A DNA stretch of 64,000 bases from Isurus oxyrinchus (Eukaryota), in NCBI GenBank assembly GCA_026770705.1, contig JANJGN010000544.1, positions 186,001 to 250,000 on the forward strand, in the 5' to 3' direction. Shown piece by piece: positions 1-64,000 of this stretch (position 1 is its first letter; each line of letters opens with the position of its first letter). The notes beneath the pieces are model-generated. The model searched no databases and was not told the origin of the DNA. It was given only the letters and a program-made list of their open reading frames with translations. Made by a program: the position numbers and the translations under genes.

Positions 1-1179
1 AAAAAAAACGTCTGTGGCCATATGTGTTGGGATATGAAGGATTCCTTCCCCCATTCCCGGCTACCTCAGTCAATAGAATATAAAACACTTAATTTCAGGG
101 TCATGTGTTGGAGCCCCATGCTGGGGGCTGTTGTCATTTACAATCTTGCTGCTCTAAAACAAAAAAAAAACACAACCTCATTCAGTGGCACCTACAAGGC
201 AGAAATTCACCACTGGCACCAACTGACAGACATCAAATTCAAAACACTTTCATGTCGCGTTTCTTTCTGCTTCTGTCCCTGTCTCGTCTCCAGCTCCGTC
301 TGCCCGTACAGCTCCCAGGTCAATTAGCTGCTTGATGCAGACACAGTCAGTACGTGAGAATGTAAAACACAATACGATAGGTTTGCAGACCACAGAGTAA
401 AAAGACACCAGGATGTCATCTTCCTGATTCTCCCAGATACTGATTACAGGAATGTACACAGTGCCGATTATCCACAGTCACAGTCTCCTTCCAGTCTTGT
501 CCACGTTAATCAGTTTTGAAATTGTTCACATTTTTATACTGGATTTCAATGTGGAGAAAGCAGAGCTGTGAGAAGCTTATATTGTTCAGCAAATGTACTG
601 CAGGAAGGTGCCTAACAGGCTGATGATAACAGTACTCTTTGGACACGGTGAGCTCCAGTGAAGGATCGGCACCATTAATGTGTCGCTCATTTAGTCTCGT
701 GACTAATCTCGTGCTGGAAATGACAGGAAAACTCGGTGAATTTGCTCCGTGTTTTGGTTTCGACGAGCCGAATACAAGGCAAGAAAGCGCATTTCACTAG
801 AATGGGTTATAAAGTGGCAGTGTTGGCGGTGTTGAGAAACAACATTATAGAAAATTACAGCATGGAAAGAGCCCATTGAGTCCTAGCGCGCCGCTTCCAA
901 AGCGAAGTTGATTGATCAGAAGTGATATCTGCGCCGGTGCAAATGGAAGACAGTAACATTCGTCCTTCTCCCACCCATGTTTCGCCTTGCAACCAACCCT
1001 TCTTCCCTGCTGTTTGTTCTCGACTTGTTCGAAGTGTGACATTTCTTGCTGTGAGGCGAAACTTTAACTAGTCCAGTACATAAACAACTGTGACTGAGCC
1101 AATTACAGAAACAACTGAGGCTGTTGCAAATAGTGGGGCTGTTTGCAAATAGTAAGTGACCACACTCACCAAACCTTAA

Positions 1180-1214
1180 TTCCCTGACCGGGACTCGAAC
1201 CCGGGCCGCGGCGG
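1180..1214 (-). pseudogene. Truncated tRNA-Glu (3' half only)
   Basis: Reverse complement CCGCCGCGGCCCGGGTTCGAGTCCCGGTCAGGGAA matches the 3' half (anticodon stem 3' side, T arm, acceptor 3' strand) of vertebrate tRNA-Glu. The 5' half is absent. Confidence 0.85.
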
Positions 1215-1609
1215 GTTTTTCAGTTCAGATCTCTTTCACCACAAAACTGCCTGTTTAGGTTTAACACAAACGAATTCTTCAGCCAATGAAAATAACGGTT
1301 GCTGTGAGCTGGAACATGAAATCGACAGTGAGGTGAAATAGTCCCACAAGCTGCACATGCGTAACTTTCAATTTCCAAACCCTCCACCCTATTCGCTGTG
1401 GGCCAATGGAAGCGCCGATCCCCAGTCATGAGACATCAGGGAAAGTACGAAAAAGGTTCAACATTTGGAGGCTACTTTCGACTTTTTTTTTCATTCCCGA
1501 TCTTTTCACCAGAGAGGACTTCCTCCGACTAATTGGTCTGTTTAGGTTGAACACAAGAGACTTATTTAGCCAATGAGAAGTACCAATGTTGTTAGCTGGA
1601 ACATGAAAT

Positions 1610-1780
1610 CGATACTTTGCTCCTTTAAGACAATTCTTAAAGCCTCCCCCTTTGACCGAGCTTTTAGTTATCTGACCGAATGTGAGGCTCGGTGTCACAC
1701 TTTGTTATATAATGATTACGGGGGACGCCTTGTGACATTTCAACAGATTAAATGCGCTTTATCAATATAAGTTATTATAT
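1610..1780 (+). mobile_element. L2-type LINE 3' end fragment
   Basis: Degenerate L2-like tail (ctcctttaagac...tttgacc.agctttt...gcgcttt...aatataagtt), similar to the reverse complement of 56050-56220. Confidence 0.5.
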
Positions 1781-2230
1781 GCAGAAGCATTATCAAAACT
1801 TGCTCTTTTAAGTGAGAGGAAAGCTGCCTTGTTCCTGTTTGTTGTTGGATATTAACTGAGCGTCTTAGATTCGCTCTTCATCATTTCACAGAATAAACAG
1901 TCGGGAAAGTGAGTGTATCTTTCTGCTGGCAGCGGGTGATTGGAGAGTGCGGGTCCGGAATGTTGCTGCTTTTTTGCTTTTCCCTGTCTCACTCACTGCA
2001 GAGCTAAGGAAGAGGGAATCATTAACGGGTCTATTTTATCCAATAACTTCATAGATTTGTAGGTACCTGGTTGGTCAGTTATTAAAGAATAAAGGAGTGA
2101 CAGTATAAATTGCAGGGTTCCGCGGAAAAGGTCGGGTTGTGACAGAGACAGGGCGGGTAGAAGGTCCTCTTTATCTGCTGTAACCATTCTATGATTTCGT
2201 ATAAATAGCACAGGCGTGCTGCTAAGGTTT

Positions 2231-2312
2231 GTAGTCGTGGCCGAGTGGTTAAGGTGATGGATTTGAAATCCATTGGGGTTACCCCGCGTACGTTCGAAAC
2301 TTGCTGACTACG
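2231..2312 (+). tRNA. tRNA-Ser(TGA), probably degenerate
   Basis: 82 nt GTAGTCGTGGCCGAGTGGTTAAGG...TTGAAATCCATTGGGGTT.CCCCGCG...TTCGA...GACTACG followed by TTTT. It has a long variable arm. Several substitutions versus the vertebrate consensus, including a C-T mismatch in the T stem. Confidence 0.85.
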
Positions 2313-2379
2313 TTTTCCATTATTTCTGATTTTAACCATTGATCTCTAACAGTAAATCGAATCGACATTTGCACAACAG

Positions 2380-2413
2380 CTGCAGTAGCAAAGTTGGACC
2401 AGTGGGTGATTGC
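2380..2413 (+). promoter_or_regulatory. Decayed CTCF-like site in repeat terminus
   Basis: CTGCAGTAGC-aaagtt-GGACCAGTGGGTGATTG: good upstream module, degenerate core. Homologous to 18163 and 22602. Confidence 0.35.
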
Positions 2414-4529
2414 TTCCATCACATGAAGCAGGCGCTGTCTCAATTATTACTGCATTTGGCACTGTCTCTGTTCATATTAAATTAGACGCTGTTTCTGTTT
2501 CTATTACACTAGGACATGTCTCTAATCATATTAGAGAAGGTCATCTCTCAGTTGTTTCTGTAATTGGCTCAGTCACAGTTGTTTATGTACTGGACTAGGG
2601 CCACAATACAGTTGGCACTATCTCAGTCATGACTGCACTGAAGCAGATCTCGGCTGAAGTTACAATAAGCCACGCCCCAGTTGGCACTGCATTAGAGCTT
2701 GTCTCTGGTTATAGAAAACTAGAACATGTTTTTATTTGCATTTCACAAGACTCTGTCCCAGCTATTACTCCAGTAGAGCCTGCCACGTGTCTATCAAACT
2801 GGACCCTATCTCAGTTAATGCTGCACCAATACATGCCTCCATTCATATCACACAATTCCCTGTTTCTGCTGTTATTGTCCTTTATAATTACTTTGTTATT
2901 GCTGTACTTGTCCATATCTCTGTTTTTATTAATCTCGTACCTTTGCACGTATTTAATTTACCAGACACTGCGTCAGATTATGTTAAAAAGAACACTGAAT
3001 TATGTGAAACTCCATTAGACCATGTATCAGTTTTCTTAAACTGGATCCGGTCTGTGTTATTGCTACACTAGGCAGGTTCGTATTACACAAGATCCTGTCT
3101 CAATTATTACTGTACTCTGCACTGCCTCACTTATGTTTCACTAGGTCGCGGTCCTGCTTATAACACACTCAATCATGTCTGCACTTAAATTCCTCTAGAC
3201 CATATTTCAGAACAACTTACACTAGACTCTGTATCAGCCTGTATCACACTCGAACTTGTCAGCCTTTTTAACTAAAATGGATCCTGTCTCTGCAGAGACT
3301 TTGTCTTTGTACCTCAGTCTCTGCTTCTATTCCACTCTCCCTTTCCGTGTTTTTACTCCAGGAGATCATATCTGCCTCTCTTACACTGGCGGCACTCTCC
3401 GTTATTATGACTTAGACTCTATCTAGGAAGCAATTACTCTATGCCCTGTGCCTGTAATAACTGCCCTATTTCACTTGATGTTGATCCAGGCCCTGTATCA
3501 GTAACTACTGCATTAGCCCCGTCTCCACTATTACAGCAGTAAACCCTGTCTATGTTAATATAGCACTCGTCCCCGTCCCTGTTCATTGTGCACTAGGTCA
3601 CGTCTTTGCTTAAGTAACATTAAATGGTCTCTATTATTACTGCACTAGTAATGTCTCTGCTTAAATTGCACTAGGCCCTGTCTCAGTAATTACCACACCA
3701 GGCTCTGTCTCTGTTGTTACTACACTATTCTATGTTTCTATAAGGTGAACGTTGAGTTCGAAATGGGCCTCTGACTTTGGCCTAAAACTACAGATCTCCA
3801 ATTGATGGTTTGTTCCATGCAGCCCCTGATATTCAGTTTCATTACAGCCAACAGTATTACATATGAGACATCGCCTGTTCTGTGTGTCGGTGTGAAAAGA
3901 AATCATGCTGCATCATTCTGCAAATTTAAAAGATTTATCTTCACCAGAATGTTTCATTTTATTTTATTTTCTCTTTTTCAAACGGTAGCTACAGATCGTC
4001 TAATAATGTAAATATTCATTGATAGTTTTTTCCTGTTGTGTGCTCTTGTTTAGAAATTCATGTCCTACCAACCATTTCTTTGCTAAGACGGGGACATTTG
4101 TCACCACATTCACTTAATGTCTGTCATCTGTCTACCTGAGACAGCATCTTACTCACGGAAAAGTAGAGCTCTCTCTCTCTTTTTCTTTTTCTCTCTCTCT
4201 CTCCTTCTCTCTGTCTCCCTCGCTGTCTCTGAGAAATTGACCATTTATTTAAATCTCTGCTTTTCTAATAATGCTTTTTTGAAAAAATAAACTTAATAAA
4301 GAATAATTCCCCGACATTAACCTCAATGATAAACCACAGCCCATCTCCACCTTCAGCGAATGTGTTAAATCCCAAAGAGTTCCGACATTTTAATTGCAGA
4401 TAGTTTAATACTGCAACTATTTATTGATAACTATTCGGTTGTTTTCCATTGTTTACAAAGTGATGTCAGACTGACCATCTCGTTTCCAAGAATCGGCTTT
4501 TCTGTTCCCAAAGATCATTTGGAAAATTA

Positions 4530-5520
4530 TTATTTATTATTTCACGGGACGTGGGCGTGGTTGGCTAGTCCAACATTTTTATGCCCATCCCTAATTGCCC
4601 TTGAGAAGGTGGTGGTGAGATGCCTTCTTGGACCGCTGCAGCCCATGTGGTGCAGGTACACACACAGTGCTGTTTGGGCGGGAGTTCCAGGATTTTGACC
4701 CAGCGATAGTGAGGGAGGGGCGATACATTTTCAAGTCAGGATGGTGAATGACTTGGAAGGGAACTCCAAGGTGGTCGTGTTCCCATCTTTCAGCTGCCCT
4801 TACCCTTGTAAATGGTAGTGGTCGTGGGTTTGGAAAGTGCTGTCGAAGAAGCCTTGATGAGTTCCTGCAGTGCATCTTGTAGATGGCACACACTGATGCT
4901 ACTGTGTTCGGTGGTGGAGGGAGTAAATGTTCAAGGTGGTACGTGAGATGTCAAAAAGTGAGCTACGTTGTGTTGGATGGTGTCGACCTTCTAGTGTGTT
5001 GGAGCCGCGCTCACCCAAACAAATGGAGAGTCCATCACCCTCCTGACTTGAGCCTTGTAGGTGCCGGGCGAGTTTGGGTGTTCAAGAGGTGAATTACTCT
5101 CCTCAGCATTCTCAGCCTCTGATCTGCTCTTGTCACCACAGTATTTACATTGCTGGTACAGTTCAGTTTCTGCTCAATGGTAACGCCCACAACCTTGATA
5201 GTCGGGGATTCAGTAATACTAATTCCTTTAAATGTGTAGGGGAAATAGTTGGATTCTCTCTTGTTGGAAGTGGTCACTACTGGGTGTTTGTGTGGCACAA
5301 ATGCTGCTTGATACTTATCAGCCCAACTTCTATGTTGCCCAGGTCTTGCTGCATTTGGACATGGTGTGTTTCAGTATTATGATGAGTCATGAATGGTGCT
5401 GAACATTGTGTGATCATCAGCGACCATCCCCACTCCTGACCTTATGATGTGGCAGGGGAGGAGATTAATGAGGCAGATGAAGATGCTTGGGCCTAGGACA
5501 CTGCCCTGAGGAACTCAGGG
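4530..5520 (-). mobile_element. CR1/L2-group non-LTR retrotransposon (family B), RT C-terminus and 3' UTR
   Basis: Minus-strand peptides such as CAIYKMHCRNSSRLLRQH and GVTIEQKLNCTSNVNTV, a GVPQGSVLG-type motif near 5500, and the tail caccaccttctcaagggcaattagggatggg. Confidence 0.85.
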
Positions 5521-6689
5521 ATTAGAATCACTTCGAGAATGACGAGCAGCTTATTAGAAAATGTTCACCTCAGCAACTCACTGAAGCTCCTGATATTTAC
5601 ATCAAATGTGTGATGATTAATACAAGCGACGGAAAAAATGATCCTGTACGTTTACCTGACATGATAGTCACGCACCTGAAGTTATCTGATTTATTATTCC
5701 AATTGTTGGAAGGATTGAAACTCTCGTTGTTCTCTTTCTACGGTTTTTAACTGTGAGCTTTACAAATTCCACCCCGATCGGTCTAACCGTTTGTGGACTA
5801 ATTTGTCTGTCTCTTTAATTTGTATAATCTATGGAAACTTACCTGAAATGACTCAGGGCCTGGCGTAGCATAAAGAGATAAATGACCTGGCGCAATATAA
5901 AAGGAGATATGGGCTAGTGCAGCAATAACAGAGCTGGGCTCTACTGTAACAGAAACTGAGGTATCAGCTAGTACAGTCATAATAGAGACATTACCTGTTC
6001 AGTATTAACAGAGACATGATCTCGTGTAATATAAATAGAAATATGGGCTACTGAATTAACAATAGAGACAGGATTTCTGTAACATAGATAGAAATATGGA
6101 CCAGTACAGTCATAAGAGTAACCGTGGCTGGTACGTTATAAACATAGATATGGGCTACTTCAGTAACTGGAGATGCAGAACCTGCTGTAACATAAAGAGA
6201 GATATGAGTTTGTGCAGCGAGGACGCTAACTGTCCCTGGATTTAATATACAAATGAAACATGGGCTAGTTTGGGAAGAAGAGGGACTGGTCCTGATGATA
6301 CATTCGAAGATGCAAGTCTTTGTATCAGCAAAATGGAAAATAAATGCTTTGTATTATAAAACATGAAGAGGTCTCATTGAAGCAACTAACAGCAGCAGCG
6401 TCAACTTCAGCAATAAAAGATAAAAATTCCTATTGAAAACTGACAGGCGTAAGGTTTCCACTAATAATAATGATAGAAGTTTCCATTAGAAATTAAATGA
6501 TAGGTGGCCCCTTAATGCAACCATTGCAACGATTACACCTCAAGAAACAGGATGCCAGTGTCTATTGGCTCATGATACCACCTGGAAGATACTGGGTGAC
6601 ATTTTCCTCAGTGGAGCCACCCAGGTCGTCAAGATGGGAATTCTAATCTGAAATGTGGTTTTTCCGGCGTTAGAGCAAGATGGCATATT

Positions 6690-7012
6690 GGTGTGTGCGT
6701 GCGTGTGCGTGTGTGTGGTTATGTGTATGTGCATGTGTCTGGGTGTTTGTCTTTGTGCGTGCGTGCATTTATGTATGTGTGCGTCTGTGTATGTCTGTGT
6801 CTGTGTTTTGACTGTATGTGTCTGTGTGTGCATGTATGTCTGCCTGTGTGTATCAGTTTGTGTCTGTGAATGTATTTATGCATGTGAATATGTCTGAATG
6901 TGTATGTGCGTCTGTGTGCGCTTGTGTGTGTGTTTATGTCGGCGTCTGTGTTTGTGTTTGCGTGTGCATGTGTGTGTGTATATGTGTGTGTATATGTATG
7001 TGTGGGTGTGTT
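6690..7012. repeat. Imperfect (TG)n microsatellite
   Basis: Directly visible. It generates spurious Cys/Val-rich ORFs. Confidence 0.95.
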
Positions 7013-7399
7013 TGAAACACGTCATATTTTTGCAAATGAATTTCACAATGATCTTCGTCATCTTTCCATTCATGAAAGATGATGGACACACAGCAAACAA
7101 ATCTATTTCAGCTGGGTTGTCTCTATAAGCTGCACAGTTTCTGATGGCTGAGGAGGTCAATCCTTGAGGGGCAGTTTCCATCACAAGTGCCTCAAATGAA
7201 GCTAAACGCGATGTTATGGGCTGTTGTTTCTTGTCTTGGCGTCTGTTGCCAAGCCACTGTAGCAAATGGGCATCATGATGATGCCCAACAGCTCACAGAA
7301 AGTGCTGACATCTTCCTCTGTAGTCATTGAGTGAAATTCATGTCTGACAATCGCTAATTAGGGCCTTCATGTCACGAATGTAATTGTTCTACAAGCAGA

Positions 7400-7710
7400 G
7401 CTTTGGGCGTCTCACTGTCCGCCTGGTCCTTAGCTATGTGACCACCTTCCATCCTGTAAACGGGCCCGAGCCATCCAACCTCCCTCTGTTTGCTGAGCCT
7501 AACAGACTTGGGAGCTCTGTCTTTGAGAGGGCTGCCGCTTCCTGATTGTGTCCCGCCAGGAAATACCCAATAACCACCGCACACAGTGCAGATGGAAGTT
7601 GCGGGGATTTTTTTTCTTGATAACTGGATGTCGTCCATGTTTCACAGCCAGACAACAAGGTACTGAGGACACAGGCCTAATACACCATCTGCTTGGTGTC
7701 AAAGATCAGC
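7400..7710 (-). mobile_element. RTE-clade LINE fragment (post-RT region)
   Basis: Minus-strand LLSGCETWTT and NFHLHCVRWLLGISWRDTI, typical of RTE/BovB ORF C-terminal motifs (YGCETW, FH.RCLR.ILGISW.D). Confidence 0.75.
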
Positions 7711-8132
7711 ATGATGTTAATTCATATACGTTTCATGAGTCAGGTGATATCTGTTTCCCTGTGTGTGTATCAGGAACTGCATCAAGGAGCAGACTCTCTG
7801 TCACCGAGGAAGCTGGGGAGCAGGATTTACCAGCCATATCAGCCGGGTATTACCTTGTGTGATCAGTGGTGGAAGTGCAACACTTTAAACATGATTTTCT
7901 TGAGGTTTTTAGTCAAATAGAACAAGTTAAAACCATGCGAGAGACGGTAAATGAGTCGCTGTTGATCTTCCTGTACAATAAATCTGTGTAACAGAATTTA
8001 ATAAACCAGCACGGGTGTCGGGGGTTCGCTTACGCTCTGTCATTGCAATGCTACCTGCTGAAAACCGTTCCATCAATTCAAGAATCGCGGATCCAAATGT
8101 GGCTCCACATGTAGTAGCTCCAGTAAAATTTC

Positions 8133-8227
8133 TGCTCTAGGTGAGGTTCGAACTCACAACCTCGGCATAGCCCGCTGATCGCACTGCTCTATAAGTACCG
8201 CGTGCTCACCGATTGCGCCACTGGAGC
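8133..8227 (-). tRNA. Intron-containing tRNA-Ile(TAT), probably degenerate
   Basis: GCTCCAGTGGCGCAATCGGTGAGCACGCGGTACTTATA-[21-nt intron, 8169-8189]-ATGCCGAGGTTGTGAGTTCGAACCTCACCTAGAGCA, with a TTTT terminator just downstream. C-A mismatches in the acceptor and D stems. Confidence 0.9.
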
Positions 8228-8379
8228 GCCCGCTAATAGTTGCATTTGATCTGGTTACATTTTTCACAGATCACTGGGGTCAGACATGATTCCTTGGTGG
8301 CAGATTGGTCAATGGGGCTCAGTAAATTTTTATGATACTATATGAACAGTAATATATTTTTAATAAAATAAAATGCTGA

Positions 8380-8625
8380 GAATGGGTCAGGGAAACCTTG
8401 TTAGTTTTCACACACTGAGCATGGGCACTGCTGAAGGTCCTGCGCCTTTTTCAATATTATCTTCCTTAACTCCGAGTTTTCAAAAGGGAATTGGACAAAA
8501 ATTTGAAATGGAAAAGCTGTCGGGTTATGAAGAAAGAGAAAGGTATTGGGACTAATTGGGCAGCTCTCTCAAAAAAGCTGGCGAGGGCACGATTGGTCCT
8601 AATGAGCTGTGAACTTTTACGATTC
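8380..8625 (+). mobile_element. CR1 LINE 3' end, old
   Basis: ttcaaaagggaattggac...gggttatg...gctctctcaaa..agctggc tail, shared with other CR1 ends in the window. Confidence 0.55.
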
Positions 8626-10429
8626 CAGTGCGAGATCAATGTGTTCCTAAATATCTCAGCCCAATCCTATTTCTGCAAAGGATAACCCAGAACTGCAACA
8701 TGAGGACACAGTTTGAAATTCTATACATGCCCCTCTGGCTAACTCTCTGTAGTGTCCTGGTTGTCATATTCGCCCAACAGGCGCACAAACCCCCGATCAA
8801 AATGGGGCAGAAACATTACCAAACGCGTTTAATCTCCGAGCCGCCAGAAATCAGTAATTCGTGTTTGTTGTTGAATATTAACTGAATACAGCATCTTACA
8901 CTGTGAAAAAGAACAGACTTATGGGACCCTGCAGGGTAAGAGCACTGATCAGAAATGAATAGTTTTGATTCCGGAGTTCTGATTATTTCTGAGATAAAAT
9001 GACACCTGTAATTTGAGCCTTTCAATTCATTTCTCAGGGGATGAAATTAGCACAAGTGTCACAGGATGGACAGGAGCAGCCAGAGAGCGAAAGGTTGAAA
9101 GGGTGTTAATTATCTAATGATTAAAAAGGAAACTTCAAAATTGATAATAGATTGATCATTTTAAACTGTTGTCAGCTCTAACAGTTACCGTAACACTAAG
9201 ACCATGGACTGACATTGATTACTGAGCTGATAATCTAGTTTAACATTAAAGCTGCCCTTGTAAGTGATACTCCGATGTAACAATAACCTTGCAATTGATA
9301 ACCATTGCATATTGGTGTCCATGGAAATGGGGCCCTGTTCTAACAATGACTTTGCCATTTGATGAACCGGTTCAAGTGATGTCACCGTCAAAATGTTACC
9401 ATGTGATTGAAATGTGGTGTTTTACTGCTCTGTACCCGACACTCCAGTCCAACCTTGTAACAGAGATCACGATCTACTGTTGACACTGTACCTGACAGTC
9501 AGATCCAGCAGCTACCTTTAACTTTAACTTGAGGCTAAGGATAAATTTCTACCTGATATGCCGATCTAATGTTGAACATGTAGCTGACACTTCGGTCTAA
9601 CTGTAACCTTGTGTTATATGTGCTTAATGCCATAGTTCATATGTTTTAGAACAGTAGGTTTATTTGCAGTAATGGACGGAGAATTCCACAGATTAATGAC
9701 CTTTTGGGAGAGGATCAATTTATGCCCTGAAGATGTTCTAGGAATCACTGTCGGCTCCCAATGTGATCGGACAGACCACAGGATAAATGTTCGACATTTC
9801 CTTCTAGCATTCTGTGGGAAACAGCCGAGATCATTCTCCTGCATCGGAAACTACAGTCAAAGGGGCTTCAGTTGTACGAGTTTGTTCAATGGCCGTAATT
9901 AATATGAATGGGTGACTCAACCTCACTTGTTTGTTCAAAGTTAGACAAGCACATTCTAGGCTCCCTAATTGTGCCTCTGGGGGGTTAAATCTCAGGAATA
10001 ATAATTCCTACTTCAATAGTCGAACAGAGCGTGGGTGCTTCTCACCGCTGCTCCTCTCAGAAGATGCACTTTCCACCAAGAGGCCCGCTCTGTGCCATAT
10101 ACTACACCGCCCTCTCTGCTGTCACAGTCCCAGGCAAAACGTGTCTCAGTTTTCTCCACTTCTCAGTTTCTGTTCCTCTTTCACAGGAGTTTGGCATCGC
10201 TGGTGAGGCCACCCATGTATTGGCCATTCCTAATGAAGGTGATGGTGGGCAGTCTCCTTGAACCGCCGCTGTCCACGTGGATTGTGAGAAGCTGGGGAAC
10301 TTTCCAAACACTCTGCCTCACTCATACCGAACTGTTTCTGGTCAATTCTGCACAGCCAGTGATTATAGATTTTTCATTATCATTATTACTGTTAGCGTTA
10401 CTCGATCATAGGATTGGAGTGGAGCCGGC

Positions 10430-10700
10430 GGGGCCGGCATATATCACCCCTCCCTAATTGCCCTTGAGGACTGTGTGTTTTGCTGGGCCATTTCAGGGGG
10501 CAGTTAAAAAAGACAACTACATTAGCGGTGGGTCTGGAGTCACATGTTGGGCAGACCGGTTTTGGGGGACGGCAGATTTCCTTCCCTAAAGGGACATTAA
10601 TGAACCTGATGGGTTTTTATAACAATGAACGATAGTTTCATGGTCACCAGGACTGAGGCCAGCTTCATATTTCTGGCTTTTTAATTGAATTTAAATTGGA
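10430..10700 (-). mobile_element. tRNA-derived SINE (tail shared with family B)
   Basis: Reverse complement of the element at 13305-13685 (gggtctggagtcacatg, ggcagatttccttccctaaaggacatt). Confidence 0.75.
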
Positions 10701-10744
10701 GCGAGGATGTTTAGGGTAAATTGCCAGAGAATGCTTCCCTTATC

Positions 10745-11020
10745 TTCATTCTTTCTGGGGACTGGGTGTCGCTGGCAGAGCCAGCATTTGCCGCCCATCC
10801 TTAAATACCCTGCAACTGAATGTCTTTCTTGGCTATTTCAGAGGGCAGTTAAGAGTCAAACACATTGCTGTGGGTCTGGAGTCACGTGTAAGCCAGACCG
10901 GGTAAGGACGGCAGATTTCCTTCCCGAAAGGGACATTAGTGAACCTGATGGTTCTTTTCAAGTTGTGGTTAGTTATAATTGTTCTGGCCACCATTATGGA
11001 GACTAGCTTTATAATTCCAG
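10745..11020 (-). mobile_element. tRNA-derived SINE (second copy)
   Basis: Same diagnostic blocks as 10430-10700. Confidence 0.75.
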
Positions 11021-11609
11021 GCTCCTGTAATCAATTCCAAATATACCATGAGGACACTATCTCCCCATCACCCCCCATCCCCCCCCAGCATGCTAAACGT
11101 TAGGTACAATTAATTAGCGATATCTGACATTCAATGTCGCTCAGCCTTGTTGACTTTGACTCTAAGTCAGGGTCACTCCAACTCTTACATTAGGGTCTCG
11201 CCGATCACCAACATTGAACACGATGGCCCCTCACCAGGGAAAATGATCGTTCCTGACTTCAGAGAGAGGCACGAGTGTTAGGCCAAGTTAGTACAGCAGA
11301 AAATCAGTTCATTTTTAATCTTCGACTCACCCTCCTCTTCCGACCTGGAGTCAGTCCTTTATGTCCCATCTGAAGGCCATTCAGCTCACTGTCAATGCGA
11401 GCTCCCACAGGGCAGTCCTATTCATTCCCATGCAGCTGATATAGTCCAGAAAGCGGCCTTGCCTCAACGGTCCAGTTTCATTCAGAAATCATTCATTTCC
11501 ACTTGGATCACCCTGGGGAGCAGCGAGCTCCAGGTCATTACCACTTGATGTGCCAAAACACTCATGTCCCTACCTCACCACTCCGCTGCTATTCCTCACC
11601 CAAGAGGCA

Positions 11610-13255
11610 ATGGGTACTGTAAGAGGTGTGGGCCCTGACAATATTCCAGCTACAGTAATGAAGGCTTGAGCTCCAGAACTTGCCGCACCCCTAGCCAAGC
11701 TCTTTCAGTAAATCTAGAACACTGGCATCTACCCGGTTATGTGGAAAATTTGCCCAGTGCCCAAAAAACAGGACAAATCCAACCCAGCCAATTGCCACCC
11801 CATCAGCCAGCTCTCCATCATCAGTAAAGTAACGGAAGGGGTCATCAGTGCTATCAAGCAGCACTTTAGTAATAATCTGCTCATTGATGCCCAGTTTCGT
11901 TTCTGCTAGGGCGACTCAGCTCCTGACCTCATTACAACCTTAGTTCAAACATGGTCAGAATAGGTGAACTCTCGAGGTGAGGTGCCTGTGACTGCCCTTG
12001 ATATCAAGGAGCCCTAGCAAAAGTGAGTCAATGGGAATCAGGGGGAAAACTCTCCACCGGTTGGAGTCATACTTAGCACAAAGGGAGATGGCTGTAATTG
12101 TTGGAGGTCAGTCAACGCAGCTCCAGGACATCACTGCAGGAGTTCCTCAGAGGAGTGTCCTTGGCCTAACTATCTTCAGCTACTTCATCAATGACCTTAT
12201 TTCCATCATAAGGTCAGAAGTGGGGATTTTCGCTGGTGATTGCACAATATTCAGCACTATTTGTGACTCCTCAGACACTGAAGCAGTCCATGTCCAAATG
12301 CAGCAAGACCTGGACAATATCCAGGCTTGGGTTGACAAGTGGTAATTAACAATCACACCACACAAGTGTCAGGCAATGACCCTGTCCAACAAGAGGGAAC
12401 CTAACCATCGCCCTTTGACATTCAATGGGATTACGGTCACTGAATCCCCCACTATTAACAACCTGGCGGTTACCCTTGACCATAAACTGAACTGGACTAT
12501 CCACGTAAATACTGTGTCTACAAGAGCAGGTCAGAGGCTGTGAATCCTGCAGCGAGTAACCCGTCTCCTGACTGCCTAAAGCCTGTCCAGCATCTACAAG
12601 GCAAAAGTCAGGAGTGTGATGGAATAGTCCCCACTTGCCTGCATGAGTACAGCTCCCACTGTACGCAATAATCCTCACACGACCGAGGACAAAGCAGCTG
12701 GTCAATCGACACCACATCCACAAACATTCACTCCCTCCGCCACCGACGCACAGTGGCAATAGTGTGTACCATCTACAAGATGCACTGCAGGAAATCACCA
12801 AAGATCCTTCAGCAGCACTTTTCAAACCCACGGCCGTTACCATCTAGTAGGACAAGGGCAGCAGAGACAATGGGACACCACCTCCTGGAAGTTCCCCTCC
12901 AAGTTATTCACCATCCTGAGTTGGAAAATTATAGCCGTTCCTGCACTGTCGCTGGGTCAAAATCCCGGAACTACCCAGCAGCATTGTGGTTGTATCTACA
13001 TCACATGAATTGGTTTCATTTGTCCTTTAGTGAAAAAAACCTGCCATCCTCTCCTGGCCTACATATGACACCAGATCCACAGCAAGTGTGGTTGATACTT
13101 AAATGTCCCCTAACATGACCCTCACAATTAGGAGTGGACAGCAAATGCCGACCTTGGTTCAAGGAAGTAGCTCATCACCATCTCCAAGGGTAATTAGGGA
13201 TGAGAAGAAATGCTGGCCCAGCCAGTGATGCCCACATCCTGCAAACAAATAGAAG
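11610..13255 (+). mobile_element. CR1/L2-group LINE (family B), RT region to 3' end, with a nested SINE piece at ~13010-13140
   Basis: ORF 11998-12345 contains GVPQRSVLGLTIFSYFINDL and IFAGD (degenerate FADD). Also KKQDKSNPAN..PIS, multiple stops and frameshifts, and the 3' tail. Confidence 0.88.
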
Positions 13256-13304
13256 AATTACCTTTTCTCATGGTTCTGAATTCAACTGCCTCTGAATTCT
13301 ACCT

Positions 13305-13685
13305 CGGGGAGATGGAGGATTAGTGGTAACCTCACTGGACGAGTAATCCAGAGAGCCAGGCTAATGCTCATTGGCTCAAATCCCACTACAGCAGTTCGTG
13401 CAATTTAAATTCACCAAGTCTAGAAAACGAAGCTCGTCTCAGTAATGGCAGTGATGAAACTCAGCGATTGTTGTAAAAACCCATCTGGCTCAATATTGTC
13501 CTTTCGGGAAGGAAACCTGTTGTCCTTACTCGGTCTGGGCTGCATGTGACTCCAGACCCACCGCAAATGTGGCTGACTCTTAAATGCCCCAGGAAATTTG
13601 CCCCAGCAGGCCACTCAGTTCAATGGGAATTAGGAGTGGACAGAAAATGCTGGCCCTGCCAGTGATGTCCACAAACCATAAAGAG
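13305..13685 (+). mobile_element. Near full-length tRNA-derived SINE
   Basis: A-box-like tggaggattagtgg, B-box-like ggctcaaatccc, a body repeated elsewhere in the window, and a family-B-like tail. Confidence 0.75.
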
Positions 13686-14814
13686 AAAAACAAAATAAAA
13701 TGGGACACCTGCAAGTGTGCAGTGCTCAGTCCTGCACAGCCCTATTGGGCCTAGGGTGGAGCTTCAATCCGGACATCATCCTCGGTACAATGACTAATGC
13801 TAAAGTGATCATTTAAGGGCCTGACTGAGTATTTCACACTAACATTGAGCTGAGTAAAACAATTCAGGATCTAAAGACAAGACACAGGGTGGGTACATTT
13901 CAATGTAAATCTTTAATATTTAGAAAAAAATAAAACATTTAAAAAGTTCCAAAGTCTCATGTCTCGCAAATGGCTACAGTGCCCCAGGATGAGCCCAGCA
14001 GTAATGGGAAATGTGGGAACAGGTTCAGGCAGTGAGAGGGAGACAGCATGTGAGCAATATCAGACACGATGGACATGGTCATTCAGATCAGACCATCGCC
14101 ATTCAGGTCGTTTCAACTGGTCAACTTGACCGAATATAGAACAAAGGGACAAATGGAGAGCAGCGATTTAAGAAACTTTAAAAAATGTGAACTGACCTAG
14201 TGACAGATATGAGCCATGAATGCATTAAGGAGAGAGTGTATGGTACCTGGAAAACGCTCGGCTGTTAGCAATATTTGACTAAGAACAGTTTATGTTGGCG
14301 GGCGGATGCCGCTGGGGCAGAAGACATTCCATTCTGTATTTCACCAGCAGTCGCTCAAGGTCAATTTCAAGCACAAGTGAGTGGTGACGAATTCGAAGGC
14401 TATAAGATGGCAGACACATTCGTTCAGGATAAATCGAGGCTCACCGGTCTCCAGATCACCCTCTTCACCAGCAAAGTGCCCGTCTCACTGAAAGAGGAGA
14501 ACACGGGTGAGAAAGAGTTCATTCTCAAGGGGGTTGAGATCTGTCAGGCTAACCTCATATCTCCCTCATCTATCCTGGATACCACTGAGCCCCCCACCCC
14601 CAGCGATAGTCAGTTAACTGGAGCTGCGATCTGATATTCATGTAGTGAGCAGGGAGTGACCAGGGTCTCAGGTTGCTGGTTAATCACACTGCAGTCCCAT
14701 ATCAGTGACTCGTACATGGAACAGCATTAACTTGCCAACAGGGATGCAACTGCAGTGACATTGTCAACAGTCATAAACCTGGGACAGTTGTCGATTTATT
14801 GGTACTTTGGCATA

Positions 14815-15470
14815 TTTAATTCATTTCACAGGATATGGGCATCACTGGTGAGCCAGCATGTATTGCCCTTCCCCAGTTGCCCCTTAGAAGTTGGTGGTGA
14901 GCTGCCTTCTTGAGCCGCTGCAGTCCATGTGGTTTAGGTACACCCACAGTGCTGTTTGGAATGGAGTTCCAGGGTTTTGACCCAGCGAAGTGAAAGAAGG
15001 GCAATATTTTTCCAAGTCAGCATGGTGAGCGACTTGGAGGGGAATTTCCAGGTACTGGTGCTCCCATGTGTCTGCTGCCGTTGTCCTTCTGGATGGGTTT
15101 GGAAGGTGCTGTCGAAGGAGACTTGGTGAATTCCTACAGTTTATCTTGTAGATGGTACACGCTGCTGTTACTGTGCGTCGGTGGTGGAGGGAGTGAATGT
15201 TTGTGGATGAGGTGCCAATCAAGTGGGCTGCTTTGGTGTCAAGCTTCTTGAGTTTGTGTTTAGGAGATGCACAAATCCAGGCAAGAGGAGAGTACTCCAT
15301 CACACTCCTGACTTGTGCCTTTAGATGGTGGACAGACTTTGGGGAGTCAGGAGGTGAGTTACTCATCGCACAATCCCCAGCCTCTCTGACCTGCACTTGT
15401 GGCCACAGTATTTATATGACTAGCCGAATTTAGTTTCTGGTCAATAGTAACCTCCAGGATACTGACAATG
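14815..15470 (-). mobile_element. CR1/L2-group LINE (family B) 3' fragment
   Basis: KAQVRSVMEYSPLAW, HSLHHRRTVTAACTIYK, and the 3' tail. Confidence 0.85.
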
Positions 15471-15617
15471 CATTTATGATACATGCTGCAAGTATTCCTG
15501 CTGAAGAATTTTAGATAAATGAATTTATTCAATGGCCAAGAGTACCGCATGAATGAATTAAAAGGGTCAAAGCCTCGTCTCAAATCCGTTTCATTGTGTT
15601 GTGATTAAAGTAATGCA

Positions 15618-15653
15618 ATGCTACCCTCTGCTGGCACCTCACCGCCACTACAG
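15618..15653 (-). promoter_or_regulatory. CTCF-like site (upstream module + core)
   Basis: Minus strand CTGTAGTGGC-ggtgag-GTGCCAGCAGAGGGTAGCAT. Confidence 0.55.
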
Positions 15654-16104
15654 GCGCTGCTGTTTGCCAGCCTCAGAGAAGTTCCGTTACTGCATGGTTG
15701 CATTTTAAAACATACTGACGAATTATGTATATGGAACAATACTGTGTCGGATTGAAGTTCGCAGCAGGGTTCGCTCTTTTACCACCTGACCCTGTACATG
15801 AACTCTCTCATCATTCCCCATTGGAGGTATTGGTTGAAGCTGGTTGTTGGGAGTTATTTCAGACTGCAATGTGCACATTTGGTACAGTTATCAGACTCTA
15901 ATCTCATTCAGAATGGGAGTATTTAAACTTTGCTGTATTCTGTAATTCCTCTGCAATACATTGGATCTTGTTAAAGCTTTTTTACTACTTATGTCTCCAA
16001 GATAATGTTCTCCATTTCTCACATTCTTGGACCAAGGGGGGAAATTATATATATCAAACACAAACAATATATGGGAGAGAATTTATTTTCACATCTTTAC
16101 AGCC

Positions 16105-16385
16105 TGGTCAGCGAATCTAAAACACGGGGAACGATCCCAGGATAAGGGGCCGAACATTTTGGTCTGAGATGAGGAGGAATTACTTCACTCAAAGTGTTGT
16201 GAACCTTTGGAATTCCCTACCTCAGAGAGCTCTGGATTCTCCATCCAATTCAGTTCGGGATAGGCAGGGTTACAGTGTCTCGGGGATTTAAGGGATATGG
16301 GCAAAGGGCGGAAACAAGGAGTTGAATGACAGAGCAGATCGACGGCCATTCCGCCTATTCCTGCTCCTATCTTTGTGTTCCTGTA
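16105..16385 (+). mobile_element. CR1 LINE 3' fragment
   Basis: Encodes EMRRNYFTQSVVNLWNSL, followed by the tail cctattcctgctccta. Confidence 0.8.
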
Positions 16386-16699
16386 AGAATCAATGTTAAC
16401 AGCTTCCACGCTTTCGAGAGTCTGCTCCATAGATCGAAAACACAGTGGAATATTAACCTGAACTTTCCAGCTCCATTAGAGCAGGCTGGAAGGTGGCAAG
16501 ACTGGCACTATGCCAGGGATGGTGTCAGGAAGCGTGGAGAGAGGGAATCGGTGTCCGTCCCAGGGCCTCGTTTGCTTTGCTCATGGTTGAAAGATAATCA
16601 ACTCTTGTCAGTCAGAAACCAGTTTTTATTCTTTTTCCATACAGGTTATTTTTTCCATGTGTGATTTTTCCTTCCTTAATTCCTTATCTCCATGTGACA

Positions 16700-17600
16700 C
16701 ATTTTGAATTCCTCTCCGAGGAATGTTATCCACTGCCTTTCTGCCCATTTTTCACGTATTTAAATCCGCCCATAGCTTACCCTGATCAGATGTGCACCTG
16801 TGATCTTCAGTAGCCTTTTCCCTCGCTGCAGTTGTAAGCATTGATCTTCTGGCTTCATTTGTCAGAATCTTAAACTAATGCGGAATGAAACAGAACAATG
16901 TGGGATCCCAATGTTCATATTCTTCCTGTTCGAATACAATCCCTGTATCATTACAATCTGGAATCTGTCAATCAACTAATTCCGATTCCCTTGCAGTCCT
17001 CCCTCTGACTGTGGCGATATTTCTTCCAGGGTCCCATCCTTTCCAGAGGAACTGTTTAGAAAGCCTGCAGAAATCCAAATGCATCACATCCACTGTCTCT
17101 CTTGCCCCATGAAGCTCGTTTTGCTCACGTTCAGAGTGATCAGTCAGCTCGATAAGCGAGTCCTTTCCTTCATGGACACTTACTGGCTGCAGTGAAAGGT
17201 TCTCCTTCTCTCCACATGCCCCATAAACCTTCCTTTCTTACGGGTTTACGAGGGGTAACTCATTGTGATTTCCTGACTTACTTTTGCGAGCATTTTACCA
17301 AAGAACAATAAACGCTGCATTTTATTTTATCTGCTCGCCAGGCGTCTTTGCAGAATGCAAGCATTTTTCACAGATTTATGACTGAGAACCTGCATATTTT
17401 AGCTTAATTCCATAAAAATCCTCGGATGCATCTTATCTGGGCCGTGGAGTGATTCAGCTGAATTTCCACAGCTCTTCATCAACCATGCTGATGCTAACGT
17501 AATAAATGTAGCAATTTGCCCCTGAAAGTCCTATGGTCTCATTTGCGGATCAAATGTACATATTAACTGTTCCCTCTTTCATAGAAGATGAAACAAAAAT
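16700..17600 (-). mobile_element. Highly decayed CR1-like RT region
   Basis: Remnants of the W..VTSG.PQGSVLG, VD...LDF.KAF and GPD..HPRI motifs on the minus strand. Confidence 0.45.
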
Positions 17601-17759
17601 ACATATTTAACGCAATTATAGCCCAGCTAGCATCAGTGGTGTTGCCCTCACTCGATCCAATTTTCACACTCCACCTATGTTATTTTCTTGTAACAACAAC
17701 AAAAATATATTAGCGTTTTCTTCCTATGCCATACCCTGTTTGAAAGAAGATTTGTTAAA

Positions 17760-18122
17760 GTTGTCCTGAATCATGACGGTCCATACAGAGTAGGCAGGGA
17801 GAAAGAGTTCCCAATGGTGGAAGATTCGAGAACAAGTGGGCACAGATTTAAGATAATCAGGAAAAGAAGCAACGGCGACATTTAAAAATAAACTTTTTGT
17901 CGCGCAGTGAGTGGTTAGGATTTGGAGTGGACAGGCTGAGTGTGTGGTGGAGGCAGATTCAATTGATGCTTTCAAAAACAAATTCCATCATTTTCGGAAA
18001 AGGGAACAATGCTGGACGAGGGGGAAACGTGTGGAAATAGGTCAATTGCTCCTTTAGAGGGTTAGCATCGACCAGACAAATGGCCTCTTACTTTTCTGTA
18101 AGAATTCTTCGATTCTATGATT
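17760..18122 (+). mobile_element. CR1 LINE 3' fragment
   Basis: TSGHRFKII...FVAQ.VVRIW region, followed by the tail aatggcctc...gattctatgatt. Confidence 0.75.
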
Positions 18123-18125
18123 GCT

Positions 18126-18662
18126 GTCAGAAACAGTAAATTAAATCAGCATTTCACAGCATCTGCAATAGCAAGGTTTGTCCAGCAGATGGAACCGAAA
18201 CCGTGATTGTTCAAATTGCGTGAGGCAGGCATTTCTCGATGGTTACTGCATTGGCCCTGTCTCCACTCATATCAAACCACACACCGTGCCTGTTTAAATA
18301 ACACTAGGTCGTGTCATTGATCATATTAGAGGAGGCTATGTCTCACTTATTTCTGTATTCGGCCCAATCTCTTCTCAACCAAAGCCCTCTTTCTGTTCTG
18401 TGACACACTCACAGTTATGACTGCACGCAACCATGCCTCAGCTAACATGACAAAACTTCATGTCCCAATTGATAATACCTTGTACAATGTCCCCCTTTGT
18501 ACTAAACTGGAACATGTGCCTGTTTGCATTACACGAGGCTTTCCCTCAGTTATTACTTGAGTTGACCCTGCCATGTTTATATTAAGCTAGAGGAGGTCAC
18601 ACTGAATGCTGCACGAGTCCATGTTCTGTTTATAGAACACGATGCCCTGTCTCTGTTGTTAG
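18126..18662. repeat. Composite repeat terminus + 27-bp array (truncated by CR1 insertions)
   Basis: Collinear with 2345-2870 and 22570-23100. Confidence 0.6.
18163..18196 (+). promoter_or_regulatory. CTCF-like site in repeat terminus
   Basis: CTGCAATAGC-aaggtt-TGTCCAGCAGATGGAACC. Confidence 0.5.
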
Positions 18663-18664
18663 TA

Positions 18665-19325
18665 CTGACAGGCTGGATAATAAATCATATGGTATCTGAG
18701 GCTTTATAAATTGGGGCACAAAGTTCAAAATCAAAGAGTTTTTCGAACACTGTTAAAGTCTCAACATGAGAATTGCGTCCAGTTCTGGGCACCACACTTT
18801 AAGAAAAGTGTGAATGTATCAGTGAGAGAGTAGGAAAGATTCACGAGAATGGTTCCAGGGATGGAGACCTTCAGTTAAACTGGCAGATGAGAGGAATTGG
18901 TACTGCTTTCCATAGAGGAGAAAAGGTTGGGGCAGAAGTTATAGATGTATTCAAAATCTAGATGGGTCTGGACAGAGATGAAAGTAGAAAACGGTCCAAT
19001 TGGTGGAAGGATCGAGAACCAAGGGGCACAGATTTAAGGTAATTGGGAAAATAAGCATTAGCGACATGAGGAAACGCTTTTATTCATGCAGCGAGTGGAT
19101 AGGACCTTGAATGGACTGCGTGAGGATGTGGTGGAGGCCGTGACAATCGAGCCATTCAAAATGGGATTGGATAATTATATGAAAAGGAGGAAAACATCTG
19201 GCCTACGGGGAGCAGACAGAGGGTGGCAGGAGATGAATTAATCCTTCACAAGACAAGAACAGTAAGAACGAACGGAATGGCCTTTAAGTAGTGATAATAT
19301 ACGAATATTATATGGTTTTATGATG
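18665..19325 (+). mobile_element. CR1 LINE 3' fragment
   Basis: Encodes CVQFWAPHFKK, RFTRMVPG and RTKGHRFKVIG, followed by the tail. Confidence 0.8.
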
Positions 19326-19969
19326 ATACAAAATAATATTTATCTTATCTTTACAGCTCAGTTTGAGTTTCTGCTATTGAGGCTATATAGCTTTTAGGCT
19401 GGGAGCAGGAACCGGTGTTATTGCCTTAATTACTTTAAGGTACAGAGAAGCTTAGGTTCCATGAATTATATTTGTTTTATTTGAATTGTGCAATTGAGGG
19501 ATTCTTTGTCAGTTTCAAAGGGATAAACAAAAAAGGTGAATTCAGCAGCTTTAACTTAACACGACACCTCATCTTACAACTGAACGATCTATGACTTGGT
19601 TCAATTGACGAAACCATATCCGTAAAGCAGAAGATCTGTATTGGAGGGCAGCCTTTGTCTTGACATAACTGTAGGAAGGTGTTATTAACATTTACTAATA
19701 ATGTATTGCATCTCTGGTATGGTGCTAAAACAAGTGTTGACGTGGCTATATACAATAAGTTGTATTGTTGATAAGAAGATGTAACATTGTTTGCAGTAGC
19801 TCTGTATTTACAAGGGTGCGTTATTTGCTCACAATTGAATATACATCCCGGAGCCCAGGGAATAAGAGATACAGATTTGTCCTCAGTGTTCATGGCTTTA
19901 GACACAGAGATGAAGTGACACCAAATGAGCCTCACCCCAAGCCAATGAAAGAGGTTAATTTTGATTCTT

Positions 19970-22548
19970 TCCAAATAAGAGCACATCTACAATTAAAGAA
20001 GTACGATTTGATCGCCATTGCAGACATGGCTGCAGGAGGACATGGATTGGGACTTGAATATCAAGGGGCATTTTGGAAGGACATGAGGAGAAGAAATGGC
20101 GGAGGGGTGGATCTGCTAGTTAATGGTGGCTTAGCAGAACAGAGAGGGATGAGCCAAACCCATCTAACCAGGACGTGCAAACACTTTGGATAGAGGTGAA
20201 AAATGGGAAAGTAAAGACAGCGCTTGTAGGAGTCGTGTGCAGGCCTCCTAATAGTAGCCACACAGTAACATGAAGGAAGAAATAACGGGAGCGTGTCAGA
20301 AAGGCACGACCATAATCATGGGAGCTTTTAAACTACATATGGACTGGAAAAGTCAGATGTGTAAAGGTAGCCCAGATGTGGAGCTGATCGAATGCTTCTG
20401 GGATTGTTTCTTAGTTTTAGAGCCAACTAGAAAGCAGGCTATACCAGACCTGGTATTGTGCAATGAGATGGATTTAATTAATGACATCATGGTGAAGGCA
20501 GCCCTCGGTAATACTGACTATTGTATGATTGAATTTTACATTCTGTTTGAGGGAGAGAGGAGTGGGTCCGAGACTATATTTTTAAGACTGAATGAGGGAA
20601 ATTATGAGGGCATAAAAGCAGAACTGACTAAAGTGAATTGGCAAATTAAGTTAAGGGATAGGTTCATTGCGAAGTAATAGTTTTAATTTTAGGGGATATA
20701 TCAAGATACACAGGATATATACATTCCAGCGAGTACAAATAAGGTCCAGGGGACAACACACCATCCGTGGTTACCTAGAAAGGTGAACGAGAGTACAAAA
20801 TTTAAAGAAAACATATATATGATTGTGCAATGATAGTTGGAATGCCAATAGATTGGGCAGAAGAGAAGGATCAGCTTCAGATGACTAAAAGTTTAATAAG
20901 GAGGGGAATAAAGTAGAATACGACAGAAAGTTAGCCACAAATATAAAAACAGATAGTAAGAGCTTCCATGAATATATTTTTGTAAAGAGACGAGTTATTG
21001 AAGTGAGCGTTCACACCAGAGAAAGTGAGTCTGAAGAATTGTTAATGGAAACCACGGAAATGGCAGATGAATCGAACAGGTACTTTGCATCAGTAGTTAG
21101 TACAGAGGAAACAATTAACATTCCAGAGGCAGCTGTAAATCAGGAAATGGAAGGCAGGGAGGAACTCAGGAAAATTACAAACACCAGAGAAGTGGTACTG
21201 AGTAAATAGTTGGAGCTGTGGGCTGACAACTGCCCGGGTCCTGATGGACTTCATCCTGGGGTCTGAAAAGAAGTGGCTAGTGAGATAGTTGAGGAATTGC
21301 TTTAATGTTTTTCCAAGCTCACTAGATTCAGCGGATGTCCCTTTAGTTTGGGATAGAAAAGAGGAGACAGGAAGCGGGAAACTGCAGGCCAGTTAGCTTG
21401 ACATCTGTTATGGGGGAAAAGTTAGAAGCTACTATGAAAAAAGCTGTACCAGATAACTTTGACAAGTTCAAGGTAATCAGGGAGAACCAGCATGATTTTG
21501 AGGAAGTAACATGGGCTGTGGATAAATGGTAACCGATATACTGCAGTAAGATTGGCAGAAGGCATTTGATCATGTGCCACATCAAAGGCTATTACAGAAG
21601 CCAAAAGCCCATGGTATATAGGGAAACTTATTAGTATGGATAGAAGATTGGCTGGCTAACAGGAATAAATGGAATTTTCAGGTTGGCAAGGTGTAACGAG
21701 TAGTGTGCCAAAGGACTCAGTGCTAGGACCTCAACTCTTTACAATTTATATAAATGAGTTGCATGAAGGGATGGAAGGGATGGTTGCCAAATTTGCTGAT
21801 GACACAAAGATAGGTAGGAAAGTAAGCTTTGAAGAGGACATAAGGAGGCTACAAAAAGACATAGATAGATAAAGAGAGTGGGCAAAGGTCTGGAGTATAA
21901 TACTGAAAATTTGAAATTGTCCATTTTGGCAGCAAGAATAAAAGAGAAGCATATTATCTAAATGGTAAGATATTGCAGAGCTCTGAGATTCAGTGATCTG
22001 GATGTCTTAGTGTGTGAATCATTAAAGGCTAATATGCAGGTACAGCAAGTAATTAGTAAATAGAAAGTTATCATTGATTGCAAAGGGAATTGAGTTTAAA
22101 AATAGGGATGTTATGCTCCGGTTATACAAAGCACTAGTGAGACCACATCTGGAGTACTGTGTGCCGTTTTGGTCACCTTGTTTAAGGAAGGATGTAAATA
22201 CATTAGAATCAGTTCAGAGAAGGTTTCCCAGATTCATAACTGGAATGGGCGGATTGTTTTATGAGGAACGATTAGACAGGCTAGGCTGGAGTTTAGGAGA
22301 GTAACAGGCGACTTGGTTGAAACATATAAGATCCTGGAGGTCCTTGAGAGGGTGGATGTACAGAGGATGTTTCCTCTTATTGGATAACCTGGGAACTTGT
22401 TCGGTCAGGCACAATTGAATACTCCATTATTATAAATCAAGAATTCGGAACGTAGATATTTTAACCAAAATGGTTTTATATCTCAAAATCTCCTAAGCTT
22501 TACAGGCCTCCTTCTGTGCTGCAAGCATTCCATGATTCAATGATTTAT
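19970..22548 (+). mobile_element. CR1 LINE ORF2 remnant (APE endonuclease + RT)
   Basis: YDLIAI, GGGVDLL, EPTRKQAIPDLVL (endonuclease); SVLGPQLFTIYINEL, KFADDTKIG, LYKALVRPHLEYCVPFWSP (RT). Many stops. Confidence 0.92.
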
Positions 22549-22569
22549 ATTTTTATCAATGACCTCACA

Positions 22570-25500
22570 AGCATTAACTGAAATTGGCATTTAAACGGCA
22601 TTGATAATAGCAACGTGTGTCCAGCAGACGGCAGTGAAGCCGAGGTATTTTACATTAAACAGGCATTCTCTCAATTGTTACCGAAATGGACGCTATCTCT
22701 GTTCACATTAAACTAGACTCCGTCTCTGATCATATCACAGGGTCATATTTCTGATGATTATACAGCAGGTCATGTCTATTTGTTTCCTTACTCAGCCTAA
22801 TCTCTGTTGTTGATATACCTGATCCGGGCCCTCTTTGTATTATATCAAACCTTCTCTGAGTTATGACTGCACTGAATCATCTCTCGGCTAACATGACATT
22901 AGGTCATGTCTCAATTGTTACTGAACTAGGCCCTGTCTCTTTTAATACTAAACCAGAACATGCTCATGGTTGCATCACAGGAGGCTGTGTCTCAGTTTTT
23001 ACTCTGCCACGTTTATATTGAACTTGACAATTTCACAGTTAATGCTGCGCATATAAATTTCTGTTTATATCACACAATGTCCTTGTACTATACCATGTCT
23101 CTCTCATGCCGCACTTGTCCAGGTTTCTATTGGTATTAATCTAGGTACTTGGCTGGGAGTGATTGCACTAGGTCTTATTTTAATTGATATTGCACAAGGT
23201 CCTTTATCAAGTTAAACTGCACTAGACCCTGTGTCAGTTTCTTTACACTAGATTCTGTCTCCTTTATTACTTCGTCAGTCCATGTCTCTGCTCAAATTAC
23301 ACACGCTACTGCCTCATCTATTCCTGCACCCAGCACTGCCTCACTTTATAATCTACGAGATCACATTTCTATTTACGTTACACTAGATCATCTCTCTGTT
23401 CATGTCAGTCTAGGTCACGTCTCTGCTGACATTCCGCTGGACGTTTCCTTGCAAGTGTTAATATAGAAATAGACCCTGTATTTTTGTATGCAGTGCAGAC
23501 CATGCCTGTGATTATTTTACACAAGGCCACGTCTATTACTAATACGCTGGACCTTGTCTCAGTAATTGTTAAACTTGACCCAGTTTCCTTTTCAATTATT
23601 GAGGATGTTGTAGCAATATTTGGTGCACTCGGCCCTGTCTCAGTATTGTTGCACCTGACCCTGTCTCGGTTTATATCCAAATGGATCCTGTCATAATATT
23701 ACACCAGTTCCTGCCTCAGTTATATCAGTGCTTGGCCCCATCTCAGTTGTTCTGGAACTATACCATGTCTCCTTTTGTATTACATACGGCAAAGTCCCAG
23801 TTCTTACTGCGCTGGACTAATGGTCCCTATACACAGCACTAAGCTTTGTTTTAGTTGTTGCTGCACTACTCCATGTCTCTGCTTATATTACGTTAGCCCT
23901 ATCTCTGATGTCTCACAAGTTACAGAAGATGCAGTCGCAGTTATTATTGCACTAGACTCTGCCTTTTTAATGCTAAACTGGAACACTTTTCAGTTTATAT
24001 TGCACTAGTCCTGATCTCTATTATTACTTCAGAAAACAATTTCTTAGCTTAAATTAAGCTAATCCAGACTCAGTTATTACTGCGCTAGACTGCATCCATG
24101 TGAAATATAGAGATAATATAAATAAAGTTAATGAGCTAGAAAATGGTCCCTGGCCTTGGCCAAAGATGGGCGGCATGAGATCGGCGACCAATTCAGCGCC
24201 TGATATTCAGTTTAATTGTAGTTGACAGTATCACGGATCATATGCCACCTGTTCTGTATGTTTTCATGAAGAGAATCATTCTTCACACTTGCACTGTAAT
24301 TCCTCGAATATAAATAATTTACTTTCACCATTGTTTGGCATTTCATGTTCTCTTATTCAAATTGTGGCTGTCGATCTTTTAATGCAGAAAAAAAAATATT
24401 GGTCCCATTTTCTACTCTGCCATTGTATAGAAAGTCATGGCATACATCGTTACTAAGATGAAGGTGCCAATTACCAATCTGTCGCTCGCCCCTCTATCTG
24501 ATGCAGCGCATAAGTCACTGTCGTCTGTTTGCCTGTCTGTCCGTTTCTCTCTCTCTCTCTCCATCACACACAAACACACACACACACCTCACGGTCTTTC
24601 TGCAACTTCAGTGAATGTGTTAACACCCCAAAAAAGAACAATTCATGTATTTCAACTGAAGATCGTTTAATATTATAATTATTTATTAATAACCATTCTG
24701 CTGTGTGCTCTTGTTTATAAAGTGATTCTAGACTGTTCAAGTCATTTCCCAGCTGGAGATATGTCTCATGTGATCAGACGGAATGTGGATTACATCACCT
24801 CGAGAATAAGGGCAGCTTATTGGCAAATGATCATAGCAGCATCTCACAGAAGTTCCTGTCTATACAGTGAGTCTGTGATCATTTGTGGAAGCAAAATGGA
24901 CAAATTGAAACTGTACCTGTTGTGAGGTAAATATAAATGTAATTCTATGCTTTATTACTCCTAGGGATGGAAAGGGTTGAAACATTCCTTGATCTCCAGG
25001 GAATTTTCAATCTTTTGTTTCTGCAACCTTTGAGTGTTACTTCCACTCTTTCCACTACAACTGCACTAATCCTTTTCGCACTGAATATTCTGCTTCTATG
25101 CTGTATGTTCCATGTAATGATTCAGGCTATCTGTAGCATAAACAGATGCAGGGTCGATGTATTACAAACAGATATATGGGCTGGTGCAGTATTAACAAAG
25201 CTATGGCCTGTTGTAATGGAAACAGAGATAACCTAGTGCGGTAATAGAGACAGGACCTGGTGTAATATAAGCAAAGATATGTACTACTGCATTAATTTCA
25301 GAGATAGGTCCTAGTGTAAAGATAGAAGAAATAAGTCTTTGTTTTATGATAATGGATACAATACTTTGCACAATGATATCCAAAATAGGTACCAGTGTAT
25401 CACTAAGTGATTACTGTCAAATTCATCAATGTTAGGAACATGTTACTGTTGAAAATGGACGGGAACAATGTTCCCATAATAATAGGCGTACATTAAGTTG

Positions 25501-25750
25501 GATGGATAAGCAGGTTATTTTCTGGCTGGAACAGTGGCGGGAGTGGAATGTAATAATTACCGAAATACGAGGCAATGCAATAAGAATGGACTCAGAGCCC
25601 AGTGTGATTACAGCAAAGGCATTGTTTAATTTTAGTGTAACGAGGACAGTGTTCGATCCAGTACTAACAGACGTAGATTGCAGTGTATTACTGAACACAT
25701 CACTCAGTCCAGTGTGCTGAGAGCACAGTCGGCGTCTAGTGCATCAAAAC
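22570..25750. repeat. Composite inverted repeat, copy 2 (terminus, array 22660-24100, core 24130-25080, inverted array 25130-25750)
   Basis: Core blocks align with copy 1, e.g. cctgatattcagttt at 3825 and 24199, ttcag.gaatgtgttaa at 4352 and 24607, and tcgagaat...gcagcttatt at 5533 and 24800. Confidence 0.65.
22602..22636 (+). promoter_or_regulatory. CTCF-like site in repeat terminus
   Basis: TGATAATAGC-aacgtg-TGTCCAGCAGACGGCAGTG. Confidence 0.55.
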
Positions 25751-25929
25751 CGAAGTTAAGGTGTCGTACATTAGTGTGTGTGATTCCGAAAACGTTGCAA
25801 ATAATTTGCCAAATAACAGAATCAAGGACCATTGAACTCTGAATGGAATAATGTTTGCGATGGGAACTGTGAACAGATCATGTCCGTGTTGAATATTTGG
25901 CAACAATCTCAGTCGTGGCTCAGAATATT

Positions 25930-26120
25930 TGGGTTCCAGTCTCTCTCCAGTTAAAATCCTAGAACTCTCTCCCTAACAACACTGCAGGTGTACCTACACC
26001 ATGTAGACTGCAGTGGTTCAAGAAGGCAGTTCACCACCACCTTCTCAAGGGAAATTTGGGATGGGCAATAAATGTTGGCCCAGCCAGCGAAGCTCGCATG
26101 CCGTGAATGAATGAGAAAAA
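25930..26120 (+). mobile_element. Family B LINE 3' tail
   Basis: caccaccaccttctcaaggg...gggatgggcaataaatg...gaatgaatg. Confidence 0.75.
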
Positions 26121-27254
26121 GAGACTAGACCCCATAAACTGGGTGGGTTCTGCAGGTGTCAGTATAAATTCAAGTTTAATTGCTTTTACGTCCTTCTGCC
26201 CAATATGTTCTTATACTCAGAAACGGTGAGGGAATATAGCAGACAGAACAATCCTGTACAGTTTCCCTATCCAGCCAGACAGGGGTTCCTGCGACACAAT
26301 CGCACGTTTGACTAGCGCGTTCACTGAAAAAAAATTCTTCGAGTTAAATTAATGAAACAAGTGGCGATTACATGGCCCGGGCAGACTGGAGTCTGGTATA
26401 ATAATGATCACAGAAGCAGCCTGCAATGTATGAATGACAGAGGCCGTTTTGACGGCTTGTACTCTTGTATTGACCGAGGTAGATGAGCAAAGAACATCCG
26501 AATGTAATTGTAAAGCAAACTGGAAGGAAAGTATGGTGTTTGGGGCATAGTGCAGGCTTCTATGCAACGATGAGCGGGGGAGGGATTTGTGTGATAAGAA
26601 ATTCATGGAGACATCATGACAAAGGCCCATATGACTGACTCCACCTGACTAAGAATGTTTATACCCAAGGGGGAGGCAATAAGGACATGGAGACTGCAGA
26701 GGTTCTGATAACTGAGCTGACACTGACGCACCTGTCAGTGGAACAGAAACGGATCTGTTCCTTCAGAGCTTTTCCTGCAGTTTTGGAGTTGCACAGAGGC
26801 ACACGGGCCGAATCTGACAGCTCAAACAAACCGACATTTTCAATCTTCTGCTTGATTTTCATTGTGACTGAAAAGGTCAAATAGCAAAATTTCCCCAGTG
26901 CAAAATTCAGTGCCACAGAGATTCAGGAGGTGGGGATTTTCTGATCAGAGTTCGATCCAGGGACATTCACTTGAAGTTCATAAATAGCGTCTTGAAAGAT
27001 ACCTGACAATTATCAGCATTACACGTACAGACACTTTCAGACGGCAGGATTAGCTCACCAGGTAAACTGTGTAATTATCACATTTTATTTGGGCTTAATA
27101 AAGGACAGAGGAGGTGCCGAAATGATACTGCAACAAGAAGATACATAAATACAGAAAGATAAACAGTAAGAAGTGCAGAAAATCATTTAAAAAGTCCTTA
27201 AACCTATTGTGCCTGTGTCGGCTCTTTTAAAGGTCTGTCCAATATTCCCCATAA

Positions 27255-28392
27255 TGGTCAGGAAAGCGAGATCTCAGGATATGCAGGGGAAGGTGGCAGG
27301 TTGGATCCAAATTTGTCTCATGACAAGAAACAAAGTGCAATGGTCAATGGGTGTTTCTGCGAGAGGGAAACGGTTCCCAGTGCTTTTCCACAACGCTCAG
27401 TGCTGGGCTCTTGCTGTTTGTTGTGTTTATTAATAACTTAAACTTAAATGTGAGAGGCATGATTGGGAAATTTGCAGGTGACGCAAAAATTGGTCGTGTA
27501 GTGGAGAGACTAGCTGTGGATTCCAAAATGACATGACTGGTTTGGTTGAGGAGGCGAAGTGGCAAATGGGATTGAATTTGGAAAAGTGTGAGCTAATGCA
27601 TTTGAGAGGGCGGAGGAGACAAAGCAAAGGAATTCTCAATAAACAGAAAGATATTGGGAGGTTGAGGAAGTGCGAGACCTTGGGGTGGATGTTCACAGCT
27701 TCCCAAAAGTTGGCGGGACAGGTGGACAAGGTGGTCAAGAAAACATATGCAATATTTTCCTTTATTTGGCGAGGTATTGAACAGTAAAGCAAGGATGTAA
27801 TAATGGAACTGTGTAAAACGCTGGTTAAACTACAGCTGGAGCTTTGCGTACAATCCTGGTCACCACGTTACAAGAAAGCATAATCGCTCGCAGAGAGCTT
27901 AGAGGAGATTTACAAGAATGTTGCCAGGGCTTGAAAATAGCATCTATGTGGAGAGATTAGATATGCTAGGGCTGTTTTCCTTAGAACAGAGAAGGCTAAG
28001 GGGTGACATGATTCAGGTGTACAAAATTACGAGGGGCCTATATAGGGCAGACAGAAAAGAGTTGTCTCTCGTCACTGAGCCGTCAATTATCAGGGGGAAG
28101 AGATTTAAGGTGATTGGTAGACAGATTAGAGGGGACATGAAGCAAAACATTTTGACCAAGATGGTGGTTGACATCTGGAATTCACTGCATAAGTTGGTGG
28201 TTGAAGTAGAAACGGTCAACCCATTTGAAAGGCACTTGGATCTGCACTGAACTGCTGTAACCTGCAAGGCCATTGACCAGGTGCTGGGAAGTGGAGTTAA
28301 AATGAGCGGCGAGTTTCTTTTATTTTTGGCCAGTGCAATCACAATGGGCTGAATGGCCTCTTTCTGCACCATAACTTTTCTAGGGTTCTATT
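27255..28392 (+). mobile_element. CR1 LINE RT C-terminus and 3' end
   Basis: FVVFINNL, GKFAGDAKIG, MLPGLEN..Y.ERLDMLGLFSLEQRRLRGDMIQVYKI, and the tail gggctgaatggcct. Confidence 0.88.
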
Positions 28393-29563
28393 ATCTGACA
28401 GTTTTTAAGCTCTAAAGTATGTATCCTCTTTCCAAAGTTGAATTCGCTTCTGCTATCATTTCAGGTTGTTCATTGCAGCTCATGACAATCCACCATGTTA
28501 ACAAAATCAATTCTCATCTCACCATCCAGTTGAATTAATCTGAATCTGTCATCTCTGATCACTGATTGTTGTGCCAGTTGAAACGGGCTCTCTTTATTTA
28601 CTCCATCAAACCTTTAGTGATTTTGAACATGTATATGAAAGAGATGTAGAGATGGAGAGAGATACCAGAACTGACACAGAGCATAAAACTGAGCGAGGTT
28701 AAAGAGAAATAAGGAAGAGGCGGCGAGAGAGGTAAATTGAGAAATAAAACCAACAAGCAACACAGAGCAAATGCCACAAAATATAAGGGAGCAAGCGGTC
28801 ATTTCCCAGCTTTAGAGAACAGGGGAAGTTCAGTGAATGATCCACAGACACATCCAGTTATGTCCTGGAATGGCAACTCGAAATAGAAATAGATCACAGC
28901 AGCCCCATTTGTAAATCTCACCGCAATGTGATCTGTGTGACTCTGCACTGACTCTGTGGCCAGATATAGGCTGCCTTCACAGATGTTTCCACCAGATTGT
29001 GGCCCCTAGATTTATTTACTGCTTAGAAGTGGGATGTGCGGTGAGGAACCAGCAACAGAGAAACAGCAAGTGGTGCTACCTGAGAATGAAACAGCAGCCG
29101 TCAGTTTGATGTTATCACCATGAACAGTCTTCTTGCCTGTGAGGGTGAACTCACTCTGACAGCATCAAGAAGCCCAGCGTAGATTGTTCCTAGTTTTTAC
29201 ATTGCATTCACCTCCATTCCCATATAAAAAACAAAACATATGAGTTTCTATTGGTTGTAGCATGTTTATTGAAGGTGGAGGTGGATTAAGGATTATCACT
29301 GGGAGAAAAAAATAAAAAAAAATTAAAAATCCTTCATGGATGACTCTTTGGGTAAAGAATGTTTTAAATGAATCATGTGTTGTCTGGTAAAGGGACAAGA
29401 GAGTTAAATGGCCTCTGTGTAAGAGCGGGGTTAGATCATTTATGTTGTGTCTGAGACAGTTGAAGTGATTAAGTTGCTGTTTTGGAAAGAAAAGAGGACA
29501 AGATGCTGAGCTGTTGAGAGAGAGAGAGAGAGACAGAGAGGGAGAGATAAGAGATTAAATGTG

Positions 29564-29707
29564 NNNNNNNNNNNNNNNNNNNNNNNNNNNNNNNNNNNNN
29601 NNNNNNNNNNNNNNNNNNNNNNNNNNNNNNNNNNNNNNNNNNNNNNNNNNNNNNNNNNNNNNNNNNNNNNNNNNNNNNNNNNNNNNNNNNNNNNNNNNNN
29701 NNNNNNN
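29564..29707. other. Assembly gap (144 N)
   Basis: Run of n, next to a (GA)n tract. Confidence 1.
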
Positions 29708-29709
29708 TT

Positions 29710-30570
29710 TAGTGTAGTCTTAAATGAGCTGTGGCCTAGTGTGTTGTAAACATAAACAGTGTTTGGATCAGTCTAACTGAGGAACATCCTTGTGTAATTT
29801 AAAAGCACTCCAGCTTGAAGGTGATAACTCAGACTAGCCTAATTTAATAGAAATAGAGATATGGACTATTTTAATATTAGATGAAGAAGGTTCGGCTGTA
29901 ACAGTAACAGTGACATTGTCTAAAGCAGAAAAACTGAGGATGAATCCACTGCAGCCATTACATATAAAGTAACTGGAGGAAAATAATTTCATACAGTGCC
30001 TAAAGGCAGTGATTTATGATACAGGGTTTGATCAATATAAACGGAGACACGGTCAAGTGCACTGGCTGATGATGCAGGGTTTGATCAGTAACAACTGAGG
30101 CAGGGACAAGTGCGGTGTTTGACAATACAGGGCCTAGATTAATATCAATTGAAACAGGGCCTAGTGAAGGAATTACTTATTAAGCTCCTTGATGAATATA
30201 AACTGAGATGAGGTCTAGTAGCAGTGATTAGTGTAACAGGGTCTAGATTTAAATGAATTGAGGCATGGTAAAGTGCAGTGATTACTGATACAAGACCTAG
30301 ATTGATATAAACTGGGACAGTGCCTAGTGCAGCGATGACTGTTACTGTGCAGAGATTAATGTAAACTGAGACAATGCCTAGTGAATCAATTACTGATTAA
30401 GAGCCTTGGTGAATATAAACTGGGGCAGGGGCAAGTGCAGTGATTACTGATGTAAGGCCTAGATTTATATAAAGTGAGGGAGGGTCAAGTTCTGTGAATA
30501 CTGATACTGGACCTGGGTTAAAATGAACAGAACAGAATCTAGTGCCGCCATTACCGATACATCACCTGAC
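29710..30570 (+). repeat. Diverged left part of the 27/54-bp satellite
   Basis: Units such as gcagtgattactgatacaagacctagattgatataaactgggacag. Confidence 0.8.
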
Positions 30571-30574
30571 ATAG

Positions 30575-31990
30575 GTGTACAACCTCATATCCCTCACTTG
30601 GGAAGGGGACTGCATGCTGAGGGAGCTCAGGAATCCTCTGATTATGAGTCTACTCAAGAAGGGAGACAAGTCTGATTGCAGTAACCCAAAAGAATCCCCT
30701 TTGCTGTCTTCCAGAGGGAAGATTATTGCAAGCATCCTCCTCAGTCACACACTTACCATGACCACAGAGCTCTTCTCAGAGACGCAATGACATTTTCACC
30801 CATCGAGAGGCACCCTGATGTTCCCTGTGTGGCAAATCAATGAGAACTGCCACGAGCAGCAGCAACAGCTGCACAAGGCCTTGCTCCGCATCACAAATGC
30901 CTTTTCCTCTGCCGACGATTAAGACATATGGAGTATCCCCTCAAATTTGGTGCCGTCAGAAATTTTTCACCATCCTCCATCTGTTCCACAATGGATTGCA
31001 AGCCCTGATCCTCACCAGCGGAACCAGCACGGACCCTACCTCAGTGAAAACTGGGGTCAGACAGGCTTGTGTCACCGCACCAACCCTCTCCTCATTGTTT
31101 TCTCTATGTAATAGTTCACCTCACCTCCAGATTACCCACAGGTGTGGAGACAATCTAGCAAACCGATGGGAAACTGTTGATCCTACACCACCTTCAATCC
31201 AAAACCAAAATCTCCCAGCATCATTCATTGAGCTTCAGTAATCTTCTGGTTCTTGTGTGCACCCTTACTGAAAACTGAGCTCCAGTTTATTGCTGACAAC
31301 TTCTTTGAAGGATATGAAAAAAATGGCTTTCCATTAAACACCCAGAAAGATAAGACTCACTTCCAAACAGCCCCCAGACCACAAAACCGCCCCCATTGGC
31401 AAGATGCTGAAAATGTGGATCTTCTTCAATACCTTCAGAGACTCCTCTCTAGGAAGGCAGAAATAGGCAACAAAACTCATCATCGAGTCTAATGCAGAGG
31501 GCCAGCCTTCGGCCAACAGATGATCATGGCATTTGAGGATTAGAATTCCAAACCCAAGTCTCTGGCCATGGTATACTGGGCAGCAGTGATCTCCAAGCAC
31601 TAAATGCTTCTGAGCCTTGGACAACATCGAGTAGGCACCTCTAAGTTCTGAAGAATTAATACCAGCAGTGCCATTAGAAGGTTCTACAAACCCAATGTGA
31701 GGAAAGGCAGTGAAACAGCAGTGTCCTCTCTCAAACCAACGTGCCCAACAGAGAGACACTCATCACTCAATAGCGACTCTGCTGAGTGGAACATATGGTT
31801 CATATGCTGAACACAAAACTCCCAAAGTCATTAATCCACTTGGAACTCTGTCTCGGCAGGAGGCAAATAGAGTGCTTGAGGGATGTGCTCAAAGCATCCC
31901 AGAAATGTTCGAACATATCTGCCAATACATGGGGGTCCCTAGTTTGTGGGTGATCAAAATCAAAGAAGCTTATTGGGGAAGGCTGATGTC
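30575..31990 (+). mobile_element. RTE-clade LINE fragment (RT)
   Basis: LISLTWE, KKGDKSDCSN, PLLSSRGKIIASILL, VKTGVRQACVTAPTL. Frameshifted. Confidence 0.82.
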
Positions 31991-32004
31991 CACTAATATC
32001 TTCA

Positions 32005-32310
32005 GGGGAGTCGTGCCAGGGTCACTCAGCTCCTGATCCCATTACAGCCTTGGTCTAAACATGGACAAATGAGCTAAAATCTAAAGTTGAGGTGAAAGTA
32101 ACAGCCTTTGATATGAAGGCAGCATCTGCCAGATTGTGGCATCAAGGAGCAAAACTGGAGTCAATGGGAATCAGCGGGGAAACTCTCTGTTGGTCGGTGT
32201 CATGTGTAACACAGATGAAGATGGTTGTGGTTGTTGGAGATCAATCATCTCAGTTATCCAGAACATCACTGCAGTTGTTAATTAGAGTAATGCCCTAGGT
32301 CCAACCGTCT
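32005..32310 (+). mobile_element. Family B LINE internal fragment
   Basis: VTAFDMKAASARLWHQG.KLESMGISGETL. Confidence 0.75.
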
Positions 32311-32394
32311 TTAGCAGAGTCTACAGCCAAATCAGAACATATCGAAGTGGCATGGCAGCATGTCATCCTCGATCCTCAGGAAATGCCTAAGAAG

Positions 32395-35300
32395 AAGGAG
32401 ACAGTCTCTAGATGAACTTAAACTGAGACAGAACATAGAGCAGTGATTACTGATCCAGGTTCTAGATTAATCTCTATGTCTATTACTGAAACAGGGGCGA
32501 GATTGGTATTGACTAAATTAGAGTCTAGTGCACTAATAACTTAACAGACCCTAAGTATTATAAGCGGAGTAGGGGCATTGTGCAGCAATTATAGATACAG
32601 TACCTCGGTTACTATAAACAGAGACAGGGCCTATCACAGTGAATGCTGATACAGGGCTTGGAATAAAACAACCTGAGACAGCATCTACCACAGTGATTAC
32701 AGACACAGGGCCTAGATTTATATAAACTGAGACAGGGTTTGTTAGAGTAATTACTGATGCAGGGCCTCGGTTAATATAAGCTGAGACAGGGCCTATTCCA
32801 TTGATTACTGATACAGGGCCGAGATTAATATAAATGGAGACAGGGCCTATTACATTGATTATTAATACAGGGCCGAGATTAATTTAAGCTATGACTGGAT
32901 CAATTACAGAGAGTACTGATGCAAGGTAAAGATTCATATAAACTGAGGCAGGGTCTATTACAGTGAATCCTGATACAGGGTCTATATTCATATAAACTGA
33001 GACAGGGTCAATCATAATAATTATTGATACAGGGTCTAAATTAATATCGGCTGTGGGCAGGGTCTATAACAGTAATTACCAATACAATGTCTGTATGAAT
33101 ATAAAAAGAGACATGGTATATCACAATGATTACTGATACAAGGTCTGTATTAATATAAACTGAGATAGAGACCATTACACTGATTATTGATACAAGGTAT
33201 GGATTGATGTCAGCAGAGGCTGTGCTTATCACAGTGACTACTCTTGCAAGTTTTGGATTAACATAAACTGAGACACGGTCTATTCCAATAATTACCAACA
33301 CAATTCCTGTATTAATATAAACTGACACAGCGTCTATTACGGAGATAACTGATACAAGCTATGAATACATATCAACTGAGGCAGGGTCTATTACATGAAT
33401 TCTGACACAGAGAATGAATTCATACCAACTGAAACACCATGTATTACAGTTGTTACTGATGCATTGTCTGGGTTAATATTGGCTGAGATGGGGTCTGTCA
33501 CAGTTATTAATGATAAATGGTCTAGATTAATTTGAATGGAGACAAGGTATATTACAGTGATTACTGATACAAATTATGTATTAATACAAACTGAGACAGG
33601 GTCTATTGCAATGATTACTGATACAAGTATGTATTCATATCAACTATTACAGGGCCAATTACAGTGATTACTGAAACAGGGACTGGATTAATATAAACAG
33701 GGACAAGGTCTATTAAAGTGATTACTGATATATGGTATGGATTAGAATAACCTGACAAAGCCTGTTGCAATGATTACTAATGCCGGGTCTAGATTAATAT
33801 AAACAGAGACAGGGTCTATTACAGCAATCACCAATACAAGATATGGATTGATATAAACTAAGTCAGGGTCAGCTTCAGTGATTACTGATGCAAGGGACTG
33901 ATTAATAGCAAATGAGACACAGTCTGTAACAGTGATTACTGTTACAATGTATGGACTGATGTAAACTGAGACAGGGTCTTTTACAGTGATTACTGAGACA
34001 ATTACAGTGATTAATGATACAAGTTATGGATTAATATCAACTGAGTCAGGGTCCATTACAGTGATTACTGATACAGGGTCTAGATGAATATAAACTGATA
34101 CAGGGTCTCTTCCAGGGACTACTGATGCAAGGTACGGATTAATAAAAAAATGAGACAGGGTTTATTACAGTGATTATTGATGCATTGTATGAATTAAAAG
34201 AAACTGAGACAGAGTATATTACAGTAATTATCAATACAATGTCCTTATTAATATAAACTGAGACAGAGTCTATTACTGTGATCAATGATACAAGGTGTGG
34301 ATTAATATCAACTGAGTCAGGGCCCATTACAGTGATTACTGATATAGGGTCTAGATCAATAGAAACTGAGGCAGAGATTATTACAGTGATTATCGGTGCA
34401 AGGTATGGATTAATATACACTGAGTCATGGTATGTTACAGTGATTACTAATACAAGGACTGGATTCATATCAACTGAGACAAGGTCTATTACAGTGATCA
34501 CTGATGCAATGTCTGGGTTAACATAAATTTGGACAGGATATATTCGAGTGATTATTGATACATGGTATTGATTAAAATTAACTGAAACAGTGTCTGTTAC
34601 ATTTATTAATGATAAATGGTCTAGATTAATAGAAACTGAGACAGGGTCTCTTCCAGTGATTACTGATTCAAGGTATGGATTAACATAAACTGAGACACTG
34701 TCTATCACAATGATTACTGATACAGGGTCTGCATTAATATAAAGCGAGACAAGGTCTATTACAGTTATTACCAATACAAGCCTTGGATGGATATAAACAT
34801 AGTCAGGGTCTACTTTAGTGATTACTGATACAAAGTATTGATGAATAGCAATTATGACAGGGTCTATTATGGTAATTACTGATACATGGTCTAGAATAAT
34901 ATAACCTGAGGCAGAGTCTATATCAGGGTCTATTAGTGATTACTGATACAGAGTCTAGATTAATATAAATGGAGACAGGATAAATCACAGTGATTATTGA
35001 TACAGGATCTACATTAATATAGACATAGCACCGGGTCTATTACAGTAATTGCCGATACAATGTCTATGTTAATATAAACTGAAACATGGTATATCTAAGC
35101 GATTACTGAAACAAGGTTGTACTAATATTAACTGAGACAGGGTCTGTTACAGTGATTACTGATACAAATTATGAATTAATATAAACTGAGACAGGGTCTA
35201 TTACAATGATTACAGATAAAAGGTATGGATTTGTACCAACTGCGATAGGGTTTATTACAGTGATTACTGATACAATGTCTGGATTAGTATAAACTGAGAC

Positions 35301-38300
35301 AAGGTCTTTTACTTTGATTACTAATACATGGTACTGATTAAAATAACTTGAAAGAGCCTGTTACAATGACTACCAACACAGGGCCTAGATTAATATAATA
35401 GACAGTGTCTATTATAGTGTTTACAAATACAAGGCTTGGATTGATATAAATTCATTCAGAATCAACTTCAGTGATTATTGATACAAGGTATTGATTAATA
35501 TCAGCTGAGACAGGGACTTTTATTGTGATTACTGAGACAAGGTCTGCATTAATATAAACCAAGGCATGATCTATTACAGTGGTTACTGATACAAGGTGTT
35601 GATTAACATCAACTGAGTCAGGATCAATTTCAATGATGACTGATACAGGATCCAGATGAATATAAACTGTGTCAAGGTCTATTGGAGTAATTACTGTTAC
35701 AGATAATGGATTAACATAATCTGAGACAGGGTGTAATACAGTCATTCCTGATGAAGGGTATGGATTAATAAACTGATCAACAGAGTTTATTGCAGTGATT
35801 AGTGATACTAGTAATGGCTTAATATCCACTGTGAAAGGGTGTATTACATTAATTACAAAAAAAACTATGCCTGTATTACTATAGACTGAGAGATGGTATC
35901 TAACAGTTGTTTTTGATACAATGTATGGATTAATATCAACTGAGGCAGGGTCTATTACAGTGGTTATTAAGCACAGTCTAGATTAGTGTAAATGGAGACA
36001 GGGTCAATCACAATGATTATTGATACAGAATCTAGGTGAATACAGACTAAAGACATGGCCTATTGCAGTAATTACCAATACAATGCCTGTCTTAATTAGC
36101 GATTACTGATATAAAGTATGGATTAATATCAACTGAGACAGAGCTTGTTATAGTGACTACAGATACAAGTTTTTAGATTAACAATTCTGAGACATGATCT
36201 ATTATGGTAATTACCAATGCAATGTGTGTGTTTATATAAACTGAGACAGTGTATATTACAGAGCATACTGATGCAAGGTATGGATTCATAACAATTGATA
36301 GAGGGTCAGTTAAAGTGATTAATGATACAGGGTCTGGATTAATATAAATTGAGACAGGGTCCATTACAGTGATTACTGATACAAGTTATGGATTAATATA
36401 AACTGAGACAAGGCCTATTACAATGATTACTCATATATGGTATGGATTAAAATAAACTCAGACCGGGTCTGTTACATTGATTTCTGATACAGGGTCTAGA
36501 TTAATATAAACTGAGGCAGGGTCTATTAGAGTAATTACCTACACAAGATCTGAATTAATATAAACTGAGACAGGGTATATTACTGTGATTACCAATAGAA
36601 GGTCTGTATTGATATAAACTAAGTCAGGGTCAGCATCAGTGATTACTGATTCAAGGTTTTGATTAATATCAACTGAGACAGCACCTATTATAATGATTAG
36701 TGATACAGGATCAAGCTTAATATAAACTGAGAGAAGACCTAATACAGTGATTACAGATGCAAGGCATGGATTAATATCAACTGAGATAGGGTCTATTACA
36801 GTGATTGCTAATACAGGATCTAGATTAATATAAACTGAAACAAGGTCGACTACAATGATTTTTGATACAGGGTCGAGATTAATATAAACTGAGTCAGCAT
36901 CTATTAGACTAATTACTACTTCACGGTCGGTATCAATATAAACTGAGACAGGGTCTATTACACTGATTATTGATACAGGGTCTAGATTAATATAAGTGGA
37001 TACACTGTCAATCAGAATGATTATTGATATTGGATCTACATTAATATGGACTCAGGACAGTGTCTATTTCAGTGAGTAATGATACAAGTTATCGATTAAT
37101 ATAAACTGAGACAGGTGCTATTACAGTAATTACCAATGCAATGTCCGTATTGATATGAACTGAGACAGGGTCTATTACACTGATTACTGATTCAAGGCCT
37201 GCATTACCATAAACAGAGACATAGTCTATTGCATTGATTACTGATACAAGTTTTGGATTAATATAATCTGAGACAGGGTATATTGCAGTGTTTACACTGA
37301 TACAAGATATGGATTCATATCAATTGAGATAGAGCCTATTACAGTGATTCCTGATACAGGGTCTGTATTAATATGAACTGAGAAAAGGCCTACTACAGTG
37401 ATTATTGTTATATGGTATGAATTAAAATAAACTGAGACAGGGTCTCTTACAATGCTTACGGATACAGAGTCTGGATTAATTAAAACAGAGGCAGGCTCTA
37501 TTACAGTGGTTGCCAATAAAAGGCTTTGATTGATCTAAACTGAGTCAGGGCCTACTTCAGTGATTACTGACACAAGGTATTGATTAATTTCAATGGAGAC
37601 AGGGTCTGTTGCAATGATAAATGTTGCAATGCATGGATTGAATTAAACTGAGACAGGGTCTTTTACAGTGATTAATGAGACAAGGTCAGTATTAATATAA
37701 ACTGAGACAGGGTCTATTACGGTGATTACTGATACAGGGCCTGGAATAATGTAAACTGAGACACGGTCCATTACAGTGATTACTGATACATGGTATGGAT
37801 TAATAAAAAATGAGACAGGTATTATTACAGTAATTACTGATACATGGCATGGATTAAAATAAACTGCGACAGTATCTGTTAAAGTTCTTACTGATACATG
37901 GTCTTGATTCAGGTTAATTGAGACCGTGCCTCTTTCAGTGATTAATAATACAAGGTCTGGATTGATATAAATTGAGACAGGGTCTATTCCAGTCATTATC
38001 AAAATTAGGTCTGTCTAATATAGATTTAGTCAGCATCTACTTCAGTGATTACTGATACAAGGTATTGATTAATATCAACTGAGACAGGGTCAGTTACAGT
38101 GGTTATTGGTAAAATATTTGGATTGATATAAACTGAGATAGGGTCTTTTACAGTCATTAATGATACAAGGCCTGTATTAATATAAAATGAGACATGGTCC
38201 ATTACAGTGATTACTGATACAAGATGTGGATTAAAATAAAGTGAGACAAGGTCTGTTAAATTTATTATTGATACATGGTATGGATTAAAAGAAACTGAGA

Positions 38301-41300
38301 CAGAATGTATTGCAGTGATTACCAATACAAGACCTGAATTGATATAAACTGAGATACAGACTATTCCAGCCATTACCAAGACAAGGTCTGTATTAATATA
38401 AACTGAGTTAGGGTCTACTTCAGTGATCACTGATTCAAGGTATTAAGTAATAACAACACAGATAGGGTCTGTTGCAGTGCAACAATGTATGGATTGAAGT
38501 AAACTGAGTCAGGGTCTTTTACACTGATTACTGAGACAAGGTCTGTGTTAATGTAAAGTGAGACAGGGTCACTAACATTGTTTGCTGATACAAGGTATGG
38601 ATTAATTTCAACTGAGGCAAGGCCTATTACAGTGATCATTGATACAGGGTATCTATTTACATAAACTGAGACAGGGTTTATTACAGTGACTACTGATACA
38701 AGTTATGGATTCATAACAACTGAGACAGGGTCTATTGCAGTGATTACTAATGCTGGTTATGAGGATAATATATACTGAGACAGAGTGTATTACAATGATT
38801 ACTGATACATAGTATGTATTAAGATTAGCAGAGACATGTTCTATTACAGTGATTACCAACACAAGGCCTGTATTGATATAAACTGAGCCACAGTCTACTT
38901 CAGTGGTCACTGATACAATGCATTGATTAATATCAACAGAGACCGGGTCTGTTACAGTGATTACTGTTACAATGTATGGATTGAAATAAACCGAAAGAGC
39001 ATCTTACACAGTGACTAATGATAAAATGTCTGTATTAATATAAATGGAGATAGGGTCTCTTTTAGTGGTTACTGATACAAGGCATGGATTAACATCAATT
39101 GAGGTAGGGTCAGTAATTACTAATACAGGACCTAGATTAATATAAACTGAGGTAAGGCCTATATCAATGATTACTTTTACAATATATGGATTACAATAGA
39201 TGTACAAAGGGTCTATTTCACTGATTACTGTACATGGCCTGTATTAATATAAACTGAGGCAGGGTCTCTTTCAGTGTTTACTGATACAAGGTATGGATTA
39301 ATATCAATTGAGGCAGGGTCCATTACAGTGGTTACTGATACAAGGCATGGGTTAATATAATATGAGACAGAGTCTATTACAGTGAAAAAACTCAGCAGGT
39401 CTGGCAACATCGGCGGAGAAGAAAAGAGTTGACACTTCGAGTCCTCATGACCCTTCAACAGAACTGGCGAATCCTAGGATCATCTTTCCATGAGGACTCG
39501 AAACATCAACGCTTTTCTTCTCTGCCGATGCTGCCAGACCTGCTGAGTTTTTCTAGGTAATTCTGTTTTTGTTTTGGATTTCCAGCATCCGCAGTTTTTT
39601 GTTTTTATCTATTACAGTACTTACTGATACAAGGTCTGGGCTGGTCTAAATTGAGACAGGGTGTATTACTGCGACTACTGATACATGGTCTGAATTGATA
39701 TAATCTGATACTGGGTGTAGTACAGTAATTTCTGATGCAGGGCCTAGGTTAATATACACTGAGACAGGGTTCATTACATTGAACACTGATACAAGGTCTG
39801 TGTTAATATAAGGTAAGGCAGAATCACTTTCAGTGATTGCTGATAAAATGTATGGATTAATATCAAGTGAGGCAAGGTCTCTTTCAGTGGTTACTGATGC
39901 AACATATGGATTAATAGCAACTGATGCAGGGTCTATCACAGTGATTACTGATACAGGGTCTAGATTAATATAAACTGAGACAGGTTCTGTTACAGTGTTA
40001 ATGATGCAAGGTCTGGACTGGTGTAAACTGAGACAGCATGTTTTATAGTGAATACTGCCAGAGGGTCTGTATTGATATAATCTGAAACTCGGTACAGTAC
40101 AATGATCACTGATACAGGTTCTGGATTAATATAAACTGAGACTGGGTCTAGTACAATAATTACTGATACAGTTCTGGATTAATATAAACTGAGACTGGGT
40201 CTAGTACAGTGATTACTGATACATGGTATGGATTAAGATAAACTGGAAAGGATCAATTAATGTGGTTACCGACATAAGGCCTGCATTAATATAAACTGAG
40301 AATGGGTCAATTACATTAATTAATGATACAGGGCCTAGATTAATATAAACTGAGACAGGCTCAGTTACAGTGATTACTGATAAATGGTGTCAATTAATTT
40401 AAGCTTACACAGAGTCTATTACAATGATTACTGATACAGGTTGCAGGTTATTATAAACTGAGACAAGGCCTATTGAATTGATTACCAGTACAATATCTGC
40501 ATTAATATAAACAGCGACAGTGTCAGTTCAAGTGAATACTGATACAAGGCATGGATTAATATAAATGGAGACAGTGTGTATTACTGTGAATACTGATACA
40601 GGTTATGGGTTAATATAAACTGAGACAGGCTCTATTACAGCATTCACCAATACAATATCTGTGAATATATAAACTGAGAAAGGGTATTTTGCAGTGATTA
40701 TTGATTCAAGGCATGGATTAATATAAACTGAGACTGGGTCTATTATAGTGATTGCTGATACATGGTATTGATTAACATAAATTGAGACAGGGTCTATTAC
40801 AGTGATAACCAATACATGGTCTGGGCTGATATTAACTGAGACAGGGTCTATTCCAGTGATTAACAAGACAAGGTCTATATTGATATAAAGTGTGTCAGGG
40901 TTGTTACAGGGATTACTGATACAAGGTATTGATTACTATCAACTGAGGCAGGGTCTCTTATGGTGATTACTAATACAAGGTTTGTATTAATAAAAACTGA
41001 GACAGGGTCTCTTTCAGTGCTTACTGTTATAAGACATTGGTTAATATAAACGGAGACAGTATGTATTATAGTGAATACTGAAACAGGTTATGGGTTATTA
41101 TAAACTGAGACAGCCTCTATTACAGAAATTACCAATAAAATATCTGTATTTATATAAATTGAGAAAGGGTATTTTGCAGTGGTTATTGATACAAGGCATG
41201 GATTAACATAAACTGAGACAGGTTCTATTACAGTGATTACCAATACATGGTCTATATTGATATAAAGAGTGCCAGGGTGTTTACAGGGATGACTGATACA

Positions 41301-42130
41301 AGGTATTGATTACTATCAACTGAGACAGGGTCCCTTACAGTGATTACTAATACAAGGTTTGTATAATATAAACTGAGACGGTCTCTTTCAGTGCTTACTG
41401 ATACAAAACATGGATTAATATAAACTGAGGCAATCTGTATTACAGTGAATACTGAAATAGGTTATTGGTTAATATAATTTGAGACAGGCTCTATTATAGC
41501 ATTCACCAATACAATGTCTGTATTTATATAAACCTAGAAAGGGTTTTTACAGTGAATGTTGATACAATGCATGGATTAATATAAACTGAGACTGGTTGTA
41601 TTAAAGTGATTACTGATGCATGGTATTGATTAACATAAACTGAGACAGGGTCTATTACATTGATTACCAATACATGGTCTGGGCTGATATTAACTGAGAC
41701 AGGGTCTATACCAGTGATTGACAAGACAAGGTCTATATTGATATAAAGTGTGTCAGGGTTTTTACAGGGATTACTGATACAAGGTATTGATTACTATCAA
41801 CTGAGACAGGGTCTCTTACAGTGATTGCTAATACAGGGTTTGTATTAATATAAACTGAGACAGGGTCTCTTTCAGTGGTTACTGATACAAGATATTGATA
41901 ATATCCACTTAGGCAGGGTTTATTACAGTGATTACTGATACAAAGCCTGTATTCATATAAAGAGACGGAGGGTCTAGTGCAGGAATTACTGGTAAACGGC
42001 CTAGATTAATATCAACTGTTACAGAACAGGATTACTGCTACTGGGCCCAATTTAATAAAACTGAAGCAGGGCATAAAGCAATAATCTCTGACACAGCACC
42101 GAGTCTAAGTCAACCAGGGATAAATCTCGT
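32395..42130 (+). repeat. Satellite with 54-bp monomer (2 x 27 bp), roughly 175 copies
   Basis: Consensus TTAATATAAACTGAGACAGGGTCTATT-ACAGTGATTACTGATACAGGGTCTAGA. The halves share ACTGA(G/T)ACAGGGTCTA. Confidence 0.95.
39384..39607. mobile_element. Penelope-like hairpin element with 11-bp target-site duplication, inserted in the satellite
   Basis: ~64-bp inverted arms at 39386-39449 and 39489-39552. TCTATTACAGT flanks both sides (39373-39383, 39608-39618). Contains a hammerhead-like core. Confidence 0.7.
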
Positions 42131-42763
42131 GTGGAAGCAATTGATGCAGCTCTTTGTGGAGTATTGAGAGGGACAGAGAGTAATGCAGTTATAATTAATA
42201 CATAAACTAGTGTAATATACAGAGAGATAGGGTTTAGTGTTACATCATTAGAAACATCTTATAGCGCAATATAATAAGTGTATTAATATCGAATTGACAT
42301 AAGCCCCAGCATCACTGATCCATTTGCCAGTGGAACAGCTTCTCCCTAAATATTCAAAAACATCCCTCACACATTGGACCATTTCTGATAAACCTATCCT
42401 AAGATTCTCGTTGATGAGGAGAGCAATCCCAGTTTTTTGTTGTGCAGAGAGTGAGGGGCAGTGCAAACTTAAGTTCCAGGAAATCCTCTGTCTTGTTACT
42501 TCGAAATTGGCATTTAACAATCGTTGACACTGTTATATGGGGCCAATGGAAATAAAGTGCACTGTTACAACAGGGTCAGGCTAAGATACCGGGCTACAAG
42601 GCAACGGATCCCTTACAACTAAATTGATGTGTGTAAGACTGGAGCCTGCTCCTGAACTTTATATACATAGAACCAAATGCTATAATTTCAAAATAGCAAT
42701 TGCAACATGTCCAGTGCCTTGCATTAGTGGCTCTCCTACATGGACGGTAACCACTACTGAACT

Positions 42764-42860
42764 AAAAACAAAAAGTGCTGTAAAGACGCAGCAGGCCTGG
42801 CAGGGTCTGAGGAGAGAGAAACAGAGTTAACGTTTCGATTCCATATGAATTTATGCAGAG
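42764..42860 (-). mobile_element. Penelope-like terminal fragment
   Basis: Minus strand catatggaatcgaaacgttaactctgtttctctctcc...ctgccagg.ctgctg, the same family as 39384 and 62803. Confidence 0.6.
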
Positions 42861-42904
42861 CCACAACTGCAGGTTTGAAGCATGGTCAGTGGAATGATCA
42901 TTCA

Positions 42905-43390
42905 GATGTGGCGATGGTAATGTCATCTCAGTCTTAGGGATCGAGGTAATTCACTGGGCTGGTAATACAGAGAAGATCAGAAATGCTTCAGAGACATGAT
43001 TTAAACCCCACGACGGCAGCTGGCGGGATTTCCATTCATTTAATTCATTAAAACCGAAACTGGAATAAAATTACTCATTGCATTAAGAATCGAACCTAAT
43101 TGTCATGAAGTTGCAGCTGGTTCACTGATGTGATTCGGGGACGAACTCTTACCAGCCTGGCCGACGTGAGGCTGCAGCCCCACAACAACTTGGTTGAATC
43201 TTAACGGCCCTTGGAATGGTCCAGAAGGCCATTTAGTTGGGTCAAAGCACTTCTTGGAAAGTCAAATAAGAGGCGCACGGCACAAACGTCAGCTGTTCAA
43301 GATGTCGGCTCCCCGCCACCTTCTCAAGGGTACTTGTGGATGGACAGTTAAGGCTGGCGTTGCTTTCGACGTTCACAACAAAAGAACAAA
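42905..43390 (+). mobile_element. Old tRNA-derived SINE plus family-B-like tail
   Basis: Diverged copy of 13305-13685. Confidence 0.55.
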
Positions 43391-43544
43391 TATAAACAAC
43401 GGTCAAAGCTTTGTAAACTATTACGGATGCTCTCAATGTAAAATAAGGCCACAAAATCTGGAAATACTCAGCATCATTCTCCGCTGACACTATTTTACAC
43501 TAGGGGTATCCTAGACCAATACCTAATGCGCAAGTAACATCACT

Positions 43545-43730
43545 AATAAACAGGTGATCTGGGCTTTTATTACATCTCTGTTGGTGGGAGCTTCCTGTGC
43601 ACAAATTGCCTCCTGTAGTTCTAACATGACACAAGAGATTATAATTCGAAATAAGTTACATCAATGAGGTTAATGAGATATGTGATTTGGGACCTCCTGA
43701 GATGGTGAAATGTGCTATATAAACACCGAG
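43545..43730 (+). mobile_element. L2/DeuSINE-type 3' tail
   Basis: gtgggagctt.ctgtgcacaaattg...tttgggacctcctgag.tggtgaaa.gtgctatataaa. Confidence 0.55.
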
Positions 43731-44599
43731 TTTTTACTAAAAGTGAACATGTCAAAACATATATGGTTATGTGTTAGAAAGTCTGAGAAGAATGTGATTA
43801 AAGGTCATTTCTCTGTTCATTATTTAAACATGTTTATGTGAAAGGGGTTAATCCTTTCACCAATCGATATTCAGTATAATATTAGGCTGCTCAGAAATGT
43901 TTAATTGATTTAAGCAGCAGAATTTCCAGAAACATTTTTTCTTAAATTTAATGGCTTCTATTGTTTAAAATAAGTAACATCTGTACCAATTGGTTTTCTG
44001 AAAATTGTGTTCAATTCTTATACCATCTGTGAATATTCTTAAAATAAACTTGTTTTGAGCTGAACATAATCATTAAGTGACTGTTGATCTGATTCTGCTG
44101 CCATGAACACCACATTGCAACTAGTGAGGCGGTTATGTAAATAAACACAGAAATCGACACCTCAGAATAGAACATTGAGCGTCGGAAATACAATAGATGT
44201 TTCCCCACCAACAGAACATAGAAATAACAACAGAGAGAAATGCAAATCACACAAAGGATTCCATAATGATTGATATTTGGAAGATTTCTATAAGTTATGA
44301 GATAACAACATAAAGATGTTTTTTGTGTTCAAAACTGGCGAAGCGTCCTTTGATCCGGTATACCGAAGCATTGAAAATGTGTTTGCGGAGTTTCCTGCAT
44401 TCTATTCCGCTCAGTCTCCCTTTCTCCCCTATCCCGGGCGTGTCTGGCCTCTCATTAATCTGTCAGCGTCTGTAACTCATAACGTGAAGTCAGTATCTTA
44501 CCAAAGATTAATCTCACCCCTATTCTTTGACTTTTAACGAAATAGATGGCTGTTCGCAGAAGGAACTTAACTCTAAAATGTTTCTGGTTCACTCAACAA

Positions 44600-44925
44600 C
44601 ATGGGAGTATTTAATGGGACAATCTATAGGGAGCACTCCTCTGCAAATTAACATTCCTATGCCTTCCTGTGAATGGTATATGGGAAATTGTAGAGGGATC
44701 TTTTTTCTGCATCTGATACTGCTGTACCATTCTTGGGAGCATTCGATCGAATCATGTAGAGGGACCTTTGTCTATCCAGCGCTATACATGTCCTGAGAAT
44801 GTTTGGTGGGGTAGTTTAGAGAGACCTTTACTCTGCCTCACCCCGGAATTTACCAATGTAGAGGTAGCTTTACTCTGCATCTGAACTGTCCCGTGTCTAT
44901 CCTTAGGAGTGTCTAATGGTGTTGG
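44600..44925 (+). repeat. Degenerate ~60-70-bp tandem repeat (gtagaggga.ctttactctg.atct...ctgggag.gtttg.tggg)
   Basis: Recurrent gtagaggg / tttactctg / cctgggag blocks. Probably a SINE-tail-derived array. Confidence 0.6.
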
Positions 44926-45439
44926 ACTCAGTGCATGAAATGGTGTTCTAGACCGAATCCCTCAACACATGTCAAAATATATTTGGATGTTCACTTGAAG
45001 TACTGTAGCCCCAAGGGCCCTGGCACAAAGCTAGGAAGTGGGCTATGACTTGATAGATCATTTCAGGCCATTATGGTTAGGGGGTGTGCAATGGCCTATT
45101 TCTGTGCTGCACAAATCTAAGAGTTTCAGATGCTATGAAGTGTGTTGAGGTCTCAAAGTATACAGAGGAAGGTAACCAGTTTGTTAACAAGGATCAGGGT
45201 CTTTAGTAACAACAATAAATTGGACAAATTGGCAGCATTCTGCTTGTGATAAAGAAGATTAAGCAGAAACCTAAACGCTTTTTCCAAGTTGATGAGAAGT
45301 TTTGAGAGAATTAGCAGAGAACACCAATTCCTTCTGTTCATTGTGTCAATATCCAGTGATCATAGCTTCAAGAAAAATATATATATTGGCAGATTTGTAA
45401 AAGGGCGATGAGGAGAAATGTTTCGCTAGCAACTGGTTC

Positions 45440-48020
45440 CCTTTATATTACACCAGATCCTGCCTCAATTATTACTCTTTGAGTTCAAGTCACAGTTTTA
45501 GTTTTGCTGAAACCTGTGAAATTTATGGATGCATAATCTGGTATTTGTATTTTTATTACACTAGGCTCTGACACAATTAACTCTGTGCTAATCAAGCCTC
45601 TGTTTCAGGCCGGCCCCCGAATCAGTTATTATTACATTAGAGCATTTTGCTATTTATATTATATAACGCTCTGTTTCAGTTATTAGTGAACCATACACCG
45701 TGTCTCTATATGTTGCACTCGACCACGTCTCAGTTATTACTATACTAGAACATGTATGTGTTAATATTACCCTGGATCCTGTCTCTGTTGTTACTGCACT
45801 GGAACCTGTCTCCATTTATAATGTTTTACATTATTGTTTCTGTTAAAATTGCACTGGAAAATATATCTCTTTATATTTTACAGTGGGCCCTTTCTCAGTT
45901 ATTACTGCCCTATACCATGTTTCTGTTAAGCTAACACTTTACCCACGCCAGTAAACATTGAATTGTATCATGGCAAACGTATTGGAAACTGGTGAGGAAA
46001 TAGTGAAGTTAACGCGCAGCACAAAACAATGGAAACAGAAACATTTTTTTTAATTGAATTTCATTGAGAGTGGAAAGTGTTACATTCCATTCCAAGTGAG
46101 AGAATTACAGATTTATTATGCTCACGTCAGGTAGAGGTACAGTTGCATTTTCACCGCCTCTTGCACAGATCATCACACACTCCAGTGACGCACAAATGAT
46201 CACTTGTCAACAAACAGAGAGAATGGTGGGTAGATGTCCTTTATTCACCATGTGATTTAATCCACTTTCAAACTGAATTCTGAGCGCAGCTAAACTCACT
46301 TTGGAATCTAAATAGGCATTTTCCACACAAGAGCTCGAAAAAGACGTCAGCATCAAGAAATGTTAACGATAATAGATGATCTGAAATTGCTGGATGGATG
46401 GTTCGAAATATAGATAGATAGACTGACCGCCAAACAGACAGGTACACAGCTAGATGGGTTGACAGATAGAGAGACTGAGATACACAACATCTAGCGTAAT
46501 ATAGACAGTTTAATGCTAAATAACCTTTTCGGTGGCTCGTATGATACAAACAGGGAGATGGTCTTGTATAATGTGAAGAGATGTATGCATCAGTTCAATT
46601 ACTTACTCCAACAGGGCCTAGTGTAAAACATGAATTGAGACTAGGTCTTTTGCACTGCGATCTGAGACAGAGTCCTGTGTAATTTAAAGGAAGGCATGAC
46701 CCAGTCATTACGTATCAACACCTTTCATGGTCTTAAATACCTCGATCAAAGCCCCTCTTAACATCTTCTATTCTAAGGAAAACGATTCAAGATCTTCAAG
46801 GTCTATTAACATTCGGATCAATCTCCTCTTCATCCTCTCTGCGACCTTCAAATGCTTTATAAAACAGAGTTCCTGGAATAATTATGTACAATATACATGG
46901 AAACACAGTAGGGAGTACTTTAACAAATGTTGTTTTTAATCATTCACTAGGCTGAAGTATTTATTTCTCTCTATTCATCCAGGAGATGTGAGCGTCTCTG
47001 ACACGGCCAGCATTTCCCCCATGCTCCGCTGTCCTGGAACTGAATATCTGGCTAGACATTTTTAGAGTCGGAGGATAGTTAGGAGTGAACCACGTGCTGT
47101 GGGCCTGGAGTCACATTTAGGCCAGACTGGGGAAGGATGCATATTTACTTCACCGAATGTTCATTACTGAACCAGATGCGTTTATAGCAATGAAAATTGT
47201 AACGATCCAGTTCCATTTCCATTTTTTTATTCATTCATGGGATTTGTGCGATTCCAGCTGAACCAACATTCAATAGCCAAACACAATTGCCCTTGAGAGG
47301 GTGTTAGTGAGCAAACCGCTTGTACTGCTGCAGTCCACGTGCTGTAGGGACACCCACAGTGCTTCTAGGAAGGGAGTTGTATGATTTGGACCCAAGGATA
47401 GTGAAGAAACAGGGACTTTCCATTGTTGTTGCTGTGCTTCTGCTGCCCTTGTTGCCCGGAGAATTGGGGAATATTCCACCACACTCCTGACATGTGCCTT
47501 GTAGTTTGTGGACAGGTATTTGCAGAATTCCCAGCTTCCGAACGGCTCTTGTCTCAATCGCATTTAAATTTCGCCAGCTGCTGTGGTGGGATTTGAATCC
47601 ATGTCCCCAGAAGATGAGCCTGGGCCTCTGGGCTAGTGATGAGTACTTGGGACGTCATAACTTTCAAGGCTATGGGCCAAGTGCTGGTAAATGTGATTAG
47701 GTAGGTAGGTCAGGTGTTTCTCACGTGCCGGTGCAGACTCGATGGGCCGAAGGGCCTCTTCTGCACTGTGAGTCTGTGAATCTGTGGCAGAGCTACAGCC
47801 AGGTCGTGCCTGACTTAGGATCCAGTGTAATGTAACCAGAGATAGGGCCTGGTATAATTTAAATGGTAAGTTGCTCCAATGCAGTAATAACTGAAACAGA
47901 GCCTGGTTAAAATAAACTTAAACATGGTCCAGTACGTTAAAAACAGGGACAAGTTCTATGAAATATAAACATAAACAGTATAGCGCATCAATAACTGAGA
48001 AACCGCCTTATGTAACACAA
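45440..48020. repeat. Composite inverted repeat, copy 3 (core inverted relative to copies 1 and 2), interrupted by CR1, SINE and family B pieces at 46705-47790
   Basis: Array at 45440-45940. Reverse complement of 46120-46180 (gtgtgatgatctgtgcaag...ctgtacctctacctgacgtga) matches 5605-5665. Opposite-sense arrays at 46590-46700 and 47820-48020. Confidence 0.55.
47660..47790 (+). mobile_element. CR1 (HER1/HE1-like) 3' tail
   Basis: ggtgcagactcgatgggccgaagggcctcttctgcactgt, typical of elasmobranch CR1/HE1 tails. Confidence 0.75.
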
Positions 48021-48529
48021 ACAGATATTATATGAGGTCAAATTTCAACAAAGCTTTTTGGAATTTAAACGTAGTTAATTTTGTACATCTGAACTATTAA
48101 AAGTGCCCTCAATATCAGTAATAGGAAACGTGCATCTCCCACACTCATCAAAACACAGCTGACATATAAAGGTACGTTTCGGAAATACGGAATACGGAAT
48201 ACGGAAGTACGTTTCGGAAACCGCCTCCCCGCCCCCCCCCCCCCCCCCCCCCCCCCCAACCTTACATGTTTTTTTCCCAAAGGGACTCCAGATGAAGAGC
48301 AAGGTGGTTAACTTTGAATTTCCCTCTAAACATTCTCAGTGTGCAGTCATTTTTATTAAACGGCCACGAGAATCAGCAACCTGAGCACAGTCAGTAAAGC
48401 CAGATGGCATCAACCGAGGCACAGGCAAAGACACAGGCAGTCCAATTAACTGTATAAAATTCTCTGAACGATCTTCTGTGGACATCTCCCACAGCTGAGA
48501 AACACGGAACGCAGGCTAGCGGAAACACA

Positions 48530-49312
48530 AGAAGAACAACAACAAAGAACAAAGAAAAGTACAGCACAGGAACAGGCCCTTCAGCCCTCCAAGCCTGCAC
48601 CGATCATATTGCCCGTCAACTAAAACATTTTGCACTTCCGGGGTCCGTATCCCTCTTTTCCCATTCTATTCACGTATTTGTCAAGCTGCCTCTTAAACAC
48701 CACTATCGTACCTGTTTCCACCACCTCCTCTGGCAGCGAATTCCCGACACTCACTACCCTCTGTGTAAAAAACTTGCCCCACACATCTCCTCTATAGTTT
48801 TCTCCTCTCATCTTAAATCTATGTCCCCTAGTAATTGAATCTCCCACCCTGGGAAAAAGCTTCTGACTATTTACTCTGTCCATGTCACTCATAATTTTGT
48901 AAACTTCTATCAAGCCGCCCCTCAATCTCAGTCCCTCCAGTCAGAACAATCAGAGTTTCTCCAACCTCTCCTCATACCTAATAACCTTCAGACCAGGCAG
49001 CATCCTGGTAAACCTCCTCTGCACCCTCTCCAATGCCTCCATATCCTTCTGGTAATGTGGCGACCAGAATTGCACGCAATATTCCAAGTGTAGTCTAACC
49101 AAGGTTCTATACAGCTGCAGCATGAATTCCCAGCTTTTATACTCAATACCGCTGCCAATGAAGGCAAGCTTGCCATATGCCTTCCTGACTACCTTATCCA
49201 CCTGCGTTGCCACTTTCAGTGACCTGTGCACCTGTACACCCAGATCCCTCTGCCTGTCGATGCACTGAAGGGTTCTGCCATTTACTGTATAATTCCTACC
49301 TGTATTAGACCT
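48530..49312 (-). mobile_element. Relatively young 5'-truncated CR1 LINE
   Basis: Well-preserved ORFs 48950-49231 (LYRTLVRLHLEYCVQFWSP) and 48620-48925, plus the tail. Confidence 0.92.
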
Positions 49313-49324
49313 TAAAAACTAAAC

Positions 49325-50438
49325 ACCCGCCTGACATAGTCATGCTCAATGTTTATACCTTCCAATCAATATCCCCACGCCTGATTGACCCACCAGTGAT
49401 GGCGGGATATTAGTCGGGAACGAGTGCCCCTGGGGGTCCTCAGGATTGACTCCAGGAGTCATGAATTTTCCTGGCATCAGAGCAGGCAACAGTGGAAAAT
49501 CTCCTTTCTAATTCGAGTTATTCCCCTACCTCAACTAATGAATCAGCGCGTCTCCACGTTGAACACAATTCTGGTGAAACCCTGAGAGCAGAAAAGGAAA
49601 TGGAACTTCAATGCCCATCAGCAAGAATGGCTCGATACCAATACTGACTGAGCTGGCCGAGTCACGAAGGACATATCTACCAGACCGTGCCCCTGGAAGG
49701 TGTTGAGAGAACACAAGGAGAAAACTTACTTGAGACGGCGCTCATTACTCTACCTGGCACAGATTCATCTCTCCATGTCAGTACTGATGGGAGTGTCCAC
49801 CGCACTTTCCTTTTGGATACAAAGACCCATCTTCAGACTGAGAGCACGAACCGCGATGTTGTGTGGCATAATCATCGTGCTAAATGCGATAGATTTGGAG
49901 AATATTTGGCAATTAAAACCGTGCATCAGTGAGGCCGTTAGCTTGAGCAACATTCTCATCCCCCCACAATATGCACGTCATGGGATGTATAACCCTCACT
50001 CTACCATTAGGATGAAGCCAGGGGATCAACGGTTGTTCAGTGATGAATTTAGAGGAACAGGCCAGGTGCAGCAACAAGAAGATCTAAACATGGGGCATCA
50101 GCCTGATCAAGCTGTAACATGGTGAAAAATTGCTGAACAGACCCAATGTGGCCCATTGACCCTCAATCATTGTACTCTCAGCCAGCAGCAACCTGATGGA
50201 AGGTGTCATTGACGGAGCAATCAAACAGCAGCTCATCAGCAACAAGCTGCTCAACAATGCTCAGTTTAGGCTTCACAAGGGCCTTTCAGTTCCCGACTAC
50301 ATCACGTTGTTGATTTGAACAAAGGCAAACAGCTAAACTTCTAATATGAGAGTGAATGTCCTTGACATCAAGGTAGCAGTTGACAGATTGTGGCACCAAG
50401 GATCATTAGCAACATTGAAGTCAATGAGAATCGTGGGG

Positions 50439-50471
<33 letters not shown>

Positions 50472-51475
50472 AGGGGAGCGGACTGATTGGAGTCATACCT
50501 AGCACAAGGGAAAATAATTGCTTTTGCTGGAGGCCAAACACCCCACACCAGAGCATCGCTCTTGGACTTCCTCAGGAAAGTGTCCTAGGCCCAGCCATCC
50601 TCAGCTACTTCATCAATGACCTTATTTCCATAATCATGTCAGAAGTCGTGATGTTCATGAATGTTGGCGCAATTTTCAGCTTCATTCACTATTCCTCTGA
50701 TACTGAAGCAGTTCATGCCTCCATGCAGAAAAAAAACAAAACATTTGGACAATATTAAACCTTTGGCTGATGAGTGGAAAGTGACATAACGTGTTACAAG
50801 TGCCAGGCAGTGGCCATCTCCATCAAGAGAGAATCTAATCATCTCCCGTTGTCATTCATTGACATTACCATCGCAGAATCCAACACCAGCAACATTGTGG
50901 GGGCCACAGCAGTAAATTAAGTTAACTGAACCAGCAACATATATGAAGAATCTAGAAAAGGTCAGAGGCAGCACATTGTATGGCGAGCGACGCACCTCAT
51001 GTTTCTCCACAATCTGTCCACAATGTCCATGCAATTTTTAGGAAAGTGATTGAATATCTCAGCTTGCCTGGATCAGGGAATTTCCAACAAAACACTTCCC
51101 GAGCAGGCCCAAGGAACCACATTGTCTTCTCCTAATGCTAGTTCTTATATTCGGAAGAAAGAAGACACCATGTAGGAAAAATCATTGCGCCTGATTGGCC
51201 ATCCCATCCGGCATTTATAAACCCATTCCCTCCAGCACCACTGCACAAATACAGCTGTGTGCACCATCTACGAAATGCACTGTGGCAACTCGCCAACTGT
51301 TCTTTGACAGTGCCGTGCAAGCCCCTGACTGCTAACACCTAGAGGAACAAGTGTGACAGACCCATGGAAAGACCTATAAGTTCCCCTCAAGGCCAAACAC
51401 CACATTGGCTTGGAAATATATTGTTCTTTCTTCACTGTCGCTGGGTCACAACGCTGAAACCCCTATTTTACAGCA
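49325..51475 (+). mobile_element. Family B LINE, decayed endonuclease-RT remnant
   Basis: PDIVML, NFNAHQQEWL, GLPQESVLGPAILSYFINDL. Contains a poly-G run at 50440-50470. Confidence 0.8.
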
Positions 51476-51479
51476 ATGA

Positions 51480-53240
51480 ATCATCGGGTCATAGAAATCA
51501 ACAATACAATTTGTCTCAGCAAACAAGCAGTAAACAGCCTTGTCAACTGTCCAGCTCTTGGTCTGCAACCTTTTAGGTTGTTTCACTTCAAGTTTTTACA
51601 ACCCTTTCGCATCATGAGTTTTAGATTCCCATCATCCTTTGGGTGAAAACATTTGCCATGACCTATTTATTCTTGGATGAAAGGGTCGACAGTACTTTAG
51701 CCAGATTTGCTGATGATGCCAAGCTGGAAAGGGAAACAGGTTCTGAGGATGGATACAAAGAGGCCACAATGACATATTGGCAAGCTAAGTGATTGTACTG
51801 AAATTTGGCGCATGCAATATAAGGTTGGAAAAATATGAGTTTGCCTAATTTTGCCGGATAAGTCGAAAGGCAACATGTTATTTAAATTGAAAGGCTGCAG
51901 AATTCTTTGGTGCAGAGAGATCTGTGTGTATTTGTACACGGATCACAGAAAGCATGCGGGCACAGCAAGAGTTAGGGAGACAAATAGAATAATCCCCTTT
52001 ATGCAGCCTTATCTTATCTCAGCTTCCTTTGTTCAAAAGTAAACAATCCTAACCTGTCCTCCCAAATAGCAATCCTCCTGCAGCTGAGGCAACGACATCG
52101 TAAATCTCCACTGTAACGTTTCTTGCCCAATCACAAATTTCCGATCGTTCCTGGCCCAGGGTTGCACCGAACACTCAAACTCGGGCTTAACTAGTGCTTT
52201 ACACAGTTCCAACAGAACGTCTCCACTCGTATTTTCTATGCCTCGGAGAATAAAGAATCCCATCTGTTTCTTGATCACCTTATCTACCTGTCCAGACACC
52301 CTTAGGAATCTCTGCATTCTGTAGTCCCACTTTAATTCTCAGTGTCGTATCATTCATGAATCAGTGGAATTCACTAGTTCAGAATGCACTGGATGCCGGG
52401 ATGCTGAATAAATTTAAGGAGGAGATGACAGATTTTCACTTAGTAACGGGTTGAAAGGTTATGGGGAGAGGCTGGGAAATTGGAGTTTAGGCCGAAATGA
52501 GGTCAGCCATGATCGTAATGAATAGCGGCGCAGGCTCGAGGGACTGAATTGCCAACTCTTGCTCCTAGTTCTTATGTCTTATTTACTGTTTATTACTTTA
52601 TCTTGTTAGCTTTCCTTAAATGCACTACCTCGCAAACATCTCTAAGCCATTCTTATGTCTACCTGACAGGTCGATTTCCTGCAGTATACAGCTTTCTGCT
52701 CAATTCTTAATCACACAGCCAATTTGTGTATCATCTTAATCATGCTCTTTTCAGTCATGTGCAAGTAATTGATATATGCAAGAAAAGGCAAGTATCCTAT
52801 TACCAAGGCCTGGGGGATACCACTCCCATTAACAGAAACACTCTGTGTCATTCACCGTTTGCTTCCTGGCACTGAACCAATTTTGGATTTACCTCGCCGC
52901 TTTGCCTTGGATCACATTGGCTTCTAATTTCGGAACCGCTCTGCCATGTAGAACCTGGTCATTTTAAAATCCACATAGACTACATCGAATGCATTGTATC
53001 CATCAGCACTCCTTATTATCCCTTCAAAACATTTATGCATAATAGTCAGACTCGCCCTTCCTTTAACAAATTCTTGCTGTCCAGGTTTGTTTAGGCAGTG
53101 TCATTCTAAATGTAGATGCACCCTGTCTCTTAGAATGTTCTCCTTCCAATACTATTCCCTGCTCCAAGATTATATTCAGTGTCCTGTAATTACTCAGTCT
53201 ATACCTTTGTGCGTTTTGAACAAAGGCACAACGTTAGCTG
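51480..53240. mobile_element. Cluster of nested CR1 fragments in both orientations
   Basis: RFADDAKL (+, ~51700), ELCKALVKPEFECSVQPW (-, 52033-52317), a CR1 tail (+, 52380-52575) and an RT piece (-, 52580-53240). Confidence 0.75.
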
Positions 53241-53595
53241 CCTTCTCGCCCTGTCTCAGTGCCTTAAGTTTCAAAGGATTATAAAGTGATGGTGGTTCCT
53301 ATGCCGAGGGTACAATTTGGGCGAGCCTTGATATTTATGCATTTTAAAAGGTATGCAACCGCTTGATACTTTCAAGATGGTGGCAATTCGCCATTTCTCA
53401 AGGAGAACTGGGAATGGGTAGAGATGTTTGACTTAACAACTATTCCAAATCGGTCGATAATTAATAAGTAAAACATTAGAAACTGTCTAATGTAATATAA
53501 ACCACCCATGCCCATCCCTACATTACACTGGGTCCTTTTTCAGTTATCACCGCCTGAGGCAGTGCTGGTTTGGTATAATTTAGGCAAACCAATTT

Positions 53596-53631
53596 GCACT
53601 GTCACCTGGTGGCCAATCATTGCCATTACTG
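53596..53631 (-). promoter_or_regulatory. CTCF-like site in inverted repeat terminus
   Basis: Minus strand CAGTAATGGC-aatgat-TGGCCACCAGGTGACAGTGC. Confidence 0.6.
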
Positions 53632-54289
53632 CTATCGTGAAAATGTCGACGTTCGTAATGTTGTTGTTGGAAACGTATCAACAAACAAATTTGCACTAAT
53701 ATTCCAGTCAACGCATTTTTAATGAAAGGGAATTAAATGCTGTGAAAATAACTGGTGAAGCAAATCCGCTTTGTGGATGTAAATTGCAAACATTAGGAAT
53801 AATGTGTTTTGTATGGACACACTCACAGACACAAATAGACACAAATTCAGATGTTCAGGCTCGGTCACACAACCAGTTGCCACGGAAAACGTGAATGTAA
53901 AGGCCCTCAGGAGAAACATTCCTTAACATTAAAACACGGTGTACAATAGCCACAACAGAGATTTCCACTATTCAGTATAAACTGCAGTGCACTCTGGCTC
54001 ACCTTGACTTCAGTCCCTCAATCCAGTTCAAATTTCCGAGATTGTCATAAGATTCGACCAGTACTTTCAACAAAACTGTTACATTACACCAGAGCAATGG
54101 GAAATTGTACACAGCTCCTGATGGCTGTGACAAAGACTAAACGTATTTTACAACAAACATAAATCCATCTTCCCACCCAGTCAAATATATGTTCTTTAAT
54201 TATTATGAGACATACTTCTCCCTTCATCCATCTGCCTATTTACCTATCACAGAAAAATGCTGTACCACAATAACTGACATTGGCAATAA

Positions 54290-55260
54290 ATTAATATAAA
54301 CAGAGTGCCCAGTGCTGTCATTACAGAAAGGGGGCCTTATTTAACATGAACAGCGATAAGGACTCCTGCACTCTGAGCAGTTTAGTCCATGAATAACTAT
54401 GGCAGACCCTGTCGAATATAAACAGGGAGATGGCCTCATACAATTTAAAGGTGGGCATAAAATAGTGCAGAAATAAAGGAGAAAGTGTCTAGTGTAATAT
54501 AAATAAGGACATGGATGAGTGCAATATAACCAGACACATGCTTCAGTGCAGCAATAATTGAAAAAGGCCCTAGTGTAAAGGATGGAAGGGCACAGAGTTT
54601 ATTGCACTAATGTCCGTGACTGGACCCAGTAGAATATGGACGGAGACATGGTCAGGTTATGGCCTTGCAAACCCCTTCAGAAACTTGAACACATCTTTTA
54701 AAACATCTCTTAACTCTCTCTGCTCTAGGATGCTATTTCTATCGTTTTTCCACATAACGGAAGCCTCTCACCCCATTCTGGTAATACCTTCGACAGCATC
54801 TTCAGAACCGGAGAGCTCTGCGACATAGAAGGACAAGGACAGCAGGTGAATGGAAGCACCAACACCTGCTAGTGCCGCTCCAAGTCACACACAATATTCT
54901 GATTTGGAAATATAGATTTTTTTCCTTCGTTGTTATTGAGTCAAAACCCCAAAGCTCCCTTCCCACCAGCACTGTTTTTGGATTTGAAACACACACAAGG
55001 CGGCTCACCAACACATCTCCGGGGCAATTAGGTATGGCTAGTAAATGTCGGCCTTGACAGAAATGTCAACATCTGAGAATGAAGTAGAACTAGCAATAAC
55101 TGAGTGAAGGTCTGCTGTGATATAAACATAGACATGCTATGGAGCAGTAATAATTGAGGCAGTGTATGTATGTTTCCATGGAAGCAATCGCGCTAGCACT
55201 GCCACATGGTGGCGAAAGATTGCCATTGCTGTTACTGTAAAATGCCTTCATCAGTTATTG
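54290..55260. repeat. 27-bp array ending in an inverted composite-repeat terminus (family B tail inserted at ~54800-55085)
   Basis: 55143-55250 is the reverse complement of the terminus seen at 2345-2452 and 18126-18250. Confidence 0.6.
55196..55231 (-). promoter_or_regulatory. CTCF-like site in inverted repeat terminus
   Basis: Minus strand CAGCAATGGC-aatctt-TCGCCACCATGTGGCAGTGC. Confidence 0.5.
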
Positions 55261-55486
55261 TCTCTTATATTAACGCACCAAAACCAAGCTACAATGATAT
55301 ACAAGATCATTACATTCTACAGGGGGTGGCAAAGGATAACAATGCAAAAGATTCCATCTGAGTGAAGCTTTGTTGCGCAAAGAAACATTAGCAAAAGGAC
55401 AACGTGGTTCAAATCCTGTTAATTTATATTAATGTACATTTATTGGCGTTAATTGAAGGGAGGACTTTTGATCAGGGAACATTTCT

Positions 55487-55622
55487 TGTGTGTGTGTGTG
55501 TGTGTGTACGTCTGTGTGTGTGCGTGTGTCTGTGAGTGTGTATGTGCGCGTATGTGTACGTCTCTGTTTGTCTGCCCGTATCTCTGTGTGTCTGCTTGTT
55601 TACTTATGTGCCTGTGCGTGTT
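55487..55622. repeat. Imperfect (TG)n microsatellite
   Basis: Directly visible. Confidence 0.9.
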
Positions 55623-56049
55623 TGTCTAAACACATCATTCTTAATGTTTCCATGCGAATTCTGCAAAGGTAAATGATTATGTTTTCCAGTTATGTTTCTA
55701 TATTTTATTCCCTTTGATTAAAAATATAATTTTAGGTCCTGTAATATCCTTAATGTGCATTGATTATCCATTTATTTTGTTCTCATATTTAGATCGCATT
55801 GTCCCACCGATCTGTTACCAAGGCAATGTCTGTCTGTCCTCAGAAATCATTTGTGAAAAGTGATTACATCGGAGCATGCATAACGTGTATGAATACATTG
55901 TTCTCTGTGACAGATTGTTAGTTGATCATCAGCGCATCTCACGGGACCTTGTATTGATTTCGGCATGTTGAAGTAAAAGTGAGAATCTCACTATCCGTGA
56001 CCTGAGATTAATAAAACATTTCCTTCAGTCAGAAAGAAAACGAATTATA

Positions 56050-56610
56050 TCCAACAACCGTTTGCAACTATATAGCCCTTTTAATGTCGTAAATCGCTGC
56101 ATGTTGACTCACCAGACCACTAACAGGCCAAATTTGACACCGAGTCACGTAAGGAGACACAAGGACGGATGACCATACATTAGGTCAACGATGTAACTTT
56201 TAGTGAGAATAGTAAAGGAGGAGAGAGGGAGAAGGGGTTTAAGGCAGTTGGCAACAAGTGATAAAATTCACGATGCAAAAGATGTGAGAATTCGAGGAGG
56301 GAAGGAATCTCGGAGAATTATGGGACTGAAGGAGCTGACCGGGACGGAGGTGGTGGTGGTGAGGTCGGGGGAGAGGTGGTGGAGGCCATGGAGGGAGATT
56401 AACAACTGCGATAATTTTATTACTGATGCATTACTTAACCGAGAGCCGCCGTGGATCAGGGAGAACAGGGTTGATGGGCTAACGGGACATGTGTGCATTA
56501 AGATATGGGCAAGAGCATTTAGCTTGAGCTCCTATTTATAGAAGGTAGACTCTGGGGGGATGGTCAGGAAACCATTGGAATATTCAGGTCAAGAAGTGAC
56601 GAAGAGATCG
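56050..56610 (-). mobile_element. L2 LINE 3' fragment
   Basis: L2-like tail and the purine-rich body typical of antisense L2. Confidence 0.55.
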
Positions 56611-56639
56611 ATGGGAGTTTTAGTCCACTGCCTTGTTAT

Positions 56640-57200
56640 GATGACCCAGATACAGGGAATAATTAATTGGGTTTCTGCTCCCATGTCTGTCGGTGTCATA
56701 TAGGACCAGTAACAAATAATCATTCCTAGGGTTTGTGCTCGCATGACTGCAGTATCAAATAGGCCCAACATCTGGAGATAATGCCCAGGGCTTGTGATTC
56801 AATGTGCGTCTGTGTGACTTGGGACCAGCCCCTGGGAATCATTAATATGACGTGTGATTCAAGGGCACTTCGTATCAGATAATCCCTGCACCTATTAGCA
56901 ATTCCCAGGTTTTGAACAACTAAACGGACATACATCAGAAAATCCAGGTTCTGAGGACAATTCCCAGCGGTTATGTTCCCTGGTGAGTTTGCTGGACCTA
57001 AGTGTTTGATACTAACCCCAGGATTTATGCTCCCTGATGCTTCTAATATCCCCCAGTCTCTCGGAATCACATTCAGGATTTGTGCTCCCTGGAGCGTCAG
57101 ATGGTTTCTGTCACAATAGCCTCATGATCTGAGAATCTTTCCTAGGATTCACACCCTGGTACTTCAGAGAGGATACAGGTTCTGGGAAACAATCTCAAGC
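56640..57200. repeat. Highly degenerate ~55-60-bp minisatellite
   Basis: Recurrent aat..ttcc.agg.tttgtgctcc motif. Confidence 0.5.
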
Positions 57201-58579
57201 TATGAATTCATTCGAAATGAACGTCCATATACCCAATGGAGATGAGCCTGCACTGTTTGGGCACATTGTTGCTGGGCAGATCTGTGTATAAATAGGTTCC
57301 TTTGCTCACAGCTGGGTTCTTGTTGCCTTGCTATATTTGATCAGCGGGCAGGAAACTGATTGTTGAAGTTTCTGCACAGCAGCCACAGATGTTTCCTGTA
57401 AACTGAAATGTGAATGTTCTCTCCTCCCTGATGGTAGAATGCTGGATTCCTGCCACTGCCTGTTGGGCAGAGATATGGGATGAACGTGTTCAACAAACTG
57501 GGAATAAATTTATCAGCAAATGAATCGTTAGGCAATATTAATCTAAATTGCATTTCTTATGAGATGATACTAAGGAAACTGCGTTTTGTGTATGGCAGAT
57601 GCAGAACAGACTAAATGCGACAACAACAATGCAATGAGTTTGCGATTTTCATTATTTAAGGTCAATTTGATTCTGATAATTGCGAAGTTCTTTTACAATC
57701 CTGTAGAAGGGAATGCCAGCTGAGCTGGTATCACACAGATATAAAGAACACATTAACTACTCTGATAATAATGTTTGATTCATTTAATAATTTTGTAATT
57801 TACCCAATGGTCTGCAGACGGCAGAGTTACAATCCCAATCTGGAGACTGACTGGGAACTCAAATTATTCACTGAAATGTTAGTATAATTGTAATGGCAGG
57901 CTTTATATTTTCACATGTAACCTGTTGGCACATTTGGTCTTGGCACCTGAAAAGCTTAGCACAACTGGCTTGATGTCACCATAATTTCAATGATTTCTCA
58001 TCCTTGGTGCAAATTAACAACATCAAAAAAAAAATCAAACTCGTGATGCCCCAAATCTCTGAATATAATTTATGGTTTAGTGGGGTCACTTAGATCGATA
58101 TTGTTTTATCTGCGTTGCTAAATATTTCCCAATGGTTTGTGGGATAAATCTGTCACATCAATTAGAAAGGTAGACATGTTGATTTAATTCTTAGCTAAAC
58201 AGGGTTCGGCTGGACAGTGCAGCCTCATCACACATACATTCCTCGGTGCAAATCTCAACTTCTCTCATTTAAAATCATTCACTGTGAAATGAAAGAACAA
58301 TATTCACACTGGTGACCTGAAATCCAGTGGAAAATTGATTCACGGAGGATTGTTTTAAAGTGAAGCTTCACATTTCACGATGGATTATATCTGAAATTAA
58401 GTGACATTATTCCGAAACTGTCGATGTCCTGGGACAAATATAATGGTTTTCTCTGGACAAATATCAGTAACATTTGTATCTTTTATCACACAGATAGGGG
58501 AACATGGAAATAAAGAAGACATACAGTTAAACAGTGCATTTCACAACCACAGGTCAACTTAAAGCGCTTTATAGGCAAT

Positions 58580-58870
58580 GAAGATTTGTTTGTTTATTTA
58601 TAAACCTATAATCACCATTGTATTGCAAGGAAAGACGACCGTGAAGTTACGTATAGGAGGGTCCAACAAACTGCGCTGTGATAAATCACCAGATAAGCTG
58701 ATTTTGGGATGTTGGCTGAACGAGAAATATTGGCCCCAGGGGATTTCTCCCTTCATCTTCGGAATAATTCCGTGGGTGTGTTTAGGTCCTTCTGAGAGCA
58801 ATTGGACACTGAGTACATGTGAGGTGTTTATTGGGAATGTAAAGATTCGCACTGAATCAATTTAAACCTG
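58580..58870 (-). mobile_element. Old DeuSINE/L2-tailed SINE fragment
   Basis: gatgttgg.tga.....aaatattggcc..agg...ctccc...tcttcg.aata.t.cc.tggg block. Confidence 0.45.
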
Positions 58871-59081
58871 CTTTAGAGAGAGAGTATCACATCCCAAAGG
58901 ATAAACAGACAATCAAAAATATACGTTTGTGGAACACGGAATATTTATTGTTAATAATTGTTTATACAGCTGGACCCAGACAGGAAAAGAGAGGAGGAGT
59001 CAGGCTGTTAACTGGGGGAGGAGAGTGACACCCATTCTCCAGCTCTGTCTCTCTCTCTCTCTCTTATTTGACTCTAGCCGG

Positions 59082-59089
59082 TATAAATA
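59082..59089 (+). promoter_or_regulatory. TATA box of the VH promoter
   Basis: TATAAATA ~98 bp upstream of the leader ATG. Confidence 0.75.
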
Positions 59090-59179
59090 GCGGGATGGTT
59101 CAGCTCCAGGTTCACAATCTGCTGGTGTCGCTGCGACGGAGAGTCACGCTCCCAAGTCAGTTATACCCAGGGACTGAGG

Positions 59180-59225
59180 ATGGGATTTGCGCTGTGCCTT
59201 TGCTTCTTCTTGGCTTACTTCACCT
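59180..59225 (+). CDS. IGHV: Ig heavy-chain leader exon (MGFALCLCFFLAYFT)
   Basis: 46-nt exon, ATG in good context, hydrophobic peptide, phase-1 donor T|GTAAGT. The 126-nt intron ends ttttttccattcgctgacag. Confidence 0.93.
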
Positions 59226-59351
59226 GTAAGTACCCCGACTGTATAAGTGATACAACAGAAGTCTGCTTCTTTTCTGATATCGCGCTGCTATTTCCATTCA
59301 CTGATTTGATTGTTTTTTTAATGTAATTACATTTTTTCCATTCGCTGACAG

Positions 59352-59652
59352 ATGTCCAATCCGCCATCGTGCTGACCCAGCCAGCTTCAGAGACCGCTAA
59401 GCCTGGAGATTCTCGCAAACTGTCCTGTTCGGTAAGCGGGTTCAGTCTGGACAGCTACTATGTGAACTGGGTTAAACAAGTTCCTGGGAAAGGGCTGAGT
59501 GGCTCCTTGCTTACAGAAAACCCTCAGATACCACGTATTACGCGCCTGGAGTCGAAGGTCGAATCATCCCATCAAGAACTTCGTCCACAGCTTACATTGA
59601 GATCAAAAATCTGAGATCCGAAGACACCGCGAGGTATTACTGTGCAGGAGGC
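59352..59652 (+). pseudogene. IGHV: Immunoglobulin VH segment, IgW-like, with a 1-nt frameshift as assembled
   Basis: Restoring one G after 59497 gives [100 protein letters not shown], with both Cys, the FR2 Trp and YYC. FR2/FR3 resemble shark IgW more than IgM (isotype call ~0.75). Confidence 0.95.
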
Positions 59653-59691
59653 CACAGCGACCTGAACAAGCCCAGAGCTCGTACAGAAACC
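59653..59691 (+). other. V 23-RSS
   Basis: CACAGCG - 23 nt - ACAGAAACC. Confidence 0.93.
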
Positions 59692-60042
59692 GCAGAGGAA
59701 TAATTGCAGTGAATCATAGGTCAGTGTTAGCTCAAAATAAGTTAAGAGATGTGTTTGAACCTCGATTGAAAAGTTACATTTTCCAAAGCAATAAAGTGGC
59801 GAAGAATAAAAACAAAATGTTGACTAACTGTATATTAAAAAGCATAGTTACCGCTTAGAATGTGCACAACTGATGACTAGGAGCAAATTGAAATATTGAC
59901 AAATTATTACGTGAATGGGGATAATTTTAGCTCAAGGTTCTGCTCCTGATTAAAACTCTTGAATGAATTGTAATCAAAATCTGCAAATCTTCTGCTGACT
60001 GAAAGGTTTTATTTCTTATAGCAACAATCAATGAGTGAGAGC

Positions 60043-60070
60043 AGTATCTGTGCTGGTTCGTGTCACTGTG
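60043..60070 (-). other. D1 5' 12-RSS
   Basis: AGTATCTGT - 12 nt - CACTGTG. Confidence 0.9.
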
Positions 60071-60084
60071 GTACTACAGTGCGT
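60071..60084 (+). other. IGHD: Ig heavy-chain D1 segment (GTACTACAGTGCGT)
   Basis: 14 nt between 12- and 22-spacer RSS. Resembles the elasmobranch D1 core TACTACAGTG. Confidence 0.92.
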
Positions 60085-60122
60085 CACGGTGCTGTGTATA
60101 GTGAACTCCTCATACAAATACC
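60085..60122 (+). other. D1 3' 22-RSS
   Basis: CACGGTG - 22 nt - ACAAATACC. Confidence 0.9.
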
Positions 60123-60430
60123 CCAGAGAGGGACTTTGATCAAAGCTGCGATCAGTATCACAGCAGGAAAGTCAAAGAAAATAAAATGACCAACAATAAG
60201 GGTTTTAAGGATTTACGAAAAAATGTATAAAAGTCTCCGAATTTACTAATTTTGATTGTCTTGCTAAATAGGGGCACAGTTGTTAAAGGCGTATTTCGAT
60301 CCGCTTTATAAACATAATGAAGAGTTCTAACTGAAATATCACTGTAATGTATTCCTAGAGTATTCAGAATCAGGTTTCTCAGACCGCTGTGGATTTGAAT
60401 CTCTGTATTTCACATTTAACAGTCCGCCGC

Positions 60431-60458
60431 AGTTTCTGACATGGTGCGTCTCACAGTG
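60431..60458 (-). other. D2 5' 12-RSS
   Basis: AGTTTCTGA - 12 nt - CACAGTG. Confidence 0.85.
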
Positions 60459-60469
60459 ATGTTGGATGG
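60459..60469 (+). other. IGHD: Ig heavy-chain D2 segment (ATGTTGGATGG)
   Basis: 11 nt flanked by two 12-spacer RSS. Confidence 0.9.
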
Positions 60470-60497
60470 CACAGTCGTTACTGTTAATGCAAAAACC
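60470..60497 (+). other. D2 3' 12-RSS
   Basis: CACAGTC - 12 nt - GCAAAAACC. Confidence 0.9.
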
Positions 60498-60815
60498 TCG
60501 TCGGGGCAAATTGATTGCATTTCAGTCGATGCATTTTTTTTTACAGTACAACGATATTAAACAAACTCCTATCTGTGCCTGGAGCTCCCCCACTGACAAG
60601 AGGTGCTAAAGTGTTAATTATTAAATCAGTGGTTGCTGATTTCAATGCATGATCATCAGATACTCTGTGAATTACAAATAAAACAGTTTAATTTATAAAG
60701 TTTTAAAAATATTTCGCAATTTTACATTTTTGATAAAGTCAATCATGATTTTACTTTGCCTCTCGGTTTGTAACATTTAAATTAATATTGAATTTCTCCC
60801 CTTGTGTGCAGAACT

Positions 60816-60854
60816 GGTTATTGTGTGACTCAGATCAGCGAATGTAACACAGTG
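60816..60854 (-). other. J 23-RSS
   Basis: GGTTATTGT - 23 nt - CACAGTG. Confidence 0.9.
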
Positions 60855-60902
60855 ACTATATGGATTACTGGGGCCAAGGAACCATGGTGACGGTGACTGC
60901 AG
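60855..60902 (+). CDS. IGHJ: Ig heavy-chain JH segment (YMDYWGQGTMVTVTA)
   Basis: WGQG motif, phase-1 donor G|GTAAGA, upstream 23-RSS. Confidence 0.96.
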
Positions 60903-62802
60903 GTAAGAAACATGCCTTCATTCTGCGCTGTTGGATTTGCTTCATTGTTTCACATTTCTGTTTATTTTAGTCATTAATTTGTTAACCGTAACTTTGCATT
61001 CTGTGTTTACAATGTTTCATTTAATTATGCTTCAAAGGGATTGAACAATTCTCCTGCTTCTTGGCAAAAAAAAAAAAGCTCTGGGAGTTTTAAGGACTTG
61101 TTTGAGTGATTTGCCTTTTATCTGCTGATGAGGCTTTGTGCCTGGCTTACTTTAAATACATGAGTTTTGTTAATCAGTTTGGTGTTTCTGCCATGTTTCA
61201 TCTCGGTGACATCTGATTGCTGCAAGTTTTCTAATCGACTAACATTGTGTTTAAAAGTGTTGGAAATAAGATTATAGACAGGAAACCGAGTGCTATCAAG
61301 GTCAAAAATGTCATTTTAAACTATGGGTTTTAAAATAAATGTTTGCCATTTTTATTTGTGTTTAACTGCGCTGTAAAATATCAATATAATGCTGACCAAC
61401 GTTCATCTTAAATAAGTGAAATGCTACGATAACTAAGAACAACAGGGTTAACAAATTTGCTGCCTGGGTCAGGATTAAATGAAAACAACTTGAAACATTA
61501 AAATGCAGTAATGTCGCCAGATATTACTAAAGTATACAGTGAAAATCAACACAATGCATTAAAATTCTGCCATTGTTTCATATTTCTGTTTATTTTAATA
61601 AATGACTTGTTCAATGAAAGGCAATTTCTGTGCGATGTACTGAGGTTGATTTGAAATGTTGCATCTGATTCTGCTGAAAGGACTTAGGTAATTAAGCAGT
61701 TGTTGGATTCAGTCCCTCGGTGTTGTGATTTAGTGTTAAGTGCTGAGGAGAGTATGTGCCTGGGTTACTTTGAACAGTTAAAGCTCGTGGAACTGTTTGG
61801 TGAAGCTACAACGCGTATTTTCGATCACATACCGTGTGTTGATGATGTGCTTAAACCATTGTGAAGGAAGGTTATAGTTATAAAGCAGGCAGGCTTTTTA
61901 ATCAACTGTGATAGATATATTGATGCATTTTTATTTCAGTGCTAATTGCAGATTCAAAAATTAATATTTTGTTTCCGATATTCCTATTTAATACTTAAGG
62001 TAATAATGCAATGTTAAAGGATATAACCAGCGAATTTCAACTGTGATGGGGAGTTAAATGAATATAACTCAAACGGTTATAATGCGGCAATATTTCCCAA
62101 GATTACAACAATAAAAAAATATTATTGTTAGACATTTAGCAGATAATCTGTGCTATCCACAACTATGCTGCAAAACACAGCACAATTAATAGCAGCCGGA
62201 CAAATGCAGAGGTTCCAGCAATTTCCATGGTGTTTTTTTTAAATTATAATACACACTGATCGCACTGCCGCGTTTAGTTTGAACAAGGATTTTAAATTAA
62301 TTGGTTCCTCCCTGGTTAACGCAGGTTGAAAGATGCTAATTAATTATCAATATTAAATGCATTTTGTAAATTGCAGCAGGCTAATTTAATATATCTGCCG
62401 GGTTGCTGAAGCTTTGCTGTGCAGCCAAACGGCGCTGTTCCTTCAATTTTGGTGTAGCCCATTATCACTAAGCTAATCTTAAACAGTTTGCCGTTAAGGA
62501 ATTGCTCAATAATTCAATTCAAATTCAGAGAAAGTTCAGAATACATATGGCTGGAGATGGGCAAACATTGCTATTGAAGCAGGTTGGCTTAATTATAAAC
62601 TTTTGAATTGAAGAACAACTACCAATCTTGCAAAACTGTGAGATATACGGGTTGAATTAAATGGGAGCTACCTTTAATTCTCATTAAAATCGTTGTTCTT
62701 TTTGCTCGTTGAATTTCAGTGATGCAGAGTAATAGTTATCTCTCAGTTCTGCATTGATGATTGTGGATCTTAATTTCAATAAGTAGCATTAAATATTTAA
62801 AT

Positions 62803-62990
62803 AAAAAAATGCTGAACAAATACTCAGCAGGACTGGCAGCATCTGTCCATGGAGAAGCAGAGATCTGAAGAAGAGTCATATGGATTCGAAATGTTAATGT
62901 TTCTCTCTCCACTGATGCTTCCAGACGTGCTGAGTTTTGCCAGCATTTTCCGTTTTTATATCAGATTTCCAGCATCCGCAGCATTTTATT
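62803..62990 (+). mobile_element. Penelope-like hairpin element with hammerhead-like core in the J-C intron
   Basis: Inverted arms (aatgctg...ctcagcagg.ctggcagcatc / gatgct.ccagac.tgctgag...cagcatt) around CTGAAGA-A-GAGTC-atatg-GATTC-GAAA (62865-62891). Confidence 0.65.
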
Positions 62991-64000
62991 TTCATTATAC
63001 GTTTGAAACACATTTACGTGCATTGTGTGGATTACGGGAATGATACATCGAAGTTTGGCTGTATTATTATCAAGGGGAGGCTCCGAAAATGGCGCCAAAT
63101 TGCCAGGGCTACATTAATTATTAAAAATAAAACTGCTGTTGGAATGTGGGTTGATATTTAAACTCCGGAGTCCTGCTTTAGTGACTAGAGGATGTTGCAC
63201 TCCAATTTTTATTACCGATATGAGTACCCGGATAGTGCTTGAACATTTTTAAGCTGCCCACTTATAAATATATCATGTGAAATACACGTTTAGAACAGAA
63301 GAGCTTTTACATCGTGCAAACATAATCACAAACATGGAAATCTTACACGGGTGTAGATATAAGAGCACATTCTTATAAATTGTTGATCATCTTAATGTAT
63401 TAAAAATAATATAATGTATTTGTCCAGAAGTTTATGGAATGATTTGGTTAATTTAAGAAGTGTCACCTTAATTTAATTAAGCCTATTATTAACAAGAGAC
63501 AAATCAGAAGAAGAATAAAATTATTAACAAATTTGGCATAATGGAGTTAAATATCACCAATATGAAAATAGAGTCTAAGATCACTACGAATTAATTACAA
63601 AAAAAATCTCTCAAATGTGCTGCGCTGGGTCCAGGATTAAAGTTAAAACTCATTGTTGGAGAATTTTTAAAATTATTTTCAATTAACTTGGAAAGCAACA
63701 TGTTTCTCACTCAACTACCTTTGGCTCCATTGGATATTGCTCTACAATTTAATTAATTATCTTCGTGCTTTGCCTCAGCAGTTTCAATGATTATATATTA
63801 TTCTGAAATTATGTCAGTGAATAATAGGAGTTCAGTGTAAATATCTCCCGATTTGTTAAATTTTTGCTCTGTTACAATGTCCCTGTTATAGACATAAATT
63901 ACCATGAATGTAAATTATTTTGATGTACCTGTTCTCAGCCAAACTTACTCCAAGGCTGTTGTGAAAGCTGTACACAGACAGGGAGAAATTGAGGCCCGTC

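What the first reader, a model, noticed from the sequence alone, without database searches (positions are those of the whole stretch)
2380..55231. Repeat-borne full-length CTCF-like sites that could insulate the Ig minilocus
Seen: five termini of the composite repeat carry an upstream module (CTGCARTAGC-like), exactly 6 bp, then a core (CCASCAGRTGGCAG-like). Forward sites are at 2380, 18163 and 22602; reverse sites are at 53596 and 55196. The module spacing is kept even though the flanks have diverged heavily. Forward and reverse sites converge around the 10-kb satellite, and the reverse pair sits 4-5.6 kb upstream of the VH leader. Established: CTCF zinc fingers 9-11 read an upstream module 5-6 bp from the core; CTCF sites bound RAG scanning in mammalian Igh; shark clusters rearrange within the minilocus. 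Inference: a repeat-distributed insulator system that partitions shark Ig clusters.
Basis: partly seen in the sequence, partly recalled or inferred. Interest (0 to 1): 0.75.

Follow-up and report, generated by a model that had tools for sequence, protein, structure and literature searches.

The report
Repeat-borne CTCF sites upstream of shark antibody gene
An old, locally copied repeat upstream of a shark antibody gene cluster carries strong matches to the binding motif of the chromatin-organising protein CTCF in four of its five heads; these likely mark a chromatin boundary, but binding and any role in keeping antibody gene rearrangement inside the cluster are untested.

Summary
Partly confirmed. 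The five sites are homologous heads of an old composite unit (head, degenerate 27-bp array, ~1-kb middle, opposite array); the 10-kb satellite is an expanded array of a headless copy. Four cores rank 1, 2, 4 and 5 of 127,964 positions under a recalled CTCF matrix (p 3e-8 to 1.5e-6). The core at 2380 is broken by a 14-nt deletion. The upstream module is intact in 2 of 5 heads, no head has both parts perfect except 18163, and the module is no better kept than neutral. The cores are: P(at least 4 of 5 strong) is at most 0.0015 at the flank rate, but up to 0.14 at half that rate. Two missed two-part sites, 15619 (reverse, strong) and 57808 (forward, weak), turn the pattern into two divergent pairs around a convergent loop. 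Read contigs show no high-copy signal at the reverse pair and suggest the region is duplicated with the V gene, though some paralogous contigs skip one site. Best reading: likely real CTCF loop anchors forming a boundary upstream of a V-D-D-J cluster whose V is frameshifted. Confinement of RAG is speculative. New member of a known kind.

The parts
2346..2414 (+). Head s1: upstream module 2380-2389 complete, core 2396-2414 broken by a 14-nt deletion; probably a dead site
   Evidence: 1.9 bits, rank 113
2420..6280 (+). Body of composite unit 1: 27-bp array (+) 2420-3740, middle 3740-5850 with a LINE insertion about 4531-5516, opposite-strand array 5844-6280
15619..15653 (-).
   Evidence: 17.9 bits, rank 3; flank p 0.07-0.29
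18129..18197 (+). Head s2: module 18163-18172 complete, core 18179-18197; the best two-part site; followed by a truncated array to about 18700
   Evidence: (19.5 bits, rank 2)
22567..22636 (+). Head s3: module 22602-22611 degraded (4/6), core 22618-22636 strong
   Evidence: (17.6 bits, rank 4)
22650..25750 (+). Body of composite unit 3: array (+) 22650-24090, middle 24090-25120, opposite array 25113-25750; 65-73% like unit 1
29713..42270 (-). Expanded 54-bp (2 x 27) satellite, same unit as the arrays, reverse orientation, no head found; interrupted about 30562-32390; assembly gap at 29564-29707 beside it
45443..48050 (-). Headless reverse copy of the composite unit (array, middle 45989-46389, array)
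53597..53664 (-). Head s4: core 53597-53615 (best in window), module 53622-53631 at 5/6
   Evidence: 21.8 bits, rank 1
53715..55170 (-). Body of the unit headed by s5: start of middle 53715-53841 and array 54200-55170
55197..55264 (-). Head s5: core 55197-55215 with one change at a near-invariant position, module 55222-55231 at 5/6
   Evidence: (16.0 bits, rank 5)
55611..56015 (+). Middle-only remnant of a forward unit
57793..57826 (+).
   Evidence: (10.1 bits, rank 11)
59180..59652 (+). IgH leader exon 59180-59225 and VH exon 59352-59652 with a 1-nt frameshift near 59497; 23-spacer RSS at 59653
60071..60902 (+). D1 60071-60084, D2 60459-60469 and JH 60855-60902 with their RSSs; no constant exon recognised in the 3.1 kb left of the window

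Best explanation
An old ~4-kb composite unit, copied several times in this region, carries a CTCF-type motif in its head, and four of the five heads keep a strong core that likely binds CTCF and would anchor cohesin loops, forming a predicted chromatin boundary upstream of the Ig V-D-D-J cluster. Shown: homology of the heads, matrix scores, orientation, unit structure. Inferred: the unit spread by local duplication plus inversion, which set the +/- layout; selection then kept the ZF3-7 core while the ZF9-11 module drifted. With the two non-head sites the order is -(15.6 kb) +(18.2) +(22.6) [satellite] -(53.6) -(55.2) +(57.8) then V: two divergent pairs, the grammar of domain borders, around a 31-37 kb convergent loop that would hold the satellite. 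The right-hand pair would stop extrusion arriving from the left and so separate the satellite/LINE/tRNA region from the Ig cluster. Whether this matters for RAG is a further, weaker inference.
For: Ranks 1, 2, 4, 5 of 127,964. Sites with core >=10 bits and complete TGYART at a 5-6 nt linker: 3 observed (s2, s6, s7) against a mean of 0.013 and a maximum of 1 in 300 block-wise dinucleotide shuffles. Neutral evolution along a tree built from flanks (length 1.67-1.96): P(>=4 of 5 cores >=16 bits) 0 to 0.0015. Ten parsimony changes among the four live cores fall mostly on tolerant positions, including the S and R positions: P 0.012-0.15 for the summed score, 0.009-0.055 for the minimum, over 8 possible ancestors. 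Lamprey CTCF binds core plus upstream motif and some repeats carry the sites (PMC5504073); skate TAD borders have oriented CTCF motifs (PMC10115646); shark CTCF has 11 fingers (PMC7471279). In 4 runs, contigs of several depths and 80-97% identity cover both the reverse pair and the V exon, with no peak over the heads, consistent with co-duplication with the cluster.
Against: The matrix is recalled, not fetched, and TGYART was chosen after seeing s1-s6 (s7 was found afterwards). Five related copies are few; at half the flank rate P rises to 0.013-0.14; the position test left out dead s1. Raw identity of the cores (0.58-0.84 among s2-s5) is little above the upstream flank (0.59-0.76). Each live head core has one costly change. 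Module position 9, the C read by ZF9 in the crystal structure (PMC10484683; my mapping of its numbering), is G in all six 6-nt-linker sites. One head is dead and at least three units have no detectable head; the motif-blind search is weak (leave-one-out E 0.05-8). Some paralogous contigs jump over s4 (53504-53741) or s5 (55141-55369), letters between not known. The adjacent V is frameshifted. No binding or contact data.
Confidence: 0.55

Rival explanations
1. Inherited relic: the ancestral head held a CTCF-like motif, and the copies are decaying neutrally with no present function.
For: s1 core deleted, modules degraded in 3 of 5, one costly change in each live core; module retention fits neutrality (P 0.05-0.55); at half the flank rate core retention is unremarkable (up to 0.14); neighbouring V is frameshifted.
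Against: At the flank-derived rate P<=0.0015; changes favour tolerant positions; two further two-part sites without demonstrable homology lie in the window.
Confidence: 0.17
2. Ig-specific insulator: s4/s5, with s7, act like IGCR1 and stop RAG-bearing loop extrusion from leaving the minilocus, one such set per cluster.
For: s4/s5 face upstream like CBE1, and s7 faces downstream like CBE2 (passages); the region appears to be duplicated with the V; 96 of 97 nurse shark rearrangements were within a minilocus (PMC2435157).
Against: Segments lie within 1.3 kb and clusters far apart, so no block is needed; no other V remnant (tblastn) lies in the 59 kb upstream, and the three other RSS-like hits there (25724, 32635, 35827) have 2-3 mismatches and no segment recognised; IgM/IgW V to TCRdelta trans-rearrangements are called common (PMC12227049); some paralogous contigs skip s4 or s5; s7 is weak; no downstream site seen.
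Confidence: 0.15
3. The sites bound the satellite or the tRNA-gene region on the left and lie next to the Ig cluster by circumstance.
For: Four of the seven sites are 36-57 kb from V; a tRNA-Ser gene ends 33 nt before head s1 and a tRNA-Tyr lies at 8133-8227; the convergent loop encloses the satellite; a CTCF-bearing tRNA tandem repeat is a proposed boundary in human (PMC4041453, search listing and abstract start only).
Against: The head beside the tRNA is the dead one; no tRNA match near the other heads. This rival overlaps the best explanation: same sites, other target.
Confidence: 0.08
4. The conserved element is an E-box (CANNTG) for a bHLH factor such as E2A; the CTCF match is a by-product.
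For: Three of the four live cores hold CANNTG at core positions 8-13, and the CTCF-damaging change in s5 keeps it (sequence). E-box use at Ig loci is recalled knowledge.
Against: CCA outside the E-box is invariant in s1-s6; s3 and s6 lack the E-box yet score 17.6-17.9 bits; an E-box does not explain the module at a fixed linker.
Confidence: 0.05

Closest known systems
Repeat-dispersed CTCF sites: lamprey hAT-Tip100 #274 and other repeats; mammalian retrotransposon-borne sites (PMC5504073, passages)
   Same: A repeat family carries a CTCF motif in a fixed part of the unit and multiplies it.
   Different: Here copies are 55-75% alike, local, tied to a 27-bp minisatellite, with no high-copy signal at >=80% identity and no transposon hallmark identified; binding is not shown.
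Two-part (upstream module + core) CTCF insulator sites such as IL3 +2.9 kb (PMC12885311; PMC10484683)
   Same: 10-nt module, short linker, TGG-like triplet, 15-nt core.
   Different: Linker 6 rather than the usual 5 (2-7 allowed); module ends in GC rather than CC/TC; complete in only 2 of 5 heads; core has T at position 12, not the G run.
Mouse Igh IGCR1 (CBE1/CBE2) and 3' CBEs (PMC10293834)
   Same: Upstream-facing sites, with a weak downstream-facing one, lie 5' of the D-J region.
   Different: They lie upstream of V, not between V and D; there is no V array to hold back; no 3' sites seen in the window.
Human 1q23.3 tRNA tandem repeat with CTCF site (PMC4041453, listing only)
   Same: Multi-kb repeat unit with a CTCF motif near tRNA genes.
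   Different: Only one head adjoins a tRNA gene; units are old, diverged and partly inverted.

Membership tests
CTCF binding site (core) | Significant match to the ZF3-7 core matrix | tested here: met
   4 of 5 heads p<=1.5e-6; s1 fails (7e-4); matrix recalled
CTCF binding site (core) | Occupancy by CTCF in vivo or in vitro | not testable with these tools
   No ChIP or EMSA data reachable
CTCF binding site (core) | Core better conserved than flanks | tested here: inconclusive
   P<=0.0015 at flank rate, 0.013-0.14 at half rate; raw identity only slightly higher; 5 copies
Two-part (U + core) CTCF site | Upstream module at a 5-6 nt linker | tested here: inconclusive
   Register met in 5 of 5; TGYART complete in 2 of 5, together with a strong core in 1 of 5
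Two-part (U + core) CTCF site | ZF9/ZF10-read bases (T at module position 7, C at position 9) | tested here: not met
   T kept in 5 of 5, C is G in 5 of 5 (sequence; numbering mapped by me from PMC10484683)
Enhancer-blocking insulator / domain boundary | Divergent CTCF motifs at the border | tested here: met
   s6/s2 and s5/s7 are divergent pairs about 2.6 kb apart; s7 is weak
Enhancer-blocking insulator / domain boundary | Insulation in Hi-C or a reporter | not testable with these tools
   No contact data
IGCR1-type RAG scanning barrier | Position between V and D | tested here: not met
   No site above 7 bits between V and J; sites lie 1.4-5.6 kb upstream of the leader
IGCR1-type RAG scanning barrier | Loss changes V(D)J usage | not testable with these tools
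   Needs editing in B cells
Transposable element | High genomic copy number, defined termini, target-site duplication or transposase | tested here: inconclusive
   No depth peak on heads at >=80% identity (depth is not copy number); opposite arrays at both ends recall foldback elements (recalled) but a head is seen at one end only; no genome held; target-site duplications not searched
Elasmobranch IgH minilocus | Leader-V-D-D-J with 23/12 RSSs within about 2 kb | tested here: met
   V frameshifted; isotype not determined (IgW resemblance recalled; no C exon recognised)

The most novel reading that the evidence does not exclude
Each shark IgH minilocus is duplicated together with its own repeat-derived CTCF border, an IGCR1-like divergent set placed upstream of V, which makes every cluster a separate loop domain and so explains intra-cluster rearrangement and one-cluster-at-a-time activation.
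Probability: 0.15. Interest if true: 0.8.

Novelty: new member of a known kind. Interest (0 to 1): 0.45.

Why it matters
How 15-200 shark IgH miniloci rearrange independently and achieve heavy-chain exclusion is a long-standing question (PMC2435157). These sites give exact positions and orientations to test a chromatin-boundary answer, and shark CTCF binding maps are reported to exist (PMC7471279 introduction). If the sites prove bound, they also show a route to CTCF-site expansion by local duplication of a minisatellite-bearing unit. Repeat-borne CTCF sites as such are well known. My searches (open-access library only) listed no paper on CTCF sites at shark Ig clusters or on this 27-bp repeat.

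Tried and rejected
No whole genome is held, so the copy census and genome-wide conservation test could not be run. Metagenome scan with a 21-letter satellite pattern: 0 matches. Earlier-findings look-ups: nothing in 4 of 4. Sequencing runs: no RNA holder listed. Protein search with the first half of V found nothing; the second half gave 2 hits, 86% and 82%, neither naming an isotype. Rfam: only 2 tRNAs at gathering score; 3 further weak matches taken as chance. Idea that the upstream module is just an inverted satellite unit (which contains TGCAGT): no shared phase across the heads, only weak hits beside s5; not supported, not excluded. Idea that s6 or s7 are decayed heads: flank p 0.07-0.76; not shown. 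Idea that the satellite is coding: one minus-strand frame has 24 stops in 2344 codons against 29 expected from column frequencies, no Pfam hit for its longest ORF; rejected. A head at the right end of the big satellite or at 48050: none found. A Pfam scan of all six frames upstream was not obtained, so constant-domain or other gene remnants there are untested beyond 12 chosen ORFs and 250-720 (0 families). One search showed 40 of 1286 difference rows, 12 of 126 indel rows and 15 of 47 joints; none of the difference or indel rows shown falls in s4 or s5, which says nothing either way.
Full report
Setting. The window is elasmobranch DNA: the second half of the V exon is 82% identical to a Scyliorhinus torazame predicted protein. 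It ends with an IgH leader (59180), a VH exon with a 1-nt frameshift near 59497, two D segments and a JH with 23/12-type RSSs, all within 1.3 kb from V end to J. No constant exon was recognised; the isotype is not determined (an IgW resemblance is my recall). No genome was held.

The observation. All five sites exist in the stated register, and their upstream flanks are homologous (p<=0.001 each). With a CTCF core count matrix recalled from memory, four cores rank 1, 2, 4 and 5 of 127,964 positions (16.0-21.8 bits; p 2.7e-8 to 1.5e-6), while s1 at 2380 ranks 113 because about 14 nt are missing in or behind its core. The upstream module is complete (TGYART, my choice after seeing the sites) in s1 and s2 only; the full two-part pattern is met within 3 mismatches by 2 of 5. 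Position 9 of the module is G in all heads, where the crystal structure reads a C (PMC10484683 passages; mapping mine).

Missed sites. Rank 3 is a reverse site at 15619-15653 with a complete module and the same 6-nt linker but no array and no significant flank homology. A weak forward core at 57808 has a complete hexamer at the usual 5-nt linker and a TGG. Sites with core >=10 bits and a complete hexamer number 3, against a mean of 0.013 and maximum of 1 in 300 shuffles. Two-part CTCF-type motifs in this window are therefore not chance.

What the repeat is. A 27-bp unit profile and a profile of the middle segment define a unit of about 4 kb: head, long array, middle of about 1 kb, short opposite array. 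Forward copies lie at 2346-6280, 18129-18700 (truncated), 22567-25750 and, as a middle only, 55611-56015. Reverse copies lie at about 29250-42270 (headless; its array is the 10-kb satellite; the middle match at 29247-29301 is weak, E 0.002), 45443-48050 (headless), 53715-55264 and the lone head s4. Convergence on the satellite thus follows from unit orientation, most simply duplication plus inversion (inference). Laying contigs of 4 of the 24 listed runs on 53200-59800 at 80% likeness gave no depth peak over s4 or s5, only over a LINE piece, and joints of similar depth (117-127 in X7) run from 53.5 kb to the V exon, which I read as a collinear paralogous cluster. One X1 contig spans s5 with 2 differences in 301; one X6 contig spans s4 with 30 in 1035; one X1 contig spans s4 with 76 differences and 8 gap letters in about 500. 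Against: joints skip s4 (53504-53741) and s5 (55141-55369) in some contigs, letters between not known. Depth is not copy number, and most rows were not shown.

Constraint. On a tree from flanks and linker (total length 1.67 or 1.96), neutral change from the best-case ancestors leaves at least 4 of 5 cores at 16 bits with P 0 to 0.0015 in 20,000 runs; at half the rate P is 0.013-0.14. Placing the ten parsimony changes at random gives P 0.012-0.15 (sum) and 0.009-0.055 (minimum), with s1 left out. The module is not distinguishable from neutral (P 0.05-0.55). So the core is probably under selection; the kept 6-nt spacing is not independent evidence.

Mechanism. CTCF reads the core with ZF3-7 and the module with ZF9-11 (PMC10484683, PMC12885311 passages); the two-part motif is bound in lamprey (PMC5504073 passages); skate TAD borders carry inward-facing CTCF motifs, with divergent pairs at insulation minima (PMC10115646 passages); shark CTCF has 11 fingers (PMC7471279 passages). 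The live sites read - + + [satellite] - - + V. I infer two borders around a 31-37 kb loop, the right one lying 1.4-5.6 kb upstream of the Ig leader. The reverse pair faces as IGCR1 CBE1 does, the stronger RAG-scanning block in mouse (PMC10293834 passages). But it lies upstream of V, no V remnant lies upstream in the window, nurse shark miniloci are at least 120 kb apart and may not need long-range contacts (PMC2435157 passages), and trans-rearrangement to TCRdelta is common (PMC12227049 passages). I put CTCF-bound generic boundary at 0.55, Ig-specific RAG barrier at 0.15, neutral relic at 0.17, tRNA/satellite border at 0.08, E-box at 0.05.

Papers: for PMC10484683, PMC12885311, PMC5504073, PMC10115646, PMC2435157, PMC10293834, PMC7471279, PMC12227049 and PMC13470930 I saw keyword passages only, no supplements and no figures (the motif logos are in figures); PMC4041453 only as a search listing. 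Six searches bearing on prior description listed no account of CTCF at shark Ig clusters or of this repeat; subscription papers are not covered.

Verdict. A real, partly decayed set of CTCF-type sites carried by an old local repeat beside a shark IgH cluster: new member of a known kind, with a directly testable link to an open question. Interest 0.45.

Noticed in passing
window 59490-59500: The VH exon has a 1-nt frameshift in framework 2: pseudogene or assembly error. An X6 contig over 59330-59800 shows 1 gap letter, place not listed.
   Followed up: partly
window 2231-2312 (+), 8133-8227 (-), about 1179-1216 (-): tRNA-Ser gene with several apparent departures from the usual sequence, ending 33 nt before head s1; intron-length tRNA-Tyr called with an ATA anticodon; and a 3' half of a tRNA-like sequence with a B-box (tRNA-Glu by recall).
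   Followed up: partly
window 1068-1119 and 2547-2598: An exact 52-bp inverted copy (100%) in otherwise old DNA, 1.4 kb apart, flanking the tRNA-Ser and head s1; unexplained, possibly recent conversion or an assembly effect.
   Followed up: no
window 32482-42270: The minus strand of the satellite has one nearly stop-free frame giving 9/18-residue hydrophobic repeats up to 266 aa; explained by the unit's composition.
   Followed up: yes
window 56560-57200: A second, degenerate repeat of roughly 60 bp seen by eye upstream of the V promoter; not reported by Tandem Repeats Finder.
   Followed up: no
window 280-650: Exon-like, coding-looking stretch on the minus strand with stops; no Pfam family in three frames.
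   Followed up: partly
window 17785-18115 and 22200-22540: Heads s2 and s3 are each directly preceded by what looks like the 3' end of a CR1-type LINE with its short tail repeats (read by eye).
   Followed up: no
window 55197-55217: s5 is partly palindromic and also scores 13.1 bits on the + strand (rank 6), so its orientation may be less strict.
   Followed up: no
window 42503-42519: A 15-nt match to the upstream flank of head s3, in forward orientation just right of the satellite, without module or core; not significant (E 2.6).
   Followed up: partly
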